Shown: positions 1 to 64,000 of the stretch, in pieces
Position numbering within the stretch: the stretch's first letter is position 1
How the letters are laid out: every line of letters starts with the position of its first letter
NCBI GenBank assembly: GCA_020697715.1
Contig: JAEHCO010000002.1
Span: 252,667 to 316,666, forward strand
Reading direction: 5' to 3'
From: Methanobacteriota archaeon
GTDB taxonomy: Archaea; Thermoplasmatota; Thermoplasmata; SG8-5; JAGLSY01
Length of the DNA: 64,000 bases
The notes under the pieces: model-generated
The model's database searches: none
What the model was told of the DNA's origin: nothing
What the model saw: the letters and a program-made list of their open reading frames with translations, nothing else
Translations under genes and position numbers: made by a program

Positions 1-298
1 CACCATTCTCCTGTAGAGCACCACATTCTGGGCACTCGCTGTGAGCTTCTTCTTCTATTTCGGGAGCAATATCTACTTTGAGATCAACTACTTCACCGCA
101 AACAGGGCAGTTATCTGAATCAATTGCTATCTGTGCGCCACATTCTGGGCAGTCTGCTTCAGCCTCTGGTTCAATAACAGCTTGAGGTGCATTGAACTCT
201 TCCTCTATCTGCGCACCACAGATCGAGCACGATGTGTCATGCTGGTCAACAAAAGCTCCGCATGCTGGACATACCTTTGATTCTATTTCTTCAGCCAT
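1..298 (-). CDS. Acidic multi-zinc-ribbon protein, N-terminal part (runs off window start)
   Basis: Manual translation from ATG at 298: MAEEIESKVCPACGAFVDQHDTSCSICGAQ...CPECGAQIAIDSDNCPVCGE...CPECG. Repeated CxxCG knuckles; start lies 5 nt after the stop of the upstream gene. Confidence 0.8.
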   Translation of the reverse strand, partial: MAEEIESKVCPACGAFVDQHDTSCSICGAQIEEEFNAPQAVIEPEAEADCPECGAQIAIDSDNCPVCGEVVDLKVDIAPEIEEEAHSECPECGALQENG

Positions 299-302
299 GC
301 GA

Positions 303-1643
303 TCACTCTCCTCCTGCTATTGCATTACCGCATACTGGACATTCTTTTGCACCATGATCTATAATTGAAGCACATTCTGGGCATTCGAATCCACTGTCTA
401 AGTTGAGTTCATCTTCATCTTCCAATTCAAGTTCGGATTCCATTGCCTCGAGGACCTCAAGACTTTTTCCATTGAGCGGAGCTTCCATCTCCGCCTCTGG
501 CTCGACATCTTTGAGCTCCAAACTATCAATGATAATTTGATCTTCACTGAGTTCCTCTATCTCTATGACCTCTTCTTCTATTATTTCAGAGGTTTCCTCT
601 CCTATGAACTCATCATCGATGATCTCCTCTTCGAACTCTTCCGTGTCAAACAATGCTCCACAGTCACTGCATTCGATATCAAATATGGTAGTTGGAGATC
701 CGCATTCTGGGCATTCGGCAACATCCTCTATCTCGCCCATCACATCAGACAATCTTATCTCTTCTTCAGGCTCGAACTCATCTTCGTCTGGCACAGGAAG
801 AAGATCGCTCTCATTTATGTGAACACCACAGCTTGGGCAATCGACCTCTCTGTCTCTCTTGAAGGACCAGCCAAATAATACAAGTCCAACTATGAATATG
901 ACGACACCAACTCCTCCGAGCATGGAATCCATCCATCCATATCCCAGATACATTTCGCCCAATGGCGACCACTGAACGACATTATGTAAATATGATGCTA
1001 AAGCAAATCCAAAGTCTCCCACAAGGATGAACACAAGTCCAAGCCAGAACTTCCATTTCCAACTTGTATCTGGCCCATCTATTTTGATCTCATGGACATA
1101 AACATTACCGCAATTATCACATGATACTAGATCTCCTTGCTGGGATGTATGATCCATGCTACCACAGCTTGGACATCCCTCTGAAGATTCGTCAATACCT
1201 TCTCCACATTTCTCACAGGCTTTGTCATCTGGCCCCATTGATGCGCCACAGCCATTGCAGACCTGTTCATCGATATAATCGACAGGTAGTTCACCCAGAT
1301 CATCTTCTGAGAACTCTGTGTCGTCTTCTGATAATTCTGTGTCGTCTTCTGGTAATTGATCATCATCTTCTGGTATCTCGAGACTATCATCCATATCATC
1401 AACAGGGAGCTGTTCAATTTCGGATGTTTCCTCTACAATAATCTCTTCTGATAATTCAGAGTCATCTTCAAGGTCGGCCAACTCATCATCTATTGCAGAA
1501 GCGTCTGCCTCAAAGTCATCCTCGCTTGATCCCTCAATGCTATCTCCTGTGTTACCATTTGTAGCGAAGCTCTCACCACAGCTGGCGCATTCTGTAGCGT
1601 CTCCACTGACACCTGCACCGCACACTGGACATGCATATTCCAT
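303..1643 (-). CDS. Very acidic multi-zinc-ribbon membrane protein
   Basis: 446 aa ORF with many CxxCG knuckles (double zinc ribbons), two hydrophobic TM segments and D/E-rich linkers. Confidence 0.8.
   Translation of the reverse strand: MEYACPVCGAGVSGDATECASCGESFATNGNTGDSIEGSSEDDFEADASAIDDELADLEDDSELSEEIIVEETSEIEQLPVDDMDDSLEIPEDDDQLPEDDTELSEDDTEFSEDDLGELPVDYIDEQVCNGCGASMGPDDKACEKCGEGIDESSEGCPSCGSMDHTSQQGDLVSCDNCGNVYVHEIKIDGPDTSWKWKFWLGLVFILVGDFGFALASYLHNVVQWSPLGEMYLGYGWMDSMLGGVGVVIFIVGLVLFGWSFKRDREVDCPSCGVHINESDLLPVPDEDEFEPEEEIRLSDVMGEIEDVAECPECGSPTTIFDIECSDCGALFDTEEFEEEIIDDEFIGEETSEIIEEEVIEIEELSEDQIIIDSLELKDVEPEAEMEAPLNGKSLEVLEAMESELELEDEDELNLDSGFECPECASIIDHGAKECPVCGNAIAGGE
1300..1375. repeat. 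21-bp coding tandem repeat (PEDDDQL/PEDDTEL/SEDDTEF/SEDD)
   Basis: About 3.5 degenerate copies of tcRtcttctgNNaaYtctgtg inside the 303..1643 ORF. Confidence 0.75.
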
Positions 1644-1679
1644 TTCACTCGTCTCGTCTTCTGGAATAATAACCTCTCC

Positions 1680-2138
1680 CTAGTTTCCTCCGTAGAGCTC
1701 TTGATCCTCTACGAAATCCTCAGGCCTCTCCCTGGATATAGATAATATCAGTAGTATAATACCAATCACTAATATAACTATTCCGACAGTGGCAACTGTT
1801 TTATTGACCCATCCAAAGGTTTCCCAGGCATCATACCCGGAAGGGAATGGGATCTTCAGAAGATCATGCAACCATGACCCGAATGATACTCCAGGGCCGC
1901 CTATTAGAACAAGTATCACGCCTAATAGGAATAATTTCTTATTGCCTTTCTTCTTCTTTTCTGCATCAGGGTCTATTTGGAAGGCATCTGGAGAAAAAGG
2001 CTCTCCACATTCCGGGCATTCTATCGCATCTATAGATAGATCAGCTCCACACATGGGGCATAATGACTGATCGTCATCTGTTTCTATCTTCTCCGATAAA
2101 ATTGCATTCTCTTCCTCTGATGAGATACTTACCACCAA
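1680..2138 (-). CDS. Zinc-ribbon plus two-TM membrane protein
   Basis: CPMCG...CPECG followed by two TM helices; shares the S-x-LH...(F/Y)GW loop with 303..1643. Confidence 0.75.
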   Translation of the reverse strand: MVVSISSEEENAILSEKIETDDDQSLCPMCGADLSIDAIECPECGEPFSPDAFQIDPDAEKKKKGNKKLFLLGVILVLIGGPGVSFGSWLHDLLKIPFPSGYDAWETFGWVNKTVATVGIVILVIGIILLILSISRERPEDFVEDQELYGGN

Positions 2139-2290
2139 TACTCAGTAATATACTACTCTATTATATTCTTTTCTAATGCGCGAGCAATGTTCCACACACC
2201 TTGCAGAAAGGTTTAAACATGGTATGACATTACGCACCCGTTCAGTAAGGTCCCCATAGGGGACAATCAATAAACCTGAAGGTATGTAAT

Positions 2291-4132
2291 ATGGTACAAC
2301 TACACGATCAGACACTGAGGGATGCGCACCAATCTATTTTGGCAACGAGAATGAGAACAGAAGACATGCTTCCAATAGCACAGAAAATGGATGAGATAGG
2401 ATTCTGGTCCATGGAAGTATGGGGCGGAGCAACATATGATGTTCCGATAAGGTTCCTTAATGAGGATCCCTGGGAGCGCCTGAGAGCTCTCAGAGAAGCC
2501 ATGCCAAATACAAAACTGCAGATGCTTGAAAGAGCCATGAACATCGTGGCATATTGGAATTTCCCTGATGAAGTTGTTCATAAATTCATAGGACTGGCCA
2601 AGAAGAACGGTTGTGATTATTTCCGTATCTTCGACGCTCTTAATGATCTTAGGAACATGAAGACACCGATAGAGGCCACATTGGAGGCTGGAGGTCATGC
2701 ACAGGGTTGTGTCAGTTACACTATCTCCCCGGTTCATACTGTGGAGAGATATGTTTCAGATCTTATTCAATTGGAAAAATGGGGTTGCCAGAGTGTTTGT
2801 ATAAAGGACATGGCTGGAATGATCGCTCCACAGGTTGCATATGATATTATCAAGGGTTACAAGGACTCTGGAGCAAAGGCACCTATCGATCTGCACAGCC
2901 ACTATACCAGTGGAATGACTGGCATGGCATACTGGGCAGCTTGTGAGGCTGGCGTTGATGTGCTCGACACGTCCATGTCACCTATATCTGGCGGTACTGG
3001 CGGAGTTCCAACAGAAAGTGTTGTGGCCGCATTAAAAGGCACAAAATACGATACTGGGTACGACATGCACCAGCTTATCGAGATCAGAAAATACTTCATG
3101 GAAGTATGGCACAAATACAGACATCTGATTCGTCAGGAAGCTATGAAGGTCGATCCATCTGTCATGGTTCATCAGATACCTGGTGGAATGCTTTCCAATC
3201 TGGTCAGCCAGCTGGAAATGCAGGGAGCTACTGACAAATATTATGATGTTCTTGATGAGACAGCCCGCGTTCGTGAAGAAATGGGATACCCACCACTTGT
3301 TACTCCAACGAGTCAGGTTGTTGGAGTCCAGTCTGTTATGAATGTTCTTTTCGGCAGATATAAGAAAATACCCAAGGAGACAGTCGATTATTGTAAGGGT
3401 ATGTATGGTAAATCACCAGCACCAATTAAGCCAGAGATCATGGAATTGGTTCTTGGACCTAACTGGAAGGATGAGGTCATCGACTGCAGGCCAGCAGACC
3501 TTGTGGAAAAGGATATGTGGGATGTCAGAAAGAAAGAACTGGCAGAGCTTGCTCCAAGTATCGATATGACCGATGAGAACATTATGACATACACTTTGTT
3601 CCCAGAGGTTGGACTCAAGTTCTTGAAGGGTGAGGCCATACCAGAATTCACATCCGATCAATTACCATTGAACAAGGACCATGACATGACAAGAGCCATG
3701 GTGAAGTCCTTCTTCCCCGAGCTGCCAGCTGTTTATATCGAATCAGAGCCACCAGAGGCAAGGACAGTAGGCGGACCAGCACCAATACCAACTGAGTTCA
3801 ATGTCGAGGTTGACGGAGACTTCTTTGAGGTGAAGGTGGAACCAACAGGTGGCTATGTTACATCTGCTGGTGGACCCGCTGGAGCACCATGTTCAACAGG
3901 CGGACCTGATCCAAGTGCACCCGGAATGCAGAAGACTGGATGCCAGGGAAATCTTTGGAAGCTCACGGTCAAGGTCGGCGACAAGGTCAGCAAGGGCGAT
4001 GTCGTCGCTATTCTCGAGGTCATGAAGATGGAATCCAATATCGAATCAGACTTCGATGGCGAGGTCAAAGAGATCTACGCCAATGAGGGAGACATGGTCA
4101 AGACTGGCGATGTCATGATGAGGATCGAGTGA
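2291..4132 (+). CDS. pycB: Pyruvate carboxylase subunit B (carboxyltransferase plus biotin carrier; oxaloacetate decarboxylase alpha family)
   Basis: TLRDAHQS, WGGATYD, IKDMAG, HQIPGGMLSNL and GYPPLVTPTSQ motifs; C-terminal EVMKM biotinylation motif. Confidence 0.88.
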   Translation: MVQLHDQTLRDAHQSILATRMRTEDMLPIAQKMDEIGFWSMEVWGGATYDVPIRFLNEDPWERLRALREAMPNTKLQMLERAMNIVAYWNFPDEVVHKFIGLAKKNGCDYFRIFDALNDLRNMKTPIEATLEAGGHAQGCVSYTISPVHTVERYVSDLIQLEKWGCQSVCIKDMAGMIAPQVAYDIIKGYKDSGAKAPIDLHSHYTSGMTGMAYWAACEAGVDVLDTSMSPISGGTGGVPTESVVAALKGTKYDTGYDMHQLIEIRKYFMEVWHKYRHLIRQEAMKVDPSVMVHQIPGGMLSNLVSQLEMQGATDKYYDVLDETARVREEMGYPPLVTPTSQVVGVQSVMNVLFGRYKKIPKETVDYCKGMYGKSPAPIKPEIMELVLGPNWKDEVIDCRPADLVEKDMWDVRKKELAELAPSIDMTDENIMTYTLFPEVGLKFLKGEAIPEFTSDQLPLNKDHDMTRAMVKSFFPELPAVYIESEPPEARTVGGPAPIPTEFNVEVDGDFFEVKVEPTGGYVTSAGGPAGAPCSTGGPDPSAPGMQKTGCQGNLWKLTVKVGDKVSKGDVVAILEVMKMESNIESDFDGEVKEIYANEGDMVKTGDVMMRIE

Positions 4133-4141
4133 GGGAGCCAC

Positions 4142-5587
4142 ATGCTCAGCAAAGTATTGATCGCGAACCGAGGAGAGATCGCGATAAGGATAATGAGGGC
4201 CTGCAAGGAATTGGGAATACCAACAGTTGCAGTTTACTCCGATGCGGACAAATCAGCGCTCTTCACAAGATACGCTGATGAGAAGGTTCACATAGGGCCT
4301 GCACCAGCAGCTCAGAGCTACCTTGTCAAGGATAAGATAATCCAGGCCGCACTCGACACAGGGGCGGATGGTATCCATCCAGGCTATGGTTTCATGGCCG
4401 AGGATTTTGAATTCGCCACCATGTGTGCGAAGAACAATATCGAATTCATTGGACCACCAGTTCCATCCATGGAATTGATGTGCTCGAAGATAGATTCCAA
4501 AAAGAGCATGATCAAGGCTGGTGTCAGTGTGGTGGCAGGTGTCACCGAGGCCATATCCGATCATGAGAAGGCATTGAATATCGCTCATGAGATCGGATTC
4601 CCATTGATGCTCAAGGCAAGTGCTGGCGGCGGTGGGATAGGTATCGTAAGAGTTGATCGAGCAGAGGACATTGAAGAGGAATTGGCAAAGGTCAGAAGAC
4701 TGGCAAAGAGCTCTTTCGGGGATGATTCCGTATTTATCGAGAAATATATTCACGAGCCTCATCATGTTGAATTCCAGGTCATTGGAGATAAACATGGCAA
4801 TCTCATCCATGTCCTTGACAGGGAATGCAGTGTTCAGAGAAGGAACCAGAAGCTCATTGAGGAAACACCCAGCCAGGCGATCTCTGAGGAAATTCGTGAG
4901 GAAATGGGAAAGCAGGCGGTTCTGGCTGCCAAGACCGCCGGATACTGGAATGCTGGAACTTGCGAGTTCATGTACAAGGATGGACAATTCTACTTCCTGG
5001 AAATGAACACAAGGCTTCAGGTCGAGCACCCAATTACCGAAATGATAACAGGCGTGGACCTGGCCAGGGAACAGTTGCGAGTTGCATCTGGTCTGGAACT
5101 GGAATACGAGCAATCAGATATCGTATGCAAGGGTCATGCTATTGAATGCCGAATCAATGCTGAGGATCCGGCGAACGGATTCATGCCATCACCTGGCAAG
5201 ATCGTCAGGTACGCAGAGCCATCTGGTCCAGGTGTAAGAGTGGACTCCGGTGTGTATCAGGGATTGGATTTCCCACCATACTACGATTCAATGGCAGCCA
5301 AGCTAATTGTTTGGGCAGAAGATCGCCCACGTGCTATCGAGAGGATGAAGCGCGCACTTTGGGAATACCAGATCGGTGGAATGAAGACCAATATACCATT
5401 CCACGAGGTCGTCATGAATGATCCTGTTTTCAAAGCCGGTATCTATAATACCAGCTATATCGAGAACAATGACATCATGGCCAAAGTGACCAAGTACATG
5501 GAAGAAAAGCGGGCACAAGGTGGCAATAAGAAAACTGCCGCCGCAATGGCCGCTGTTCAGACTGTGATAGCTGCAAGCCAGGGATGA
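4142..5587 (+). CDS. pycA: Biotin carboxylase (pyruvate carboxylase subunit A)
   Basis: KVLIANRGEIA, HPGYGF, KASAGGGGIG, RECSVQRRNQKL and FLEMNTRLQVEH motifs. Confidence 0.9.
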   Translation: MLSKVLIANRGEIAIRIMRACKELGIPTVAVYSDADKSALFTRYADEKVHIGPAPAAQSYLVKDKIIQAALDTGADGIHPGYGFMAEDFEFATMCAKNNIEFIGPPVPSMELMCSKIDSKKSMIKAGVSVVAGVTEAISDHEKALNIAHEIGFPLMLKASAGGGGIGIVRVDRAEDIEEELAKVRRLAKSSFGDDSVFIEKYIHEPHHVEFQVIGDKHGNLIHVLDRECSVQRRNQKLIEETPSQAISEEIREEMGKQAVLAAKTAGYWNAGTCEFMYKDGQFYFLEMNTRLQVEHPITEMITGVDLAREQLRVASGLELEYEQSDIVCKGHAIECRINAEDPANGFMPSPGKIVRYAEPSGPGVRVDSGVYQGLDFPPYYDSMAAKLIVWAEDRPRAIERMKRALWEYQIGGMKTNIPFHEVVMNDPVFKAGIYNTSYIENNDIMAKVTKYMEEKRAQGGNKKTAAAMAAVQTVIAASQG

Positions 5588-5621
5588 TCACCCTAAAAGA
5601 ATATGGTATCCTAAAATAATG

Positions 5622-5663
5622 AAGGCCGAGTAAATACCGCTCGGCCTTTACCATTTACTTTTT
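5622..5663 (+). terminator. Hairpin plus T-rich tract after pycA
   Basis: AAGGCCGAG (5622-5630) pairs with CTCGGCCTT (5640-5648), followed by a T-rich tract. Confidence 0.6.
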
Positions 5664-5683
5664 GATCTTTGAAGGATGATAAA

Positions 5684-5794
5684 ATGAAATGTCTGAAATG
5701 TGGCCACACCTGGAAACGAAACAACTGGAAAGAGTTTGTATCTGGTATGGCTAAATGTCCCGAGTGCGGTTCCCGGGCACTGGCCAGGTATTAA
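5684..5794 (+). CDS. 36-aa zinc-ribbon microprotein
   Basis: MKCLKCGHTWKRNNWKEFVSGMAKCPECGSRALARY*, with CxxC...CPECG and GAAGGA upstream. Below the ORF-track cutoff. Confidence 0.7.
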   Translation: MKCLKCGHTWKRNNWKEFVSGMAKCPECGSRALARY

Positions 5795-5913
5795 TTATAT
5801 TTTTCTTAATAAATATTAGTAATTGTATATTATAAATTATATATTTATTTGCACATATCACATCTCAACATTTATATAATTCGGTATCCATATACATACA
5901 AGGTGAAGATTTT

Positions 5914-6276
5914 ATGGCAAAGACAGTACTTATGAAGAAAGGGGAATCATTGAAGGACGAGAAGAGAACAGGTGTGCTTTACAGGAATATCGTGATGCAG
6001 GAAAAGATGGAAGCCACTGTCACCCATATCCTTCCTCAATGTAAGACCCAGGGTTTTTCCCACAAAGGTAAAGAGATAAAGTTCATGGTAAAAGGGGAAC
6101 TGGAATACCATGTTGGAGATGATATGTTCATCTTCCAGGAAGGGGACACGCTCTTCCATCATTCGGATGACACACATTGGGCTAGGAACAAAGGAACTGG
6201 AGAGGCGATCTTTATAACGGTCTCCACGCCCGGGACATTCAATATCTTCAATAAAGAAGAGAAGAAAAAGAAGTAG
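5914..6276 (+). CDS. Cupin domain protein
   Basis: SHKGKEIKFMVKGEL...GDTLFH...HW cupin motifs; AGGTGA RBS. Confidence 0.8.
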   Translation: MAKTVLMKKGESLKDEKRTGVLYRNIVMQEKMEATVTHILPQCKTQGFSHKGKEIKFMVKGELEYHVGDDMFIFQEGDTLFHHSDDTHWARNKGTGEAIFITVSTPGTFNIFNKEEKKKK

Positions 6277-6301
6277 ACCCCATAATCAAAGGTGTTTATC
6301 C

Positions 6302-7051
6302 ATGACTGAGATCGGCAAGATAGTTGTGCGCCTGGAGGAGGTCGATTCGACAAATGAATATGCCAAGGAGCTGATAGGCCAGGGTGCGAAGGAAGGCACC
6401 CTGGTGATATCCGGCATCCAGACAGGTGGAAAAGGACGTCTGGATCGCATCTGGGAATCTCCCAAGGGCGGTCTGTGGATATCTGTTGCTCTGAAGCCAA
6501 AAGGCGGTCTTGTAGGCGATAAGCTGGGCATTCTTCCATTGATGGCCGGATGTGCGGTTGCCAAGGCCGTGAATGCGGTATCCGGCCTTGATACTCGACT
6601 AAAATGGCCCAATGATGTCATGATAAATGGCAAGAAGATGTCCGGAATACTGGCAGAGTCCATCATCCACGATGACGACCGCTGGGTGATCATCGGCATG
6701 GGTATCAATGTCAATAATAATGTCCAAGAAGGTTATGATTTTAGTTCTGTATCCACATCCATCATAGAGGAAAAAGGAAGCCCGACGGAGATCGAGCAAT
6801 TGGAGATCCAGCTCATCTGCGAGCTGGAGCGCTTATACAATATGGCTGTCGAAGGCCAGGATAAAGAGATCCTGAATGAATGGAGAAGTACGGCCGACAC
6901 CCTGGGCAGAAAGGTCCTCATCCTGAGACAGAAGGATGAGTTGGCTGGCATTGCGAAGGACATTGATGATAAAGGCGCGCTTATTCTGGAACTTGAAGAT
7001 GGTTCTACTGAGATCGTTCTTGCTGGGGACTGCCAGCATATTGATGTTTGA
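6302..7051 (+). CDS. birA: Biotin--protein ligase
   Basis: DSTN, QTGGKGRLDRIWES, LKWPND and KKMSGIL motifs. Confidence 0.92.
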   Translation: MTEIGKIVVRLEEVDSTNEYAKELIGQGAKEGTLVISGIQTGGKGRLDRIWESPKGGLWISVALKPKGGLVGDKLGILPLMAGCAVAKAVNAVSGLDTRLKWPNDVMINGKKMSGILAESIIHDDDRWVIIGMGINVNNNVQEGYDFSSVSTSIIEEKGSPTEIEQLEIQLICELERLYNMAVEGQDKEILNEWRSTADTLGRKVLILRQKDELAGIAKDIDDKGALILELEDGSTEIVLAGDCQHIDV

Positions 7052-7072
7052 GCTATATCTTCATCGCTAGCA

Positions 7073-10000
7073 TTACCAGTCCACGTCCCACTGCACCATC
7101 ACTGTCGAATACACCCAGTACGCGTTCCCACTTGACATTGTGACAGATGATAAGGGTAATTCTTGGATAGAATATGCCTGTGCATCATTGTAGAAAGCGA
7201 TCTTCGTGACCTCGCCAGGCAGTGTTAGATCTGCCTGTCTTGTGGTGGCGGATGGATATCCAATGAGGTTCCATCCAGCTTCCAGAATTATGCTGGATGT
7301 TGCTGGTTGGCTGCCCGTTCCGATGGATAATAGCTCATCTCCTGAATTGGAAGCTATGTGTATCCAGAATCCATTATCATTGTCTACCGAGAGTAGATCT
7401 TGCGGAATTCCAGCAGCTGCCTGTGCTTTGTCATAGGATTTCCAGTGATCGACATCATTCGTATCATACCACATGATAGAGTCCCATGTGGTTCCGCCAT
7501 CTCCGTGAAGTGCATCGTCGATTATCGTGACCGGGTTTCCAGTAGCGAATATTGGGAAGGATGCCATCACCCAGGTTCCATCGACCACTCCAGTCAGGTC
7601 GATGTCATATGTCATGCCGCCGCCTATGGGAGTGAGCGCGGCCTCTATGCCAGTCGGAGTTGTTTGATGGTCATAAGCGAATGTGAAGACAGGGACTGAT
7701 TGGCCATAAGTGACCTTCACATTGTCAAACCCAACTTCACGTTGTCCTTCACTCTTGGCAAGATTGGTATCTCTTAGACCAACTTTGAGATAATAAGTGG
7801 TGTCAGCATCAACTATTCCTGTAAGATCTATCTGGCCAGTCGAGACCCATGAGGTCACACTGGTTATCTGGCCACTGCTCCAGACCTGATTTCCTACAGT
7901 TGGTGCACCAGATATGGTATCGACAAAGGCATAGGCAATAAGATTGGCACTGCCACCATCGAACTCCGTGCAACTCCAATCAAGCTCAAGGTATGCGGAA
8001 TCCGGGACCATGCCAGTGCTGAAAGTTTGTTCCCAGTATCCTGAATAGGTCTGCTCGGATGAACCGCCAGTATTTGCATCATCCAGCCTCACATTCACAT
8101 ATGATCCAGCCCAGGCTCCTGTGGAATCTCCGCCGCCAGTGTCCTCCCAATCATAATATGTCCAGCTATTGGCATTAGTGTCAAAGTCGGGGTTCAATGT
8201 CTCCCCTGTCTGTCCTGTGGCCCCTGTCGTGGCATCCAGCCACAATTCTACATAGAACCTGTCGCCAGCTGGCAATGTGACACCGGATACCAAGTACTGC
8301 CACGTGAACTCATGATAGGCGCCTACAAAGCCACTGACATCCTCATTGTCCAGCCCAGTCTCGAAAAGCATGGCATCATCACTGTATCTGAAGACCCTTG
8401 CGAAAAGATTGGCATTGGCCTTGTCATTGTTCATCTGGCCCCATACATTGAAGTTCCAAGTGCCGTCCATGCTCTGGGCCTCGGTATAAACCTCAGATAG
8501 CCAGTGGTCATCAATTCCTCCGATCATATACTGGCCTGCCCCGGTGATATCCGGGCCAGTGATCGTCTGGATCGAAGTCTCAAAGGCATCATTGTTGAGA
8601 TCGCGGAAGCCGGCCATCGGAGACTGGACCTGGAACAATAATTGAATGGATGGAGTACCATCTATTGCCAGCATGTTCCAATCCTCCTGGCCGAGGGCGT
8701 CGCTCGCTCTCACGATGTAGAAATAGGTCTCCCCAACGATCACACTATTATCGCTATAGGAAAGAGCTGTGCCAGTCCATATGGGAGACGAAGCATTGAC
8801 CTCCGCCTCGTTCGGTAAATTGTCAAATCTGTATAGACTATAGATTATCGGCAAATTCGGATCATTTGCCGCATTCCAGTAAATGTCAAGTTGATCTCCA
8901 GTGCCGATATTGATGACATCATCCACACCTGTGAAATCTGGCAGGTGTGTGCTGCCGATATCGAATATCACATCCAACAGGTCATTTGGTGTATTGCCAT
9001 CTGCACCATACTGGGTCTCTATGGAAACTCTGTATGTGCCGCTCTGATCAAAATCATATTGCCAGCCCAATGTCTCTGTGAGCTGGGTGTCCAGTGGTGC
9101 GCTGGTGGTCTGGATGGTGGGGCCGAATACCACGGTCTCGCCAGGTATGAATGCGTCTATACTAATGTCATCGAAATAGAAACCCGCATCCCCATAATCC
9201 ATATTGTCTGATGTGAATCTGTATCGAAGCAGGAATTCTGAATAGCCAGTGAAATTGGTGAGATCATTCGTTCGCTCCCTCCATGTCATATCATCGCCTG
9301 TGTAGCGGTCGATAAAGCTCCATATATGGCCGCCATCCACAGAGCCTTCTACCACACAGAAGTCCGCATCGTAACCATCGTTCACAAGCTCATGCCATGT
9401 CCAGTAGGTGAGGGTCGCGGTCTCCGCCTCCCTCAGATCTATAGGTTCTGCAATGGTGAGGAATTGATTTGAATATATCGTGTAATCGCTGGTACCAGGA
9501 CCGCAGTGCATGCTGTTGGATGGAGAATTGCTACGGGATGATACAGTATGCCAATAGTCGTTGGTAAGAGTCCCGTCCCAGTCCTCTGTCACCCACTGGG
9601 TCATACCACTTTCCATGTCATCCGAGAATAAGTTGTAATTTGTTCCACCGCCGAATCTGGATATCGTGCATGTGGTGTCAAAGGTCGGCACCTGGAACTC
9701 GCCATAATTCTTGACCGTGCCGTCTATTTGATACTCGCCTCTCGGGTATGTTCCCATCTCCTCGAAAGGATATATCGAATCCACGCCAACATCATCGGAA
9801 TAAGGTACGATGACGATTATCTGGCATGAGTCCGTGCAGGTTGAATTGGTATCCATGGACACATTGACCCAGATGGTGTATTCACCAGGTGCGGCTGCTC
9901 CGGGAACCGTTATGTCAAGACTTGATTGAACCGTCTGGTCCTTCAAGATATTGAGACTTGAAGGAGCCGCTATTATCGACCAGCCAGCTATCGAGCTGGT

Positions 10001-11299
10001 CGTTATTGTGTAGTCTCCATCTCCCTGGCCATTGTTAAGAAGATCAATTGTTGTGGAATCGCCTGTTCCCTTATCGATGACCATTTCCGTATCTATTGTT
10101 GATATCTCGATATGATCCATCACCTGGAATGGATTATCAGCTATCTCGCATAATCTGATGATTGCTGGCAGATTATCCTGGCATACCGGCAAAACCTTAT
10201 CCTCTCTTGGGTGGAAAAGGTCGTATGGCTCCTGTATGGCCGCGCTGCTCTCCGGACCGCCACCATCCCAATCATAGTATGGATAGGCCTCGATCGTGTA
10301 GGAAAGAATGCCCTGGTTACCGTACATCCAGTCATCTGTTCCTCCAGAAGTGGGGTAAAGATCCGCACCCTGCTCTGGAACATAACCATCATGCGCGCTT
10401 CCAGCCAGATTGGTTATTCGCCCCTCAAGATCCCATGCGACACTGACAAGAAGATCATGATCCTCTGTATCTTCGAATGTCCAGCCCCATGGATAAAGAA
10501 TGAGCTGGCTGTAAGTGTGATAATTAACTGCAAAGACAAAATCATGTTCTATGCAAAGGTCGCGTATCGCGATGCTCTCAGGTTCCGAGAACGCTGTGGG
10601 CCCACCATATAGATAGTTCGTTGGATCGGATTGTTGGCCTGAAGATCCCCATAGCCAGTCATAGTTCCTATTGAGGTCCACACCATCGAAAGCCTCATCA
10701 AATACCTCATCGCCATTATTGTCCCTGGCATTTTTTCTCCACCCATATGGCTGGGCTGTGTGGTCTGTTGGGTCATCTCCTGGGCTGTCTATAACACGGC
10801 CATCTGGATTGACGACAGGTATTATCCAGATCTGTCGATTGTCCACGATATCGGTAACCGTGGCATTGGTTCCGTAATTATCTGTTAGAAAATGAATAGC
10901 ATAGAGCGCGATCTCGATGGTCATCCACTCTCTGGCATGATGCAGAGAATTGAAGAATACCTCGGGCTCGTCCGGCTCTTCCACTGTAGGATTGTCGGAT
11001 ATCTTGAATGCCCATACATCTCTTCCCTCCCAGGTCTTGGTAAGGCTGGTAAGTTGTACGATGTCTGGATGGTCCAGGGCGATCTGCAGCATCTCGGCTT
11101 CTGCTTCATCCCATGAATGATAGATGGTCGTTCCTGTGAAGGTCGGCCATGGATCGAACAGAGCCGGTCCTGTCGGCTCTGGGTCGGTAGCTGGCACAAT
11201 ATTCTCGGCAGGCTGTAACCCACCTACAAAGGTCAATGATGATGATAATAATACGATTGAAATAACTAGCACGATAAGGTTGTTCAGTATTTTGGCCAT
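7073..11299 (-). CDS. Secreted M14 zinc carboxypeptidase with multiple accessory beta-sandwich domains
   Basis: Signal peptide; HAREW, NPDG, WRKN, GVDLNRNY, SEPE, NYHTYSQ and TIE motifs. Long Ig/FN3-like C-terminus ending in a GWNLIGYPS domain. Confidence 0.88.
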   Translation of the reverse strand: MAKILNNLIVLVISIVLLSSSLTFVGGLQPAENIVPATDPEPTGPALFDPWPTFTGTTIYHSWDEAEAEMLQIALDHPDIVQLTSLTKTWEGRDVWAFKISDNPTVEEPDEPEVFFNSLHHAREWMTIEIALYAIHFLTDNYGTNATVTDIVDNRQIWIIPVVNPDGRVIDSPGDDPTDHTAQPYGWRKNARDNNGDEVFDEAFDGVDLNRNYDWLWGSSGQQSDPTNYLYGGPTAFSEPESIAIRDLCIEHDFVFAVNYHTYSQLILYPWGWTFEDTEDHDLLVSVAWDLEGRITNLAGSAHDGYVPEQGADLYPTSGGTDDWMYGNQGILSYTIEAYPYYDWDGGGPESSAAIQEPYDLFHPREDKVLPVCQDNLPAIIRLCEIADNPFQVMDHIEISTIDTEMVIDKGTGDSTTIDLLNNGQGDGDYTITTSSIAGWSIIAAPSSLNILKDQTVQSSLDITVPGAAAPGEYTIWVNVSMDTNSTCTDSCQIIVIVPYSDDVGVDSIYPFEEMGTYPRGEYQIDGTVKNYGEFQVPTFDTTCTISRFGGGTNYNLFSDDMESGMTQWVTEDWDGTLTNDYWHTVSSRSNSPSNSMHCGPGTSDYTIYSNQFLTIAEPIDLREAETATLTYWTWHELVNDGYDADFCVVEGSVDGGHIWSFIDRYTGDDMTWRERTNDLTNFTGYSEFLLRYRFTSDNMDYGDAGFYFDDISIDAFIPGETVVFGPTIQTTSAPLDTQLTETLGWQYDFDQSGTYRVSIETQYGADGNTPNDLLDVIFDIGSTHLPDFTGVDDVINIGTGDQLDIYWNAANDPNLPIIYSLYRFDNLPNEAEVNASSPIWTGTALSYSDNSVIVGETYFYIVRASDALGQEDWNMLAIDGTPSIQLLFQVQSPMAGFRDLNNDAFETSIQTITGPDITGAGQYMIGGIDDHWLSEVYTEAQSMDGTWNFNVWGQMNNDKANANLFARVFRYSDDAMLFETGLDNEDVSGFVGAYHEFTWQYLVSGVTLPAGDRFYVELWLDATTGATGQTGETLNPDFDTNANSWTYYDWEDTGGGDSTGAWAGSYVNVRLDDANTGGSSEQTYSGYWEQTFSTGMVPDSAYLELDWSCTEFDGGSANLIAYAFVDTISGAPTVGNQVWSSGQITSVTSWVSTGQIDLTGIVDADTTYYLKVGLRDTNLAKSEGQREVGFDNVKVTYGQSVPVFTFAYDHQTTPTGIEAALTPIGGGMTYDIDLTGVVDGTWVMASFPIFATGNPVTIIDDALHGDGGTTWDSIMWYDTNDVDHWKSYDKAQAAAGIPQDLLSVDNDNGFWIHIASNSGDELLSIGTGSQPATSSIILEAGWNLIGYPSATTRQADLTLPGEVTKIAFYNDAQAYSIQELPLSSVTMSSGNAYWVYSTVMVQWDVDW

Positions 11300-11431
11300 T
11301 TAAGTCCATCCCTGGATTAACTATAGTATAGTAATCAAGAGAGAATAGATAAGTGTTTTGTTGGTGATCTCATGGATTATCATCTCCAAAGCTTTTATTA
11401 TGGACATTGTGTTCTCGATAAAATTACCAAA

Positions 11432-11506
11432 GGGCGCGTAGCCTAGCCAGGATATGGCGCTAGCCTTCTAAGCTAGAAGCCAGGGGTTCGAATCCCCTCG
11501 CGTCCG
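11432..11506 (+). tRNA. tRNA-Arg(TCT)
   Basis: Acceptor GGGCGCG/CGCGTCC+G; anticodon arm CTAGC-CTTCTAA-GCTAG; T-arm AGGGG-TTCGAAT-CCCCT. Confidence 0.95.
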
Positions 11507-11529
11507 TTTTTTATTTTTATATAATTAGA

Positions 11530-11643
11530 GGGCGCTAGGTGGATTCGAACAGGGTTCGATGAGATTTTTCTGAATGAAATGGAGAAAAAGCGAGCAAGAC
11601 CGGGATGCTGGAGGCGGACAGGTCGTTGATCCCCTCGCGTCCG
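11530..11643 (+). repeat. tRNA-linked structured unit (type A) ending in a copy of the tRNA-Arg 3' end
   Basis: GGATTCGAAC at 11541; ATCCCCTCGCGTCCG at 11629-11643 is identical to 11492-11506; body similar to the units at tRNA-Leu and tRNA-Gly. Confidence 0.85.
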
Positions 11644-11660
11644 CTCTTTTTTTAAAATGC

Positions 11661-12449
11661 TCATATCATTAGTAGGCTCAATGCCATGATGAACATTCCC
11701 ACCATCACACCACCCAGCACGACATGGCTCTTGCCATAGCTATGGGCTGTGGGTAATATCTCATCAAGGGATATGTAGACCATTATCCCAGCCACAAAGG
11801 CCAATAAACCTGCCAGAAGGGCATCGGACATGAAATTATAGAGCACGATAAAGCTGAATATACCGCCAATTGGCTCGGCGATACCGGAAAGGAAGGCGTA
11901 TTTGAAGGCCTTGATCTTATCGCCTGTGGCTGCATATATGGGTGCGGCCACAGATATTCCTTCAGGTATATTGTGCAGGGCTATTGCGATGGCAATGACC
12001 ATACCGAGTCTGATATCTGTCAGGCTCGCACTAAAAGTTGCGATCCCCTCTGGAAAGTTATGGATCGTGATGGCAATTGCTGTGAAGGTGCCCACTCTCA
12101 TCAGGCGGCATTCGGCCTCACTTCTCTTTTTCTTTTCACATTTTTTGCCGCCAGTAACTCTACTAAAATGATGTGGATTGAGTTGTTTTGGTAGAAGAAA
12201 ATCTATCAGGGCGATGAATATTATTCCGGTAAAGAAGGTTAATATGCCAGCTATTTCTCCTATACCTTCTATCGCATCGGGTAGAAGTTCCATGAAAGAA
12301 ACATATACCATGACCCCGGCTGAAAGTCCCAGAGAAAAGGTGAGCAGGGTTTTATTTGGCTTTTTCTGTAGCAGTACGACTGCTCCTCCAACTCCTGTGG
12401 AAAGACCCGCTATGGTGGTCAGTAGCAATGCGAATGTCACACTTTCCAA
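11661..12449 (-). CDS. zupT: ZIP family zinc transporter
   Basis: IHNFPEG and LHNIPEG signatures, about 8 TM helices. Confidence 0.92.
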   Translation of the reverse strand: MESVTFALLLTTIAGLSTGVGGAVVLLQKKPNKTLLTFSLGLSAGVMVYVSFMELLPDAIEGIGEIAGILTFFTGIIFIALIDFLLPKQLNPHHFSRVTGGKKCEKKKRSEAECRLMRVGTFTAIAITIHNFPEGIATFSASLTDIRLGMVIAIAIALHNIPEGISVAAPIYAATGDKIKAFKYAFLSGIAEPIGGIFSFIVLYNFMSDALLAGLLAFVAGIMVYISLDEILPTAHSYGKSHVVLGGVMVGMFIMALSLLMI

Positions 12450-12548
12450 ATTCTCACCTACAAATGACTTAATGGTGATAGTGTATATAAAAATTTCGGC
12501 TTACCGAAAACTATTGCGTTTACCGAAATCGAGTGCTATTTAGTCTGA

Positions 12549-13121
12549 TCAAACATTCCCAGATCTGATTATCATGCCAAGTGATCCCATGAGCAAAGCC
12601 GATAATACAAGCACCGTCCAGTCTCCTGTGAAACCTACAATTCCCATGAGAGAGATGAATAGCATGAAGGTGGACATTAGGAAAATGATACCGATGACTA
12701 TCAGTATCTTACTTCCCGAGTACCTGATGAAGCGTCGTGTACTGCCATTTACATCATCGAGCCTCACATAAGGTGCGGTACGGATCGCCAGAGAGCTAAG
12801 GTCATAATAGGCGATCAATATTACCATGAAACCGAACATGGAGATTATATCCGTGGCCTTTGCAAAGGTCAAGAAATGGAGACCTCCCACCATGATACAG
12901 GAGATACCTATTATCGACTGGCGGTTTCTCTCAAGTTTATTTGCCAGATAATCTCTTAATTCTCCTTTTCCCGGAACTCTTATGAAAAGACCGGTCACAC
13001 CAAGGGCAATGCTCAGTGCCAGTATGCTGATATGATCCGTCGTATTTGCCCCAGTATCATAAGTTTGCAGAAGATGCCATAATGATAGGCAGATAAGGAT
13101 GATGAAGGAAATAATGGCCAT
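12549..13121 (-). CDS. Multi-pass membrane protein (MoxR operon)
   Basis: Hydrophobic 190 aa ORF, co-oriented downstream of the DUF58 gene. Confidence 0.65.
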   Translation of the reverse strand: MAIISFIILICLSLWHLLQTYDTGANTTDHISILALSIALGVTGLFIRVPGKGELRDYLANKLERNRQSIIGISCIMVGGLHFLTFAKATDIISMFGFMVILIAYYDLSSLAIRTAPYVRLDDVNGSTRRFIRYSGSKILIVIGIIFLMSTFMLFISLMGIVGFTGDWTVLVLSALLMGSLGMIIRSGNV

Positions 13122-13216
13122 CAGATTGACACCTGGCTTGTCATGTTCATTTTCACTTATTCCCAGAGTGGAGTATCCATTTACAGAGATCTCATTTCCG
13201 TCGTTTGCCTGCTCCT

Positions 13217-14488
13217 CTAAAATCTGGCTCTTAACCTTTCCACCCCCTTCAATGCTTTTGCCAGTGGCTCAGATGGATCCCAATCCACAACCCTGGCATA
13301 ACGATATAATTCTGATATTAGATTATCTCTTTCCAATCTCTTCAGGTTCTTGGCCATCTCCAGCTCATCGGAATCTTCAATTATATGCCCTTCCACTCTG
13401 ATAGGGGATGGAGAAATAACAACAACATCAAAACCTCTGGCACAGAGGTCTGCAATGCTCTGCACGATCTTGTAGTCCACAAGTGGGGTTATGACGATGA
13501 TCTGAGATTCAAGTGGAAAATGCCTGGTCACCATCCAGCGTGCGTCATCGAAGGGCATGCTCCCTCCTGGCTGGACATCCATTAATTTTTCAGATATGCG
13601 ATAATACTGCCTCTTTCCAAAGGCAGGATAGACCTCATCGATTATGTCCCTGAGCACAATTAGACCAACACGATTTTTGTCCATGAGTATGTGGGAGGCT
13701 ATCGTGGAGGCCGCTCTCACCCCATGCTCTACCGTGTTCTCATCTGTGTTCCCTACATTCGTCTCGGTCCTGGCATCCAGCATGATGGTCACATCACCAC
13801 TGCATTCACTCTCAAATTCATTTGTCATAAGCTGATCACGTCTGGCCGATGCCTTCCAATTGATCTTTCTGAGCTCATCACCTGCTACATATTCTCGAAT
13901 TCCAAAGAATTCCGTGCCCACGCCCACCCGGCGCGCCTTGATCATGCCTATCCAGTTCCTCGTCTTTCTTGGAGCGATCTTGAGTCCCTTGGAGGACTCT
14001 ATCTCGGATGTGACAGATATTGGTGTTATCAGTTTGATCTCTGTTTGCTGTGTGTAGAAATCCATAAAATCCTTTGCTCTTATCCACACACCTTTGAATT
14101 CGAATCTGCCTCTATATGGGCAGATTATCTGGTATTCAAGGTCGTATTCCTCGGCTTCCTTCAATGTGAGGATGGCTTTATTGCTACCCTCAGATACATT
14201 TACATAAGGTGGTATCAGATCTTCAATTTCAAGACACTGGATAGCCGGCCCTGTATTCTTTATGCGAAGCTTAACATGGATATTATCTCCTGTTGTCACT
14301 CTGTTCTCATCTATCGAACGGCTGATGTCAAGAGAATAGCTGGGATCCTTGAACATGGTGATGGATACCACCAGGTATATTATCAGAGGTAGGGATATTG
14401 CGATAAGGCTACCACTACGAAGCCATACACCCATGACGATGCAGGCTATGGCGGAAGCCACTATCCAGAATCCTTTTCTCGATCTCAT
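13217..14488 (-). CDS. DUF58 domain protein
   Basis: EFFGIREYVAGDELRKINWKASAR motif; adjacent to MoxR. Confidence 0.9.
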   Translation of the reverse strand: MRSRKGFWIVASAIACIVMGVWLRSGSLIAISLPLIIYLVVSITMFKDPSYSLDISRSIDENRVTTGDNIHVKLRIKNTGPAIQCLEIEDLIPPYVNVSEGSNKAILTLKEAEEYDLEYQIICPYRGRFEFKGVWIRAKDFMDFYTQQTEIKLITPISVTSEIESSKGLKIAPRKTRNWIGMIKARRVGVGTEFFGIREYVAGDELRKINWKASARRDQLMTNEFESECSGDVTIMLDARTETNVGNTDENTVEHGVRAASTIASHILMDKNRVGLIVLRDIIDEVYPAFGKRQYYRISEKLMDVQPGGSMPFDDARWMVTRHFPLESQIIVITPLVDYKIVQSIADLCARGFDVVVISPSPIRVEGHIIEDSDELEMAKNLKRLERDNLISELYRYARVVDWDPSEPLAKALKGVERLRARF

Positions 14489-14516
14489 TTGCTCTCACTC
14501 ATTTTTTTAATTAGCC

Positions 14517-15467
14517 TTATTTCACCTTTGGAACCGGAATATCCAATACGACCTTGTCGACGATAACTTCTGTCTTGATGCCCTTGATCCATGGATCTGG
14601 TTTGAGTATTATCCTGTGTGCCAAAGCAGGCACGCACATCTCTTTTATGTCATCTGGAAGAACATAGTCCCTCGCTTGCATGGCCGCACGTGCCATCGAT
14701 AAACGCATGAGAGCCAGTGATCCTCTTGGACTGGCACCGACCTCGACATGACCATGCTTTCTTGTATTCTGCACTATCTGCGCGATATATTCTTCAATAT
14801 CAGATTCCACATGCACTTCCTCAATAGCTGCCTGCATTGCGATGATCTCTGCTGGAGAACTGACCACCGATATGTCAACATCCTCTTTCTTCCTGGTTCG
14901 TCTTCTTCGAAGGATCTCTGCCTCTCCTTTGAGGGTTGGATAGCCTATGTCCAATCGCATTATGAACCGATCGATCTGCGCCTCTGGGAGTGGATAAGTC
15001 CCTTCATACTCGATGGGATTTTGTGTAGCGATGACTATGAAAGGAGCTGGAAGTTTGTGCGTATCACCTTCCAATGTTGTCTGGCGTTCCTGCATTGCTT
15101 CAAGCAATGCAGATTGTGTTTTTGGCGGAGCCCTGTTTATCTCGTCTGCCAGTAGTATATTCGTGAACACAGGTCCTTTCCTCAGTTCGAACTCATTGGT
15201 CTGCCTGTTCAGGATATATGATCCCGTAATATCTGCTGGAAGTAGATCGGGTGTGAATTGAACCCTTCTGAAATCGCACCCGAGAGCTCGGGCGAATGTA
15301 TTCGCCATCAGGGTCTTTGCCAATCCAGGAAAATCCTCGAATAGGACATGTCCATTTGCCAGAGTGGCCAGCATCATATTATCTATGACATCGTCCTTCT
15401 CAACGATGGCCTTGGCCACCTCATTCTTAATTACATTACATTTTTCAGACAATTCCTTTATGTTCAT
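14517..15467 (-). CDS. MoxR family AAA+ ATPase
   Basis: EDFPGLAKT, RVQFTPDLLPADITG, LADEINRAPPKTQSALLEAMQE and GASPR motifs. Confidence 0.95.
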   Translation of the reverse strand: MNIKELSEKCNVIKNEVAKAIVEKDDVIDNMMLATLANGHVLFEDFPGLAKTLMANTFARALGCDFRRVQFTPDLLPADITGSYILNRQTNEFELRKGPVFTNILLADEINRAPPKTQSALLEAMQERQTTLEGDTHKLPAPFIVIATQNPIEYEGTYPLPEAQIDRFIMRLDIGYPTLKGEAEILRRRRTRKKEDVDISVVSSPAEIIAMQAAIEEVHVESDIEEYIAQIVQNTRKHGHVEVGASPRGSLALMRLSMARAAMQARDYVLPDDIKEMCVPALAHRIILKPDPWIKGIKTEVIVDKVVLDIPVPKVK

Positions 15468-15570
15468 TCCGAACCCCTCATTTTATTCGGGCTTTTGAAT
15501 GTTCGAATAATGTTCAAACATTCAACACCTCTCACATGCTCATTCTCACTTTCAGTATGTTCATTAATTC

Positions 15571-16266
15571 TCATTCCCACACCTCTACTTTATCCAATAT
15601 CTCTTTGATCTCTAACATGAACTTACGACCACTTTCCTTCTTTTCCCTGTCGTTCTTCTTTCTCGCTATCCTGTCACTCCACCCCTCTGCCTTCTTCTGA
15701 TTGGCCAGTATGAATGTTGCTAGATCATCATTATCTACTATCTCTCTGAACCTATCTGGATCTTCAAGGGCCTTTTCTATCTCCCTTGTGGTCATACCTC
15801 TTCCCAGCCTGATCTTGTCGATGATGGCTTCTGTCATCATCTCTTTCATAAGTTGCTGGCTGTAACTGTATCCGCCAGCTCCCCTTGTGATTATATCATT
15901 CACACGCGAAAGCTCACCTGAGAAGTATTTCTTTTCCAATATCGTTCTTTTCCAGATCTTTTTCTGGATACCTATGTTCATAATGTAGATAGTGTACAGG
16001 CCAATGGCCGCGGTGGTCAGCACGACCATTATCCACCGCATCCCTCCGCTTACAAAGGAAATTGAGATAAATGGGATTGAAAGTAGAATAAGATAGAACA
16101 CAAGTACCAGTGTATTTATGAGCATTTCCCTCATGCCAGATGGGCCAAGCAATCTCTCTGCTGCCAGCACTTCTTCCACATGTTCAGGCGTATCGGATGG
16201 TGTGATCTCTACATGAGTTATAACATATGAAGATCTATCAAGTGTGTCTTTGATATTATTTGCCAT
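15571..16266 (-). CDS. Membrane protein (MoxR operon)
   Basis: ORF with two TM segments; start chosen at MANNIK, overlapping the upstream stop. Confidence 0.65.
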   Translation of the reverse strand: MANNIKDTLDRSSYVITHVEITPSDTPEHVEEVLAAERLLGPSGMREMLINTLVLVFYLILLSIPFISISFVSGGMRWIMVVLTTAAIGLYTIYIMNIGIQKKIWKRTILEKKYFSGELSRVNDIITRGAGGYSYSQQLMKEMMTEAIIDKIRLGRGMTTREIEKALEDPDRFREIVDNDDLATFILANQKKAEGWSDRIARKKNDREKKESGRKFMLEIKEILDKVEVWE

Positions 16267-17233
16267 CCTTGGCACCCCCTTCATCAATATCGCCATCTTC
16301 TGCTATGTTCTCATCCACTTCCTCGATAATGAGATCATCTTTTATGCTACCGAGAGCAAGCATGGCCTTATTGCGCATTTCTTCTGATAGGTCGTGGTCA
16401 CTGTATCTGGCTTCCTCGAATATCATTATAAGATCATGTAATTTATCATCTGCAACTGGTAGTTTGGAGCCGATCATTGATTCAAATTCACGGGGAGTCA
16501 TATGCTCCTCATCTGATATTCCATGCTTGGATGCCAGCTTGCACATATCAATGTAACATCTCATGATGGACGATCTTACATCTGTTCCACTTGTCATGTC
16601 GTCCATCGCTTTCTGGATGGTCTGGCCTACTTCTTCGGTCATTGCCTCGATATCTATGTCTGATAGGGATTCACTTCTTAGATTAGTTATCTGGCTAATG
16701 GCAAATATGCCCAGGGCTATAATCGCAACAGCTCCTACCACGAACATGATCGATATGGCCATATCCATGCCTTCTGGCTTCACATTCGATGGCTCTGTGT
16801 AATCCGCTGAACCCGTTCCATCTGATACTGTATAACCGCTCTCCAGGAGCTCATTATGTGTATATTCACTTTTCTCGGCATCTGTATAAGCGAATACTCC
16901 AACGAAAAAGAGGATGGCCAGTCCGCCACCGATCATAGGATATATTAATGATTTCAAAAAGGCCTTGTCCTTACTAAGCGCTCCCCAGATGATCCCTCCT
17001 ATGGTGATGATCAGACCTATGGCCGTGAGTCCTATCATCATATATCTGACTGTCTCAGCCACTGTACTACTGGAGGCCAGATATGATCCTCCTTCTTCTT
17101 GCTCGGGGGTATCCAGTGTGATCTCTTCACCAATGTTCAGCCTCTCGACATTGAAGATAAGATTACCTATGCTGAAAACGATCACCATCAACATTAATAT
17201 GGTGAATAATTTTTTTTTGGAGCCTGAAACCAA
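16256..17233 (-). CDS. DUF4129 domain membrane protein
   Basis: TM N-terminus; C-terminal MTPREF...LIMIFEEARYS motif. Confidence 0.85.
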   Translation of the reverse strand: MVSGSKKKLFTILMLMVIVFSIGNLIFNVERLNIGEEITLDTPEQEEGGSYLASSSTVAETVRYMMIGLTAIGLIITIGGIIWGALSKDKAFLKSLIYPMIGGGLAILFFVGVFAYTDAEKSEYTHNELLESGYTVSDGTGSADYTEPSNVKPEGMDMAISIMFVVGAVAIIALGIFAISQITNLRSESLSDIDIEAMTEEVGQTIQKAMDDMTSGTDVRSSIMRCYIDMCKLASKHGISDEEHMTPREFESMIGSKLPVADDKLHDLIMIFEEARYSDHDLSEEMRNKAMLALGSIKDDLIIEEVDENIAEDGDIDEGGAKDGK

Positions 17234-17342
17234 TACGCGACCTCATAATGGGAATATAAAAGGAGTATTTATGCAATCGGTAGATTGCAATATAGATCGA
17301 AAATTTATCCAATCTCTATTATCGTGGACCATGGACGAAAAC

Positions 17343-17385
17343 TTTAAATAGGGTAATGTCAATAGTTGTCTGACAAACGTCAGAC
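17343..17385 (+). promoter_or_regulatory. TATA box plus downstream 7-4-7 palindrome (candidate operator)
   Basis: TTTAAATA (17343-17350) preceded by purine-rich CGAAAA; GTCTGAC-aaac-GTCAGAC at 17368-17385. Confidence 0.5.
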
Positions 17386-17405
17386 GGCGTTAGGATGGGA
17401 TAAAC

Positions 17406-17738
17406 ATGGATGCAAAATCATTAATGAATGGTATAACAGAGAAAGCCAGTGCGGTAGGAATGACCTTTTCAGATTACATAAAAACAAATTATGATCCACA
17501 AGACTTGGACAATACCCAGGCAGTTGTGGATATTGATCTGTCTGACAACAAAGGTAAAAATGATAAGCTCAGGCAGAACAATAACATAAAAAGGAGCAAT
17601 ATGGGCTTTTCAGGGATGGATACTCATTTCCAGGACCCTATGCATACGAATGCCAATGCAAAGTTGGAACATATCAAAGCAGATTATACAGCTATGCATG
17701 TTGGCCAGCCAATGAGCAGAGAAGCTGTTCTGGTTTGA
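17406..17738 (+). CDS. Hypothetical protein
   Basis: 110 aa ORF with its own TATA box, RBS-like GGGA and a downstream hairpin. Confidence 0.6.
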   Translation: MDAKSLMNGITEKASAVGMTFSDYIKTNYDPQDLDNTQAVVDIDLSDNKGKNDKLRQNNNIKRSNMGFSGMDTHFQDPMHTNANAKLEHIKADYTAMHVGQPMSREAVLV

Positions 17739-17772
17739 GCCAATTGAATAAGCCCCCCTCTAAAATTAGAAG

Positions 17773-17802
17773 CAGCAAATGCGTGATCATCCGCATTTGC
17801 TG
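17773..17802 (+). terminator. 11-bp perfect hairpin
   Basis: CAGCAAATGCG / CGCATTTGCTG followed by AT-rich sequence. Confidence 0.55.
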
Positions 17803-17927
17803 AGCTCTATAATTTATTTAATTCATCATTCAATTTTAGTTAATTTTTAGTTAATTATAGATAAATGTAATTGATGATAATATTTATACATAAACAGATA
17901 TTTACCACGTCAGTAGGGGACAATACC

Positions 17928-18614
17928 ATGGAACGTTTGAAAACTTATATAAAGGGACTTGACGAGCAATTGAATGGTGGAATACCAAAGGGTCATGTGG
18001 TCTTACTGGCAGGTAAGCCAGGAACAATGAAATCATCCATTGGCTACAATATACTTTATCAAAATGCCTTGAAGGAAGGCAAGAAAGGGATATACATGTC
18101 CCTGGAGCAAGGTAGGGACAGTCTACTCGAGCACATGGGCGAACTTGGAATGGATCATGCAGCAGTTGATAGTATGGTCAATATAGTGGATATGGGATAT
18201 TTGAAATCAAATGTCGATACTTCCGAGGAAGGACAGAGCTGGATGAGGATATTCAAGATGTATGCGGAGAATATTCAGGCCAGCATGGATTATGAGATAT
18301 TGGTTGCAGATTCATTGCCTGCCATTGAAGTAATGGCAGACGTCAAGAACAAGCGTGCGGAATTATTCAGATTCTTTGGCTGGCTCAGAGAACTTGGAGT
18401 CACTGTTTTTGTGATATCCGAGGATGCCAGGGAGGGAACTCTCAACAGGGACGAGGACTTCCTTAGTGATGGAATAATTCATCTGGATCTCAAGAGGGAT
18501 GACAATAATGTCAATCTATTCCTCGGTGTTGCGAAGATGAGAAAATCCAACCATGCCAGGGGATACTTCCCACTGATATTCGATCAGGATGGATTTGAGG
18601 TCATTCAGGAATAG
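17928..18614 (+). CDS. KaiC/RAD55-like RecA-superfamily ATPase
   Basis: KTYIKGLDEQLNGGIPKG, Walker A GKPGTMKS, SLEQ, Walker B LVADSL, DGIIHL and KMR motifs. Confidence 0.88.
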   Translation: MERLKTYIKGLDEQLNGGIPKGHVVLLAGKPGTMKSSIGYNILYQNALKEGKKGIYMSLEQGRDSLLEHMGELGMDHAAVDSMVNIVDMGYLKSNVDTSEEGQSWMRIFKMYAENIQASMDYEILVADSLPAIEVMADVKNKRAELFRFFGWLRELGVTVFVISEDAREGTLNRDEDFLSDGIIHLDLKRDDNNVNLFLGVAKMRKSNHARGYFPLIFDQDGFEVIQE

Positions 18615-18625
18615 TGGCGTTCCTG

Positions 18626-18904
18626 CTAAAAAGATACTTTCATGTCACCAGTGAAAGTTATGGCATCGTAAGGGCATGCCTCAATGCACTGGCCGCATAA
18701 TGTGCACATGTCATGGTCCACGATGACAGTTACATTTCGAATTATTGCTTCAACTGGACATACTTCGGCGCACCCCATGCATTTGCCATCCCCTCCTTCG
18801 GTATCGCAGTCACAATGACATACTCCATCGTTTATATCGCCACAGCTCCCATTCATCCATCCGCATATATCTGGATTGATGAAAACCTTATTATCTCCTT
18901 TCAT
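18626..18904 (-). CDS. 2x[4Fe-4S] ferredoxin-like protein
   Basis: CMGCAEVCP and CTLCGQCIEACP motifs. Confidence 0.85.
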   Translation of the reverse strand: MKGDNKVFINPDICGWMNGSCGDINDGVCHCDCDTEGGDGKCMGCAEVCPVEAIIRNVTVIVDHDMCTLCGQCIEACPYDAITFTGDMKVSF

Positions 18905-19055
18905 AACAGGAGCATTGCTTTTTCTCTATTTAAACAATTGTAAATATCGACCTAGCTGATACTATTTAGTGGAAGGATGCATAATTTTAATAATGCAATA
19001 TCTATTTAATTAAAAATATATTTATATAATTATAAAATATTGGAATAATAAATTG

Positions 19056-19085
19056 AGCCAGCCGCTTACAACGGCTGGCTTTTTC
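19056..19085. terminator. Hairpin downstream of ribH
   Basis: AGCCAGCCG / CGGCTGGCT stem. Confidence 0.55.
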
Positions 19086-19089
19086 AACC

Positions 19090-19491
19090 CTATTTCAATG
19101 CTTTATGCATCTTGACAATGGATTCAACAGCTGACTTCGCTCTCTCTATCCTTGCCTCTGCCTGAAGCCTTGACATTCCTGGTCCGGTAATTCCCAGACC
19201 AACCGGCTTATTAAATTCCAATGATAGATCAGTTAATTTCCTGCTGGCTTGATTGATCACGACATCATCATGATCTGTCTCGCCCTCTATCACGGCTCCG
19301 AGAGCGGCCACACCATCTATGTCCTTCTTTGCAAGCAATCTCTTGACCGCCAGGGGCATATCATAGACCCCTGGGACGTGGATGATCTCTCCTACCTTCG
19401 CGCCAAGGAAGTCCGCATGGGCCTTGGCCCTTTCCAGCATACTCATGGTTATGTCGTAATTGAATTCCGATACCACAATTCCTATTTTCAT
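19090..19491 (-). CDS. ribH: 6,7-dimethyl-8-ribityllumazine synthase
   Basis: IVVSEFN, VPGVYDMP and LGAVIEGETDHD motifs. Confidence 0.95.
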   Translation of the reverse strand: MKIGIVVSEFNYDITMSMLERAKAHADFLGAKVGEIIHVPGVYDMPLAVKRLLAKKDIDGVAALGAVIEGETDHDDVVINQASRKLTDLSLEFNKPVGLGITGPGMSRLQAEARIERAKSAVESIVKMHKALK

Positions 19492-19599
19492 TTTTTACTC
19501 CTCCTTTACTTTTTATTATTCTTTGAATTTAATATTATTGATTTAATAATCATATTATAATATTTTAAATTATATTTATTATATTATATATTGGCTGCA

Positions 19600-20542
<943 letters not shown>

Positions 20543-20564
<22 letters not shown>

Positions 20565-21262
20565 TCCTCAATTATCTGTTTGCCGTCCAGATAGATGAAG
20601 CCCCTGTCTTTGGCATATTTCATCGCATCCGGGCGCTGAAGGGCATTCCCATCATTCCCCATCATCTCACAGATGGTGGCAGATGGTGATATTCCTCCCA
20701 TCTGGCAAAGAGCTGTGGCCAATTCCGTGTGGCCTTTTCTATTGTCCAGTAGGCCTTTGGCCGCCCTCAGCAGATGCAAGTGGCCAGGAGTTCTGAACCT
20801 GCTGGTGAACTCCTCCACACCACTTCCTGTAACAAAACCATCATCGTCTATAAGCTTTACTAGTTTTCCAAATTCGGATGCGGTCATAGACCTGTCCTTG
20901 TCGGTTATGCCAGTGTAGTTATCTTTATGATTGATAGTTAATGAAAAAGCTGATTTCGTATCATAGGGAAGATGATCTGGTATCATTTTTTCCAGAAGTG
21001 GCATCTCGGCCTTTGCTCCTCTGAGAACATCTACCATGAATGGAAGTCCCATCTTGTCTGCAATTTCATCTGTAACTGTGGAGCATATCAGTCCTCCGCC
21101 GTCCTTTCTCAGCAGCATGATGTCATCTGGTTTCATAAATTCAGATACCATGACGATGTCGGTCTCTTCCTCTCGGCCATCTGCATCGTAGATGAAGACT
21201 GGCTTACCCTTCTTCAGGTCTTCGATCGCCAATACTATATCATTATCCTTGATTGATGTCAT
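20543..21262 (-). CDS. ribB: 3,4-dihydroxy-2-butanone 4-phosphate synthase
   Basis: DADGREEETD, GGLIC, TGITDKDR, PGH and RKGHTE motifs. Confidence 0.93.
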
Positions 21263-21390
21263 TGATGGTGACCAGACACAAATATATATTAAGCTATTTG
21301 TATATACTAATTTTTTGGTAAGTAATAGAATATTGGTGTTGCATCATGTCAAGATCTCAACCAATAAACCTTTATATTGCTTGATTATTT

Positions 21391-22101
21391 TTGAATTCAA
21401 GAGATAGAGGAAGGTATATGGGATTATTTGACTTCATGATGGATACTATTCTGGAGCTTGCCCAGAAGCAGTTCCGACCATTTTTATTGTTCTTATCTAT
21501 GATATCATTGCTCAGTCTGCCATTTATGGCCTGTATTATTGCACCTTCTTCGATCACACATGATCATGATCTGATCGATCAAGAATATGGGAAATTCATG
21601 GAGATCGATGATATATTTCTCAAGCCCATCTCTATAACAGAGAATTCAAGTTATCAGATCATCCATTTTTCCAATGATACAACAGATGTATTTGAGAATC
21701 ATACGCGTGCTCAAATATACGATCTGGTGATGTCCGATCAAGGCATCAGTTTCTCCATGATAACTCGTGAATTGAAGATGGCCAATGGTGTTGTACAGTA
21801 TCATTTGCAGACCCTGGAGAGACTTGGCCTGATAAAGTCAGTACGCGTGGGAAAATTCACAAGATATTATCTATCTGGCACGGAAGATAATGGGCTTACA
21901 TTGACCCAAGAAAAGATACTCAGCGAAATACAGAATAATGGTGAGATCACACAATCCGAGATCGGCTCCAATCTAGGTATCAGTCGCCAGGTCGTTAATT
22001 ATAATGTCAAACAACTGCTCGATTCAAATATCATTCAGAAGAATGAAAATGATCCCACTTCCAATCGTTGCACTTATCTTGTCTCTTATAATTACAGATA
22101 A
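21391..22101 (+). CDS. Double winged-helix transcriptional regulator with N-terminal hydrophobic segment
   Basis: RAQIYDLV...GVVQYHLQTLE and ITQSEIGSNLGISRQVVNYNVKQL HTH motifs; start uncertain. Confidence 0.8.
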   Translation: MNSRDRGRYMGLFDFMMDTILELAQKQFRPFLLFLSMISLLSLPFMACIIAPSSITHDHDLIDQEYGKFMEIDDIFLKPISITENSSYQIIHFSNDTTDVFENHTRAQIYDLVMSDQGISFSMITRELKMANGVVQYHLQTLERLGLIKSVRVGKFTRYYLSGTEDNGLTLTQEKILSEIQNNGEITQSEIGSNLGISRQVVNYNVKQLLDSNIIQKNENDPTSNRCTYLVSYNYR

Positions 22102-22217
22102 TGGCCATTGGCTATATCAATTTGATAGCGGTCTAGATAATTATCCTGGTATCAATAATGGTCTGTAAAACTTCAAACCAAACAGTATTTGTATATTCAT
22201 CCGCATTATGATATCAC

Positions 22218-22910
22218 ATGGTGGATCTCTTCCTGTGGCCAACACTTCTGTGCCTTCTGATACCTATTGGCTATTCATTTCTTAATGACAAAAAGTGTAT
22301 CAAAGAGATACTCCTGATATCCTTTATCCTTCTTGTCATCGTCATACTATATTGGCCCTTCATGGTATTTTTTGAGAATATTCCATATGTCGGTTACCTG
22401 TTGGGTAAATTATTATTGTTTGTGATATTTCCATTTATTATGTTTTATTTGTATATTAAATATATAAATAAAAAAATAAATATTGGCCAGACTCTGAGCG
22501 AGTTTGGTGTGCAGAGAGCAGGAATCAAAGATAGCATGCAATATTTTCTAATTCTCCTCCCCATCATGCTCTTCGCAAACTTCATTGTCGGAATGGGTCC
22601 AGATTCCCCAGTTCAATCATGGTACTCAGGCATGATGTTCATGGAGTCCTTCACAGAAGAATTCTTTTTCAGAGGAATTCTTTTTCTGTACCTCTGGAAA
22701 TTACTGGACATAAGAATAGCCTATGCGACTTCCATCATAGGCTTTGTATTGCTCCATCCACAATATTTCTTCGAGATCGGCATGCTGGCAGGCCTGGTCC
22801 AGGGAGTATTGACATGTATAATATCACACAAGTCAAAGAACATAGTAGGTGCATGGTTCCTGCATGGAGCCAATAGAGTGTTCTCGCTAAGCATAATGCC
22901 ATTGTTTTAG
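22218..22910 (+). CDS. CPBP/CAAX (Abi) intramembrane protease
   Basis: TEEFFFRG, FVLLH and LHGAN motifs. Confidence 0.88.
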   Translation: MVDLFLWPTLLCLLIPIGYSFLNDKKCIKEILLISFILLVIVILYWPFMVFFENIPYVGYLLGKLLLFVIFPFIMFYLYIKYINKKINIGQTLSEFGVQRAGIKDSMQYFLILLPIMLFANFIVGMGPDSPVQSWYSGMMFMESFTEEFFFRGILFLYLWKLLDIRIAYATSIIGFVLLHPQYFFEIGMLAGLVQGVLTCIISHKSKNIVGAWFLHGANRVFSLSIMPLF

Positions 22911-22962
22911 GGTTTGACAATTAGTCAGAAGCCTTAAATAATCCCGCCTTGTATTGTATATC

Positions 22963-23490
22963 ATGGACTGGCTCAGTCACTATATGTTAGGTTTTCTACT
23001 TGGTAGAAGGCTTTCATTGGACAATGACAGTATGCAGGCCTTGACACTTGGGGCTTTGATGCTTGACATGGACATTGTGAAATACCTCGTTCCTGATTCT
23101 TCATTGCCAGTTCATGGAACTCTAAGTCATACATTATTGGGCGCAATTATCTTCACCATTGCTGCGTCCATTGTCTTCCTGGTGATGAAAAAGAAGTTTA
23201 TGGGACACTGGGTGGCCATTGGGATCTTGATGCACCTGGGTCTTGATATGGTCAATACAATATCAATTTATGACAGTGGAAAGGAATTGCTATATCCGGT
23301 ACGAGATACCACTTACACACTGGAGCCATATTTTCCTTATCCTGTCATTTCCTGGGCAATAATGGCTGCGTCCATATTCGCCTTCAGCTTCACGATGTTC
23401 ATTAAATACGCGAAGGAAGGAGATGCACCATGGCGTGTTTGGTTCGATGATAGGCCTATAAGAAAGAAAATAAGAGAATCCAGGCAATGA
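22963..23490 (+). CDS. Membrane metal-dependent hydrolase (YdjM-like)
   Basis: MDWLSH, LDMD, HGTLSHT and HLGLD motifs. Confidence 0.8.
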   Translation: MDWLSHYMLGFLLGRRLSLDNDSMQALTLGALMLDMDIVKYLVPDSSLPVHGTLSHTLLGAIIFTIAASIVFLVMKKKFMGHWVAIGILMHLGLDMVNTISIYDSGKELLYPVRDTTYTLEPYFPYPVISWAIMAASIFAFSFTMFIKYAKEGDAPWRVWFDDRPIRKKIRESRQ

Positions 23491-23491
23491 T

Positions 23492-24385
23492 TCAATCTTG
23501 ATCATGATCACAATCATCATCACTATCATGGTCATCAACAGGATCATTGTCATCTTCATCATCTTTGATATCATTCATTATCTTCTTCCAGGCCTCTTTT
23601 TGCCTTTCGGAGATGTGCTTCGATTCCTCCACTATATTGTTTAGGATATTCTCAAGTATATTCGGGTCCTTGAGTGATATAGCGATGTTCTCTCCGATCT
23701 TCCTGTCTTTTGATGCGATCTCCTTCCAGTGTTTATATCCAACACTGTTCTCGATATCGCCAATCTCTAGGAAACTTCCATGTTCAAAGAATTCACCCTT
23801 TCTGAGCCTGATGGAAGCTATTGTTCCCACAATGGAGCCCGCCAGTGTATCGAAGAGGAGATCCACCATGGTATCCTGTAGACCATGCTGAAGGCTCGTT
23901 CCCAGGAAAATATCTGTACCCCACTCAAGGAACTCCCAGACCACCCCCATGCTCATTGTGAAAAATATGGCTACCAATCCGAAGCCCAGTGGTGGTAATG
24001 AGATCAACTTGGTATGAAAGTTCATGATGTACAGAGTTGTGACCGCGATCAGGGAGATGGTAGCTGACGATATGAAATGTGTGACATGATCATAACCACC
24101 TATGTAGGTGTAAAAATCAACATATCCTCCGATGACGTGAAGGGATATGGACGCCGTGATAGCCAGGTCGAATATCAATGGCAGTGTCACATCGTAATCT
24201 CTTTTCATAATGGTGGGTAAGGAGGTGATGTAGATGGAGAATAGAGTTCCGATGAACCATGTGAACTCTCCCCTAAAGAAAGTAAAAATGGCCATCACTA
24301 CAAGTAGGCCTTTTAAGCCATAGCTAAGGTAGAATTCGAAATTGTATTCTCTGCTGATCTTTATTTTATTGGCCAGTGAACTCAC
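23492..24385 (-). CDS. Membrane protein (DUF2238-like) with acidic tail
   Basis: YDHVTH, WEFLEW and DTMVDL motifs. Confidence 0.7.
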   Translation of the reverse strand: MSSLANKIKISREYNFEFYLSYGLKGLLVVMAIFTFFRGEFTWFIGTLFSIYITSLPTIMKRDYDVTLPLIFDLAITASISLHVIGGYVDFYTYIGGYDHVTHFISSATISLIAVTTLYIMNFHTKLISLPPLGFGLVAIFFTMSMGVVWEFLEWGTDIFLGTSLQHGLQDTMVDLLFDTLAGSIVGTIASIRLRKGEFFEHGSFLEIGDIENSVGYKHWKEIASKDRKIGENIAISLKDPNILENILNNIVEESKHISERQKEAWKKIMNDIKDDEDDNDPVDDHDSDDDCDHDQD

Positions 24386-24435
24386 CTAATATATGATATG
24401 ACCTCTATGAATAAAATACTTCTGAGAAGATATCA

Positions 24436-24798
24436 CTAGTTCTCAATGGCCTTTAAAAGTTCGTCCCTTGTTGGTATGCCCTCCAGCTTATGCTTCCCTA
24501 TCTTCACTGTGGGAATGGTCTTGACATTATCAAGCAGGGCGTTGATAGCTGGCTTGTTCTGCATTATGTCCAGTATCCTTATTTCGATGTCTTCGATATG
24601 GGCATTTGCTTCTGCCAGTTCTTTGATGAGCTGGATAACCTTACCGCTTCTCTTGTCAAAATCATTTGTGTATAATAAGAACCCATCCTCCGCGGCCCAC
24701 ATCCCGCCATGGCAGGCATATCTTTCCCATTTCCCCCTGCGCTCCATCTTCCTGCCTGTATAGACCTTTATCCTTTTTGCATATATCTTTATCAACAT
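24436..24798 (-). CDS. Hypothetical thioredoxin-fold-like protein
   Basis: VKTIPTVKI cis-Pro-like segment and GIPTRDEL end; no CxxC; start may be 24747. Confidence 0.5.
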   Translation of the reverse strand: MLIKIYAKRIKVYTGRKMERRGKWERYACHGGMWAAEDGFLLYTNDFDKRSGKVIQLIKELAEANAHIEDIEIRILDIMQNKPAINALLDNVKTIPTVKIGKHKLEGIPTRDELLKAIEN

Positions 24799-24929
24799 GA
24801 ACTAGTCTCCCACAACTATAAATGAATATATTGTAAATTCAATTATATAAGGAAATTGGTACAGTGTTTTGTAATAGCGAATTCTCAGTATACGATCGAG
24901 CGAGCAGGCTAATTTGATTTTTACGAGAA

Positions 24930-25973
24930 TCAAATATGATCGTAGATATTCGCATTGGCCCCACCATGGCCAATGTCTGTTTCTATCTGCTTTAATAACA
25001 ATATTCTTTTGAATGTAGATGGGTGGGTGGACATGAACTCCATCCTGGCGCGCCCACTCTTTGCTTGTTCTTCCATGGCCTTCTGAAGTTCCCTGTCATC
25101 CAGAACTCCATCACCATCCAGATCATACTTGTTCTTGTTCTGCATGATACTGGCGATCTCTCTTTTCGCACTGACCGGATCTCCGATATAAAAGGCTCTG
25201 GCGGCTCCTGGTTTTTCATTTGACAATGAAAGTCCGAAAGTTATCTTGGCAAGTGCCGAGCTGAGGCTGTGCGGGTCGCCCGTGGCTACCGCGGAATAGG
25301 AATCCGCGTAGAACTCTCTCTGCCTTGAAAGTTTCAAAATAAGTAGCTGTGATATGAAATATACCGCATAGCTGATGATCGCGATAATGATGATCGCTCC
25401 AGCATCCCTGTTGCGCCTTCCTCCCCAGAGGAAGCTTCTGGCCAGCATCCAGGCCAGCATGGGTATCGCACTGACGACCGTCATGACAACGACGTCATTG
25501 TGTCTAAGATGGCCGATCTCATGCGCGAGCACACCCTTGACCTCTCTCTGGTTCAGCTTTTCCAGAAGCCCGGTGTGAACTGCCAGAGTTGAACTCTTCC
25601 TTGACCTTCCGAACACGAAAGCATTGGGTGTTGGATCATTGGAAATAGCTAGTTTCGGCATTGGAATGTCCGCTTGCTTTGCCAATTGACTAACTTCTTG
25701 CTCAAGCCAGGGATTTTCACCGGGTTTTAGATACTGAAGACGCGATCCCCATCGTATTATACCCGGGGATATCGCCCATTGTATGAGCATGAATATGCCG
25801 ACAAAGAAGAATATCAAAATAAGCTGGCCGATAATATTGACGGTTCCATTGTAATACCACATGATGAATTCGAATATCAGCATGATGAACACGAACAGAA
25901 GTCCGAATATCATGATGAGGGTGAGAGCCATGCTCCTTTTGAGTGCGCCAAGTGAGGCCATTGTGTCCGGCAT
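24930..25973 (-). CDS. htpX: Zinc metalloprotease HtpX (M48)
   Basis: PNAFVFG, VLAHEIGH, SRQREFYAD and STHP motifs. Confidence 0.9.
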   Translation of the reverse strand: MPDTMASLGALKRSMALTLIMIFGLLFVFIMLIFEFIMWYYNGTVNIIGQLILIFFFVGIFMLIQWAISPGIIRWGSRLQYLKPGENPWLEQEVSQLAKQADIPMPKLAISNDPTPNAFVFGRSRKSSTLAVHTGLLEKLNQREVKGVLAHEIGHLRHNDVVVMTVVSAIPMLAWMLARSFLWGGRRNRDAGAIIIIAIISYAVYFISQLLILKLSRQREFYADSYSAVATGDPHSLSSALAKITFGLSLSNEKPGAARAFYIGDPVSAKREIASIMQNKNKYDLDGDGVLDDRELQKAMEEQAKSGRARMEFMSTHPSTFKRILLLKQIETDIGHGGANANIYDHI

Positions 25974-26074
25974 GATAATTTCAAGATATAAGGATATCGG
26001 CGGAAAATATACACAATCCAATCAAACATTATATAAACATCTTGATTTTACAGGGTTTACCCAAAGAACACCAT

Positions 26075-26158
26075 GCGGGGATAGCCAAGCCTGGTCAACG
26101 GCGCTAGATTCAGGGTCTAGTTCTTAGTGATTCGCCGGTTCGAATCCGGTTCCCCGCA
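26075..26158 (+). tRNA. tRNA-Leu(CAG)
   Basis: Acceptor GCGGGGA/TCCCCGC+A; anticodon arm CTAGA-TTCAGGG-TCTAG; long variable arm; T-arm GCCGG-TTCGAAT-CCGGT. Confidence 0.95.
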
Positions 26159-26170
26159 TTTTTCATTATA

Positions 26171-26258
26171 GGATTCGAACGAAGTTCGATCGAGAATTTA
26201 TTCATAAATTCGAGAGAGCACCGCAACGAAGTGTAGGTGCGAAATCCGGTTCCCCGCA
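26171..26258 (+). repeat. tRNA-linked structured unit 1 (type A)
   Basis: Starts GGATTCGAAC-GAA-GTTCGA; ends AATCCGGTTCCCCGCA (26243-26258, identical to 26143-26158). Confidence 0.85.
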
Positions 26259-26270
26259 CCTTGTTTTATA

Positions 26271-26416
26271 GGATTCGATAGTAGTAGTCGGTTGCCGTAA
26301 ACCCACCATTTTCATTCAGCTAAACTCGAAGCCAGACGTATGCTTCGAGAATTTGGGTTTATGGCCTACGATGGGAACATCATGCCAGGGGCATATCGTT
26401 CACACGGTTCCCCGCA
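26271..26416 (+). repeat. tRNA-linked structured unit 2 (type B)
   Basis: Starts GGATTCGA; ends CGGTTCCCCGCA (26405-26416); homologous to unit 3. Confidence 0.85.
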
Positions 26417-26496
26417 TTTTTCATTTTTAGATGCGACTTCACCCATAGAACCCACGCATCTATTTTATCAAACTCATTTATGTGTTTGATTCGATA

Positions 26497-26647
26497 GGAT
26501 TCGAAAGTAGTAAACGGTTGCCGTATGCTCATCGAAAAATATTCATCTGAACTCGAAGCAAGACGTAAGCTTCGAGATTTTGAGCATATGGTCTACGGAT
26601 GTGAACATCATGCCAAAGGCATATCGTTCACACGGTTCCCCGCACCA
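26497..26647 (+). repeat. tRNA-linked structured unit 3 (type B), ends in CCA
   Basis: Starts GGATTCGAA; ends CGGTTCCCCGCACCA (26633-26647). Confidence 0.85.
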
Positions 26648-26747
26648 TTTTCTCTATTTTCTAACATCATAGAGGCGGAGAGTTTAGACGAAAGTGATAT
26701 AAGCAATACTTTCGATTTACTTAGGCAAGCGGAGGAGTGGCTGAATA

Positions 26748-27191
26748 ATGGATAAAAAAGGTAAGACGGTTCTATTTGCCAGTATCTTACTAATTATCAT
26801 AATTATCATTGCTGTTTTTATTTCGATTACTGTTTATCAAGACACAGATGATATATTATTAACAGTATCAAAAACTTCTGCGGGGACACATTCTGTAGAT
26901 CTAACGGTTTCAGGCATCAGACCAAATGGTACAGACTCGGTATCATTAGATGATGTTGTAGCCTGGCTCTATTATAATGAATCTCAAACAATGATAAAAT
27001 TGAATGAGGTTTCCCATTTTAAAGACGATTATGTCAACTTCACCTACATCGATATTAATGATAGCCAGACTATTGATGTTGGAGATGTATTCTCTATAGA
27101 ATATCTCAAAGCAGGAGAATTAGGTGTTGATATTGTAAAAGAAGACATTGCTATCCTTACCTTTATAGAGTATTATTCAACCACTCCGTAG
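26748..27191 (+). CDS. Membrane-anchored, possibly pilin-like surface protein
   Basis: MDKKG plus hydrophobic helix; C-terminal DINDSQTIDVGD; GGAG RBS. Confidence 0.6.
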   Translation: MDKKGKTVLFASILLIIIIIIAVFISITVYQDTDDILLTVSKTSAGTHSVDLTVSGIRPNGTDSVSLDDVVAWLYYNESQTMIKLNEVSHFKDDYVNFTYIDINDSQTIDVGDVFSIEYLKAGELGVDIVKEDIAILTFIEYYSTTP

Positions 27192-27254
27192 CGTTGTCTT
27201 TCTGAGGAGTGAGAACGCTTTTCGACGAGTAATAAAAATAGGCTCCTGCCAGAG

Positions 27255-28184
27255 TTAATTAAAGATCTTCTTGATCATCCACTGAGCGTCGAACTTTTCC
27301 AGGTCATCATATTCCTGTCCAGTTCCTACAAAGATAATGGGCTTTCCAACTGCATGTGCAATTGACAATGCGGCTCCGCCCTTTGCATCTGCATCGATCT
27401 TGGTAAGTATGGCCGCATCCAATCCAATGGCATCTTCGAACTTCTTGGCTTGCTCCACTGCATCATTTCCTGCAAGCGAGTCACCAACGAATATCACCAT
27501 GTCTGGATTAACAACTCTGTTAATTTTCTTCATCTCATCCATCAAGTTGGAGTTCGTCTGCATCCTGCCAGCAGTGTCTATGAGAACAACATCCTTGAAT
27601 CTCGCTCTGGCATGCTCCACTGCATCGAATGCCACCGCGGCCGGGTCTCCGCCCGCCTGGTGTTTTATTATCTTGAATCCGAGGTTCTCGGAATGAATTG
27701 TCAATTGTTCTATGGCTCCAGCTCTGAATGTGTCGCCCGCTGCCAATACGCAGGACTTGCCCTGCTTCTTCAATCGATGGCCTATCCTCGCAATAGAAGT
27801 TGTCTTGCCAGTCCCGTTCACTCCAACGAACATCAGTGTAACTGGTTTTTCATGGCTGTTGATGAACTCATCAAAATCAATGGCCTCTGTGTCCAGTATC
27901 TTGGTAAGCGAGACCTTCAGGCTTTCATTGATAGACTTTTCAAAATCAGATCCTCTCTTCACTCGCTTATTGATGAGATCTGCCTTTAAATTCTCCTTGA
28001 GCTCTTCTATGACCTCGATCGCGACATCTGATTCTAGAAGTCCCACTTCTAGATCCCATAAAATGTCATCCAGCTTGCTTTCTTTTATGCGCTTTCCGTC
28101 ATCTTCCGATATAGCTTCTGCTGAGAATTCTTCCTTGGTCTGCTTTTTGAACCCATCCAGCTTGTCTTTGAGGAATTTGAACAT
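27255..28184 (-). CDS. ftsY: Signal recognition particle receptor
   Basis: GVNGTGKTT, DTFRAGA, DTAGR and TKIDADAKGG motifs. Confidence 0.96.
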   Translation of the reverse strand: MFKFLKDKLDGFKKQTKEEFSAEAISEDDGKRIKESKLDDILWDLEVGLLESDVAIEVIEELKENLKADLINKRVKRGSDFEKSINESLKVSLTKILDTEAIDFDEFINSHEKPVTLMFVGVNGTGKTTSIARIGHRLKKQGKSCVLAAGDTFRAGAIEQLTIHSENLGFKIIKHQAGGDPAAVAFDAVEHARARFKDVVLIDTAGRMQTNSNLMDEMKKINRVVNPDMVIFVGDSLAGNDAVEQAKKFEDAIGLDAAILTKIDADAKGGAALSIAHAVGKPIIFVGTGQEYDDLEKFDAQWMIKKIFN

Positions 28185-28198
28185 GGCAAATACCGGGC

Positions 28199-28618
28199 TT
28201 ACTGTATATTGCCCTTGGCATACTCTTCTTGAAGCTTATTGGTAAGCTCCGTGGACTTTGCATCAAGGTTCTGCATTGACTGGGCCATCTTGGTTCCTGC
28301 ATCACTGAGCTCGGCGATCCTCTTGTCCAGTCTCTCGACTGCTTTTTCCGTGCTCTCCTCTGCGGCCAGGTTCATTCCCAGGCTGCCTATGGCTTTATCT
28401 GGCTTATCCACCTTGGCGAAGATAAAATAATTGCCGCCAATTGGAACCAGTATCTCGTCATCCGGTGACCTTTTTGAGAGGTCCAAAAGTGTATCCCTGG
28501 CTCTCATGTACTCGTCATTCAGGTTCTTCAGGAGCTCGTTCTGTTGTTTCATCTGCTCCATCTGACCCCTGTAGGCTTCTAGCTGAGCACTGGCCTGCTG
28601 GATCTCTTCTTCGTTCAT
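28199..28618 (-). CDS. pfdA: Prefoldin alpha subunit
   Basis: Coiled coil-beta hairpin (ILVPIGG)-coiled coil; conserved rpl18a-pfdA-ftsY order. Confidence 0.92.
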   Translation of the reverse strand: MNEEEIQQASAQLEAYRGQMEQMKQQNELLKNLNDEYMRARDTLLDLSKRSPDDEILVPIGGNYFIFAKVDKPDKAIGSLGMNLAAEESTEKAVERLDKRIAELSDAGTKMAQSMQNLDAKSTELTNKLQEEYAKGNIQ

Positions 28619-28851
28619 TGTTCACCCTTGCTTGTCTTGTAAGCGATCACGGAATCCGTGATATCTTCCTGCTTCAGGGGCGTGATATTGTCGATAGTGA
28701 TCCTGAATCTCTTCACACCATGCTTGCTTCCTATGATGGAATATACCTGTTGTTCTGCGTCTTCCTTATCTTTGGCAGCTATCTCTTTGCTGAATGGTTG
28801 ATCTGCATTTCTGCCCATTTGGAAGGTTCCAGTTGCTTTGAACGCTTTCAT
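28615..28851 (-). CDS. rpl18a: 50S ribosomal protein L18Ae (LX)
   Basis: FSKEI...VYSIIGSKHGVKR motif. Confidence 0.92.
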   Translation of the reverse strand: MKAFKATGTFQMGRNADQPFSKEIAAKDKEDAEQQVYSIIGSKHGVKRFRITIDNITPLKQEDITDSVIAYKTSKGEQ

Positions 28852-29029
28852 GTTCTCACCTTTAAATTGTTATGTCTGCCAATTAATCTCGATAATGGAG
28901 GAGATCACTTGACCCTCAGTATGAAGGGTTGAAACACAAATGATAGATAAATGTATCTACTTAATATATACATTTTAGACATGCAATGATACTGGCGGAT
29001 AGGGATGGGGATGGTTATGATGTATGCGG

Positions 29030-30106
29030 CTAACTCTGAAAAGTATCAAGGAACCTGATATAATTGCCCATGACATTCTCGATCGAGGAAATAGACACCC
29101 ACTCATCCGGGCTGTGCCAACTCTCCCCTACTGGCCCATGGACTATCGTGGGGCACATGGTGGCAAATATATTGTAATCGCCTACTGACTTCCCGTAGGC
29201 GATATCACCTTTGACCGTGTCCTGGAATTGGCTTACCAGATTATTATCTGATGTTATGTAAGGCTCCAGGAAAGGTGTAGGTCTTTCCTGGCTCAATGCC
29301 ACATCGAATGCCGCCTGGCTTCCTATCTTTCCAGCCAGGTCGCGTATGTCCTGCATCACGCTTTCCTTTGTCTCGCCAGGAACAACATGCCTGTCGATCA
29401 CAATGCGGCATTCTTCAGGGACTGACAATGTGGTGGTTCCACCATCTACGCTGAGCGGGCACACAGAACCCTTTCCAAGAACATCATGGTCTATGAGAGG
29501 CAGTTCATCCAGCCTGGAGAGCAAGCGGCCAGCTTCTGTGATCGCATTGACCCCTTTTTCAGGCACAGCTCCGTGAGCGCTCCTTCCGCTCACGTTCACA
29601 TCCATCACGTATCTGCCGCGGCAACCCAGCATTATCTTCTCATTGCTGGGTTCTGTTATCAGGCACAGATCTGCTTTCAATCCCAGATCCTTGATCGCGA
29701 AGCCACCTGCTGAATCTCCTTCCTCGTCAATGGTTCCTACAAATATCGCATTGATGCCTTTTTTGACAGCTTCTTGAAATGCCAGCATGGCGATCGCCAC
29801 CCCGCCTTTCATGTCCGCGGTTCCCAGGCCGTACATCCTATCGCCCTCGATCACTGGCTTGAAGGGATCCTTTGTCCATCCATTGCACACTTCGACGGTA
29901 TCCAGATGCCCATTGAAGATAATGGTAGGCTTCTGATCATTCACAATAGAACGGGCAAGCACGTTCCTGCCCTTGCCCGGGACCTCGATGAACTCCACAT
30001 CCACAAGGGGAGCCAACTGGCCGGCTACAAAGTTCTCGATATCCGTGGTCTTTCCCAGAGTGCTTGGAATGGAAATAAGCTCTCTGGCCAGGTCAACTGC
30101 GTTCAT
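29030..30106 (-). CDS. M20 family metallopeptidase (ArgE/DapE-like)
   Basis: NGHLDTV, GLGTADMKGG, DEE, GRSAHG and WHSPDE motifs. Confidence 0.9.
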   Translation of the reverse strand: MNAVDLARELISIPSTLGKTTDIENFVAGQLAPLVDVEFIEVPGKGRNVLARSIVNDQKPTIIFNGHLDTVEVCNGWTKDPFKPVIEGDRMYGLGTADMKGGVAIAMLAFQEAVKKGINAIFVGTIDEEGDSAGGFAIKDLGLKADLCLITEPSNEKIMLGCRGRYVMDVNVSGRSAHGAVPEKGVNAITEAGRLLSRLDELPLIDHDVLGKGSVCPLSVDGGTTTLSVPEECRIVIDRHVVPGETKESVMQDIRDLAGKIGSQAAFDVALSQERPTPFLEPYITSDNNLVSQFQDTVKGDIAYGKSVGDYNIFATMCPTIVHGPVGESWHSPDEWVSISSIENVMGNYIRFLDTFQS

Positions 30107-30154
30107 GCTACTGAATAGTGCTCGAATATAGAATTATTTTGGGTGATGGTATGG

Positions 30155-30700
30155 TCATTCCCATTCCATAATGAACTCGCAATGGTCTGCATCTTTTAGC
30201 TGGCACTGCTTTTCTATCACAGTGCCAGTTGTGTTCGTCATCTCCAGTGCGCCGATAAAACATCCTTTCCAGGCCAGGCAGGAATATTCGCTTATCGCAG
30301 TATCCTTCATTGTTATCAGTGCGCTACTGTCCCTTATGTCCACCTTGAGGGAGCCACTGCCTCTGAAAGCATCCCTGTGGCTTTCTGGTGCGCGACCTAT
30401 TATCTTCTTCACATTGGCGAACCTGACAATGTAGGAAAGGAAACCCAGGTCCTTCACGGTATATGTGCCGCAGCTGACAACCGCCTCTTCGCCTTTGTTC
30501 TTGTATATCCATTCCAGAATATTTTCACTGTATCGGATATCAAACCATATGGCTTCCTTCACCTTGTCGAGATCCAGGCCAACAGCTTTAGCACATTCAT
30601 CTTGGCCAAGCTGACCCCATGTTTTCTTTATGTACTTGAAATAGCCCAAAATAACAGATCCACGACATTCCATAATAATCCTCCATACTCTATTCATCAT
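30155..30700 (-). CDS. V4R/H-NOX-like ligand-binding protein
   Basis: RGSVI N-terminus; C-terminal CQLKDADHCEF V4R-type motif. Confidence 0.6.
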   Translation of the reverse strand: MMNRVWRIIMECRGSVILGYFKYIKKTWGQLGQDECAKAVGLDLDKVKEAIWFDIRYSENILEWIYKNKGEEAVVSCGTYTVKDLGFLSYIVRFANVKKIIGRAPESHRDAFRGSGSLKVDIRDSSALITMKDTAISEYSCLAWKGCFIGALEMTNTTGTVIEKQCQLKDADHCEFIMEWE

Positions 30701-30833
30701 CCAGATAGATATAGGTTATTATGCGAAATGCGATTGTGTTTGATTTTACATGATGATTATTACATTATGTCATTGTTTTTTATGAGCCAGTGCATTAACT
30801 ATAATGAATTATAAATATAGAGTGGTGGCTTAG

Positions 30834-31352
30834 CTATTCATCAAGCCAGTGTTTATTATGATTTGCAATGGTATTATTGTGTAAAATATATCTCAATGCC
30901 TGATTTTGCCTTTGAATACCCATATTTGAATATTTACCGACCATGTAGACAGACCAGCTGTAGCTCAAAAACATGACAATTGAATATATGAAAAAAAACA
31001 TATATAACCGAACACTAGGTAAAGTTAGCATTAGCCACGAAGGGGGAATAAGACATAATAAAAATGCAATTATTGCCATTCGCTTACCATTTTTTTCAAA
31101 TTCGCCACTGCTATTACAACTATATCTTAAATGAACATGGTCATCTTTCTCATAGATATTAACTGAGCCTTTTGCTTCAACCAGAAACTCATCGATCTCC
31201 CACTGAAAGATCATTGGCCATCGATGGCCTTCTAAGATAAAATTGGCACGATCTTTATTGTTCGTGTCTATTATTATCAAGCGACCTCCTTTTTGGATGC
31301 CCTCTAAGTATTTCTCGAAATTAAAATCGCTGGTCTTTGCAATTGCAACCAT
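30834..31352 (-). CDS. Hypothetical membrane protein (AT-rich)
   Basis: 172 aa ORF with two TM segments. Confidence 0.55.
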   Translation of the reverse strand: MVAIAKTSDFNFEKYLEGIQKGGRLIIIDTNNKDRANFILEGHRWPMIFQWEIDEFLVEAKGSVNIYEKDDHVHLRYSCNSSGEFEKNGKRMAIIAFLLCLIPPSWLMLTLPSVRLYMFFFIYSIVMFLSYSWSVYMVGKYSNMGIQRQNQALRYILHNNTIANHNKHWLDE

Positions 31353-31506
31353 TTGTTTCCCTGCCTACTCTTCCATCTATTATTGTATCTTAATCGCAAT
31401 CCCTACTTAAATGGCTTGCGGTGGAATACCCATTTTCCCAGTATATCATACCAGGGCAATTAACTATATATTGGATATTTCCATCACCCCTCATCGAGGT
31501 TTTGCC

Positions 31507-32808
31507 ATGACGAACGTGATAGGAATAAGAAGAGAGGACAAGAACGAATGGGAGCGCAGAGTTCCACTAATACCTGAACAAGTTGCGGAACTAGTTCAGC
31601 AAGGCGTGGAGATAATTGTCCAGCCATCTGATATAAGGATATTCAAGAATGAGGAATACACGGAGGCAGGAGCCACTGTTCAGGAGGATCTTTCTGGATG
31701 CGATTTCGTGCTGGGCGTGAAGGAATTCCCCATACCTGCCTTGATCGACAACCAGGCTTATATCTTCTTCTCCCACACGATCAAGGGGCAGAGCTACAAT
31801 ATGGCCATGCTCCAGAAGATACTGGATTCCAATGGCACTCTTCTTGATTATGAAAGGGTGACCAATGATAAGAATCAAAGACTGGTATTCTTCGGCAATT
31901 ATGCGGGATTGGCTGGTATGATCGAGACCTTGCACACCTATGGAAAGCGTATGCTGTGGGAGGGCGTTAAGACTCCGCTCATCGACCTCAAGAGACCATT
32001 GGATTACAGTAGCCTGGATGAGGCGAAGGAAGCCCTGATAAATGTGGGTGAACAGATAAGAACAGAAGGCTATCCTGAATCTATTGGCCCATTGGTCGTT
32101 GGCTTCGCGGGCTATGGAAATGTGTCCAGAGGGGCGCAGGAGATGTTGGACCTCTTGCCAACCGAGGAGATCCAACCAGGTGAATTGGCAGCCTTTATCG
32201 AATCTGGCAATTATTCTAATAAGGTGGTCTATAAAGTGGTCTTCTACGAGAAGGATATGTTCGAGCCCATAGACCAGGCTCATCAATTCGAGCTTCATGA
32301 TTATTTCAATAACCCGGGAAAGTACAAGGGAGTGTTCAATCAATATATGGACAATCTAAGTATGCTGGTCAATTGCATTTACTGGACTCCTGATTATCCA
32401 ATTCTTGTCACAAAGGATTGGATAAAGGACAATTGGACAATGGATTCCAAGATGAAGGTCTTCGGAGATATCACATGCGATGTCGAGGGATCTGTCGAAT
32501 GCACATTGGAAGCAACCGAGCCAGGAACTCCATGCTATGTCTATCTGCCAGAGACCGATGAGATGATATATGGCTGTGAAGGCGAAGGGCCAGTGGTCAT
32601 GTCCGTCGATACCTTACCATCCGAGCTTCCCAGGGAATCATCCACATTTTTCGGAGGCCAGATGATGCCTTTCATGAAAGCCATCGTCGCTACGGATTTC
32701 AAGAAGGATTTTGCTTCACTGAACTTGCCACCGGAGTTGAAAAGAGCCACTATCACACACCAGGGCAAGTTGACACCGGATTATGAATACATCCAGGAAT
32801 TCTTATGA
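31507..32808 (+). CDS. Lysine-ketoglutarate reductase (LKR domain of AASS type)
   Basis: IGIRREDKNEWERRVPL, FFSHTIKGQSYN, LDYE, RLVFFG, GNVSRGAQE, DITCD and LPSELPRE motifs; GAGGT RBS. Confidence 0.88.
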   Translation: MTNVIGIRREDKNEWERRVPLIPEQVAELVQQGVEIIVQPSDIRIFKNEEYTEAGATVQEDLSGCDFVLGVKEFPIPALIDNQAYIFFSHTIKGQSYNMAMLQKILDSNGTLLDYERVTNDKNQRLVFFGNYAGLAGMIETLHTYGKRMLWEGVKTPLIDLKRPLDYSSLDEAKEALINVGEQIRTEGYPESIGPLVVGFAGYGNVSRGAQEMLDLLPTEEIQPGELAAFIESGNYSNKVVYKVVFYEKDMFEPIDQAHQFELHDYFNNPGKYKGVFNQYMDNLSMLVNCIYWTPDYPILVTKDWIKDNWTMDSKMKVFGDITCDVEGSVECTLEATEPGTPCYVYLPETDEMIYGCEGEGPVVMSVDTLPSELPRESSTFFGGQMMPFMKAIVATDFKKDFASLNLPPELKRATITHQGKLTPDYEYIQEFL

Positions 32809-33350
32809 GTATAGAATTCCGCAAGCTGGCAAGAAATGAGATATCGCTCCTGAGACAGATAGACAGGAGCGAGACCATAGACGGAATTTATTATCACAAG
32901 GACGGTCAGCTCGTTCTGGAAAAGGAACATCATGATGTGTCCAATGAATGGTGGCAGAGCCAGAGGATAGAGCCAGTCATAATTCCCGAGCTAGAGCGAT
33001 TGCTCGATTCCGGCGGGGTGGCCTTCGGTGCCTTTGATGGCAAGGGCTTTGCAGGTATCGTGGCATTGGGCGCGGACCAGATCGGAAAAGAAAAAGATAC
33101 TCTCATCATGCATTTTCTTCACATAAGCCAATCGTATCGGGGTCGTGGCATAGGTAGCACCCTGGTCAGCATGGTGAAGAAGACCGCTTTGGAGAGGGGC
33201 GCAAAGCGTTTGTACATATCCTCGATACCATCCAAGAACTCGGTATCCTTCTACCTTAATCAAGGAGCCCGGGTGGCCGAGACCGACGAGGTCGAGCCAA
33301 ACCTTTTCGAATTGGAGCCTGAGGACATCCACATGATATTGCCTCTTTAG
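32805..33350 (+). CDS. GNAT acetyltransferase
   Basis: YRGRGIG, FYLNQG and EPEDIH motifs. Confidence 0.88.
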   Translation: MSIEFRKLARNEISLLRQIDRSETIDGIYYHKDGQLVLEKEHHDVSNEWWQSQRIEPVIIPELERLLDSGGVAFGAFDGKGFAGIVALGADQIGKEKDTLIMHFLHISQSYRGRGIGSTLVSMVKKTALERGAKRLYISSIPSKNSVSFYLNQGARVAETDEVEPNLFELEPEDIHMILPL

Positions 33351-33393
33351 TGCAATAGGACGATAACCTCTTAACTTCGAAACATTAATTTAA

Positions 33394-33837
33394 TTGAATA
33401 TCAATAATGTTGTAATGAGTTATCCCACCAAGCAGTTTCTGGAAATTGAGCAAAGTTATTTCCAGGAGATAGCCAGCCTCGCCTTCAATGACCTCAAGGA
33501 AGAGCTGGAGAGGCATGATAAATTGATCATCATAGATATCTCGGATAGCCAGGCATCCATTTCCATATCATCCAATGAGAACAAGCTCGAGTTGAAATAC
33601 GAGCTTGTCATATCTCCAAATAATACTCTATATTCGATAAGCCAATATATCAGAAATGATGATCTGGTAACTAAGAAGAAGGAACTCAAGAAGGTCGACC
33701 AGATCCTGACGGTCTCCGAGATCCTTGCCGAGGACATCATAAATGACCTGCTGGACAATTACAGGTCTTCAGATCCCTTCGCAAAGTTGGTCATGTCCTC
33801 ATATAATGAATATTATGACAATATTGTATCATTATGA
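33394..33837 (+). CDS. Hypothetical protein
   Basis: 147 aa ORF; start may be 33415. Confidence 0.55.
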   Translation: MNINNVVMSYPTKQFLEIEQSYFQEIASLAFNDLKEELERHDKLIIIDISDSQASISISSNENKLELKYELVISPNNTLYSISQYIRNDDLVTKKKELKKVDQILTVSEILAEDIINDLLDNYRSSDPFAKLVMSSYNEYYDNIVSL

Positions 33838-33960
33838 CCTGTAATATAGCAGTTTTATCCCCGATATTTCACTACTATATAGATACATATTTGTAGCCTG
33901 AATCTATCCCCCTTTCTCAATACGGTTCTCTTTGATGAGAGCCGAGAATGAGGTGAATAA

Positions 33961-35277
33961 ATGGCATCTGTATTGGTATTGGGAGCAGGCTCCGTGGCCC
34001 CGCCCCTTGTAAGGTATTTATTGGATCAAGAGAATGTTACGGTCACTGTCGCAAGCAGGACCGTGAGCAAGGCCGAGAAGATCATAGCGGGACATCCAGA
34101 CGGAACCCCCATGGCTCTCACTGCTGATCAGGACGAGCTGCTGGAAGAGCAGGTTGCGAAGCACGATGTCTCCGTAAGCCTTCTTCCGTATGTCTTCCAT
34201 GTCAAGGTCGCCAAGCTGTGCATCAAACACAAGAAGCACATGGTCACCACATCTTATGTTAGTGCGGAGATGAAGGCACTGGATGCAGAAGCAAAAGCAG
34301 CTGGCGTCGTAATTCTCAATGAGATCGGACTGGATCCTGGTATCGATCACATGTCCGCGATGAAGATAATCAATGAGGTGCAGGAGAATGGCGGAAAGAT
34401 ATTGTCCTTCAGATCCACAACTGGCGCACTTCAGGCCTTCGAGGCCAACAATAACCCATTTGGATACAAGTTCTCATGGGCACCCCGTGGAGTTTTACTT
34501 GCATCTAAGAATGCCTCCCAGTGGCTGGAAAATGGCCAGGTCAGGAAGTATCCTGGCGAGCAACTGTTCGAGAATTATGATATCATCGATGTTCCTGGCG
34601 TAGGGGCTTTCGAGAACTACCCCAACAGAGATTCCGTACCCTACAAGGAGATATACGGTCTCAAGGACGCGGAGACCGTTTACAGGGGCACATTCCGTAT
34701 GACTGGATGGTGCGAGACCATGCGCAATGTCATGGCACTTGGCTGGCTTGGAGAGGATGAACTGACAGGCCTCAATGGTACGACATACGCTGACGTGACC
34801 CGACACTTGATCGGTTCAACAGATGCAGATGTAGAGGCCGCAACCACCAAATTCCTGGGTCTGACACCATATGCCACAGCCATAAAGAGAATGAAATGGC
34901 TTGGTCTTTTCAGTGACAGGCCATTGCCAAATGGACCTAATACACCGATCGATCATCTCAATGTCATATCACTCGATAGGATGGAGCTTGGAGATGGGGA
35001 GAGGGACATGATCGTCATGTTCCATGAATTCCTCACCGTGAAGGCAGACGGTGTTAAACAGAGGATAACTTCCACCTTCCTTGACTTTGGTATTCCCGAT
35101 GGGGACACATCTATTGCGAGGACTGTTGGGCTTCCAGCGGCCATTGGCGTGAAGATGATCTTAAATGGCAAGATAACAGAACCCGGTGTTCATGTTCCTG
35201 TCACGAAGAACATCTACGAGCCTTGCATGGATGAACTCGAGACCATCGGCATCAAGTTCATCGAGAGATATGAATAG
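33961..35277 (+). CDS. Saccharopine dehydrogenase (glutamate-forming, Lys9/AASS-SDH type)
   Basis: VLGAG, SLLPY, NEIGLDPGIDHM, YKFSWAPRG, YPNRDS and ARTVGLP motifs. Confidence 0.92.
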   Translation: MASVLVLGAGSVAPPLVRYLLDQENVTVTVASRTVSKAEKIIAGHPDGTPMALTADQDELLEEQVAKHDVSVSLLPYVFHVKVAKLCIKHKKHMVTTSYVSAEMKALDAEAKAAGVVILNEIGLDPGIDHMSAMKIINEVQENGGKILSFRSTTGALQAFEANNNPFGYKFSWAPRGVLLASKNASQWLENGQVRKYPGEQLFENYDIIDVPGVGAFENYPNRDSVPYKEIYGLKDAETVYRGTFRMTGWCETMRNVMALGWLGEDELTGLNGTTYADVTRHLIGSTDADVEAATTKFLGLTPYATAIKRMKWLGLFSDRPLPNGPNTPIDHLNVISLDRMELGDGERDMIVMFHEFLTVKADGVKQRITSTFLDFGIPDGDTSIARTVGLPAAIGVKMILNGKITEPGVHVPVTKNIYEPCMDELETIGIKFIERYE

Positions 35278-35314
35278 ATATGAATAGATATACATATCTC
35301 CACAAATAGAATTA

Positions 35315-35356
35315 CTGTCGGGCCTTCAAAGCCCGACAGATCCCTTTTCTTTTTTC
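35315..35356 (+). terminator. Hairpin plus T tract after SDH
   Basis: CTGTCGGGC / GCCCGACAG then TCCCTTTTCTTTTTT. Confidence 0.7.
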
Positions 35357-35415
35357 ATCAACTTAGTATTAACAGATCACTATACAGCACAGAAGCTAGA
35401 TCATTAAAAATTTAT

Positions 35416-35451
35416 AAAGCAAAAGTTGGGGCAGCTTTTTAAACTGCCCCA
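35416..35451 (-). terminator. Hairpin terminator of the solute-binding protein gene
   Basis: TGGGGCAG / CTGCCCCA; T-rich on the minus strand. Confidence 0.55.
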
Positions 35452-35477
35452 TTATTTTTCATAGCTCACAGCGGGGC

Positions 35478-38129
35478 TCACTCTTCTCTCTTTCTTCTTA
35501 CGATAAGAGCGATACCTGCGAATGTGACCAATACAATTACCACTGATGGTGCTGGTATGATCTCATTTTTACCGTCAGTAACGTTGCCATCATCGCTGTT
35601 ATTTGTATCGTCACCAGACTCTGGTGGGTATGTGATCATCTTCACCACATTCACGCTGGTTGACTTATCCTTTGAATTGTAGCCATCCATGCTCGCCTCT
35701 AGAGTTATACTGAAGGTGGTATCAACGGTCACATTGCCTGCGATGAAATCAACAATGAACTCTCCGCTTGCATCAGTCACACCACTGTATTCTGACAGAG
35801 ATCCGCCAAGTCCAGTTGGTGATACTGATAATGTGACATTCGCACCTTCTACAGATGCTTTTGTTACCTGGTCCATTATAACATAGGTAAGCGTTGTTGA
35901 GTTTCCAGATGGTATGGAACTTAATCCCTTGCTGACCTCTATGGTGAAATCATTCTTCATTGTTTTTACGGTTATGTCTATATCACCAGAACTTGTTCCA
36001 TAAGAGACCATTGCTACATTTGCGACTATGGTGATAGTGCGTGTACTATCAACCTCTGGAGCTGTGTAAGGAACTGTGTAAGCACCTGAGCCTGCATTGT
36101 ATACGGGTATGCCAAAGGTTCCTTCTCCACTCATGATCGGGTTTGCTTCCAGTGGGTTACCATCGATATCTTCTATCTTGATCAGAAGATTGGTATCGTC
36201 ACCACTGAGTATTCCATCATTTGCAACTGCAAGTGGAAGAGAGATACTAACATCCATTCCTCCCTCGTTCATACCGTTCCTAAGACTGATGAAGGACCAG
36301 AAATTATTGATGCCTCCAAGGGTCTTGACCCATCCAACGAAACCAGAGCTGTTATGTGCATGGTTAACGCGGAATGAGAATAATGGTATGGATGGGACAT
36401 AATCTGATATGAGGCCCTGTGCTTCCTTGATATATTTTGCTCTCATGTCTGGATCCATCTGGTTCTTGGCCTTGTTGATAAGGTGATCGAATCCACGGTA
36501 TGAATAGCTGACATTCAATCCCAAGCTCAAGTCCACTGCATTATAGGTGGCTGCCTCAAGGGTTATCATGCCTGTGTCAAGATCTACTGTGTATCCTGTT
36601 GCTATGATGGCTCCATTGCTCTCAAGGACAACACTTCCTTCCAGGTTTGTGTTGTTCAGGTAGCATGAGTATGTTCCATTGTCTATCTTGTCTGCAATGG
36701 ATTCACTGGTAACATCGACGATCGGCTTGAAGTTAAGAAGGTTATCATCTGTTGCAATGCCTTCTGAGCTGAACATCCCCTCAAGGTATTGTGGGTCAAT
36801 GCTTGCTCTTTCTTCTGTAAATATGAACATATCGAAGTTATTTGCTTTGATATCTACAAGGTGATTCGCGTCAATGTCTGATACGAGTTCGACATTGATG
36901 CCTAAGTCTTGTAACCACTCTGTTATTATTCCGGCCATCACATTTGGTGTGAGGTCCTGCTCTGGTGGTCCAAAGAGTTTGAATGAGAAAGATGTACCGT
37001 CTGGCTTATCTCTCCATCCATCACCATCGTAATCATAATAATCCGCATTGTTGAGGATATTACTTGCTTCCGTTGTGTCGAAGGGGTAGGTGGTTATGCT
37101 TGAGTTGTACCATGGTACATTGTATTTGCTGACCACTGACTCGGATACTTCCAATCCTCCGCCTATATCGAAGACTGTGAGTGAGGCCTTGTCAAGAACA
37201 TGCGCTATTGCCTTTCTCAATGCAGGCTCACCAAGTACGTGGTTCTCGTCGCAGTTCATTCCAAGGTACCAGAAGTCCATTCCACTGCTCCTATCGACAG
37301 ATACGTTCGCGTTCTGTACAAGATTTGTGTAATTGCCTGTTCCAATTGGTTCTTCCACCATCAATGTGGTGTCATTGGAAGTAAGATCCCAGGCAATGAA
37401 ATCTATCTTGCTTGTGATTATATCATATATCGCACCTAAGTTATCCTCATAGTATGTGTATGTGATGGAATCCAGATATGGTCGTCCCTTGAAATAGTCA
37501 TCAAAGGCGATCACTTTGCTGGTACTTGCATCGAGATAATAAGGTCCACATCCCATTTCCTCTGTGGATGTCTTTAGATATCCATCCTTTACGAGTTTGA
37601 GACTGACAACCTCGCTGAAGAATCTTGAATCCGGTGAATCCAGATCAAATATGACTGTGTTGTTAGTAGCATCTGTGGTGATAGCGGTTATGTATGGAAT
37701 ATCATAGCCATCTGGACCAAAGGTGTACATAACATCATCAACTGTAACTGCTGAGCCATCGTGCCACTTGACATCGGTCCTCAAAGTTACATTCACTATG
37801 CTACCATCATTTGGGTCTATTTCCCAATCGGATGCTATCCATGGTTCAAGTGCATATGTATATGGGTTTATTCGACCCAGTGAGTCATACATTATGTCTA
37901 TTACCTGCATTGCAGGCTCGTTTATCGAATCATTAAGCGGATTGAACGTATTAGGTTCTCCTTTCAATGCAACACGAAGGTTACCACCGTATTCTCCACC
38001 AAGTATCTGGGCTTCTGCGTCCAGGCTGGTTGAGAACATGGCTGACATTCCTGAGAACATCAGGGCCACAACTACCATGGTGACCATTCCAACTTTCATC
38101 GCACGTGAGGTTAACTTCTCTCCAAACAT
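35478..38129 (-). CDS. ABC transporter family-5 (peptide) solute-binding protein with Ig-like domains and C-terminal membrane anchor
   Basis: KWHDGSAVTVDDVMYT, GCGPY, LRKAIAH and DGDGWR motifs; C-terminal IPAP-TM-RRKR tail. Confidence 0.88.
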   Translation of the reverse strand: MFGEKLTSRAMKVGMVTMVVVALMFSGMSAMFSTSLDAEAQILGGEYGGNLRVALKGEPNTFNPLNDSINEPAMQVIDIMYDSLGRINPYTYALEPWIASDWEIDPNDGSIVNVTLRTDVKWHDGSAVTVDDVMYTFGPDGYDIPYITAITTDATNNTVIFDLDSPDSRFFSEVVSLKLVKDGYLKTSTEEMGCGPYYLDASTSKVIAFDDYFKGRPYLDSITYTYYEDNLGAIYDIITSKIDFIAWDLTSNDTTLMVEEPIGTGNYTNLVQNANVSVDRSSGMDFWYLGMNCDENHVLGEPALRKAIAHVLDKASLTVFDIGGGLEVSESVVSKYNVPWYNSSITTYPFDTTEASNILNNADYYDYDGDGWRDKPDGTSFSFKLFGPPEQDLTPNVMAGIITEWLQDLGINVELVSDIDANHLVDIKANNFDMFIFTEERASIDPQYLEGMFSSEGIATDDNLLNFKPIVDVTSESIADKIDNGTYSCYLNNTNLEGSVVLESNGAIIATGYTVDLDTGMITLEAATYNAVDLSLGLNVSYSYRGFDHLINKAKNQMDPDMRAKYIKEAQGLISDYVPSIPLFSFRVNHAHNSSGFVGWVKTLGGINNFWSFISLRNGMNEGGMDVSISLPLAVANDGILSGDDTNLLIKIEDIDGNPLEANPIMSGEGTFGIPVYNAGSGAYTVPYTAPEVDSTRTITIVANVAMVSYGTSSGDIDITVKTMKNDFTIEVSKGLSSIPSGNSTTLTYVIMDQVTKASVEGANVTLSVSPTGLGGSLSEYSGVTDASGEFIVDFIAGNVTVDTTFSITLEASMDGYNSKDKSTSVNVVKMITYPPESGDDTNNSDDGNVTDGKNEIIPAPSVVIVLVTFAGIALIVRRKREE

Positions 38130-38372
38130 GAGTTTTCTCCTCCTGACTGATTATCACAAAACAGATTTTAGTTCCTACTGGACAAGTCTATTCTGTTGTA
38201 GTGAGAGAAGGAATATTGTGTCTATATATATACTTTCCGTTAGTTAGATTTATAAAGATGTATAGAGGATATCATGATGAATGGTTAATTTAATTATCCT
38301 AAATGTATCTTAATTAATCTTTATTAATCTTAAAATCTTAAATAAAATTCTGAAATGTAAAATTCTGAGATC

Positions 38373-38747
38373 CTAAATTGAATTCTTAACAGCTGATCCA
38401 ATGGCATGCACAATACCATCCCCATTTATACCTACAAGTTGGATCCCATTATCCTCAATGAAGTGGTTGATATCATTAGCTATATTGGAGAATTGTGTCC
38501 CCATGAGCATATTCTCCATTTTCTCGATGGAATCCTCCGGGTGTGCGAAGAAATCTCCTGTGATCCTTATCTCTTCAATGGTATTATCTTTCATGGTCAA
38601 TGATACTTTGATCATCTTTCCCTCAGGGATCTTGTAGATCGAACTGCCTTTTGAGATGCGAGGCGAATTATCTCCTGAAGATCCTGTTGAATTATCTCCT
38701 GAAGATCCTGTTGAATTATCTTTTGAAGTTCCAGGTGTCTGTTCCAT
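38373..38747 (-). CDS. Lipoate-protein ligase C-terminal domain protein (LplB-like)
   Basis: YKIPEGKMIKV and IRITGDFFAHPE motifs; follows LplA. Confidence 0.85.
   Translation of the reverse strand: MEQTPGTSKDNSTGSSGDNSTGSSGDNSPRISKGSSIYKIPEGKMIKVSLTMKDNTIEEIRITGDFFAHPEDSIEKMENMLMGTQFSNIANDINHFIEDNGIQLVGINGDGIVHAIGSAVKNSI
38665..38736. repeat. 24-bp tandem repeat at the lplA/lplB junction
   Basis: GAATTATCTCCTGAAGATCCTGTT x2 plus a variant copy containing the lplA stop. Confidence 0.85.
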
Positions 38748-39477
38748 ACTTCTCCCTCCTTATCTTTTCCATCAATTCCTTCTCTTCAGAAGTTATCTTC
38801 TGTAATACCAGTTCAACACCGAGGGCTTCTGAAAACCCCTCGATCATGGCTTTTTGTATCATATCATGTTCTATTTCCTGGCTCAATTCCTGAGCAATGG
38901 ATGTGACTCTTTCTTCGACAGCGGAGATCATCTTGTCCCTTATCTTCTCATCTGGGACAAGTAGCAGATCGAACATCGTCCTGACATCGACAGTTCGTAA
39001 TATCGTGCCATGCTGGAGGACATTTCCGAGGCGCCGGGTCTGGGCATTTCCTGATATCTTTTTGCCTCCTGAGATTATGTCGTTTATGGGCTTGAACTCG
39101 GAGCTTATGCCCAATCTTTTCAGACCAAGAACAATACCATTGCAAAGGAAGTCATAGGAATCCAGGATATTATCGGATATCTTTGGATGTTTCTCATCCA
39201 CGATGATGCTGTAAGTAAGTTCATCATCGTGATATACTGCTCCACCACCAGTTATCCTTCGTACGACATCGACCCCACTGGCGCTGCACTTTTCGATATC
39301 CGTCTCTTCTCGAATGCCCTGAAAATACCCAATTGATATCGCTTTTGGCTTCCAGGAATAGAAGCGTACTGTCCCGATATCCTTGCCCTTGTTCAGCCGG
39401 AGCACGGCCTCGTCCAGTGCCATATTCGAGGCCGCATCCATATCGCCAGTCAATAATAATCTCCACTTCTCAGCCAT
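38716..39477 (-). CDS. lplA: Lipoate-protein ligase A catalytic subunit
   Basis: NMALDEA, RRITGGGAVYHD, ND..KKISGNAQ and LQHGT motifs. Confidence 0.9.
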   Translation of the reverse strand: MAEKWRLLLTGDMDAASNMALDEAVLRLNKGKDIGTVRFYSWKPKAISIGYFQGIREETDIEKCSASGVDVVRRITGGGAVYHDDELTYSIIVDEKHPKISDNILDSYDFLCNGIVLGLKRLGISSEFKPINDIISGGKKISGNAQTRRLGNVLQHGTILRTVDVRTMFDLLLVPDEKIRDKMISAVEERVTSIAQELSQEIEHDMIQKAMIEGFSEALGVELVLQKITSEEKELMEKIRREKYGTDTWNFKR

Positions 39478-39492
39478 ATTATCACTCCAGTT

Positions 39493-40452
39493 TCACTCTC
39501 TCAAATATCTCTTGATAAGATTTATAGATTCTGTATGCTCGTTATCTGTCAAAGGCCTTGGATAATTATAGGCTGGCCCCCTGACCCTTTCATTGTAATA
39601 GGGTCTGTTGCAGTTCTTACAACCGGAGGTCTCGAAAGCCTCTGGTCCTATCTTGTACAGTATGTTCGAGCCATTACCGAGTCCGACCAATCGACCATTG
39701 GATATTGTTGTATCCGATGGTCCGATATGCCCATTCAACATGAGATATCTAAGACCCTGGATCACCCTATATCGATCCAGGTTTGGTGGTTCTCCATCAC
39801 ATCTCACGCCTGGGAATGAAGTGTAGGCAAAAAGCCCCACAGTGATATTCCTGCTATTGCACCAGCCAAGGATGTTCATGATATCCTCATCTGTTTCTCC
39901 CAGCCCGACAATGATATGCGTGCTGGTCTTCCCTTTGAATACCTGGCTTGCCTTTTCGAGGGATCGCAGATGCTCTTCCCAAGAATATGGATTGCCAACT
40001 AAAGACCCTTTTACATTCTCGAACACGGAACGGCTGGCAGCATCAAGGGATATTCCTATTCTGCCCAATCCCGCATCTTTTAGCCTGGCAAGGTCATCAT
40101 CATCCATTGGCTCCACCGCCGCCGATGTCGGGATATTGATCTTCTTCAATTCTTTCACCAGTTCCAACAGATCATCCACCATCCCATCATATGTCAGTGT
40201 TTGAAAGCATGCTCTTTTCATTTGATCCGATACTGCCAGTTTGCCGATGACATCTTCCCATTCGAATTCCGGCCACATCACTCTTGATAGATGATCCTTT
40301 GACGAATCATTCTCGATAGCCTGGGTGCAGAAAGAGCAATTATTAGTGCAACCATCACCCAACATGATGTACGTGGTGGTGGGATCGACATTTTGCTTTC
40401 CTCTCATCAGACCCAGGCTTATGGCCGATCCAATGGACAATCTGATCTTCAT
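39493..40452 (-). CDS. Radical SAM protein, LipS2-type lipoyl synthase subunit
   Basis: CTNNCSFC; LSRVMWP; C-terminal TSGCKNCNRP; directly upstream of lplA. Confidence 0.78.
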   Translation of the reverse strand: MKIRLSIGSAISLGLMRGKQNVDPTTTYIMLGDGCTNNCSFCTQAIENDSSKDHLSRVMWPEFEWEDVIGKLAVSDQMKRACFQTLTYDGMVDDLLELVKELKKINIPTSAAVEPMDDDDLARLKDAGLGRIGISLDAASRSVFENVKGSLVGNPYSWEEHLRSLEKASQVFKGKTSTHIIVGLGETDEDIMNILGWCNSRNITVGLFAYTSFPGVRCDGEPPNLDRYRVIQGLRYLMLNGHIGPSDTTISNGRLVGLGNGSNILYKIGPEAFETSGCKNCNRPYYNERVRGPAYNYPRPLTDNEHTESINLIKRYLRE

Positions 40453-40516
40453 GCGATTGGATACACTACAAAACTTAAATAACTTGGTTCGATTAACTTG
40501 GAGCATAGGGATCAGC

Positions 40517-41476
40517 TTGGTAACTCTGAAAGGAATTCTTGTCCATCTATTGCAGAACTATGGTTTCGAAGTCTCCGAGAAAGATGATATTCTCACCGGA
40601 GAAAAGGCAGACCAGCTGATATCACTGGGTTTTACCAATGAGTGTAGTGTGGGTTATATTGAGAATTTCAGATCAAAGCTGGGAAACACGACCTCATCCA
40701 AGATAATCGCGTCCATGATCAAGCCACTTCCCGGCGTTTATGAATACGCCGAGGCCAATGGCATCACACTGTGGGATTCCGAGGATATCGAAAAGGAGAT
40801 CGGAGGAATAATCTTTGACCATGTCAATGACCACGGTGGCTCGACCATTTTACAGTTCGCGGAGATGGTGAGGGCGGAGATCGTCGATGGCAAGGACTTT
40901 GATAATAATATTCCAGTCACTATCGAAAGCATCGGTACCGGGGATACCGAGGCCATCCAGGTCCCAATACTACACCTGGATGATGTGAAAGAGATATCCC
41001 AGAAGACCGTGAAGGGCTTCAAGTATGAATTGGAATTGGTACCGCATTTCATTTTCGAATACCTATGTATTTTTAGAGGAAAAGAAAATGCAGAGAGAAA
41101 ATACACTGGCCTGCTTCTGATAAATGCTTACACCGGCATCGCGTCAAAGTTCGACGGTGTCCCCGATATTACAGACAATCTTGACATCCCGCATATCCGT
41201 ATCGAGCCCAAGATAGACGAGCATGAGGCATCCTCGATGGCCATGTTCAAGGTCATCGAGCTTAATACGGAATTCGATGATGTCATCATCGAAAAGGAAC
41301 ACACCATAATAACAGAAAGAACCGAGTTCAAGCCAAAAGAAGAGGACATAACTCTCTCCCTCAAGGGTGTGATCAGCGTGCCGGTCTGGTGTGTCGAGGG
41401 TACTAATGGCGTGATGATAATAAATGCGGCAAATGGCAAGGTCGTCAGCGAGGAATATTATTCCAATAAGGAATGA
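40517..41476 (+). CDS. Hypothetical protein with degenerate restriction-endonuclease (Mrr)-like N-terminal fold
   Basis: LLQNYGFEV...YAEANGITLWD pattern; TTG start chosen to avoid overlap with the divergent gene. Confidence 0.55.
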   Translation: MVTLKGILVHLLQNYGFEVSEKDDILTGEKADQLISLGFTNECSVGYIENFRSKLGNTTSSKIIASMIKPLPGVYEYAEANGITLWDSEDIEKEIGGIIFDHVNDHGGSTILQFAEMVRAEIVDGKDFDNNIPVTIESIGTGDTEAIQVPILHLDDVKEISQKTVKGFKYELELVPHFIFEYLCIFRGKENAERKYTGLLLINAYTGIASKFDGVPDITDNLDIPHIRIEPKIDEHEASSMAMFKVIELNTEFDDVIIEKEHTIITERTEFKPKEEDITLSLKGVISVPVWCVEGTNGVMIINAANGKVVSEEYYSNKE

Positions 41477-41498
41477 TCTATGTATCTTTTATCTTGAC

Positions 41499-42146
41499 CT
41501 AACTGGCTTTCACATCATATTCAATAACAATGCCAGTATCCATTCTTTTCATATCTTTGAAAGCAAGTTGCACATGCTCGCCAATACCAAATCCATCACC
41601 GTCCATTGGCGTCGGTGATGTTCTCCCGCCGATCATTATGTCGCCCACGAAGATGCTGAGCCTATCAACACATCTGGCTCTGAAGAAATGCCAGATGGTC
41701 TCCCCGCCTCCTTCCACAAGTATCTTCTTGATGCCCATGCTGTAGAGATGTTCCAGCAAGCGGGTCAGGTCGATCTGTTTTTCACCGAATGATAATTTCT
41801 TGGTATTATTGCCCTGAAACTCGCGCTGGCATTGTTCATTTGTAATGATGAGAGTGACTATTGTATTGTCCAAGACCAGTGCCTCATCCGGGCATCTACC
41901 ATCCGGGTCAAGTACTATCCTGATGGGTTGGCTTGGATCTTCCACATACTTATCTTTAACAATGAGTGATGGGTTGTCAGCTATCACAGTGCCGACACCG
42001 ACCAGTATGGCATCGCATTCACTTCTCAGCTCATGCACTCTTTTGAAGTCTGCCTGGTCGGATATTTTGACCTGCTTTCGCTCGCGCCCAGCTATCTTTC
42101 CGTCAGCTGACATCGCGCAGTTCACAATGATATCTGGTCTCATCAT
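41499..42146 (-). CDS. arfC: 2,5-diamino-6-ribosylamino-4(3H)-pyrimidinone 5'-phosphate reductase (RibD-C)
   Basis: AMSADGKI, DAILVGVGTVIADNPSL and LVEGGG motifs. Confidence 0.88.
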   Translation of the reverse strand: MMRPDIIVNCAMSADGKIAGRERKQVKISDQADFKRVHELRSECDAILVGVGTVIADNPSLIVKDKYVEDPSQPIRIVLDPDGRCPDEALVLDNTIVTLIITNEQCQREFQGNNTKKLSFGEKQIDLTRLLEHLYSMGIKKILVEGGGETIWHFFRARCVDRLSIFVGDIMIGGRTSPTPMDGDGFGIGEHVQLAFKDMKRMDTGIVIEYDVKAS

Positions 42147-42190
42147 CCCCTCATAACTCCTATCTGATATTAAATTGACTCGGTGTTTGC

Positions 42191-42272
42191 TGTTTCTAAT
42201 CTCATAGATTTCTTCTAATCGCCAAGATTGTTTCTAATCGCCTATATTTTGTATATTACTAGCGATTAGAAA
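42191..42272. repeat. Three 19-bp-period direct repeats plus one inverted copy (TTCTAATCGC)
   Basis: Copies at 42194, 42213 and 42232; inverted GCGATTAGAA at 42262. Confidence 0.65.
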
Positions 42273-42370
42273 AACTAATACGTATCTCAATATTTTACCT
42301 TTTGAGTATTTGTTTCGCAGTGATAGTTATTAAGTACAGATAATGAAATGATGGCTGGAGGTCATGATAT

Positions 42371-43177
42371 ATGTCTGAAGATGTGAAGATCTATGAGCTG
42401 AAGCGTGCGGATGTCAGAGGGGCCACCGTGATAGATGGATTCCCCAGTGTGGGGCTTGTCAGCTCGATCACTGCGAACTACTTGATCAATACAATGAAAT
42501 TGACGCAGATCGGCATAATGGATTCTGTTTACTTCCCCACGGTCTCTTTGATCCGTGATGGTAAACCACAAAATCCTGTTCGGATATATGCCAGTGAGAA
42601 GGTGGGTGATTCCGAGGATAATAGGGATCAGATAGTGGTCTTCATATCCGAGTTCCAACCCCCGCCTAACCTTGTGAAGCCAATTGCCAGTGCGCTTCTT
42701 GATTGGGCCGAGGACCAGAGATGTAAGATGGTGGTTTCTCCTGAAGGGCTTGTCATTGACAGAGAGGATGAGGAAGGGTCCTCCGCGCCAGCAGAGACTC
42801 CTGGTGATGAGAACACCAGTCTTGATATCTATGGTGTTGGCAGTACTAAGGAAGCGAGAACGATACTCAATGGAAGTGGGGTCTCCGAATTCACAGAAGG
42901 CGTCATAACCGGGGTGGCAGGGGTTCTGCTCAATGAAGGAAGGCGCAGGGATTTCACTGTTGCCACGATATTGGCAGAAGCTCATCCGGATTATCCCGAT
43001 GCCAGGGCGGCTGCCAGGATCATTGAGACAATTAACAAGATGCTCCTTCATATCGAGCTGGATGCCAAACCATTGTATGATGAGGCTGGAAGGATCGAAT
43101 CTCAGCTGAAACTTATCCACAAGCAGACAAAGACCAAGCAGCCATCATCTCCTGCAAGACCGTCCATGTATAGCTGA
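42371..43177 (+). CDS. PAC2 family proteasome assembly chaperone
   Basis: DGFPSVGLV, PVRIY, GVITGVAGVLL and PDARAA motifs. Confidence 0.9.
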   Translation: MSEDVKIYELKRADVRGATVIDGFPSVGLVSSITANYLINTMKLTQIGIMDSVYFPTVSLIRDGKPQNPVRIYASEKVGDSEDNRDQIVVFISEFQPPPNLVKPIASALLDWAEDQRCKMVVSPEGLVIDREDEEGSSAPAETPGDENTSLDIYGVGSTKEARTILNGSGVSEFTEGVITGVAGVLLNEGRRRDFTVATILAEAHPDYPDARAAARIIETINKMLLHIELDAKPLYDEAGRIESQLKLIHKQTKTKQPSSPARPSMYS

Positions 43178-43239
43178 TGATTGCATGATAGTTGTAATTA
43201 CAAGATCACTGTAAGATAGTCGATCATTAGATAATTAGA

Positions 43240-44268
43240 TCATTGGCCTTGAACGAATTTATTAATATTAGTTAATATATAATAATCATCTAATTTATTT
43301 ATCTCGAGGGTATCTGGCATGAACATATTTATGATATCAAGATTTGTCTCGATATGCTTTGTCTTCTTCGAGAATATGATCTCTGGATTGCTTTTGCCCA
43401 ATACGATCAATGTCATGATCTGGTCACATCCCAGATCATCGATCGTGACATTGGAATTTATCATACTCATCAATCCATTGGCTGTTCTTTTGCCAATGGT
43501 CCCCGCCGGGACTCCCTTCTCACCCAGCATGTCTATTCCCATGAACCGGTCCTGGTCAATATAGCTCAGGACGATCCCAATACCTGGGCTTCTATTTGTC
43601 TTCCTGTCATCTATCTGGATATCCATATCCATTGGGCTGATATTTTCCCGCACAGCATCTTCCATTCTCTGTGCGATCCTATGACTCAACCCTGAGATAT
43701 TTATGACAGCTTTTACTATATTCAGACCCTTCTGGCCAGGTTCATATTTCAATTCATGTGGGGATCTTATTTTGACATGGATCTCGCCTCCACCTTTTGG
43801 GTAATATCCTCTTTTGACGATATTCATTTCACATTCGATCCCATAGTGTCTGAAGAATGGGAACAGCACATCTCTAACATAATCCACTGGTGGAGCCCAT
43901 TTGACATCCGTGCCTCCCTTCAGTACAATATCTGAAGTTCCTGGAATTGAGAATAAAACTGGCATTATCGCCTGCAATGCCAGGGTGACACTTCCCGCGG
44001 TCCCTATATCGAATTCATAATCACCATGTGATATTTTCCCGGGTATGAAGCTTACAGTCCCCGAGCCCTTTTGGTCGCCATGAAGCTTCCCACTGCATAT
44101 TTCAGATACTGCTCGTATGGATGTGATATGCTGGGCAGCCAATCCTTTTTTCGGACGATTGGCTCTTATCTTATTTACTTCGATATCCTGTCCAGTTATC
44201 GCAGATAATGCAAAAGATGTCCTGAGTATCTGTCCGCCACCTTCACCAAGAGAACCATCTATTTCCAT
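43240..44268 (-). CDS. rtcA: RNA 3'-terminal phosphate cyclase
   Basis: IDGSLGEGGGQILR, IRANR..GLAAQH, GYYPKGGG and catalytic H in TKHIETN. Confidence 0.93.
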   Translation of the reverse strand: MEIDGSLGEGGGQILRTSFALSAITGQDIEVNKIRANRPKKGLAAQHITSIRAVSEICSGKLHGDQKGSGTVSFIPGKISHGDYEFDIGTAGSVTLALQAIMPVLFSIPGTSDIVLKGGTDVKWAPPVDYVRDVLFPFFRHYGIECEMNIVKRGYYPKGGGEIHVKIRSPHELKYEPGQKGLNIVKAVINISGLSHRIAQRMEDAVRENISPMDMDIQIDDRKTNRSPGIGIVLSYIDQDRFMGIDMLGEKGVPAGTIGKRTANGLMSMINSNVTIDDLGCDQIMTLIVLGKSNPEIIFSKKTKHIETNLDIINMFMPDTLEINKLDDYYILTNINKFVQGQ

Positions 44269-44323
44269 TTTCCATTCCTTCTTTACTGCTTATCTGTAAA
44301 ATTACTCAAGCATATCAAGGTAT

Positions 44324-46078
44324 TCATTCTCTCATTATCAGGACATAGACCTTATTGGATTCTGGCCCGCCTGAATATATCTGGTTTGATCTTTCGATCA
44401 GGTGATCGAAGCTCTCATTTGAAATGACCACCCTTTCTAAAATGGATATCTGTGCTCCAATGGTCGTCCATTCATCAGATACCAGGATCGTATCATTTCC
44501 ATATATATCGTCTTCTTCCAAAAGCCATGGTAATTGCCAATCACAATTGACATCATAGTATGGATGTATGATATCTCCGTTCCTCTGGTCTGATGCTATG
44601 TCCTGTATGCCCGCATATGCCACCCATCCCATTGCCTCAAATTCATGGTCATAAGTGGTCTCTTGTATGCCGAAGGCCTCCACCCTTTCATAAGCAAGAG
44701 GGACAGATGCGACACACAATAAACAGAATCCTATGAACAAAGCCACAGGTAATATTTTTGCCACTGGCAATTTAATTCCCAGTATGCTATTCATAGGCTT
44801 ACTGGCAGTTGCATATGTTATCTTAATTAGGTAAGCGATACCTATACCACTGACGATCGCCAATGGGATATCTATGAAATTGTATGCCCTGAAGACCAGT
44901 GTGAAATTGAATATGTCCAACCCTCTCAGTGATGAGAAGATCATGAGTGATAAAGGTGCGAAGAACATGGCGATGATCATTGGCTTATGTTTGAAGCTCG
45001 AGTATCTCAGTATATTGAATCCCGCCATGCCTATGAGTGCGAGGATGAAATAGGGTAACATCAGGTCAAGAAGTAAGGCCGTGGTCTTTGGCGCGCTGGT
45101 GAAAAGAGTGATCCTGCTACTTATGTACATGATCAGGATGCCTATGACGACCACCAGTGTCTTCTCATCAAAAAGGGCGAAAATGGAAAGATCGCCCTTC
45201 TTTGTCTTCAATGGTAATATGAACCATGGCTTTGAAGTTACTGGTGATGATATTAGTATGTGTATGAGCAGGGCGATTATGCATACTGAGAACATAAGTG
45301 CCGAATCATTTAGATTGTTCACCTCGGAGAAGAATTCCATATTCGTGACCTTGTAATAATAGATCACGATAAGACCCAGAGCGGGTCCCAGTAGTATCTC
45401 GGTCGCTACGTGTTTGAAGTATCTTTCCTCATGTTTATTGGCCACTATTATTGTATAAGCGGTCATGGTGGTGATGGTGATATAAGCAATAAGGCTGGAA
45501 AGGTGATGGACGAAGGGCAGAAGCAGTAGCAAGGCCACGGATATGTATCTGAACTTATTGTCATCTCTAAGGCTGTATGTGTAGAATAGAAGGCATAGAA
45601 GAACAATGCCCAATAGTTCTTTCATTGCCGCCGTGGTCACATAAACGAAAAGTCCTGTGAAAGCAAGGAAGAAACCTGCCATGAAGGCCGCCATCTGGTT
45701 CTTGATGATCTTCAGCACGAAAGCGTATATTATTATGACCGATATTGAGCCAATGAAGGCACAGAAATAAGGTATCAGGGTCAATGGTTCGATACCCGTT
45801 ATCAATGAGAATTGGGATAGTAAAAGGGAAAATATGGGCAATTTCATATTATAGCCTAATAGGCCTGAATAGGCTGCATGATCAGGAATGTGGCTTGTGG
45901 ATATCATTATCTCGGATATCCTAACAAGTGGGAAACCATCTATATTGAAGGGCAGGGAGGATGACATTGTCGGTATAAGACGAATGATGAATGCCAGTAA
46001 GAACAATAGTATCATGATGGGTATGCTGTATCTGCCGTAATTATCGTTGCTACCACTACTGCCATTTTCCCCACTCAT
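44324..46078 (-). CDS. Large polytopic membrane protein (possibly GT-C-like)
   Basis: About 13 TM helices; IRLIP...NIDG after TM1; HHLS motif; soluble C-terminal domain. Confidence 0.6.
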   Translation of the reverse strand: MSGENGSSGSNDNYGRYSIPIMILLFLLAFIIRLIPTMSSSLPFNIDGFPLVRISEIMISTSHIPDHAAYSGLLGYNMKLPIFSLLLSQFSLITGIEPLTLIPYFCAFIGSISVIIIYAFVLKIIKNQMAAFMAGFFLAFTGLFVYVTTAAMKELLGIVLLCLLFYTYSLRDDNKFRYISVALLLLLPFVHHLSSLIAYITITTMTAYTIIVANKHEERYFKHVATEILLGPALGLIVIYYYKVTNMEFFSEVNNLNDSALMFSVCIIALLIHILISSPVTSKPWFILPLKTKKGDLSIFALFDEKTLVVVIGILIMYISSRITLFTSAPKTTALLLDLMLPYFILALIGMAGFNILRYSSFKHKPMIIAMFFAPLSLMIFSSLRGLDIFNFTLVFRAYNFIDIPLAIVSGIGIAYLIKITYATASKPMNSILGIKLPVAKILPVALFIGFCLLCVASVPLAYERVEAFGIQETTYDHEFEAMGWVAYAGIQDIASDQRNGDIIHPYYDVNCDWQLPWLLEEDDIYGNDTILVSDEWTTIGAQISILERVVISNESFDHLIERSNQIYSGGPESNKVYVLIMRE

Positions 46079-47301
46079 TGTTCTGCCCCCAATAATGATA
46101 TAAGTTCGGGTATGGCATCGTCACTGCTCTTGTCAGCATCGCTGATCATGGCCTGTGGATTGGCATTTAAGAGTGCCTCATTCACAATTATGCCTGAAAT
46201 GATGAAGATCAACATGGTGGAAATGCCGATCTGTGCAAGGATGGTAGAATCTACCATTGGTCTTATGGTCTGGCCGAACATGAGTAATAGTGAATGTGAT
46301 CCAATTAGGTTAACTATCACATAGCCTGCAAATGTTCCCAATATGGAGGCTGGGATGGATATCAGGATTATGTCCTTGGCTATTAGCTTTCTAAGATAGT
46401 TCTTGTTCGCTCCTATCGCGCTCAGGGTACCAATGTCTGGCCTTCTTTCGATTATGGCCCGTGCGATGATGGCAGTCGCTCCTATGAATGTAAGTGCTAT
46501 ATCCAGTATGATGAATGTCAATACCACTATCTTGATGCTATCTCCACCTTCTTGAATGAATACGCTGACAAAGCTTCCTCCAGAATCCTTGAATTGCTCT
46601 GGCTCATATTTGAAGGCCACGGTCAATTGTTCTTTTTCTTCTTCTGTAAGATTGGTGTTCACAGCGGTATCTGTTCCGCTCTGGTCACTTATTATAACGG
46701 GTTCATCCTTCTCTTCCAGCTCATCCATAAGGGTGGTTCTATTGGTGGCCTTGACCCTTATACTGGATACATGATCTGATCCAAGACCAGCAAGTTCTCT
46801 TGCTATGTCGAGAGATACCAATGCGTCATCTGCAGATGAAGGACTGTTATAGATCGCATCTATCTTAAATTGATATATACCTGGCCTTGTTGAGCCTGTG
46901 AATATAATAAGATCTCCAATTTTCAAACCTGCCCTCGTGGCGAGTTTTTCACCAATGATAACAAATTCATTGGTTTGTGGGATCTCACCCTTTACTATCT
47001 CACCATCTTCAAGTTCAAAATATTTGTCGAGAATGACTCCTCTGGTGATGACTGGATTATCACCAATCATGCAGAATGCATATATCTCGGGACTTGCGAC
47101 GACATTACCGCCTTCATTAAGTTCCAATGCTAAAGATGAGCTTAGGGAGGCAGTTGAGTTGACCTGTGAAAGTGTCATGATGTCCTCACCAAATACCTTG
47201 TTCGGAGATGACTGGATCCCTAGAAGCATGGGTATTGATGAACTGAATACCAGGGTGCATAGAAATAGACCAATGATCGTCTTTTTCTTCAGAAGCATCA
47301 T
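46075..47301 (-). CDS. FtsX/MacB-like ABC permease
   Basis: ERRPDIGTLSAIGA motif; extracellular domain. Confidence 0.82.
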   Translation of the reverse strand: MMLLKKKTIIGLFLCTLVFSSSIPMLLGIQSSPNKVFGEDIMTLSQVNSTASLSSSLALELNEGGNVVASPEIYAFCMIGDNPVITRGVILDKYFELEDGEIVKGEIPQTNEFVIIGEKLATRAGLKIGDLIIFTGSTRPGIYQFKIDAIYNSPSSADDALVSLDIARELAGLGSDHVSSIRVKATNRTTLMDELEEKDEPVIISDQSGTDTAVNTNLTEEEKEQLTVAFKYEPEQFKDSGGSFVSVFIQEGGDSIKIVVLTFIILDIALTFIGATAIIARAIIERRPDIGTLSAIGANKNYLRKLIAKDIILISIPASILGTFAGYVIVNLIGSHSLLLMFGQTIRPMVDSTILAQIGISTMLIFIISGIIVNEALLNANPQAMISDADKSSDDAIPELISLLGAEQ

Positions 47302-48395
47302 TGTGTATCCCTCCTTTCCAGAATCTTGGATGCTTTGATGGATGGCAGAAGACCGCCAATAAATCCTGCTGCCAATGATAATGAAAGTGGAAGGAGCAAT
47401 GAATTTATTTTGATCATGGGTATAATGATGGTATTAATTCCAAATAGAGACGAGATGGAAACAACTCCATTCACGACACATATTCCCAATGCGATACCCA
47501 ATATACCACCTGCCATCGTGATGAAAAGTGCCTTTAGAGTGAATATCCCTATTATCACTCTTTTCTTTGCTCCCAGCCCTCTCAGATTATTGATGGTCGC
47601 TTTGTGGTATTGTATCTCAATGGACATTATGGAATATACTAAAAGTATCACGATTATGCCAGTGGTCAGAACTATTGACCATAGATTATCCTCCACCTGA
47701 TATATGCCCGATTCGAAGAAGGCTACCACGCTGGTGGTCGACCTGGACTTGAGTCCGTGATCATCCACTATACCTTGAAGATCTTCATCTGCATCAAAGA
47801 CTATGAGAAAGGAATAATTATTGTCCAAGCCGGGTGAAAGCTCTATCATCTTTCCCTCTGAGACCATGATCCAATCATTTGGGAATATGAGATTGGGGGG
47901 ATATAATGAGGTTAGATTTATATAATTATAATTATATTCATTCTCTAATTTTAATCTGCTGCCCAGTGAGGTATCGAAACCATTGGTCTTCAGTCGATTT
48001 ATGGATATATTGCCCAGCAAAGCATTGTTGCCAGCGCTTTCATTGGGGAAATTAAAAGCGATGTTATTCATGGGATCATAGATGGAGACCGCATACAATC
48101 CATCCATGTACTGGCCACGATCATTCGTGACATTGATGTCTGTGAACTTAATGGCTACATAATTATCGATCTCTAATAATATGTCATTGCCAATAACACT
48201 CTTTGAGATGTCCTCATCCGAATATATCATTACAGGACCTTGGTCGAATGTTGTGGTGACTCTCTCCGTACTGTCATGTAGCCCTCCTGCGATCGCAATG
48301 GTGCCTGTGAGATAGGCAAGGCAGAAGGCGATGCCTATCATTGTCGTGAATATCCTTTTATTGGATTTCATTGCTATTCTGAGGAATGGGTGCAA
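47298..48395 (-). CDS. FtsX/MacB-like ABC permease
   Basis: INNLRGLGAK motif; LPSIKASK end. Confidence 0.82.
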   Translation of the reverse strand: MHPFLRIAMKSNKRIFTTMIGIAFCLAYLTGTIAIAGGLHDSTERVTTTFDQGPVMIYSDEDISKSVIGNDILLEIDNYVAIKFTDINVTNDRGQYMDGLYAVSIYDPMNNIAFNFPNESAGNNALLGNISINRLKTNGFDTSLGSRLKLENEYNYNYINLTSLYPPNLIFPNDWIMVSEGKMIELSPGLDNNYSFLIVFDADEDLQGIVDDHGLKSRSTTSVVAFFESGIYQVEDNLWSIVLTTGIIVILLVYSIMSIEIQYHKATINNLRGLGAKKRVIIGIFTLKALFITMAGGILGIALGICVVNGVVSISSLFGINTIIIPMIKINSLLLPLSLSLAAGFIGGLLPSIKASKILERRDTQ

Positions 48396-48601
48396 GACCT
48401 ATACTCTCCTTTTGAATTGTACTGGTTCTAAGGGTTTATATCTCTTCAGTGAGCCCTCATTGGATCATCTCCAATATCTCAATCTTTATATATCTTATCT
48501 ATGCATTTTAATGTATTTGTGTATCCAATCTAAGAGTATTATATATATAAAACATCTGTATAAATATGAATATAAAAGATCCATGGTTTTCACTATGCAT
48601 T

Positions 48602-48635
48602 CAAAAAGAAAAGGCGGGGCGGTGAGGCCGCCCCG
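48602..48635 (-). terminator. GC hairpin plus T tract after the ftsZ-like gene
   Basis: CGGGGCGG / CCGCCCCG followed on the minus strand by CCTTTTCTTTTTG. Confidence 0.7.
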
Positions 48636-48668
48636 AGTGAGGAGAGGTTGATATGTATTATCCAAAGA

Positions 48669-49439
48669 TCACGCGAACATTGGAGATTCAGTATCGGCCT
48701 GCACATCCAATGGCTGGTCGATCATATTCTCCATGTACACTTCTTCCTGGAACTCACTGTTGAGGCTCATGACATCATCGGCGATCGTCGCGATGAAGGA
48801 ACGATTCATACGGTCCCTTATATCATCGATGACTCCGGCGATGGTCCTATCAATGACAGACAGAGCGGAGGACATTTGAATATCCGGGCTCAATCTGAGC
48901 AATGAATCATTGTCAAGAACTATCGTGTTCTCTGTGACTTGCTGTAATTGCATAAGGCTGTTCTCGGCGATGGCGCGCCTTCCGACCTCTGCACTGAATG
49001 GCATTACCACGATGCCAAAATCCACAATGCCATTTCTCTTGGCAACACTTCCGACAACATGGGCAATACCTGTGCCGGTCCCGCCACCCAATCCGGCGAC
49101 TATGAAGATGATATCTGTATTCTTCAGTGATTGTTTGATCTCATCAACTGACAGTTCTGCTGCATATTCTGCAACTTCCACAAATCCTCTGGAATCCTCC
49201 CCGAAGGTGATGGACCTCCCAATGTGGATCTTCCTGTCTGCTGAAATATTCTCCAATGATCTCTGGTCGGTGTTTATGGCTATGGTGCTAACATCTCTCA
49301 GGTTTCCCCCGAGTCGATCAATAATTGCGCAACCAGCACCACCACATCCGACAACAGCTATCCTGGGCTCAATGTTTCCGGCACTGATCAGATTAATGAT
49401 CTCGTGCGTATAATTATTTCCCGCTGATGTCTGGCTCAT
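48669..49439 (-). CDS. FtsZ/tubulin-family GTPase, short form (N-terminal domain only)
   Basis: VVGCGGAG, AINTD, GLGGGTGTG and MPFSAE motifs; 256 aa from the ATG at 49439 (GGAGATGA RBS). Confidence 0.85.
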   Translation of the reverse strand: MSQTSAGNNYTHEIINLISAGNIEPRIAVVGCGGAGCAIIDRLGGNLRDVSTIAINTDQRSLENISADRKIHIGRSITFGEDSRGFVEVAEYAAELSVDEIKQSLKNTDIIFIVAGLGGGTGTGIAHVVGSVAKRNGIVDFGIVVMPFSAEVGRRAIAENSLMQLQQVTENTIVLDNDSLLRLSPDIQMSSALSVIDRTIAGVIDDIRDRMNRSFIATIADDVMSLNSEFQEEVYMENMIDQPLDVQADTESPMFA

Positions 49440-49686
49440 TTTTTCATCTCCATATATTGACCAAATTTGGCATTTCTGAGTTTGTCGACCAAACTCAGGG
49501 CTCGGTTTATGGCGAATGCCAAATATGGTATTCGGGCAGGGTTCGCCAAAAGTCATGGAGATCTTGAATCTAGTTGTTAGAGTGCATCCCAACACTTTTC
49601 TGCGTCTTCATCGGCCAGCTTGAACCAGCTTTTTTCTTCATATTCCACTCTTTTAGCGGAACCCTTACCTATTTTTGCTCATCCCA

Positions 49687-50061
49687 TCATTTTTCAATGA
49701 TCTTCTTCCCTGATCTCTTTACGACATCAATGCTTCGTCCGGTCATCTGTTCCATTCCTTTTGCTGCCTTCATTGCGGAATCTATTCTTTCATGGTCGAA
49801 ATAGTGGTCTATCGCCATATGGAGTGCGTTCTCTCTGGATCTGTAGTATCCTTTCTCTACCAAAGTGTCGATGTAATCCAGTACTAGTGGGGGGACCTCT
49901 ACCTGTATTGATGTGAGATTCTTCAGGTTCTCTTTTTGATTGACCACAGCCATTCTTATGAATTCCGATCTGCTTGAATAGCCTAGGTCTTCCACCAACC
50001 CGTCGAGCTCGTTCAGCTCTTTTTTCTGAAATCTCACAGAGATCTTTTCATCGATTTCCAT
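49687..50061 (-). CDS. Tandem ribbon-helix-helix (CopG/NikR-like) regulator
   Basis: KISVRF...ELDGLVEDLGYSSRSEFIRMAV and a second IQVEVP...GYYRSRENALHMAI. Confidence 0.85.
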   Translation of the reverse strand: MEIDEKISVRFQKKELNELDGLVEDLGYSSRSEFIRMAVVNQKENLKNLTSIQVEVPPLVLDYIDTLVEKGYYRSRENALHMAIDHYFDHERIDSAMKAAKGMEQMTGRSIDVVKRSGKKIIEK

Positions 50062-50079
50062 CTTTATTCGTCTCCATTT

Positions 50080-50185
50080 TGTACTACATCTGTTTGTTTT
50101 GCCATCTTATTCATGTAGGACAAGCAATACCCTAATGGTGTTATAAGTATATATAATCTTTGTCAAATGTCATACATTGTCATAC
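50080..50185 (-). promoter_or_regulatory. TATA box flanked by repeated TGTCATAC-like boxes
   Basis: TGTCATAC at 50168 and 50178, TGTCA at 50161, GTAGGACA at 50115, TGTACTAC at 50080; TATATATAA at about 50148-50156. Confidence 0.5.
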
Positions 50186-50190
50186 GGCTA

Positions 50191-50430
50191 TTAAAATTCA
50201 TCAATATCGTGAAGTCCGATGGTCTTTCGAACCTCGGAGAAAGGACAGGCCGTCAAACCATGTGGATAACAATCATGTCCTTCGGATGATATGCAACTGC
50301 GACATTCCATGACGATGGCATTCAGCATGAGATGTTCAAGATCCGAGTAGCTCATGGAGATCTTCATGTTCGCGTTCTGATCTATTCCAAAGTTCTCATC
50401 ACAAAGCCCTATCGCTGAAACACCAACCAT
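50191..50430 (-). CDS. Small Cys-rich hypothetical protein
   Basis: CRSC...C...CPF; lies between the two RHH genes; start uncertain. Confidence 0.55.
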   Translation of the reverse strand: MVGVSAIGLCDENFGIDQNANMKISMSYSDLEHLMLNAIVMECRSCISSEGHDCYPHGLTACPFSEVRKTIGLHDIDEF

Positions 50431-50436
50431 ATTATC

Positions 50437-50832
50437 TCATCTCCTCGCAACTTTCTTGCCCTTATTCGCACTGTCTGCAAGAGCCATGTCATTCACTATG
50501 TTCTCTGCCACGACCTTTTCCAGCTTCTCGCGTCCATCTGTATAATATTCGGATAGGCCATCGCACCATTTATTGAGGGCGATGAATATGGCTTGGTCGA
50601 GGTCTTTTGCATCTCCATTTCTGATGAACATCTCTGCTTTCTCCATCAGTCTTTTCGGGATCGTGACCTTCACTACATCCGAATTCCACATGTCTTTTTT
50701 ATCATCGATGTAGTTGTAAATGGCCTCACGGACTGCTTCACTCCTATTATTGATATTGTTCATACTGGCTATCCCTTCAAGCTCATCCAGTATCTCCGCT
50801 TCGACCCTGATATCTATTCTTTCCCTCGCCAT
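50437..50832 (-). CDS. Ribbon-helix-helix regulator (tandem RHH)
   Basis: RIDIRVEAEILDELE...NRSEAVREAI; GGTGA RBS. Confidence 0.85.
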   Translation of the reverse strand: MARERIDIRVEAEILDELEGIASMNNINNRSEAVREAIYNYIDDKKDMWNSDVVKVTIPKRLMEKAEMFIRNGDAKDLDQAIFIALNKWCDGLSEYYTDGREKLEKVVAENIVNDMALADSANKGKKVARR

Positions 50833-50974
50833 ATATAATCACCAATAACCGACAATTTGTCGGGTGTAGTTTATATAGTTTTCCTACCTGTATAACACTG
50901 TATATATTTAATATTATCGCGTGTGAGATAATATAACAAGTCAATTAGATGAAAGACGAAATAAAAAAAATCAA

Positions 50975-51077
50975 ATGCAGGTGTCGGGATCCATTACTTG
51001 TTGCCAGGGACAACAAGTAACGCTCGTTTTTTCTTCACTATTTTCAGAAAAAACTCGTCGAACTCCGTTCGAATCCC
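50975..51077 (-). repeat. tRNA-linked structured unit (type A) ending in a copy of the tRNA-Gly 3' end
   Basis: Minus strand starts GGGATTCGAAC-GGA-GTTCGA; ATGCAGGTGTCGGGAT at 50975-50990 is identical to 51091-51106. Confidence 0.85.
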
Positions 51078-51091
51078 TATATAAAAATATA

Positions 51092-51165
51092 TGCAGGTGT
51101 CGGGATTCGAACCCGAGTGATTGGCTTGGAAGGCCAAGATCATAGCCAGGCTAGATCACACCTGC
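51092..51165 (-). tRNA. tRNA-Gly(TCC)
   Basis: Acceptor GCAGGTG/CACCTGC+A; anticodon arm TTGGC-CTTCCAA-GCCAA; T-arm TCGGG-TTCGAAT-CCCGA. Confidence 0.95.
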
Positions 51166-51367
51166 ATTCAGACCCAAGTTCGATATTCTTAAGTCAAACG
51201 TGGATTTTGATGGTCGATTATGTGGCCGATATTGTGACCGATATTCTACTGGGAAACCAATAATAGATAAAAACCTATCGAATCATCTGCAGTGCACGAT
51301 AAAGGGGGGGTATTAGGGTCCCTCAGCTAAAGTGCAAGAACAGATCATGATGAGTGTGTTTGAGCCT

Positions 51368-51406
51368 GAAAAAAAATCAAATGGCCGGACGGGATATTCC
51401 GGCCAT
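51368..51406 (-). terminator. Hairpin plus T tract
   Basis: ATGGCCGGA / TCCGGCCAT then TTGATTTTTTTTT on the minus strand. Confidence 0.6.
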
Positions 51407-51445
51407 CTATATATGGGATGGAATTTTTGAGTCGAATATTGTTGA

Positions 51446-51529
51446 TCAGTCATCTAGCTGATCATAGCAACCATTGAGGAAGTACACTTCCTGCCAGCTG
51501 CAATCTTCTATTTCTCGGTTGTTATTCAT
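51446..51529 (-). CDS. 27-aa microprotein
   Basis: MNNNREIEDCSWQEVYFLNGCYDQLDD*; GAGGT RBS, TTATATA box about 35 nt upstream, terminator downstream. Confidence 0.55.
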   Translation of the reverse strand: MNNNREIEDCSWQEVYFLNGCYDQLDD

Positions 51530-51928
51530 TGTTTTAACCTCAATATCCCTATCATCGACCCGGTATATAAGGATCGATTTAGGGGGTGGGTGAAAGTATT
51601 CAAGGTAATGTGCATGATCTTAGTGAAAGTAATTTTTTCAATCGCTTTATTAATATAATATTTACTTATAATATAAGCCAGTATGTATACATATAAGTAT
51701 TTACGTATTTACTGTTGGCTAATTTATTATATATTATATAGCATTGTACCTTTTATAGGGTCTATGAAACCCTATTTAGGGTTTAGCATATCTGCTACAA
51801 AATGAAGCTTGTGCATATTTGTACAAATATACTGGCTAAATTCTAATATATTTGACCATATTGCCCTATATTATACCAATATAAAGGTATAAAAAACCTT
51901 ATATATGGTTAATTGTAGTCATGATGAT

Positions 51929-52123
51929 ATGAAACAGAAATACGAGGCAGATGGTGAATTCGATGTCCTGAACAAGGTTGTGACAAAGGACGGCAGGCTT
52001 TATCTCAGTGATTACAAGGGCTGCAAATGCACTATCATAGTTTGGGATAAGATGGAATATTATCCTGCCGGAAAACAGGCAAAAGATGCCGGAAAGTCAA
52101 AGGGCCGAACCGCAAAGAAATGA
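51929..52123 (+). CDS. Small DUF2080/AbrB-like protein
   Basis: YEADGEFDVLNKVVTKDGRLYLSDYKGCKCTIIV pattern. Confidence 0.5.
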   Translation: MKQKYEADGEFDVLNKVVTKDGRLYLSDYKGCKCTIIVWDKMEYYPAGKQAKDAGKSKGRTAKK

Positions 52124-52175
52124 CCGACAGCCGAAATCTAAAATTATTTTATCTAAGTCCCCTATCTCTAGCACG

Positions 52176-52613
52176 ATGCCTGTCGTGAGAGAGTTTCAAT
52201 ATTCCGATCTTGATCAGATAATGTACCATGTCGCAGACCTGTTCGATCAGGTGAATCCACCCGAATTCTATACCCTGATATACGAGCACTGGCCAGAAGG
52301 TTTTATCGTACTGGAAGATGAGGGAAAGGTTCACGGCTTCATTATCGCGAACCTTCTAAGTGCGGACGATGCCCGTATACTGATAATGGGCATTGTTAAA
52401 GATTCGCAGGGCAAGGGATACGGTAAGATATTTCTCAAAGAATTTTTGGATAGGGCCAGACGAGCAAATATCAAGAAAATATTGCTCGAGGTCCGTATTT
52501 CGAACACGAAAGCCCAGGAGTTTTATGCATCCCTGGGGTTTTCGGCGACCGGCATCTTGAAGGAATTCTATCAAGATTCTGAAGATGCGTATTCGATGGA
52601 AAAGAAGATATAA
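52176..52613 (+). CDS. RimI/Ard1-like N-acetyltransferase
   Basis: QGKGYG, LEVRISN..AQEFY..LGF and FYQDSEDAYSM motifs. Confidence 0.88.
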   Translation: MPVVREFQYSDLDQIMYHVADLFDQVNPPEFYTLIYEHWPEGFIVLEDEGKVHGFIIANLLSADDARILIMGIVKDSQGKGYGKIFLKEFLDRARRANIKKILLEVRISNTKAQEFYASLGFSATGILKEFYQDSEDAYSMEKKI

Positions 52614-52819
52614 AATTGAAGAGTTGTGAGTTTAGGGACGAAAGATTGAAAAACTACCCCGGCCTGCGTTGGACTTGGACGGGGCTTGATAGATACCAAT
52701 TGGTATTTGTCAATCACTGAAAAACGAATATAAAACCCCGCCCTAATGAAATACTATATGAATCATCCAGACGGGGCATGTTGTTGAGAATCTGTAGGGA
52801 ATATGAATGGTCAATGAAT

Positions 52820-54349
52820 TTATCCGTATCCTATCTTATCGTCATACTGATGCTCATTCCAATAATGGTATGGGGATTTGCTCTTCTGTGCGGCACTCAT
52901 ATCACTGGCAACTCCCTTTTCATATGTACCGTATTTTTCCTTGATCTGCTCTTCGACCGTCTTGCTTCTCTTAAGAGCAAGAATTATGTCCTCTGTTTTT
53001 ATGAGCTCGTCCTTATTGGTGATGGCTATATCTCCTGCTGTGCGTATGAGACCGCCCAGCTCTCTCAATCTCAGAGTGAGTGAGTCATCCTTATGATCGT
53101 ATATCTTGGCTCTTCTAATAGCATCCTTGATGACCTCGTCAATAGCTCCCCTTGTCGCATGCGGGATCCTATTATCCATGTAGATCTCCTGGGCGATGAA
53201 CTGCATCAATAGGCCGCGGTTATGGGCATTATCATCCATTGTGGCTTCCATCAATACCTCATATCCAGAACCAATGATTCTGGATCTTAGAGGTGAAAGT
53301 ATGTATTCCAGATCCTGGATATTACAGGCCCCTATAAAAATAAAGTTACAAGGTACGCTGTTAACCTTGACACTTGCTCCCGCGCTTTGTGGATTTCTTC
53401 CATTTATTGGGAACCTCTTCTCCTGCATCGCAGTTAATATGTATCTCTGAAGATGTCCGAGATGAGGCAATTCATCGATGAAGAGCACACCTTCATGTGC
53501 CTCATGTATCGATCCTGCAACAACTCTTTCATAGGGTGGCGTACCCAGCTGAGGATGTGAACCATATGGATCATGTCTTACATCACCCAATAGCTCGGTC
53601 TCCGTGGCCCCGGTCGCCAGAACAAAAGGATTCCTATTGACACCGATCAGTCGCTTGCTCGGACTGACCTTTTCCATTTCTCTTCGTTTTTCAAGGACCT
53701 TCTGATCAAGGATCTTTATCATGTCACCAGATCTCTCATAGACAACGATCTCTTCCTTACCATATCTCTTTCTGGTCATGGTAATTCTTTCATTGCCCTC
53801 ATAACCCTTGAAAGCAGCAGCACCCACAAGCCCCACGATATCTCCAAATCTTTTGTCAACATGGGACATACCTGTGACCTTTGACTCTGAACATTTAGGG
53901 CAGAAGAAATCTTTGGGCGGGGAATATGTACCACAGTTAGCACACTTGTATCCCAGTTTTTCCGCTACCTGGACAGGCGCGGCCTTTGGATCGATTATCT
54001 CACCTTCGATGATCTCCACCACTTCAGTTTCCTCATCGATGGAATCCCTGGTTCTTACCTGAATAAGAGGTCGCTCAGGGTTTTCCGGGTTATGAACAAC
54101 CCGGATCTCCTCCTCCGGCTTCTTAAGATGTAAAGCCAGAGCCTGAGCCACCATGGACTTACCGGTTCCAGGAGGGCCGACCAAAAGCAGATGTCTTCTC
54201 TGCTTTGCGGCAATTGATGCAAGCTCAACTGCTTCTGGTTGACCAATGACCCTTTTTAGGGGGTCTCTCGGGATATCTATATCGGCCGTGGTCTCTATAT
54301 TGGATATTTCGGTATCCTCGTCCACTGGCCTTTCTTTGTCCGGTTCCAT
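52820..54349 (-). CDS. LonB-type AAA+ ATPase without protease domain
   Basis: VIGQ, GPPGTGKS, LLGDVRHDP, HEAHEGVLFIDE, PLRSRI and LRLRELGGLIR motifs; CxxC..CxxC insert; no Ser-Lys protease domain. Confidence 0.85.
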   Translation of the reverse strand: MEPDKERPVDEDTEISNIETTADIDIPRDPLKRVIGQPEAVELASIAAKQRRHLLLVGPPGTGKSMVAQALALHLKKPEEEIRVVHNPENPERPLIQVRTRDSIDEETEVVEIIEGEIIDPKAAPVQVAEKLGYKCANCGTYSPPKDFFCPKCSESKVTGMSHVDKRFGDIVGLVGAAAFKGYEGNERITMTRKRYGKEEIVVYERSGDMIKILDQKVLEKRREMEKVSPSKRLIGVNRNPFVLATGATETELLGDVRHDPYGSHPQLGTPPYERVVAGSIHEAHEGVLFIDELPHLGHLQRYILTAMQEKRFPINGRNPQSAGASVKVNSVPCNFIFIGACNIQDLEYILSPLRSRIIGSGYEVLMEATMDDNAHNRGLLMQFIAQEIYMDNRIPHATRGAIDEVIKDAIRRAKIYDHKDDSLTLRLRELGGLIRTAGDIAITNKDELIKTEDIILALKRSKTVEEQIKEKYGTYEKGVASDMSAAQKSKSPYHYWNEHQYDDKIGYG

Positions 54350-54387
54350 GTTCTCATTCTCGATCTATCGATCTATTTCGATGTTCA

Positions 54388-55680
54388 TCAAAATAGATCA
54401 TTCTTCGTCAGTATAGTTAAATCTGTCGGTTGTTTTGAGACATTTCCGATCTTTGTAGCCACAATGACCTTGATCTTTTGCTCGGTGGCAATGTCAAGTA
54501 TGCGCTGTGTGATTATGCCATCGAATATCACTGTCTCGATATCCTTTCCTTGTGCTTTCAGGGTCTCTGCGAGATCCTTGATCTGGATCTCGGCAATGAG
54601 ATTGTTCTTACTTCCGATGATCCTTGCCTTGGATTTTCCAGATATCTCATTAAAGGATTTTTTATAATCATTCTGTTCATTAGAAAGATTATTGGCTGGC
54701 TTTTTAGGCTCTTCTTTTGGCTTAGCCTTGGTGATCGGAGCTTTTTGCTTCCCGCTTTTTGCTGGAGGCATATCTTTTTTCTTCGCTCCTACTTTTTCAG
54801 GCTTCTTTTTCATATCTCCATTGTCGCTCTTCTTCATGCCTGTGCTATCAATTCCAGACATCTCCATGAATTGTTCGGCTGGAACCTTGTTCCTCAGGGA
54901 TTTCATGATCTGCTTGCTGGTCAATTCCTCGACCTCTTTTCCTTTTGGTGCTCGGGCTATGAAATCAACCTCTGCAACTTGCAGCAATTCTCTGAGAACG
55001 AGCTCTCCTCCACGGTCTCCATCTACAAAAGCCGTTACCACTCTCTCTGTGGACAGCTCTTTAATGGTGTTTGGGACATTTGTTCCCTCAACAGCTATCG
55101 CATGCTTTATGCCAGCTTTCAAGAGATTGGTAACATCATTTCGTCCTTCCACAACAAGGATTGCATCCGAACTTCCCACATTTGGTCCGGCCGGGCATCT
55201 GTCTGGCCCATAGGTCAGGATCTCGTGTATCTGCACACTTTGTCTGACCGAGTCTGCAAGATTTGTGCTTGTATCTTTTGAATCTTCAATTATATCTGCA
55301 AGAAGTTCCTTTGCACGATCAACGATCTTGCTTCTTTTTGTCACTCTGACATCCTCTATGGCCAAAACGGTCATCTTTGCCTTGCATGGTCCAATTCGGT
55401 CTATTGTCTCCAATGCCGATGCCATGATAGCGGTCTCCACCTGGTCCAGGCTGGATGGGATTATAACTTCTCCATCTGCCTTTCCCTTATTGGAGTTTAT
55501 GTCAACTTCAATCCTTCCTATTCTCCCGCTCTTCTGCAGGTCTCTGAGGTCTAATTCCTCTCCGAGAAGTCCCTCGGTCTGTCCGAATATTGCGCCTACA
55601 ACGTCTGGTTTGTCCACAACGCCCTCGGCATGTATCTTGATCTTTATCTGATATTTTGTAGTACTTGGATCTAACATCAT
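54388..55680 (-). CDS. dnaG: Archaeal DnaG
   Basis: GVVDKPDVVGAIFGQTEGLLG; TOPRIM VVEGRND and DGDRGG; FDGIITQR. Confidence 0.96.
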   Translation of the reverse strand: MMLDPSTTKYQIKIKIHAEGVVDKPDVVGAIFGQTEGLLGEELDLRDLQKSGRIGRIEVDINSNKGKADGEVIIPSSLDQVETAIMASALETIDRIGPCKAKMTVLAIEDVRVTKRSKIVDRAKELLADIIEDSKDTSTNLADSVRQSVQIHEILTYGPDRCPAGPNVGSSDAILVVEGRNDVTNLLKAGIKHAIAVEGTNVPNTIKELSTERVVTAFVDGDRGGELVLRELLQVAEVDFIARAPKGKEVEELTSKQIMKSLRNKVPAEQFMEMSGIDSTGMKKSDNGDMKKKPEKVGAKKKDMPPAKSGKQKAPITKAKPKEEPKKPANNLSNEQNDYKKSFNEISGKSKARIIGSKNNLIAEIQIKDLAETLKAQGKDIETVIFDGIITQRILDIATEQKIKVIVATKIGNVSKQPTDLTILTKNDLF

Positions 55681-56040
55681 TTTTAATTCCTCCTATATTT
55701 TCTTTTCATCTTTTCGGAATTTTGAAAGCGCAAATTTATTCGTGTTTTCTAACTTCATATTTCGAAGTCCTGAACACGCGAATTTTAATACGCTCATTCA
55801 TTTTCCTTTCATTACAAAAGATTCTGGCTAGCTATCGCACTCGCAGTTTAGCATGAGGTCCATATTCTGCCCCTGGCTATTCTGGAATTGATTCCCATCT
55901 CAATTCAATGATCGTGATCTGTGATATCTGTGAAATGAGCAAATGCCGTTCCTTCTTTTGTGAATTTGCTGAATACCTATTAGTGCTTCTTGTATTTAAA
56001 TCTAATCAATAGTATTATAACTCTTATATCCAATTATCCT

Positions 56041-56781
56041 ATGATGGCAGTTCCCAAGTCACATCCGAGATACGAATCCCTTAAGAAAAGGGAGTTGATA
56101 ATAAAGGGTGTGAAAGAAGGTTTGGTGGCAGAAGCTGGTCTTATCGCCCATGGTAGAGGAGAGGCCTTTGATTATCTCATGGGGGAAAGAACATTGCCAT
56201 CTGGCCATAGAGCTTCATTGGCTGCCGCGGCTTTGCTGGTCACCGCAAAGCATCCTGTGATCTCGGTGAATGGTAATACGGCAGTACTGGCTGCTGAGGA
56301 TCTTATACTATTATCTGAGATGATCGGAGCTCCTTTGGAGATCAATCTATTCTACAGGACCGAAGAACGAATTGCTGGCTTGACCAAGTATCTTGAGGAG
56401 CGAGGGGCGAATAATGTGCTGGGCGCCAACCCAGATAAGCAAATTCCCGGGATAGATCATGCCAGATCATTATGCTGTGATGAAGGGATATTTTCCGCAG
56501 ATGTCATACTTGTGCCACTGGAGGATGGGGACAGAGCGAAAGCACTGGTGGATATGGGAAAGAAGACGATCGTGATCGATATAAACCCAATGTCCAGGAG
56601 TTCGAGAACAGCCACCATCACCATTGCTGATGAGCTTACAAGGGCCATACCTCTCCTTATACAGAATCTGGAGGGGCTTAAGGATAAGAATGAGGCTGAT
56701 ATTATGAAAATGCTGGCTGATTTTGATAATCTGGACAATCTCAAGAGAACCGAGCAAGAGATATCCGAGAACCTGTCCTAG
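56041..56781 (+). CDS. 4-phosphopantoate--beta-alanine ligase (phosphopantothenate synthetase)
   Basis: PKSHPRYESL, GLIAHGRGEAFDYL, ISVNGN and VPLEDGDR motifs. Confidence 0.92.
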   Translation: MMAVPKSHPRYESLKKRELIIKGVKEGLVAEAGLIAHGRGEAFDYLMGERTLPSGHRASLAAAALLVTAKHPVISVNGNTAVLAAEDLILLSEMIGAPLEINLFYRTEERIAGLTKYLEERGANNVLGANPDKQIPGIDHARSLCCDEGIFSADVILVPLEDGDRAKALVDMGKKTIVIDINPMSRSSRTATITIADELTRAIPLLIQNLEGLKDKNEADIMKMLADFDNLDNLKRTEQEISENLS

Positions 56782-56851
56782 TGTTTGCCCCATCATTAAT
56801 TATAAATACGTTCTTAACAATGTTCGCTTAGTAATTGTTCAGGTGGTCCAA

Positions 56852-57745
56852 ATGAAGAAATTTGCCAAGAAAATAGTCCTTTTGGGGGATTCAGCAGTAG
56901 GGAAAACAAGTTTGATAAGAAAATTCGTTCATGAAGAATTCGATGATACCTACATATCTACCATTGGGACCAAGGTAAGTAAGAAGGAAATGAAGCTCAA
57001 TCTTGAGGGTGAGGATGTGACAATGAACCTCATGATCTGGGATATGCTGGGTCGAGAAGGTTATATGTCCGCTCAGGCCCGACAGATGGTGGGAGCTCAG
57101 GGAATAATCATTGTTGGGGATCTCACACGTACGGACACCATAAAGAACATGGAAAAATATTGGATACCATTACTTCTTCGAACACTGGGTAGTATTAACC
57201 TACCGATCGTGTTCATTGCCAATAAATCAGATATTGCCAGTGAGGACAAGGTAATGGATGCAGTTGATATATTTTCCAGATACGAGAAGAATTACAATCA
57301 CGGCATGAAGGAGAACCTGCCAGATGACCTGAACACATGGTTCCTCTCCAGTGCGAAGACCGGGGAAAAAGTGGAAGACGCCTTCAAGACCATGGTGCAT
57401 TTGACCTATTACACAAACAGGGCCAAGGACCCATTTTTCGATAGGATAAGGGATCTCACCATCAAAAGGATCGGAGACCAGGGCGAGCGTGATACCCTCG
57501 TGGGAGTCGTGGACCTGATAATATATGAGTTCTCCGAGATATATGGAAACTCTGTCAAGGCTGGACGTATCCTCCGTGAGGAAGTGGCCAGAGCTGGCAT
57601 GGATCACAATAAGCCGACCAAGGAATCTGTGATCGAGCTGGTGGATTATCTCATAGAAGCAGCTGGAGAGGTCAATGAGGACTCGGAACAGCTGGTTGCC
57701 AAGAGAGATGAGTGGAAAGCCAAGATAGATCAGGCAAAAGATTAG
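56852..57745 (+). CDS. Rab/Ras-like small GTPase with C-terminal helical extension
   Basis: GDSAVGKTS, YISTIG, IWDMLG, NKSD and SAK motifs (G1-G5). Confidence 0.88.
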   Translation: MKKFAKKIVLLGDSAVGKTSLIRKFVHEEFDDTYISTIGTKVSKKEMKLNLEGEDVTMNLMIWDMLGREGYMSAQARQMVGAQGIIIVGDLTRTDTIKNMEKYWIPLLLRTLGSINLPIVFIANKSDIASEDKVMDAVDIFSRYEKNYNHGMKENLPDDLNTWFLSSAKTGEKVEDAFKTMVHLTYYTNRAKDPFFDRIRDLTIKRIGDQGERDTLVGVVDLIIYEFSEIYGNSVKAGRILREEVARAGMDHNKPTKESVIELVDYLIEAAGEVNEDSEQLVAKRDEWKAKIDQAKD

Positions 57746-57873
57746 TTCATCTGAGTTTGGTAAGTGAGCTCACTATCACCAATTCACTTGTTCATCAGTT
57801 TTCTCAAGCTAAAACATTATGAACTATTATCCAATACCCGTCAGTATATTGAGACCAATAAGGAGACTTCAGA

Positions 57874-59115
57874 ATGACTAGCCAGTTACTTCAGAAAGGT
57901 ATTGAAAGGTTGAATTGGGCCAAGACACACATGCATGTACTTGGAGAGATCGAAAAAAGATTGATAGATAATGGAGCATTGGATGGACTGAAGATCGGTA
58001 TGGCACTCCATGTAGAGGCCAAGACCGGAATACTTGCGATGACACTTCAGAATGCCGGAGCTAAAGTTCGTCTGGCAAGCTGCAATCCATTGTCCACTGA
58101 TGATTCCGTGTCACTTGCCCTGAATGAGGAATTTGGCCTGGAGACCTATGCCAAGAAGGGAGAATCCAATGATGAATATTATGAGAACCTGTACTCGGTA
58201 CTGGGTCTGAATCCCGACATCACCATTGATGATGGCGGTGACCTGATCCTTCTTTTACACACGAAGTTCAAGGACATGCTGCCAAATATCATGGGTGGCA
58301 ATGAGGAGACGACAACTGGCATCATAAGGCTGAAGGCCATGGAGGCAGAAGGGATGCTGAAGTTCCCGGTCTTTGCTGTGAACAATGCCAAAATGAAATA
58401 TCTTTTCGATAATAGATACGGAACTGGCCAGTCCACCGTGGATGGTATATTGACAGCCACCAATCTCACGCTTGCGGGTAAGAGGATCGTGGTTGCTGGC
58501 TATGGATGGTGCGGTCGTGGTATCGCCATGAGAATGCAGGGAATGGGCGGTAATGTCTGTGTTACGGAAGTGGATCCTGTCAAGGCCGTAGAGGCCAGGA
58601 TGGATGGCTTCGATGTCATGCCTATGATCGAGGCTGTGAAGACCGCGGATATGGTGGTATCAGTTACTGGGTGCAAGGATATAATCGACCAAAACCACTT
58701 GGAAGCCATGAAGGACAAATGTGTGCTTGCCAATTCCGGTCACTTTGACAATGAGATATCCAAGGACGCGCTGGATGCGTATTCCGTGAGCAAGAAACAG
58801 GTAAGAGGCCTGGTGGATGAATATGAATTGAAGAATGGGCGTAAGGTCTACCTTCTGGGAGAAGGCCGCCTTGTGAATCTGGCTGTTGGTCAGGGTCACC
58901 CCGTTGAGATCATGGACATGAGCTTCGCCACCCAGGCATTATGTGCGGAAAGGGTCGCTACACATCACAAGGAATTGGAGCCCAAGGTCTACGATGTGCC
59001 TCCGGAAATGGATGATATGGTGGCCAGGCTCAAACTGAAGGCCATGGACATATCAATTGACACCTCCACAACAGAGCAGGCGAAATATCTCGCATCATGG
59101 AATGAGGGCACATAA
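57874..59115 (+). CDS. ahcY: Adenosylhomocysteinase
   Basis: SCNPLST, EETTTG, FDNRYGTGQS, GYGWCGRG and GHPVEIMDMSF motifs. Confidence 0.96.
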   Translation: MTSQLLQKGIERLNWAKTHMHVLGEIEKRLIDNGALDGLKIGMALHVEAKTGILAMTLQNAGAKVRLASCNPLSTDDSVSLALNEEFGLETYAKKGESNDEYYENLYSVLGLNPDITIDDGGDLILLLHTKFKDMLPNIMGGNEETTTGIIRLKAMEAEGMLKFPVFAVNNAKMKYLFDNRYGTGQSTVDGILTATNLTLAGKRIVVAGYGWCGRGIAMRMQGMGGNVCVTEVDPVKAVEARMDGFDVMPMIEAVKTADMVVSVTGCKDIIDQNHLEAMKDKCVLANSGHFDNEISKDALDAYSVSKKQVRGLVDEYELKNGRKVYLLGEGRLVNLAVGQGHPVEIMDMSFATQALCAERVATHHKELEPKVYDVPPEMDDMVARLKLKAMDISIDTSTTEQAKYLASWNEGT

Positions 59116-59136
59116 GCCAGAATCCAAGGTGTTTGG

Positions 59137-59790
59137 GTGGGATCTGAATACACTGTCCTATGTGATTTTGACGGTACCATCACCGATAAGGATGTTGCCG
59201 CATCCATAATTAAGGAGTTCAGCACAGCTGATTGGAAGAGCATTGAGGATCGATACATCGCTGGAGAGATCACATCTCGAGAGGAGCTGGCTCTTCAATT
59301 TTCCAATGTCAATGTGTCTGAAGATATATTATTTGATTTCATCGATAATAATGTGCGGATCGATCCCACCTTCATATATTTTGTAGATTTCTGCAGGATG
59401 AATGGTATATCTATCACGATAGTCAGCGAGGGTCTTAATTTCTATATAGATCATATGATGCTTGGCAAAGGGCTGGACATTCCAATCAGAGTGAATGAGG
59501 GTCTGATATCTGATGATAATAGTATCCAGATAGAATTCTTCAGCAGATCGGAGAATAGAGACTGTGGCAAATGTGGGAATTGCAAGTCCAGCTTCCTTGA
59601 AGAAGTTAAAGTCAGTGGACAGAAGATCATCTACATTGGTGATGGCAGGTCGGATTTCTGTCCTGCGAAAAAAGCTGATATCGTATTTGCAAAAAGATCA
59701 CTGGCCAAGTATCTACGCTCTGAAAATATCGAGCACAATCCTTTTAACACATTCAGTGATATTGTGGCGATGATGGAGGAATTAATATGA
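59137..59790 (+). CDS. MtnX-like HAD-IB phosphatase
   Basis: CDFDGTIT, CGNCK and YIGDGRSDFC motifs; GTG start. Confidence 0.85.
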   Translation: MGSEYTVLCDFDGTITDKDVAASIIKEFSTADWKSIEDRYIAGEITSREELALQFSNVNVSEDILFDFIDNNVRIDPTFIYFVDFCRMNGISITIVSEGLNFYIDHMMLGKGLDIPIRVNEGLISDDNSIQIEFFSRSENRDCGKCGNCKSSFLEEVKVSGQKIIYIGDGRSDFCPAKKADIVFAKRSLAKYLRSENIEHNPFNTFSDIVAMMEELI

Positions 59791-60713
59791 ATAATTTCCT
59801 TGGAGTGTTCGGTCATGTGAACCTGGACTTCATACTGGAACTTCCCAAATTGCCAGAACCAAATACCAGTATCGAGGTGGAATCAAAACGCATGTACTAT
59901 GGAGGCACAGGAGCCAATATCGCCAGATGGGCTGCTAAGTTTGGTGTTGGAACATCTTTAGCTTCCTTTGTTGGCAAGGACTTTCCCGGGCATTTCCGCA
60001 AGGCATTGGCTGATGAAGGCCTGGATCTGACAGATCTTCTGGAGATGGAGGACTACACAACTCCCACATGCTGGATCATGACAGATGCAGAGCAAAATCA
60101 GGTGGCCTTCATGGACCAAGGACCCATGAAGGTGATGGGTGACTTCAAGATAGCCAGTCATACAATAGATTCTTGTGAGAATATCCATGTCGGAACTGGT
60201 CGACCAGAATATTATGAGAAGATAATGCTGGCTGCTCGTGAAAAGGGACGGCGAATATACTTCGATCCCGCGCAGGAGATCCATTATGTCTATACTCCGG
60301 CCAGCTTTCGCAGACTTCTGGATATGTCCGATGTGTTCTTTGCCAATCAGAATGAGATGAAAACTGCTTTGAAATACATGGAACTGGGTTCGAAGGAAGA
60401 ATTGCTGGATCATGTGGATATGATCATCATGACCCTGGGAAAAGATGGTAGCCAGATAATTACCAGCAATCAGATATTGGACATACCTGTTGTGAAGCCA
60501 AATGCCATTGTCGATCCAACTGGCGCGGGTGATTCATACCGCGCCGGATTCTATACTGGCCTATCATTGGGCTATGGCATGGAGGACTGCGGTAAACTGG
60601 CCGCTACAACGGCCAGCTTCGCTCTTGAGAACAAGGGGCCGCAGGAGAATATTCCTACATTGGAAGATGTGCTGGCTCGTGCCAATAAAAATAATATTCG
60701 GTTAAATATATAA
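59787..60713 (+). CDS. PfkB family (nucleoside) kinase
   Basis: GGTGAN, FDPAQ, N..E and DPTGAGDSYRAG motifs. Confidence 0.9.
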   Translation: MNNFLGVFGHVNLDFILELPKLPEPNTSIEVESKRMYYGGTGANIARWAAKFGVGTSLASFVGKDFPGHFRKALADEGLDLTDLLEMEDYTTPTCWIMTDAEQNQVAFMDQGPMKVMGDFKIASHTIDSCENIHVGTGRPEYYEKIMLAAREKGRRIYFDPAQEIHYVYTPASFRRLLDMSDVFFANQNEMKTALKYMELGSKEELLDHVDMIIMTLGKDGSQIITSNQILDIPVVKPNAIVDPTGAGDSYRAGFYTGLSLGYGMEDCGKLAATTASFALENKGPQENIPTLEDVLARANKNNIRLNI

Positions 60714-60771
60714 ATTAAATCTAATATAAAAATATGATATAAAAATAAAATTGATGAAAGGAGGATACAAA

Positions 60772-61116
60772 ATGAAACATGTTCATTACACAGACATCGA
60801 GGAAAAGGAAGTGCATATGGAAGGAGTTAAGGATACTACCATACGCTGGCTGATAAGCAAGGATGATAATTCACCCAACTTCGCGATGAGAATGTTCACC
60901 ATGGGGCCAGGAGGTCACACACCCTATCATAAACATGACTGGGAGCACGAGGTTTTCGTTGTTGAAGGCGAGGGGAAGTTCGTCACCGAAAAAGGTGAGG
61001 AGCCACTCAAGGCAGGCGATGTCCTGCTGGTACCACCCAATGACATGCACCAGTTCAAGAACGGGCCAACAGGCACAATGAAATTCCTGTGCCTGGTACC
61101 CAATGATTCCTATTAA
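60772..61116 (+). CDS. Cupin domain protein
   Basis: PGGHTPYHKHDWEHEVFV...HQF; GGAGG RBS. Confidence 0.9.
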   Translation: MKHVHYTDIEEKEVHMEGVKDTTIRWLISKDDNSPNFAMRMFTMGPGGHTPYHKHDWEHEVFVVEGEGKFVTEKGEEPLKAGDVLLVPPNDMHQFKNGPTGTMKFLCLVPNDSY

Positions 61117-61209
61117 GGTCTATAAAATCGATAAGATCGATAAGATTGGATAATGGAGCGACAGAATGGCAAGGTATGACTTAGTGTTCACCAAATCTCA
61201 GGTGATCAA

Positions 61210-62937
61210 ATGAGCAGATACGATCTGGTGCTGGTACATGCACCCAGCATATACGATTTCCGCAAGGACGGAATTCTATTCGGACCAGTATCAGATGTCA
61301 TTCCATCCACCCCTGTATTTGAAATGTATCCAATTGGCTTTCTGACGATGGCCAGCATGCTGTCAAAACACGGATACAAGGTGCGAGTTCTCAATCTCGC
61401 GGCCCTGATGCTGAAAGATAAAAAGTTAGATGTAGAGAAATTACTGGCAGGCATTGATTCGCGTGTTTTCGGAGTAGATCTTCACTGGATGCCACATGCT
61501 CATGGGTCCATCGAGATCGCTGGCATAATAAAGGAAAAACATCCCAATTCTCGATTGTTATTTGGTGGCTTCAGCTCCACATATTTCTGGAAGGACATGA
61601 TGGAAGATCATGCTTTCATCGACGATATCCTCCTGGGTGATTCCACTGAAAAGCCATTACTGGATTATTTCCGAGCATTGGATAGAGCCAGTGATGCCGG
61701 TAAGAGGCCGGAGCTGGGCAAGATACAGAACCTCGCCCATCGCGCTCCAGATGGCAGGGTCGTCAATAATGGATTGACCTATGTGCCTGATACTCTGGAT
61801 GAGGTGGAATTCGATTATGGCTGGATGGTCAAGAGCGTGATAAAGAGCATGGACCTGGATGGACATTTGCCTTATCTGGATTGGAAGAGAAGGCCAATGG
61901 GGCTGGTCAGCACAGTGCGCGGCTGTGTGTTCCAATGTGTCACCTGCATGGGCGCTTGCGATTCCTTTGTCAAGAACTTTGGTAGGGAGAAGCCAGCATA
62001 TCGTTCACCAGCCAAAGTCCTTGAGGACATTCAGCAGGTGGATAGTTATCTACGAGGCACGATATTCCTGCTGGGGGATATTCAACAACCTGGCAAAAAA
62101 TATTATAGCCAGTTACTGAAATTGCTCAAGGATAATCCTCCACGTAATGATGTCGCCATCGAGTTCTTTTCACCACCTTCCAGCGACCTGGTGAGCCAGA
62201 TCGGCAGGACCTTTGATAGTTTTGACACCCAGATATCCCCGGATACGCATGATGAGGAGGTGAGAAAGGCACAGGGACGGTACTATACCAACCAGTCCCT
62301 TGAAAGATCCATACATGGCTTGGTGGAAGCAGGCGCGAATCGTGTGGATGTCTTCTACATGATAGGCCTTCCTAAGCAAGATCGCCAGTCTGTACTGGAT
62401 ACCGTGAAATACTCGGAAAAATTACTTAAGGACCATAGCAAAACAGGAAAGGTCTCGCCTTTCATCGCACCCCTGGCTCCCTTCATCGATCCTGGAAGCA
62501 TCGCATTCAATCATCCCGAAAAGGTCGGGTATAAGATATTCACTCGAACCCTGAAGGAACACAGGGACCAGCTTCTCCAACCTACCTGGAAGCACGTGCT
62601 CAATTATGAAACAAAATGGCTGGATAGGGATGGCATCGTGGATGTGACTTATGAATCCGGGCTTAAGATGAGCGAGGCAAAATTAGAGGCTGGCCTTATC
62701 ACAACAGAATCTGCCGACGCTGTCAAGGAGCGCACAAAGATAGCGAAGAAGATAATCCAGACCATGGACGAGGCCATAAAGACCAATACCGTGAAAGAGG
62801 CAAAGACAAGGATAAAGGATGACCTTGTCTCGATAAGCGAATCATCCACCATGGATAAGAGGGAATTGGATTGGAGCAGTAAGTCCTTCTATTGGAGCAT
62901 ACCTCGATCATTATCATCCATCCTGTTGGGCAAGTGA
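61210..62937 (+). CDS. B12-binding radical SAM protein (TIGR04190-like)
   Basis: HAPSIYDFR, FEMYPIGF, DLHWMPH, RGCVFQCVTC and PLAPFIDPGS motifs. Confidence 0.85.
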   Translation: MSRYDLVLVHAPSIYDFRKDGILFGPVSDVIPSTPVFEMYPIGFLTMASMLSKHGYKVRVLNLAALMLKDKKLDVEKLLAGIDSRVFGVDLHWMPHAHGSIEIAGIIKEKHPNSRLLFGGFSSTYFWKDMMEDHAFIDDILLGDSTEKPLLDYFRALDRASDAGKRPELGKIQNLAHRAPDGRVVNNGLTYVPDTLDEVEFDYGWMVKSVIKSMDLDGHLPYLDWKRRPMGLVSTVRGCVFQCVTCMGACDSFVKNFGREKPAYRSPAKVLEDIQQVDSYLRGTIFLLGDIQQPGKKYYSQLLKLLKDNPPRNDVAIEFFSPPSSDLVSQIGRTFDSFDTQISPDTHDEEVRKAQGRYYTNQSLERSIHGLVEAGANRVDVFYMIGLPKQDRQSVLDTVKYSEKLLKDHSKTGKVSPFIAPLAPFIDPGSIAFNHPEKVGYKIFTRTLKEHRDQLLQPTWKHVLNYETKWLDRDGIVDVTYESGLKMSEAKLEAGLITTESADAVKERTKIAKKIIQTMDEAIKTNTVKEAKTRIKDDLVSISESSTMDKRELDWSSKSFYWSIPRSLSSILLGK

Positions 62938-63173
62938 AATGAACTTTCTTCGTAATCTTCAAATTTATGGGTTCAGCCCTTAGCCAGATGTCCCAATTTA
63001 TTAAATACAACACATCGGTAAGTAATTATACTAGTTCATATGTACTAAGCTTAAGTAAAGACATGTAAATTAACAACATTATCATCTTATAGTTCACTCT
63101 AAATTTGTATTGTATCTTAATTTTCAAGACTTTATTAAACTTCAGAACCACAGCTTCTGAGGAGGTGAAAACA

Positions 63174-63365
63174 GTGGAAGGCACAGTAAAATGGTATAAC
63201 CGAATGAAGAACTTCGGATTTATCGAGGTAGAGGGCCAGAAGGATGTATTCGTACACAAAGAGGCTCTGCCAGAAGGCGTGGTCTTGAATGAAGGCGACT
63301 CAGTCGAATTCGAGATCGAGGACACCGAGAAGGGACCTCAGGCAAAAGATGTGAAGGTGGTTTAA
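63174..63365 (+). CDS. Cold-shock domain protein
   Basis: GTG start after GGAGGTGA; GTVKWYN..KNFGFI..DVFVH..KGPQA. Confidence 0.93.
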
Positions 63366-63440
63366 GCAATTAAACATCTTTCAGATCTATTACTTTTTTT
63401 AATTTTTTCTTTCATTTTTAACTCGAATAGCCACAGGTAT

Positions 63441-63565
63441 GGAGATCCACAGGTCTCTCGGAGATCCACAGGTCTCTTGGAGATCCATAGGTCTCTCGGA
63501 GATCCATAGGTCTCTCGGAGATCCATAGGTCTCTTGGAGATCCATAGGTCTCTCGGAGATCCATA
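63441..63565. repeat. 19-bp tandem repeat (about 6.5 copies), no spacers
   Basis: GGAGATCCAYAGGTCTCTY units at 63441, 63460, 63479, 63498, 63517, 63536 and a partial at 63555. Confidence 0.92.
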
Positions 63566-63603
63566 TATGGTCTCATAGCTTCTGATCGAAATGTGACTGT
63601 TAT

Positions 63604-64000
63604 TTAAGGTTGATTAGGCGGTGGTGGTGGTAGTGGTCGATCAGGTGGTTGTTGATATTGTACTGGCTGATGGAGAAGTGGGGGTTGTTTACGCTTTTTA
63701 ATTACGATCATTGCGACTACTCCGACCAAAGAAATTATGACTATTATGACCACAATTAGTATCATTACATTATTCTCAACTTTTGGAAATGCATCAGAAT
63801 TATCTCCAATTCCGTCTCCATCGTAATCTACCTGTTCAGTTTCATCTTCAGGGAACGCATCAGAATTATCTCCAACTCCATCATCATCAGAATCTTCCCA
63901 TTCAGTATCATCTTCAGGGAATTCATCAGAATTATCTCCAACTCCATCATCATCAGAATCTTCCCATTCAGTATCATCTTCAGGGAATTCATCAGAATTA
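63604..64000 (-). CDS. C-terminal part of a membrane-anchored protein with thrombospondin type-3-like Ca-binding repeats
   Basis: Manual translation: NSDEFPEDDTEWEDSDDDGVGD x2, a related third copy, then a TM helix, KKRK and a Pro-rich tail, ending TAA at 63604. Confidence 0.85.
   Translation of the reverse strand, partial: NSDEFPEDDTEWEDSDDDGVGDNSDEFPEDDTEWEDSDDDGVGDNSDAFPEDETEQVDYDGDGIGDNSDAFPKVENNVMILIVVIIVIISLVGVVAMIVIKKRKQPPLLHQPVQYQQPPDRPLPPPPPNQP

Follow-up and report, generated by a model that had tools for sequence, protein, structure and literature searches.

A conserved folded cassette behind tRNA genes of Thermoplasmata archaea

Short non-coding cassettes that carry copies of a tRNA 3' end and fold into a multi-hairpin junction apparently constitute a conserved, undescribed family found solely behind tRNA genes of Thermoplasmata archaea. 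The most probable reading, held with moderate confidence, is that these are non-autonomous insertion cassettes of the tRNA tail, moved in trans and recognised as a folded single strand.

Cassettes in the window

The window, i.e. the whole stretch of 64,000 nucleotides that was analysed, contains exactly three tRNA genes according to ARAGORN and Rfam: Arg-TCT, Leu-CAG and Gly-TCC. The common layout that an earlier note had described for these genes was confirmed from sequence at all three. Each tRNA is followed by a spacer, GGATTCGAAC, three hairpins, a copy of its own 3' end (15-16 nt) and T-rich sequence. Exact GGATTCGAAC occurs six times in the window, three times as a tRNA T-arm read on the other strand and three times within the elements. 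The parts of the three loci are as follows:

11432..11506, plus strand: tRNA-Arg(TCT) (ARAGORN, Rfam, sequence); positions 59-73 are the proximal repeat copy
11507..11529, plus strand: Arg spacer f, T-run and AT-rich, abutting the tRNA 3' end, terminator-like (read from sequence)
11530..11550, plus strand: Arg inverted copy of tRNA positions 73 to 53; 5' strand of P1 and P2
11551..11628, plus strand: Arg family A body with P2 loop, GTTCGA (copy of 53-58), TGAG, P3, CGAGC and P4
11629..11643, plus strand: Arg distal 15-nt direct copy ATCCCCTCGCGTCCG of tRNA positions 59-73, closing P1
11644..11655, plus strand: T-rich run after the Arg distal copy
26074..26159, plus strand: tRNA-Leu(CAG) (ARAGORN, Rfam, sequence)
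26160..26170, plus strand: Leu spacer f of tttttcattata type (read from sequence)
26171..26242, plus strand: Leu family A body, short form, with the P1 5' strand, P2, P3 and P4
26243..26258, plus strand: Leu direct copy 1, AATCCGGTTCCCCGCA, 16 nt equal to tRNA positions 58-73, CC next
26271..26404, plus strand: Leu type B body, unit 1, with GGATTCGA at its start and three long hairpins
26405..26416, plus strand: Leu direct copy 2, CGGTTCCCCGCA, pairing with the 5' GGATTCG of type B unit 1
26417..26496, plus strand: Leu inter-unit spacer, a separate type C hairpin repeat (AGATGCGAC..CGCATCT, ATCAAAC..GTTTGAT, TCGATA)
26497..26632, plus strand: Leu type B body, unit 2 (from sequence)
26633..26647, plus strand: Leu direct copy 3, CGGTTCCCCGCA followed by CCA
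51091..51166, minus strand: tRNA-Gly(TCC) (ARAGORN, Rfam, sequence)
51078..51090, minus strand: Gly spacer f, atatttttatata (read from sequence)
50991..51077, minus strand: Gly family A body with GGGATTCGAAC, P2, CGAG-P3-CGAGC and P4; z-score -4.8
50976..50990, minus strand: Gly distal direct copy of tRNA positions 59-73 (the copy reads ATCCCGACACCTGCAT, 16 nt)
50955..50975, minus strand: T-rich run after the Gly distal copy

At the Arg locus, 18 of 21 bases of the inverted copy (11530-11550), among them the ten of GGATTCGAAC, agree with tRNA positions 53-73 read as reverse complement (own count). An inverted copy can thus span the entire tRNA 3' end, a point absent from the earlier note. The Leu locus holds two extra type B units (26271-26416 and 26497-26644) with a hairpin repeat between them, which the earlier note had overlooked. 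By analogy with an occupied and empty pair of Cys sites, direct copy 3 is probably the original end of the Leu gene with its encoded CCA.

Cassette anatomy and tracking of the target

The order is tRNA positions 1-58, segments e, f, a, a 3-nt loop, c and d, and then the old positions 59-73 with the old flank. Here, e is a new copy of 59-73, f is the spacer, which in this genome is a T-run, a repeats the tRNA 3' end in inverted orientation over 8-21 nt, c is GTTCGA, a copy of 53-58, and d is CGAG-P3-CGAGC-P4. This layout matches that of a unit inserted at 58/59, within the T-loop, and bringing a new tRNA end along. The element supplies the proximal end and restores the gene, and the distal copy is the original end, displaced about 100-160 nt downstream. 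At the empty tRNA-Cys gene of genome G003 cca comes next; at the occupied gene of G000 cca follows the distal copy and tttt the proximal one. The array of G011 ends with cca as well. Direct repeats range from 15 to 38 nt, the minimal repeat of most family A copies being 15-16 nt, and the palindrome centre lies at positions 52/53, outside the T-loop. Spacers are locus-specific yet common to neighbouring units (Leu-TAG in G000, Leu-CAG in G003), and are not T-runs in L035 and in G074/G105.

The inverted segment tracks the target tRNA, with GGG for Gly, TGGG for Lys, GGCGGA for Glu and CAGG for Gln. Long matches occur in L035 (19 of 21 nt) and in the Arg orthologue of G003 (18 of 21), the latter agreeing with the complement of the tRNA 3' strand and not with the 5' strand. 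The distal Glu copy varies along with the species-specific acceptor stem. The earlier note had proposed an inverted T-arm copy and inferred that the universal T-loop is recognised; the copy is present, but it is not solely universal T-loop and follows each tRNA's own T-stem, sometimes together with the acceptor strand.

Fold and covariation

Family A folds into a four-way junction with strong covariation, 24 of 29 pairs showing double changes. In the alignment, which was fitted to the model and whose rows include orthologous, non-independent copies, 91.9% of cells are paired, versus 69.1% in shuffles and 33-54% in slid controls. The proposed pairing of the GGATTC opening with the closing end was borne out by covariation between GGAT and ATCC, which closes the multi-hairpin junction. 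A tandem G-A closure, CGAG/CGAG, is conserved and its flanking pair covaries (CG 15, UA 4, UG 2).

On the tRNA-sense strand, segment a is base-paired both to c and to the old tRNA end, so that the split copy of T-arm and acceptor is re-joined as a helix, with P3 and P4 branching exactly at the junction. Elements with a long inverted segment (Arg, Gln) have a P1 that resembles the acceptor and T-stem helix and ends at the discriminator; in most copies, P1 is only 4-7 bp. Folding is more stable on the tRNA-sense strand than on the antisense strand, and pair counts are asymmetric in family A (G-U 19 vs A-C 0; G-A 39 vs C-T 2) and in type B (G-U 10 vs A-C 0). The excess of G-U over A-C in family A argues that the fold is selected on the tRNA-sense single strand. 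Since the fold is strand-specific, a single-stranded form, either RNA or one DNA strand, would be the one that matters.

Distribution

The pattern GGATTCGAAYNNNGTTCGAN{1,2}GAG has five matches in the 2.12-Mb genome, all directly 3' of tRNAs, versus none for the reversed control pattern. Genome-wide, 11 of 36 tRNA genes are followed by a copy of their 3' end (last 12 nt, one mismatch allowed, at most 600 nt downstream), against a chance expectation of about 0.05 (own arithmetic). All eight covariance-model matches in the genome lie behind tRNAs in the same layout, which agrees with the earlier view of the bodies as one homologous non-coding family behind tRNAs of many specificities; free, circular or non-tRNA copies were not found with this model. 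Across the class, the model gave 42 matches in 20 of 151 sampled Thermoplasmata genomes. Among the 19 new class-level matches, 15 have their own last 12 nt repeated within 170 nt upstream and eight have an upstream tRNA called by ARAGORN. The junction motif is kept across several families of the class. Viral contigs contained no family match, and none of 21 pattern matches in metagenome contigs adjoins a tRNA. The elements match no Rfam family, are overlapped solely by chance ORFs of 30-76 aa, and no description of them was found in the literature searched.

Turnover between genomes

Related species differ in occupancy, as would fit the mobility proposed earlier: the Ala-CGC site holds an element in G003 but not in G000, the Cys site shows the reverse, and a partial element lies at Gly-CCC in G001, with nothing at that site in G000. 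Since orthologous sites can be empty, the unit is dispensable. Two full tandem units are present in each of G011, G061 and G074; a second full unit in G118 is broken by a further insert and one in G035 is partly masked. Identical tandem units occur, and there are arrays whose intact unit is the one adjoining the tRNA. At the orthologous Lys and Arg-CCT sites, the P4 type is unlike between G000 and G003, indicating a module swap, and the G003 Gly-TCC element has a decayed 3' half.

Search for an enzyme

The genome (93.8% complete) encodes one XerA-like recombinase, its sole tyrosine recombinase, and one IS200-type transposase; Cas1, reverse transcriptase and IS110 transposase were absent from it. 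A link between the elements and any integrase, nuclease or reverse transcriptase could not be established, and no integrase fragments or cargo lie within them. A Y1 transposase is present in 18 of 20 genomes with the family versus 37 of 131 without it, an association confounded by phylogeny and genome completeness. Around seven Y1-transposase loci from five genomes, the flanking sequence lacks the CGAG-hairpin motif.

Relation to known systems and rival explanations

Several systems share parts of this design. In integron attC and CTX-phage attP(+), an imperfect hairpin formed by a single strand recreates the target site as a duplex; the order is site, cargo, inverted copy, loop and direct copy, and arrays grow at the anchor site. 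The cassettes have the same overall order, a one-strand hairpin rebuilding the target and array growth at the anchor. Unlike these systems, they are anchored at a tRNA gene, their 'cargo' is only a spacer or terminator and the crossover point carries two additional hairpin branches; an integron integrase or phage partner was not found. IS200/IS605 ends, their miniature derivatives and REP/RAYT systems have strand-specific hairpins with a short conserved motif at the foot; they are non-coding, tens to a hundred nt long, and depend on a single-copy Y1 transposase acting in trans. The cassettes resemble them in strand-specific hairpins with a conserved foot motif and in being non-coding, but REPs are dispersed, whereas the cassettes occur solely at tRNA ends with a duplicated target. 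Behind E. coli tyrT, every tandem 178-bp unit terminates in the tRNA-Tyr tail, much as the cassettes terminate in the tail of their own tRNA; that repeat is confined to a single locus, whereas the cassettes form a cross-tRNA family with a conserved four-way junction.

The main rival, possible but clearly less probable, is a structured RNA linked to the tRNA. The unit, delimited by the inverted copy and the distal copy of the tRNA end, would be read in the tRNA direction, either by transcription running on from the tRNA or by initiation in the AT-rich spacer. Its possible roles include that of a tRNA-like minihelix bound by RNase P, tRNase Z or the CCA-adding enzyme as substrate or decoy, that of a scaffold for protein binding that carries tandem G-A motifs, and control of its own tRNA; it would have arisen by local duplication and been spread or homogenised via gene conversion. 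The earlier note had named co-transcribed RNAs and decoy att sites as alternatives, and either may apply. Strand-specific pairing, the covarying G-A closure and a junction motif kept across several families favour it, and co-transcription is likely in L035 and G074/G105, where the spacer is not a T-run. Haloarchaea have tRNA-like elements that undergo processing by RNase P and tRNase Z, and acceptor/T-arm minihelices offer a further comparison. Cassettes with a long inverted segment resemble them in a P1 predicted to mimic acceptor and T-stem up to the discriminator base; they differ in having a three-helix junction where the T-loop would be and a P1 that is mostly short. An RNA function is harder to reconcile with the T-run after the tRNA in this genome, the dispensable unit at empty sites, the decayed Gly-TCC element of G003, an inverted copy of variable length and the lack of an Rfam match.

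The remaining explanations fare worse. The direct repeat from T-loop to 3' end was reportedly recognised as the signature of tRNA-integrating elements by Williams in 2002. Tyrosine-integrase elements share with the cassettes this repeat, the restored gene with its displaced old end and tandem accretion at one tRNA; they are, however, kilobases long and encode an integrase, whereas the cassettes are about 100 nt without ORF, share a strand-specific fold and carry an inverted target-end copy. The cassettes are improbable as inert, functionless scars of viruses or plasmids that integrated at the T-loop and lost nearly everything between attL and attR. The repeat is the classical signature according to PMC9897764, and the arrays with an intact unit beside the tRNA and the decaying copies would fit. 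Scars that arose independently would not have one collinear fold of some 100 nt in common, kept by compensatory changes across tRNAs and families, strand-specific pairing is unexpected for double-stranded att remnants, neither cargo nor integrase fragments are present, the sole recombinase is XerA-like, and an attR core requires the T-loop, whereas the palindrome is centred outside it. T-loop introns occur in some archaea, and a very long intron at 58/59, excised by the splicing endonuclease from read-through transcripts, would yield the same mature tRNA wherever splicing falls within the repeat; this is the least credible reading, with a strict bulge-helix-bulge in a repeat-compatible register at one of 13 loci tested and a gene that is complete without splicing. 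Aciduliprofundum boonei belongs to a related archaeal lineage. Its casposon and that of Methanosarcina mazei, as described in PMC5137440 and PMC4779613, target the tRNA 3' region, require the T-loop neighbourhood as an essential adjacent segment, duplicate 14-15 bp (15 bp in PMC5137440) and form tandem arrays with one common duplication (PMC4779613). Casposase or Cas1-like integration, with the T-arm read as 'leader' and 59-73 duplicated through staggered cleavage at 58/59 and some 15 nt farther on, would account for the fixed left border at 58/59, the 15-16 nt minimal repeat, array growth and easy switching between tRNAs. It is nevertheless very unlikely: Cas1, polymerase and terminal inverted repeats are lacking, the A. 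boonei duplication overlaps the tRNA by only 5 bp (PMC5137440), whereas here the last 15 nt are repeated, repeats of 19-38 nt also occur, and duplication leaves the templated inverted copy (up to 21 nt) and the 53-58 copy unaccounted for.

Several observations also weigh against the insertion-cassette reading. Target switching is unexplained, as both the new end and the inverted guide, if borne by the element, would have to change on a move to another tRNA; variable direct repeats and neighbour-shared spacers also fit local duplication plus gene conversion; and orthologous occupancy in G000 and G003 indicates that many copies are old. The earlier interpretation as a tRNA-targeting mobile family mobilised in trans is partly supported, in that variable presence fits mobility, while neither a linked enzyme nor a free or circular copy was found.

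Comparison of genomes shows that the cassettes are gained and lost between species, tandemly duplicated and subject to exchange of hairpin modules. As insertion cassettes, they would be mobilised in trans by an enzyme that they do not encode, which would recognise a folded single strand. This strand may be DNA, present as a single-stranded intermediate comparable to the hairpins of integron attC and CTX-phage attP or to IS200/IS605 ends, or alternatively RNA, and the inverted segment would act as an internal guide to the target tRNA end.

Cassettes downstream of the tRNA genes in the window

The source genome belongs to an uncultured Thermoplasmata archaeon (G000; 2.12 Mb, 34 contigs, 93.8% complete), and the window holds three of its tRNA genes, all of which are followed by the same parts in identical order. 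An AT-rich spacer that opens with a T-run leads into GGATTCGAAC, a 3-nt loop and GTTCGA; then come (Y)GAG, a hairpin (P3), CGAG(AGA)GC, a further hairpin (P4), a copy of tRNA positions 58/59-73 and T-rich sequence. The claim of the earlier note that the Arg, Leu and Gly tRNAs share one layout, each with a copy of its own 3' end, is confirmed at all three loci. The inserts between the tRNA-end repeats, here termed cassettes, measure 100-160 nt, and the only open reading frames that overlap them are at chance level (30-76 aa). Two types are distinguished: the main type, family A, and a long-hairpin type B at the Leu locus, where an extra hairpin repeat lies between the two type B units.

Features of the window (window coordinates)
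11432-11506, + strand: tRNA-Arg-TCT, with a family A cassette 3'
26074-26159, + strand: tRNA-Leu-CAG, with a family A cassette 3', then two type B units
26271-26416: type B unit 1 of the Leu locus, starting with GGATTCGA and ending with CGGTTCCCCGCA
26417-26496: hairpin repeat (see Other repeats near tRNA genes)
26497-26644: type B unit 2 of the Leu locus, starting with GGATTCGA and ending with CGGTTCCCCGCA
51091-51166, - strand: tRNA-Gly-TCC, with a family A cassette 3'

Genome-wide occurrence and public databases

The element is restricted to the 3' ends of tRNA genes. In the source genome, a strict sequence pattern (GGATTCGAAYNNNGTTCGAN{1,2}GAG) gives five matches, each directly 3' of a tRNA gene, and its reversed control gives none. 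Independently of the pattern, a copy of the last 12 nt of the tRNA (one mismatch allowed, at most 600 nt downstream) is found at 11 of the 36 tRNA genes, with a calculated chance expectation of about 0.05. A first covariance model trained on eight copies yields eight matches in this genome, and 8/8 lie behind tRNA genes (Lys-CTT, Arg-CCT, Arg-TCT, Gly-TCC, Glu-CTC, Leu-CAG, Leu-TAG and, recognised by eye on contig C30, a tRNA with an intron), so that the elements extend to tRNAs beyond the window, as the earlier note had proposed to check. Two tRNA genes that carry introns are each followed by a family A cassette, namely Arg-CCT (locus L099, 150-250; G000:C11:413150-413249) and the gene at G000:C30:10480-10573, which was overlooked by both ARAGORN and the tRNA model list.

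Among public genomes, the strict pattern occurs at 20 loci. Seven are archaeal, in Thermoplasmata-type metagenome-assembled genomes, and six of these adjoin a tRNA, the seventh being cut by a contig end; the remaining 13 are bacterial, and none of the 13 adjoins a tRNA. A metagenome scan with the same strict pattern returned 21 loci, none by a tRNA, which are therefore regarded as chance matches in GC-rich DNA. No viral contig carries the element: the first pattern has no match among viral contigs, and a second pattern has one, in a coding region without a tRNA. Rfam 15 contains no family that matches the elements at the gathering score or at E values up to 5, and only tRNA matches are returned; the possibility raised in the earlier note that they belong to a described family thus finds no support in Rfam.

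Fold, anatomy and strand specificity

The minimum-energy folds of the copies are four-way junctions. P1 pairs GGAT with ATCC of the distal copy, that is, the second copy of positions 59-73 beyond the cassette; P2 is formed by TCGAAC-nnn-GTTCGA; P3 is closed by CGAG/CGAG, which can form C-G, G-A, A-G and G-C; and P4 is the fourth helix. The family consensus reads GGAT(T/G)(T/C/A)GAAC(C)-nnn-(G)GTTC(A/G)(A)-CGAG-P3-CGAGC-P4-nTG-(A/G)ATCC, and the stem sequences of P3 and P4 vary freely among copies. The 5' strand of P1 tracks the T-stem of each individual tRNA (Gly GGG, Lys TGGG, Glu GGCGGA, Gln CAGG) and in some copies extends across the acceptor strand. Hence the inverted T-arm copy described in the earlier note is present, but it is more than a complement of the universal T-loop, since it follows the T-stem, and sometimes the acceptor, of its own tRNA. 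By our own count, 18 of 21 positions of the inverted copy match in the window Arg element, including the ten bases of GGATTCGAAC. Its orthologue in the congeneric genome G003 also matches at 18/21 and has GGACGCG, which complements the 3' strand exactly and differs from GGGCGCG of the tRNA 5' strand; the inverted copy behind a tRNA-Gln (L035) matches at 19/21.

The last 21 nt of the tRNA are thus present once more in two pieces, GTTCGA (for positions 53-58) and the distal copy (for 59-73), which CGAG-P3-CGAGC-P4 separates at the T-loop border 58/59; either piece can pair with the inverted segment. Schematically, the arrangement seen is tRNA(1-58) | e f a b c d | old 59-73, where e stands for the new end, f for the spacer, a for the inverted copy, b for the loop, c for GTTCGA and d for P3 plus P4. 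Direct repeats range from 15 to 38 nt among copies, and the spacers are locus-specific, yet common to neighbouring units.

Covariation was assessed on 21 matches (E up to 0.001) aligned to the model, an alignment that is model-fitted and whose rows include orthologues and are thus non-independent. In this model-fitted 21-row alignment, paired cells are standard in 91.9%, compared with 69.1% in shuffles, and sliding the partners by one to three columns lowers pairing to 33-54%. Covariation of the structure, on which the earlier note had made its reading depend beforehand, is found as compensatory changes: 24 of the 29 pairs of the same alignment, orthologous rows included, show two-sided changes. 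The structure is selected on one strand. Over all paired cells of the 21 rows, G-U/U-G occurs 19 times versus no A-C/C-A, and G-A/A-G 39 times versus two C-T/T-C; the type B units, in a 42-pair consensus, have ten G-U versus no A-C. Folding energies of sense versus antisense strands are -39.4 versus -28.0, -36.7 versus -27.2 and -23.0 versus -21.0 kcal/mol. Since the pairing is strand-asymmetric, a double-stranded protein-binding site does not account for it; it is in the tRNA-sense single strand that the fold matters, either as RNA or as one DNA strand.

Direction of displacement

The tRNA-Cys locus is occupied in the source genome and empty in G003. The empty gene continues with 'cca ttat...', exactly as the distal copy of the occupied gene does, and the proximal copy (the tRNA's own positions 59-73) is followed by 'tttt'. 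The same 'cca' closes a two-unit array of genome G011 and the third of the Leu copies in the window. Because cca follows both the empty gene and the distal copy, the unit entered beside the tRNA body, brought a new end and displaced the original one; in the source genome the new end is accompanied by a T-run. An origin of the distal copy by reverse transcription, considered on account of its start after position 58 and the CC/CCA tails of some copies, was rejected, as the empty tRNA-Cys of G003 itself carries cca: CCA belongs to the original gene end, and CC/CCA is no sign of copying from mature tRNA. The genome also lacks an RVT_1 gene.

Distribution and turnover in the class

A second covariance model, built from the 21 matches, was run on 151 sampled genomes of the class and identified 42 places in 20 of them, spread over at least seven families, with target tRNAs that include Ser, Leu, Arg, Gly, His, Gln, Ala, Glu and Lys. 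The single-contig genomes G048 and G075 are among those with model matches. At 19 places that were new, the last 12 nt are repeated within 170 nt upstream in 15 and an ARAGORN tRNA lies upstream in eight; one with neither (G091:C33) adjoins a tRNA-His tail by eye. The matches in G014 (E = 0.0095) and in G132, the latter weak and inside a coding-looking region, look false.

Occupied and empty alleles, for which the earlier note had suggested looking, both exist between related genomes: besides tRNA-Cys, the Ala-CGC site holds a cassette in G003 but not in the source genome, and at Gly-CCC part of an element is present in G001, with nothing at the source-genome site. Tandem arrays of two full units occur in G011, G061 and G074; in G035 the second unit is partly masked, and in G118 the second full unit is split by another insert, about 55 nt long, in the 3' strand of its P2 (L138, G118:C38, downstream of 14538, behind a tRNA-Arg). 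Modules are exchanged, with orthologous Lys and Arg-CCT sites carrying one P4 type in the source genome and another in G003, and the distal Glu copy tracks the species-specific acceptor stem (CGGAAGCA in G000, CGAGAGCA in G003). Two observations count against recent activity: all three window loci are occupied in G003 too, and the 3' half of the Gly element of G003 is decayed.

Candidate mobilising enzymes

The source genome encodes one tyrosine recombinase (a XerA-like PF00589 match on another contig) and one IS200/IS605-type Y1 (HUH) transposase (G000:C1:16359-16709). Cas1 (PF01867), the IS110 transposase (PF02371) and RVT_1 have no match in this 93.8% complete assembly, and TnpB was discarded with a sub-threshold match of 18 bits. 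Accordingly, the co-occurring integrase, nuclease or reverse transcriptase envisaged in the earlier note did not emerge, as neither the XerA-like nor the Y1 enzyme is tied to the cassettes. The Y1 transposase is present in 18 of the 20 family-bearing genomes of the class versus 37 of the 131 without the family, a difference (Fisher p = 1.6e-7) that ignores kinship and is confounded by phylogeny; within the order the figures are 9/9 versus 5/9 (p = 0.04), the negatives being the least complete genomes. Seven Y1-transposase loci from five genomes lack the CGAG-hairpin-CGAG motif in their flanks; with no motif in common with the cassettes, IS200 ends were rejected.

As a separate observation, the IS200-type transposase gene adjoins an odd tRNA with a long variable arm and the anticodon loop GAA (G000:C1:16359-17145, L121; tRNA-Phe of 90 nt according to ARAGORN). 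This tRNA is duplicated in G003 (G003:C50:1232-2357, L126), and a normal tRNA-Phe(GAA) is located elsewhere in the genome.

Comparison with known systems and alternative explanations

tRNA genes are classic landing sites of large integrative elements, and the footprint seen here, a repeat of the tRNA tail, is classical; the object that produces it is not. Repeats of the tRNA 3' part from T-loop to end flank the cassettes as they flank elements that integrate with their own tyrosine integrase, but no integrase gene lies inside. Unlike MITEs, the cassettes lack terminal inverted repeats between the repeats and the repeat length is not fixed; an autonomous element related to them was not found. 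A Y1 transposase in the genome and a one-strand structure recall IS200/IS605 or REP/RAYT systems, whereas the cassette hairpins do not match the flanks of the seven transposase loci examined. The ends of IS200/IS605 elements pair a guide with the cleavage site, which the inverted segment resembles. Integron attC and CTX-type folded att sites are similar in that an inverted and a direct target copy form an imperfect one-strand hairpin beside the anchor; after integration at an attC or CTX-phage attP hairpin, the order is likewise site, cargo, inverted copy, loop, direct copy. Among further candidates, the IS110 bridge-RNA type was dismissed for want of a PF02371 match, and a hammerhead-like or C/D-box-like reading of GAYGAG...CGAG, made by eye, was abandoned because invariant hammerhead positions misfit and Rfam is silent. 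No published description of such elements was found in the full-text literature searched; the palindrome reported behind Methanopyrus tRNAs (PMC5217627) is different from the cassettes. The covariance model, the strand asymmetry, the 58/59 geometry with an inverted guide, the direction of displacement and the class-wide distribution are contributed by the present analysis.

We infer that the elements are insertion cassettes of a non-autonomous kind. They would enter the tRNA gene in the T-loop, at 58/59, and the form recognised would be a folded single strand, its inverted segment re-joining the split target copy; local duplication with gene conversion, or templated hairpin extension, may contribute. 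If both the new end and the guide travel with the element, a switch to another tRNA would require both to change. The main rival is a functional tRNA-linked RNA, which is favoured by lineages in which no terminator separates tRNA and element and by copies with a long P1 that mimic an acceptor/T-stem minihelix. Plain integration scars would also leave tRNA-tail repeats and are less likely, given that such scars are not expected to have a single collinear fold in common, with compensatory changes and an asymmetry between the strands.

Casposase-type duplication is likewise less likely: the enzyme and terminal repeats are missing here, and the inverted copy is left unaccounted for. A casposon origin as such was rejected for the lack of Cas1 in the 93.8% complete source genome. 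Casposons make a duplication of 14-15 bp beside the T-loop region of a tRNA gene; the minimal repeat here is 15-16 nt from 58/59, but its placement differs from that at the A. boonei site, and longer repeats occur as well. An archaeal bulge-helix-bulge intron is rejected, the strict hBHBh' motif being present at only 1 of 13 loci. Beyond the insertion-cassette reading, it is conceivable, if rather unlikely, that the cassettes represent a guide-bearing class of mini-cassettes, in which a single-stranded (DNA/RNA) four-way junction of about 100 nt would carry an antisense guide to the last 21 nt of the tRNA that steers insertion at 58/59, bring along a spare tail and terminator, and rely on a host enzyme (IS200-type Y1 transposase, XerA or other) for catalysis, with a mirrored logic at tRNA 5' ends and in DPANN archaea.

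Other repeats near tRNA genes

Versions at tRNA 5' ends also occur in these genomes, where the first 10-12 nt of tRNA-Lys, Asp, Glu-TTC and others are copied upstream of the gene in both direct and inverted orientation. Their module order is a direct copy of positions 1-11/12, a short loop or hairpin, the inverted copy, about 24 nt and the tRNA. Examples are L012 1220-1370 (G000:C11, upstream of tRNA-Lys-CTT) and the G003 loci L068, L071, L082, L085 and L086; tRNA-Lys has three successive copies of its own 5' end. The few mismatches inspected by eye are compatible with wobble pairing on the antisense strand.

A separate hairpin repeat (AAATGCGACTT..CCCACGCATTT, then ATCAAAC..GTTTGAT, then TCGA) has about 6-7 copies in the source genome, part of them behind tRNAs and part elsewhere, and in G003 one copy lies between tRNA-Arg-TCT and its family A cassette. 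A dispersed repeat, GAACATCC.CG.CC ... AGGCGAGGTTTTCGAATAGGAAGCACTCTGT ... AGTACCCCGCCC, is found directly 3' of tRNA-Ser-TGA, tRNA-Asn and the distal copy of tRNA-Ser-GGA; it occurs away from tRNAs too and is MITE-like in look. A longer repeat has two copies, at G000:C1:20070-20350 and 21370-21650, each containing a hairpin followed by a tRNA-Thr-TGT 3'-end copy with one mismatch and a T-run.

Copies of the two shorter repeats
Separate hairpin repeat: window 26417-26496; G000:C11:472654(-), C11:637508(-), C12:253-285, C22:214201(-), C33:36818(-)
GAACATCC repeat: G000:C11:36-75(-), C11:269078-269200, C11:558753-558900, C11:607462, C28:96692, C28:168717(-), C32:22107

Implications

Here, non-coding units of about 100 nt make the footprint of large elements, and their strand-specific junction is conserved across a whole archaeal class. 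If they are mobile folded single strands with a guide to their target, no smaller site-specific mobile units would be known in archaea, and they would offer a natural case of target recognition via a complementary segment borne by the element; if they are RNAs instead, they would form a new tRNA-linked RNA family. In either reading, the cassettes account for many 'tRNA fragment' calls, give tRNA genes other terminators and 3' flanks and alter the attB sites used by viruses and plasmids.

Follow-up and report, generated by a model that had tools for sequence, protein, structure and literature searches.

The systems described so far that come closest to the sequences reported here include the REP/BIME and REPIN sequences, with their IS200-like (Y1/RAYT) transposases, and the miniature elements derived from IS200/IS605, all of which are mostly bacterial. 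To our knowledge, IS200/IS605 elements do not duplicate their target on insertion. Casposons insert at the 3' ends of tRNA genes and leave duplications of ~14–15 bp. tRNA-like processing signals are found in the t-elements of plant mitochondria, in mascRNA and in the tRNA-like element that precedes archaeal 5S rRNA. Elements that use tRNA att sites have been described in Thermococcaceae, where, according to PMC9897764, 44-bp repeats lie around elements of 9–23 kb.

Here we have analysed by computational means a stretch of 64,000 nucleotides (the window) from a genome of the class Thermoplasmata, in which all three tRNA genes carry a structured unit. Like the REP/BIME and REPIN sequences and the IS200/IS605 miniatures, these units measure ~100 nt, are non-coding, multi-copy, rich in hairpins and apparently strand-specific; they also lie at gene 3' ends, are nested in one another and share their genome with a single-copy Y1 transposase gene. 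They differ from these sequences in carrying direct (in family A also inverted) copies of the 3' end of the neighbouring gene, in that family A lies behind tRNA genes only, and in that the transposase falls below the RAYT cut-off; they differ from IS200/IS605 in the direct repeats of 11–82 nt that flank them. With casposons and CRISPR arrays they have in common a tRNA 3'-end insertion with a short duplication and the possibility of forming arrays, in contrast to which no Cas1 was found, no terminal inverted repeats were seen, and the units are related to each other. As at the tRNA att sites of the integrative elements in PMC9897764, the tRNA gene is complete and a direct copy of its 3' portion comes after it; however, that paper deals with elements of 9–23 kb with an integrase and repeats of ~44 bp, whereas our units are gene-less, 85–230 nt long, bounded by repeats of 11–38 nt and present at a third of all tRNA genes. 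A limited literature search in partial texts brought up casposon papers and PMC9897764, on tRNA gene fragments, only and no description of such units. They form a genome-wide family of small structured, probable insertion elements undescribed in the literature searched.

The locus that led to this study is that of tRNA-Leu(CAG), whose neighbours are the genes for an M48 peptidase and for FtsY. Its features and those of the other two tRNA loci are the following, in coordinates of the window:

26075–26158, + strand: complete tRNA-Leu(CAG) gene with no encoded CCA (ARAGORN; Rfam RF00005, 49.6 bits)
26159–26170, + strand: T-rich spacer from tRNA-Leu(CAG) to unit A, read from the sequence
26171–26180, + strand: 5' arm of unit A, exact reverse complement of the tRNA T-loop region 26138–26147 (10/10 complementary)
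26184–26189, + strand: 3' strand of helix P2 of unit A, which repeats in sense orientation the T-stem end and the first half of the T loop (alignment to model R1)
26191–26214, + strand: helix P3 of unit A, predicted in the MFE fold, with conserved GAG flanks on both sides (tandem G.A)
26218–26240, + strand: helix P4 of unit A, predicted in the MFE fold
26243–26258, + strand: tail of unit A, a direct 16-nt copy of tRNA sequence, T loop through discriminator
26268–26416, + strand: unit B1, with an A-like 5' arm, a long hairpin, a 3' hairpin and a 12-nt tail (26405–26416)
26417–26493, + strand: element M, 77 nt, two hairpins separated by a T run, placed in the T-rich spacer that divides B1 from B2
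26494–26644, + strand: unit B2, with its tail at 26633–26644
11432–11643, + strand: tRNA-Arg(TCT) (11432–11506) and its type A unit (11530–11643; model R1, 98.3 bits)
50976–51166, − strand: tRNA-Gly(TCC) (51092–51165) and its type A unit (50976–51080; model R1, 94.7 bits)

The repeated sequence, hereafter the tail, consists of the last 12–16 nt of tRNA-Leu(CAG). Sequence comparison confirmed the original observation that the 12-nt tail recurs in copies ending at 26258, 26416 and 26644, the first of which has 16 nt in common with the tRNA. The 11-nt tail has four sites in the 2.12-Mb genome, namely the tRNA and the three array copies, where approximately one random match is expected per 11-mer; since the tail occurs nowhere else in the genome, this observation stands, far from chance. 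One 8-mer opens all the units at this locus (26171, 26271 and 26497), and the first interval is of type A and exactly 100 nt long, both as had been claimed. The tails are spaced by 100, 158 and 228 nt. The first interval bears no relation to the second and third, in which B1 and B2 share 84–94% identity over three ungapped segments. These two intervals had been described as two longer copies of type B; both do carry B, but the third is composed of the separate 77-nt element M (26417–26493) and B2, the order at the locus being tRNA-A-B1-M-B2. The letters CC and CCA said to follow two of the tail copies are indeed there, although other letters follow the last copy in a genome of the same genus; we have taken both as chance and, as the CCA is not kept in that genome, given up any meaning for it. 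Between the tail copies there are no genes, the short overlapping ORFs found there having no Pfam match; no integrase was found near the array and no terminal inverted repeats were seen at it.

Rfam 15 returned tRNA matches only, whether it was run on the whole window at the gathering threshold, on 25900–26900 at E≤10 or on eight further unit loci at E≤1, and the tRNA models do not recognize the units. A model of family A (R1) was built from 10 units. Their common architecture in MFE folds comprises a closing helix P1, a 6-bp hairpin P2, a longer hairpin P3, a hairpin P4 and the tail; in unit A, P1 is formed by the first 5 nt of the tail and the 5' arm. The 5' arm is the antisense of the T arm of the cognate tRNA and extends in some units into the acceptor strand, the purine carried by the 3' strand of P2 is, in 31 of 32 distinct units, the one that the tRNA has at T-loop position 57, and the 3' strand of P1 together with the tail is the remaining tRNA sequence down to the discriminator. 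By these correspondences, a family A unit is an inverted repeat of the tRNA 3' region, with the sense arm split at 57/58 by P3 and P4, and its modelled shape is a cloverleaf-like four-way junction followed by a tail that is either single-stranded or closed by a stem. MFE folds predict the latter in the Arg, Lys, Ala, Ser and Cys units, in which a further 5' strand closes the tail into an acceptor-like stem with the discriminator base, as with the extra 5' strand that pairs with the tail in the tRNA-Arg(TCT) unit of the window. For the Leu units (those of the tRNA-Leu(CAG) array among them), the Gly units and the Glu units, an unpaired tail with no 5' acceptor strand is predicted. The Ala unit has a Watson–Crick pair where the acceptor stem of the tRNA has a G.U, and a T run lies 3' of every unit tail. 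When antisense 10-mers of the last 24 nt of each tRNA were searched for within 120 nt, allowing at most one mismatch, they were found downstream of 12/35 tRNAs and upstream of 3/35, with 149/1190 in the cross-control.

The fold is conserved across family A. Paired cells amount to 91% in the seed set of 10 sequences, compared with 77.5% in shuffles, and to 91.4% in 41 matches from many genomes (38 of them distinct), compared with 64.7% in shuffles, the structure having been derived from these same sequences and the larger alignment fitted to the model. Changes on both sides were observed in 28 of the 31 pairs, while controls with slid partners gave 30–48%; in P3 this was the case for 9/9 pairs, and in the outer part of P4 6/6 pairs covary. 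In the paired columns, read on the tRNA-sense strand, G.U outnumbers A.C by 44 to 6. Selection on the fold has therefore acted on the tRNA-sense strand, be it in RNA or in single-stranded DNA.

The occurrence of units was then explored in the whole genome to which the window belongs (34 contigs, 94% complete, 45% G+C). The census of tails used 35 of the 38 Rfam tRNA matches, the three weakest having been dropped. An exact copy of the tRNA's own last 10 nt was found within 500 nt downstream and on the same strand for 11/35 tRNAs, and upstream for 0/35; the tail of one tRNA lay behind another in 2 of 1188 pairs, one of them being two adjacent tRNA genes. The intron-bearing tRNA-Arg(CCG), outside the list of 35, is a further case. 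In this genome, a structured unit closing with the tRNA's own 3' end lies behind at least 12 tRNA genes, the three of the window among them. Behind tRNA-Leu(TAG) there are an A and then a B (85% identity), and both tails match the slightly different 3' end of that tRNA. The repeats measure 11–38 nt across the units, several tails being 15–16 nt long. Six other occurrences of the His tail, all within unrelated coding contexts, were discarded as chance. The family A model gave eight matches with E<0.01 in this genome, all of them directly behind tRNAs, and the model search found no family A copies away from tRNAs there. Family A is specialized on tRNA genes. The same-genus genome (G003) gave a similar picture, with the tRNA's own tail downstream of 11 of the 32 tRNAs examined.

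In the class, model matches were obtained in 17 of 151 genomes, from four families of the same order and three others. After one duplicate sequence was dropped, 40 of the 41 aligned matches were examined, and 35 of them have a tRNA at most 450 nt upstream on the same strand, the first units lying 7–50 nt behind it. By a strict suffix test, 23 of these 35 have at least 8 terminal nt in common with the tRNA, and 7 more visibly match the tRNA end with an offset, the model stopping 2–3 nt early. The tRNAs concerned are those for Arg (four anticodons), Lys, Gly, Glu, Ala, Trp, Ser, Leu (four), Gln and His; family A serves 15 or more tRNA types, with the arms adapted to each, and at Trp, Ser-GCT, Gly-TCC and Leu-AAG units recur from one family of the class to another. 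The exact unit motif was met at 12 loci in species representatives, seven of which are in Thermoplasmata-type MAG records (six with a tRNA directly upstream and one at a contig end); the other five are bacterial, lie inside coding-looking sequence with no tRNA and were taken as chance. In viral contigs the exact unit motif had 0 matches.

Comparison of unit number and order at tRNA-Leu(CAG), a check proposed originally for strains or reads, showed that the array varies between two species of the genus, since the same-genus genome has tRNA-A-B only where the present one has tRNA-A-B1-M-B2. In that genome the T-rich spacer corresponding to 26159–26170 is also found 3' of the A tail. The present genome has a Cys-GCA unit that the relative lacks, and there the flank that here lies 3' of the distal copy, CCA included, directly follows the tRNA; the Ala-CGC unit shows the reverse pattern, being absent here and present in the relative. 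tRNA-Glu(CTC) and tRNA-Leu(TAG) have acceptor stems that are not the same in the two species, and their unit tails have changed accordingly. Five pairs of positional orthologues were compared, leaving out Gly, for which the relative's copy is decayed and misaligned. Only 3/45 tail columns differ between them, 2 of the 3 tracking the change in the tRNA, versus 60/158 unpaired columns and 58/273 stem columns; the changed stem pairs comprise 14 compensatory, 11 one-sided and 13 broken pairs. This conservation of the tail, the compensatory changes and a 5' arm specific to each tRNA make family A look constrained, which target duplication alone does not account for; they speak for selection or conversion at each locus, as for a working RNA. 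For Arg-TCT, Glu, Gly and Leu-CAG, the unit most closely related is the positional orthologue; for Lys and Arg-CCT it is another unit of the same genome. In other genomes, tandem neighbour units are identical or nearly so. The last copies are sometimes truncated or have no tail, and decayed tails are seen in the relative, for instance in Lys and Gly.

Elements other than family A were also characterized. The long hairpin of B1 (26294–26305 with 26354–26365) encloses an inner hairpin, and the long stem of B2 (26521–26531 with 26581–26591) is the allele common among the dispersed B cores. The core of type B is dispersed in 9 copies, the 5' arm and the tail being confined to the three at tRNA-Leu genes; in its long stem a G.U is kept in 12/13 sequences and 3/19 pairs covary. 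B1 and B2 are mosaic relatives of each other and of the dispersed copies. Element M has 9 matches in its own genome and many copies in genomes of the same taxonomic family. It sits in T runs, also within S units and between tRNAs and their units; it is several times nested in other elements, and in the relative it lies between a tRNA and its unit. Family S, a sister family defined by the core found at Ser-GGA, has 13 copies in the genome, and target duplication is observed in it: seven copies are flanked by direct repeats of 23–82 nt, which in five cases span the stop codon of the upstream ORF (94–606 aa) and in two lie at tRNA-type ends. Among the remaining copies, two have repeats of 9–10 nt only and four have none. 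For one S copy linked to an ORF, the orthologous site is empty in two relatives. A further unit type is common to the Gly-GCC and His units. The same frame is occupied by cores that have no relation to each other (A, B, S, D and simple hairpins).

We propose, giving it a probability of approximately 50%, that the tRNA-Leu(CAG) locus is a pile-up of small non-autonomous structured elements and that the tail copies are target duplications. Families of such elements would settle at the 3' ends of genes, and insertion would leave a second copy of the last 11–80 nt of the gene on the far side of the element, which behind a tRNA gene would be the tRNA tail. Arrays could then grow via further insertion and via tandem duplication between the tail repeats. 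Behind tRNA-Leu(CAG) there would be one element of type A, two of type B and one M nested between the B units, and in the history of the locus A and B would have been acquired separately, in at least two events, B would have been duplicated or inserted a second time, and M would have been inserted once. Insertion with target duplication is the simplest account of the tails because unrelated cores share one frame, because there are empty sites and nested elements, and because the ends of ORFs are duplicated as well. We infer that the tails arise as target duplications in this way and that the moving form is single-stranded, DNA or RNA, and corresponds to the sense strand. What had been predicted as serial insertion at one tRNA holds in one part, that is, an insertion-type origin with duplication of the tail, supported by the clean empty sites, the varying array and the similar behaviour of family S behind protein genes. 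The classical att site that was part of that proposal finds no support, as the copies enclose no gene, the neighbourhood has no integrase, and the intervals span 100–228 nt only. Nor do the data show a polar chronological record, given that neighbouring copies elsewhere are identical tandem duplicates and that B1 and B2 are mosaic.

Which enzyme could move these elements? The only candidate that we can put forward is a single IS200-type Y1 transposase. Its gene is present in one copy in this genome and in 3/5 genomes of the family, and scores 116 bits with NF033573 (cut-off 55). It is not of the RAYT type, NF047646 giving 23.8 bits (cut-off 80), and the zinc-ribbon domain of TnpB had no match above the cut-off. 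The P3 and P4 hairpins with their conserved flanks, and the strand bias, would fit the strand-specific subterminal hairpins of IS200/IS605. The flanks of the IS200-type gene, compared in three genomes, share ~70 nt of promoter-like sequence and no end hairpins. The gene occurs in 14 of the 17 genomes with model matches, compared with 41 of the 134 without them, a co-occurrence to which we give little weight because related genomes are not independent. Cas1 (PF01867) was found in 0/5 genomes of the family (74–94% complete), the control being found in 7/14 genomes. Within the family, RVT_1 was met only in the other genus (G004). One tyrosine recombinase, far from the unit loci, is encoded in this genome, and in the same-genus genome an integrase lies directly beside tRNA-Glu(TTC). 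The search for Y2 transposases was uninformative, its control having matched nowhere. As the genomes are MAGs of 74–94% completeness, such absences are weak evidence.

The insertion account leaves unexplained why the antisense arm is specific to the tRNA, why the split is always at 57/58 and why the tail is so strongly conserved. All three properties are predicted by a working RNA, or by an insertion step that involves base pairing, and for this reason we also retain, as a tentative alternative close to the second of the original readings, the view that the units are working small RNAs tied to the tRNA. Such RNAs would be transcribed together with the tRNA or immediately behind it and would end like a tRNA; they could be cut by the tRNA 3'-processing enzyme and perhaps tailed with CCA, and might act as a decoy, as an antisense partner of the cognate T arm or as a partner of the 5' strand, the tail then being selected and not a by-product. 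This view is in agreement with the bias of 44 to 6 on the tRNA-sense strand, with tails that follow the acceptor-stem changes of Glu-CTC and Leu-TAG, with the compensatory changes between positional orthologues, with the recurrence of units at the same tRNA types (Trp, Ser-GCT, Gly-TCC and Leu-AAG) in different families, with the T run behind every tail and with the acceptor-like stem of the Arg, Lys, Ala, Ser and Cys units. Those units would resemble t-elements and mascRNA in having, as modelled, an acceptor-like stem and a discriminator downstream of a gene; unlike t-elements and mascRNA, they are missed by the tRNA models, and the Leu units have no 5' acceptor strand. A tRNA 3' segment interrupted in the T loop, with complementary sequence ahead of it, is also reminiscent of archaeal split tRNAs and non-canonical introns, from which our units differ in the intact tRNA gene just upstream, in not containing the 5' two thirds of a tRNA and in showing no obvious bulge-helix-bulge. 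Against an RNA function stand the gain and loss of units between close species, the decay of some tails (Lys and Gly in the relative), the truncated or tail-less terminal copies, the unrelated cores found in the same frame and the duplicates that family S makes likewise behind protein genes; the Watson–Crick pair that replaces the acceptor G.U in the Ala unit argues against charging. The insertion and the functional-RNA readings are compatible, and neither excludes the other.

A bolder form of the same idea, which we consider unlikely, is that a third of the tRNA genes each have a cloverleaf-like 'shadow' RNA, composed of T-arm antisense and sense sequences and an exact 3'-strand tail, that acts on the cognate tRNA in quality control, as a decoy or in defence, or else that the tail homes by pairing to the tRNA gene. 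In the first case the tail would be kept identical by selection; homing would amount to a tRNA-templated, guide-like insertion with no known recombinase.

The remaining explanations fare worse. Template switching at stalled forks behind highly transcribed genes could copy a hairpin-rich segment from another place and then return upstream, as a by-product of replication or repair, producing direct and at times inverted duplications of the gene end with no dedicated enzyme or function. It would account for the failure to find a dedicated enzyme, for the variable length of the duplications (11–82 nt), for the presence of both inverted and direct copies of the target and for sites at gene 3' ends; we regard it as very unlikely, since the fold of family A is kept over family-level divergence, the split always falls at the same T-loop position and the orientation is strict. 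Highly improbable too is that the units are scars of plasmids or viruses that integrated at tRNAs with their own integrase and lost their interior by deletion, so that just their two ends remained, with attL and attR on either side. Integration of this kind is recognized by direct repeats of the tRNA 3' part, and there is the integrase beside tRNA-Glu(TTC) in the same-genus genome; however, the intervals of 100–228 nt contain no ORFs, their interior is a conserved, covarying fold and not a decaying remnant, units of one family are found, their arms adapted, at no fewer than 15 tRNA types, the single tyrosine recombinase of this genome is distant from the loci, and viral contigs have no match to the exact unit motif. 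Finally, a polar array of the Cas1 type (casposase or CRISPR-like), with the tRNA as leader and the tail as repeat, is almost certainly wrong: several tails of 15–16 nt come near the casposon duplication length, but Cas1 is found in 0/5 genomes of the family, terminal inverted repeats are missing, what stands in for spacers are homologous structured units rather than captured foreign DNA, and both the repeat length (11–38 nt) and the spacing (100, 158 and 228 nt) are irregular.

What would the insertion of small structured elements at gene ends mean? For annotation, these loci contain partial copies of tRNAs, and an unlisted RNA-like family is present in 17/151 genomes of the class. For transposition, they show long and variable target duplications, yet no matching enzyme has been found. 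The defined folds, the junctions (T-loop 57/58 and the discriminator base) and the empty and filled sites in sister species offer experimental handles. For tRNA biology, a tail that tracks the acceptor-stem changes of its tRNA calls for conversion or function. Should our reading prove right, Thermoplasmata harbour very small structured elements that insert at gene 3' ends, one family being assembled from the T arm and 3' strand of each target tRNA and linked to them.

The sister family of small elements, family S, lies behind protein genes, and its copies are flanked by duplications of 23-82 nt of the upstream gene's 3' end, with the stop codon included. Copies of family S number in the tens per genome in this archaeal family, and two relatives have one of its sites empty. 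The features concerned, in the organism's own genome (C, contig; L, locus) or in the window, are these:

C11, 817700-818600 (L130), and 12 other places: family S, structured, about 100 nt
Window, 26417-26493, plus copies elsewhere in the genome: element M, dispersed, 77 nt
C11, 438478-438720 and 836889-837150: units behind tRNA-Gly(GCC) and tRNA-His
C28, 143933-144300 (L033): tRNA-Thr(GGT) locus
C1, 16359-17144 (L116): IS200-type transposase gene, single copy

Element M, a family separate from the type A and type B units, is laid out as a hairpin followed by a T run and then by a second hairpin, and T runs are the sites at which it is inserted. Copies of element M were also seen nested within other small elements, and others between tRNAs and their units.

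Our analysis also showed that the units behind tRNA-Gly(GCC) and tRNA-His have in common a further core type, with 75% identity, and that the tail copy of the tRNA-His unit is degenerate. Behind tRNA-Thr(GGT), the 3' end of this same tRNA is present in antisense as two near-perfect copies, and the tRNA-Ala(GGC) tail is likewise copied there; a sense copy of the Thr tail is absent from this locus (C28, 143933-144300).

The IS200-type transposase gene overlaps at its 3' end a convergent MsrB-like ORF, and adjoins an unusual tRNA, whose variable arm is long and whose acceptor stem is Ser-like; ARAGORN gives GAA as its anticodon, and a large palindrome lies behind this tRNA. At the unit pair of locus L094, on contig C3 of another genome (G031), a run of N masks the upstream stretch in which the tRNA would be expected.

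Short motifs are common to the terminal loops of the P3 hairpins in the Arg and Gly units of the window (11560-11590 and 51030-51055). These motifs may resemble the type of K-loop to which L7Ae binds.

Follow-up and report, generated by a model that had tools for sequence, protein, structure and literature searches.

Tandem structured units behind an archaeal tRNA-Leu(CAG) gene and the interspersed family, R1, to which they belong

Structured interspersed repeats are well known in bacteria, where REP/BIME with RAYT, ERIC and pneumococcal BOX are the familiar cases and most such repeats carry no transposase of their own. A second kind of structured sequence is the integron attC site, routinely found with covariance models; covarying, structure-only conservation of this sort also marks folded single-stranded DNA recombination sites, which counts against reading covariation simply as a sign of RNA. 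Mobile DNA, unlike ordinary small RNA genes, shows tandem arrays, nested insertions, large swings in copy number, and gain and loss at orthologous sites; these traits count against an RNA reading of the family described below. BOX elements are built from boxA, boxB and boxC modules into lengths of 67-637 bp (PMC3049150, available portion). For Archaea, the accessible part of PMC6006769 describes RAYT classes as not seen there, with IS200-type Y1 proteins the only ones observed; RNAs associated with archaeal IS200/IS605 elements are structured and expressed (PMC12558985, excerpted text); and a published model, to the extent given in the accessible part of PMC3293823, links the gain of tRNA introns to integration of mobile elements. 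No archaeal counterpart of the bacterial structured repeats was found in open-access text, and searches of that literature for archaeal REP/RAYT, tRNA-Leu MITEs, T-loop introns, partial tRNA copies and Thermoplasmata repeats yielded no description of a family like the one reported here.

The window analysed, a stretch of 64,000 nucleotides, is part of an archaeal genome assembly of 2.12 Mb in 34 contigs (G000). It contains a tRNA-Leu(CAG) gene trailed by three units, one of type A and two of type B, laid out as follows (window coordinates, strand, feature, basis):

26074-26159, plus strand: tRNA-Leu(CAG) gene (ARAGORN; Rfam tRNA model, 49.6 bits).
26160-26258, plus strand: unit A, a tRNA-trailing unit of 99 nt (repeat family D1).
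26259-26416, plus strand: type-B unit 1 (B1), comprising trailer, AGGATTCGAT, R1 element and tRNA 3'-end copy (sequence, repeat, MFE fold).
26294-26365, plus strand: B1 domain 1, with P1 formed by 26294-26305 (GCCGTAAACCCA) and 26354-26365 (TGGGTTTATGGC), a 5' internal loop at 26306-26324, and P2 formed by 26325-26332 and 26342-26349 (sequence, MFE fold, family covariation).
26375-26401, plus strand: B1 hairpin 2, the tRNA-linked variant GAAC-ATC-ATGCC-AGG-GGCAT-ATC-GTTC (sequence, alignments).
26405-26416, plus strand: tRNA-Leu 3'-end copy (CGGTTCCCCGCA) in B1, with a T-rich trailer next to it (repeat comparison).
26417-26493, plus strand: long-form trailer of 77 nt between B1 and B2 (sequence).
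26494-26644, plus strand: type-B unit 2 (B2), comprising AGGATTCGAA, R1 element and tRNA 3'-end copy (26633-26644), then CCA (sequence, fold).
26520-26592, plus strand: B2 domain 1, with P1 formed by 26520-26531 (GCCGTATGCTCA) and 26581-26592 (TGAGCATATGGT), and P2 by 26552-26559 and 26569-26576 (sequence, fold, alignment A1).
26603-26629, plus strand: B2 hairpin 2, GAAC-ATC-ATGCC-AAA-GGCAT-ATC-GTTC (sequence, fold).

The last 12-16 nt of the tRNA recur at the close of every downstream unit (the final 16 nt in unit A, the final 12 in B1 and B2), and 3' of each unit end is a T-rich stretch resembling the tRNA's own trailer. Unit A runs from such a trailer through AGGATTCGAAC, which is antisense to the T-arm, and three small hairpins joined by CGAG...CGAGA, to AATCCGGTTCCCCGCA, a copy of tRNA positions 58-73; its fold is cloverleaf-like and not significant (z -1.36). 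The long-form trailer contains the hairpin AGATGCG...CGCATCT and has GATTCGATAGGATTCGAA at its close. It is a repeat on many contigs of two further genomes, G001 and G003 (at least 17 matches to query positions 1504-1600), and the same segment also lies 3' of tRNA-Leu(TAG) in G003. The type-B units are best explained as a tandem pair derived from a single member of a hitherto undescribed structured interspersed family, designated R1; this account as a whole, the RNA role discussed below included, has a probability of about one half.

A first-pass annotation had picked out B1 and B2 as a selected structure of some 145 nt with compensatory base changes. All the stretches it named are present at its coordinates, and its P1 pairings are those listed above. 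It was also correct in the three P1 positions that change on both strands between B1 and B2 (A-T to T-A, A-T to G-C, and C-G to T-A); in a fourth pair a single strand differs, G-C becoming G.T. Both units keep the inner hairpin CTCGAAGC-9nt-GCTTCGAG (26325-26349 and 26552-26576) and the terminal hairpin GAAC-ATC-ATGCC-3nt-GGCAT-ATC-GTTC, which is hairpin 2 of the list; in B1, the U.U at the centre of its 3x3 internal loop corresponds to the family's conserved mismatch. Differences between the units are, as described, mainly in loops or else compensated in stems. The outer GTAG/CTAC pairing does occur in both units but lacks support from the family, being found in two of the 16 copies of alignment A1 (below), which are these two units. 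A selected structure is borne out by family covariation. The motif does not include the closing 12 nt of either unit (26405-26416 in B1, 26633-26644 in B2), which are the tRNA-Leu 3'-end copies.

By minimum free energy, P1 and P2 are held in the folds of both units, and the terminal hairpin in that of B2. The B1 fold has a z-score of -2.40, with three of 200 shuffles as stable, and the B2 fold one of -3.93, with none of 200. The opposite strand of B1 folds about equally well (z -2.26), so energy alone does not choose the strand.

A BLAST search of G000 with B2 returned more copies, one behind tRNA-Leu(TAG) and several far from any tRNA; a simple pattern search gave 13 places, 12 of them judged real. 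A scan of genome contigs for the 16-nt leader motif found at least 115 loci, mostly chance matches in bacteria, while three of the six archaeal loci inspected were real copies, all from one archaeal MAG record. Alignment A1 comprises 16 copies, 13 from G000 and three from that MAG record. Applied to it unaided, RNAalifold recovers P1 and P2 together with the inner stem of hairpin 2, in all 23 pairs, of which 14 show double changes. When the outer stem of hairpin 2 is included as well, the pair test covers 28 pairs and 448 cells: 93.5% of the cells pair, 15 of the 28 pairs have double changes, none of 500 shuffles matches any of four measures, and slid partners pair in only 29-41%. The covariance model, R1, has 15 strong matches in G000 (all with E <= 1.7e-9). 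Its match in B1 is G000:C22:278948-279074 (window 26282-26408, 107.4 bits) and that in B2 is G000:C22:279174-279302 (window 26508-26636, 109.7 bits).

A further alignment, A3, consists of 51 matches (49 distinct) from 18 other genomes, aligned to the model. Its pair counts are inflated by its having been fitted to the model structure: 94.8% of 1358 cells pair, with double changes in 21 of 28 pairs. None of 500 shuffles matches any of five measures, and RNAalifold, unaided, gives all four helices (25 pairs, 19 with double changes). One A3 row is the same as a training row, and matches in G004 and G021 lie at identical contig coordinates, so these two genomes are not independent. On this comparative evidence the structure in the type-B units is real and selected, and the alignments show that selection maintains the R1 fold, on one strand, rather than its sequence.

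The R1 core is about 130 nt, or about 230-250 nt with an optional 5' hairpin module carried by many copies. It consists of a short conserved leader, a 12-bp P1, an asymmetric internal loop, an 8-bp P2 and an imperfect hairpin 2; within P1, a 5' loop of about 20 nt and a 3' loop of 4 nt lie on either side of P2. The central 5 bp of P1 vary freely, always compensated: in f1, the taxonomic family of the window's own genome, P1 is GCCGTA-N5-CA, and in another, f4, it is GCCATGCACC, GTTGCATGCC or GCCGCATACC. P2 occurs as CTCGAAGC, CGCAGAGN, CGCGGCGA, ATCAAAGC or CTCTGAAC, and every P1 and P2 variant is matched by its own partner strand. Hairpin 2, the most conserved part, always keeps its U.U mismatch while neighbouring pairs covary, and in places is found solo. 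The 5' module was seen in 14 of the 26 copies examined. Its three nested stems covary and enclose a conserved purine-rich internal loop, CGAGAAC opposite GAUGAA; G000 copy C22:45094 carries one. At one fixed point of P1, after GCCGT, at least four copies contain about 80 nt of inserted sequence, and tandem head-to-tail arrays are found. GTAG is present in the AGTAGTCGGTT leader subfamily (nine of 16 A1 rows) and missing in the AACACC and ACGTGGTAGACC subfamilies.

Matches to R1 (E <= 1e-5) were found in 18 of 22 genomes of the order, with between one and 93 in each, a difference of up to 90-fold, and roughly 430 in all: in all five genomes of f1 (the window's own included), all 13 of f4, and neither of the two each from f2 and f3. 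Nor were any found in 19 genomes from 15 other families of the class. R1 is restricted to f1 and f4, both belonging to the same archaeal order. Among the 150 matches listed, at least 12 begin less than 175 nt from a contig start, and look like assembly-breaking repeats. Of five dispersed G000 loci compared with G003, from the same genus, three are without the element there (the counterpart of C11:162626 lacks domain 1, that of C33:14705 the whole element, and that of C28:9926 the element) and two have it. The C11:274628 site has a near-identical copy in G003, and in G001 a copy of another leader subfamily; the C11:69464 site has, in G003, another variant with different P1 and P2 and an 80-nt insert. 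Flanking direct repeats of 8 nt or more are missing in 10 of 12 tRNA-unlinked copies, and the remaining two show one 8-nt match, inside element sequence.

With respect to neighbouring genes the copies show every orientation; amid housekeeping genes, they stand alone or form tandems that contain no genes. Twelve of the 15 strong G000 copies adjoin no tRNA piece, and among the 15 copies that do not follow tRNA-Leu, six have hairpin 2 touching or overlapping a convergent gene at its 3' end. In its population behaviour this new family, R1, is an interspersed repeat. Neither a promoter nor a terminator of archaeal type could be assigned confidently, and this, like the mixed orientation, counts against an RNA role. 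Two patterns searched in viral contigs gave 19 loci, none with an R1 match. McrA was found in none of four genomes of the genus, so the genus, with the window's genome in it, is probably not methanogenic.

The first-pass annotation could assign the motif to no known RNA class, and none was found among the families of Rfam 15. For window positions 25000-28000, with E up to 10, only tRNA passes its gathering score; the two other matches that overlap the units reach 19.5 bits against a threshold of 65 and 16.3 bits against one of 100. Over the whole window, three tRNAs alone reach the gathering score, and five further R1 copies, with E up to 1, give one chance-level match (22.1 bits, threshold 59). 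The known self-cleaving ribozyme families are included in Rfam, and no self-cleaving ribozyme, C/D, H/ACA sRNA or IS605/omega-type family in it was matched by the units.

Several more specific identities were considered and rejected. An H/ACA guide sRNA would have an ACA box just after its lower stem and a K-turn in its upper stem, a C/D one C/D boxes, either with guide complementarity to rRNA or tRNA; by eye there is neither a conserved ACA nor a GA motif in P2; as for guide RNAs more broadly, the longest complements of the 5' loops elsewhere in the genome are 12-14 nt, judged chance level. The 5' module and hairpin 2 contain no K-turn: by eye, their loops are symmetric and purine-rich or a single U.U, not an asymmetric GA kink. 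A MITE would have terminal inverted repeats and a target duplication; R1 has neither, P1 is internal, and conserved sequence lies outside it. An IS200/IS605-derived element or omega RNA would call for a TnpB or TnpA partner sharing the element's ends, and no such partner was found in G000.

Which strand folds is shown by the kinds of imperfect pair. In 24 well-defined pairs there are 31 G.U or U.G wobbles and six A.C or C.A mismatches, which indicates that the folding strand is the one given; one further pair is G.U in 29 cases, A-U in 15, G-C in four and A.C in none. DNA hairpins also tolerate G.T wobble, a point against RNA, and the strand bias fits RNA but would also be compatible with one particular DNA strand. 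That the folded molecule is RNA from the given strand is nonetheless somewhat favoured, from the wobble pattern together with the multi-domain build and the conserved purine-rich loops. R1 RNA might be a small stable structured RNA, or else a transcript module to which proteins bind, with the conserved mismatch and the purine-rich internal loops as their contacts. Recombination or some mobilising activity would account for the spread of the DNA copies.

The main alternative, although clearly the less probable, is that R1 acts in the form of folded single-stranded DNA. It would then be a mobile or recombination element, not autonomous, whose hairpins are recognised by shape; REP with RAYT, IS200/IS605 ends and integron attC are the models, and covariation would reflect what a recombinase requires. 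The lack of target-site duplication in 10 of 12 dispersed copies would agree with this, as would the range of copy number from one to 93, presence or absence at orthologous sites, matches at contig starts, the tandem arrays and the fixed-point insert of about 80 nt in P1 of at least four copies. The hairpins are strand-specific and imperfect with conserved mismatches, and in one subfamily GTAG lies 5' of a hairpin. The only transposase-like gene found in G000, a candidate partner, encodes a Y1 HUH transposase (G000:C1:16359-16709; its motifs are IS200-like by eye), with no match to a TnpB domain and no reverse transcriptase found in this assembly, which is 93.8% complete. The Y1 gene, however, is not flanked by R1 copies (there is no R1 match on its contig, and there are no R1-like hairpins beside it), and its presence does not track that of R1 across 41 genomes: f2 and f3, both without R1, have Y1 genes, and the genomes richest in copies, G002, G004 and G018 (72-83% complete), yielded none. 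With three domains in 130-250 nt and purine-rich loops, R1 is far more complex than REP and IS200-end hairpins of 20-40 nt, and its stems are diverse within one genome where REP families are sequence-uniform. That IS200-type Y1 proteins were the only ones observed in Archaea, as stated in the part of PMC6006769 noted above, is a further point against single-stranded DNA.

The setting of the units extends well beyond this gene. In G000, 10 of the 31 tRNA genes called by ARAGORN have their own last 12 nt copied downstream (at most one mismatch, copy start within 150 nt), and both tRNA-Leu genes have further 3'-end copies farther out. Every B unit closes with a copy of the end of its own tRNA, down to lineage-specific acceptor changes (CCCTGCA in G004; CCTCGCA at tRNA-Leu(TAG) of G003). 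Units of type A are also found 3' of tRNA-Gly, Arg, Lys and Leu(TAG) genes, and one architecture serves for Gly, Arg, Lys and both Leu: a trailer, T-arm antisense with tRNA-specific stem bases, a small hairpin, CGAG, a hairpin, CGAGC, a hairpin, and then the 3' strands of T-stem and acceptor. The Ala unit is a hairpin whose 5' strand is complementary to the copied end, as are the tRNA-Leu units of f2 and f3. A strict A-type sequence motif occurs in four of 41 genomes, all in the genus, and is too strict to map the phenomenon.

A trailing unit might accordingly be described as trailer, T-arm antisense, body and tRNA 3'-end copy, with R1 sitting in the body slot. R1 is found in that position behind tRNA-Leu(CAG), tRNA-Leu(TAG) and, in degenerate form, tRNA-Met, and the layout of tRNA-Leu, A and B type is repeated at the latter two genes. 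G003 conserves the order tRNA-Leu(CAG), A, B, with a single B before a different gene; in G004, B directly follows the tRNA. In the G003 B, the P1 block is that of B1, and leader, P2 loop and hairpin flank are those of B2. Its identity is 87.6% with B1 and 86.3% with B2, against 83.4% between these two. A single B with the B1 version of P1 places the duplication in this lineage, the three compensated pairs having changed afterwards in B2. The P1 block of B2, TGCTC, is also present in other G000 copies, which makes it just as plausible that B2 recombined with an already compensated relative as that six single bases mutated; the compensated changes of B2 may thus have come from another family member. 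It is likely that at tRNA-Leu R1 fills the body slot of a trailing unit, and that B1 and B2 arose here by unequal recombination between framing repeats; the unit frames of about 35-45 nt (tRNA 3' end, T-rich trailer, AGGATTCGA) would have provided the homology.

In two f4 genomes, G012 and G007, the tRNA-Leu(CAG) gene is itself interrupted in the T-loop, with about 150 nt between TTCGAA and AATCCGG; the insert is built like unit A and is not an R1 element. G007 has a second partial insert and 3'-end copy downstream, and a third f4 genome has an intact tRNA-Leu(CAG) with no unit. Minimum free energy folds of the interrupted genes in G012 and G007 contain the T-stem and an extended helix, with no canonical bulge-helix-bulge. 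A deletion between two TTCGAA sites would convert a trailing unit into such a T-loop insert. This allows a bolder reading, which is unlikely as a whole: that R1 is a self-propagating structured RNA family, that the trailing units it has colonised are an undescribed module with T-arm antisense and its own tRNA 3'-end copy, and that TTCGAA-TTCGAA deletion could fuse the module into the tRNA gene, making a T-loop intron. Spread through RNA would be without a visible enzyme, as no reverse transcriptase was found in G000. Were it true, the order would preserve intermediates in the birth of tRNA introns, with the fused state seen in f4, and possibly a fail-safe 3' exon for read-through transcripts.

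It is quite improbable that the B bodies are, or derive from, intron-like T-loop inserts themselves, each unit being a pseudo 3' exon (5' half of the T-loop, insert, 3' strands of T-stem and acceptor) with its fold kept for excision from read-through transcripts by the splicing endonuclease. The f4 genes just described, with their unit-A-like inserts, speak for this, A and B bodies share the frames AGGATTCGA and (C)CGGTTCCCCGCA, and the model cited above (PMC3293823, accessible part) ties intron gain to mobile elements. Yet R1 is not what interrupts the f4 genes, and 12 of the 15 strong G000 copies are away from tRNA pieces. A canonical bulge-helix-bulge would have two 3-nt bulges separated by a 4-bp helix at the borders; none is evident by inspection at the base of P1, and none was seen in the f4 folds.

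Integration is another known source of partial tRNA copies. The array might be debris of integrated elements or casposons aimed at the 3' end of tRNA-Leu, its repeats being att sites or target duplications and its hairpins remnants of element ends. Transfer RNA 3' ends are classic integration sites at which partial copies are left (PMC9897764, available portion); casposons of Methanosarcina use the tRNA-Leu 3' end as their target, the duplications being of 14 bp and starting with CGCA, and terminal repeats have also been described on their own (PMC4779613, accessible excerpt). The repeat in the window does contain CGCA and an AT-rich trailer. This origin is very unlikely all the same. The units are 99-228 nt long, not kilobases; the order A then B is kept at two tRNA-Leu genes and in two species, with B directly after tRNA-Leu(CAG) in G004; unit A has, by eye, no terminal inverted repeats; and covariation across 65 copies would go unexplained. 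No integrase or Cas1 gene lies near the tRNA-Leu array, Cas1 was found in none of four genomes of the genus, and the single tyrosine recombinase gene of G000 is on another contig. Finally, a functionless local tandem duplication with chance palindromes, which the adjacency and 83% identity of B1 and B2 and their moderately unusual fold energies (z -2.4 and -3.9) might suggest, is hardly credible against compensated changes in all four helices across 18 genomes.

R1 is a strong candidate for a new archaeal class of structured nucleic acid, and the evidence is enough for a curated family. The setting may outweigh the element, about one third of the tRNA genes of G000 being trailed by units with their own 3'-end copy, and the T-loop bodies of the sister family offer a concrete, testable route to archaeal non-canonical tRNA introns and tRNA fragments.

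Among described systems, the bacterial repeats (REP/BIME with RAYT, ERIC and BOX) share most with R1: they are short, non-coding and intergenic, with stable hairpins of strand-specific shape, and are modular, form tandem or mosaic arrays and vary in copy number among relatives. GTAG ahead of a hairpin, as in one R1 subfamily, recalls the GTAG-tagged REPs (PMC3733652, accessible part). R1 differs in being archaeal and three-domained, with stems that covary instead of having uniform sequence. A REP is a single palindrome of 20-40 nt, near-identical within a genome, whereas R1 has four helices in about 130 nt and many P1 and P2 variants within G000. BOX and RUP have terminal inverted repeats and a target duplication (PMC3049150, available portion), and R1 has neither. 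In a REPtron, a single-copy RAYT-class Y1 gene is flanked by repeats; G000 has no REP-flanked RAYT gene.

Integron attC sites are like R1 in combining variable sequence with a fold kept on one strand, and in using unpaired or mismatched bases as recognition marks. Unlike them, R1 has no gene-cassette arrays and no recognisable R and L boxes, as those boxes are generally described; on the integrase side, the comparison refers to one tyrosine recombinase gene only. IS200/IS605 ends, their miniature derivatives and omega-RNA-like elements resemble R1 in their hairpin ends, strand specificity and lack of target duplication, but no TnpB was found in G000, its Y1 gene adjoins no copy, and there is no Rfam IS605/omega match.

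The array itself invites comparison with tRNA remnants of integrating elements, which also leave direct repeats of the tRNA 3' end downstream of an intact gene. Compared with these and with casposon duplications, the inserts here are only 60-115 nt, the same kinds of body occur behind many tRNAs, and each unit has the end of its own tRNA together with antisense of its own T-stem. The casposon duplication is 14 bp starting with CGCA (PMC4779613, accessible excerpt), while the repeated stretch here reaches 8-12 nt upstream of CGCA. As against archaeal non-canonical introns and disrupted tRNA genes, the window tRNA is intact, its body lies behind the gene, and no canonical bulge-helix-bulge was found; the likeness lies in f4, where the T-loop of tRNA-Leu(CAG) is interrupted by the same kind of body.

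Behind 10 of the 31 tRNA genes in G000, the genome containing the window, lies a unit of ~70-150 nt whose end repeats the last 12 nt of that tRNA. Those behind tRNA-Gly, tRNA-Arg, tRNA-Lys and tRNA-Leu have a common architecture, in which the antisense of the respective tRNA's T-arm comes first. Within the window such units lie behind tRNA-Leu and two further genes; elsewhere in G000 they are found on contigs C11 and C28.

Window 11432-11643, plus strand: stretch with the trailing unit of tRNA-Arg(TCT)
Window 50975-51166, minus strand: stretch with the trailing unit of tRNA-Gly(TCC)

In some cases the terminal copy is itself followed by extra nucleotides: CCA in B2, the second type-B unit behind tRNA-Leu(CAG) (window 26645-26647), and in the unit downstream of tRNA-Cys (C11); CC in unit A, which directly follows tRNA-Leu(CAG), and in the unit downstream of tRNA-Glu (C11). 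Neither CCA nor CC is encoded by the corresponding tRNA gene in these instances; CCA is gene-encoded in several other tRNA genes of G000.

Two other genomes, G012 (locus L240) and G007 (locus L241), have ~150 nt built like unit A inside tRNA-Leu(CAG), splitting its T-loop. In G007 there is additionally a second partial insert and a 3'-end copy downstream. A canonical bulge-helix-bulge motif was not seen in minimum free energy folds of either interrupted tRNA. The same tRNA gene is uninterrupted in G010, a congeneric genome. The sole Y1 (IS200-type) transposase gene of G000 adjoins the tRNA-Phe gene (L200, G000:C1:13500-19500, about 2806-3650). Part of the tRNA-Phe gene sequence is duplicated in the space separating the two genes, suggesting an integrated element.

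A long-form trailer (window 26417-26493) separates the type-B units B1 and B2 and is repetitive in its own right: it has at least 17 BLAST matches to other contigs, from G001, G002 and G003, and is found twice behind tRNA-Leu(TAG) in G003. A short stretch downstream of B2 (window 26688-26739) matches other contigs of G003 and G004 and may be another small repeat. In G003 (L207, G003:C46:43500-49500), an open reading frame of ~3.8 kb separates the B unit from ftsY; its translation, inspected by eye, resembles a large surface protein rich in repeats. The corresponding interval of G000 holds only B2 and a 147-aa ORF.

Copies of R1, the dispersed structured element contained in both type-B units, also vary in build. 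Several carry an insert of ~80 nt (GGAGTAAAT ... CTAATCGC-loop-GCGATTAG) at an identical point in the 5' strand of stem P1, turning P1 into a three-way junction; this looks like one element nested inside another. Elsewhere, hairpin 2 stands alone in intergenic DNA. Read in either orientation, it gives a hairpin and then a short U run, and so could be a two-way transcript end signal.

G000:C28:68731-68858: R1 copy with insert
G000:C34:23476-23620: R1 copy with insert
L208:790-880: R1 copy with insert
L247: R1 copy with insert
G000:C11:524392-524466: solo hairpin 2
G000:C28:60269-60353: solo hairpin 2
G000:C22:249800-249915: solo hairpin 2

The R1 matches of G004 and G021, which are placed in different families, have identical contig coordinates and equal bit scores. 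These genomes appear to have contigs in common, making taxonomic placement or binning doubtful.

Hairpin units, one or two per locus, occur downstream of tRNA-Leu(CAG) in one genome each of families f2 and f3.

L238 (G005, family f2): hairpin unit(s)
L239 (G006, family f3): hairpin unit(s)

Their 3' strand is the T-stem plus the acceptor 3' strand of tRNA-Leu(CAG), to which the 5' strand is complementary, and they appear to mimic the acceptor/T minihelix. In G000, the unit behind tRNA-Ala(GGC) takes this hairpin form too, with A3-U70 where the tRNA has G3.U70.
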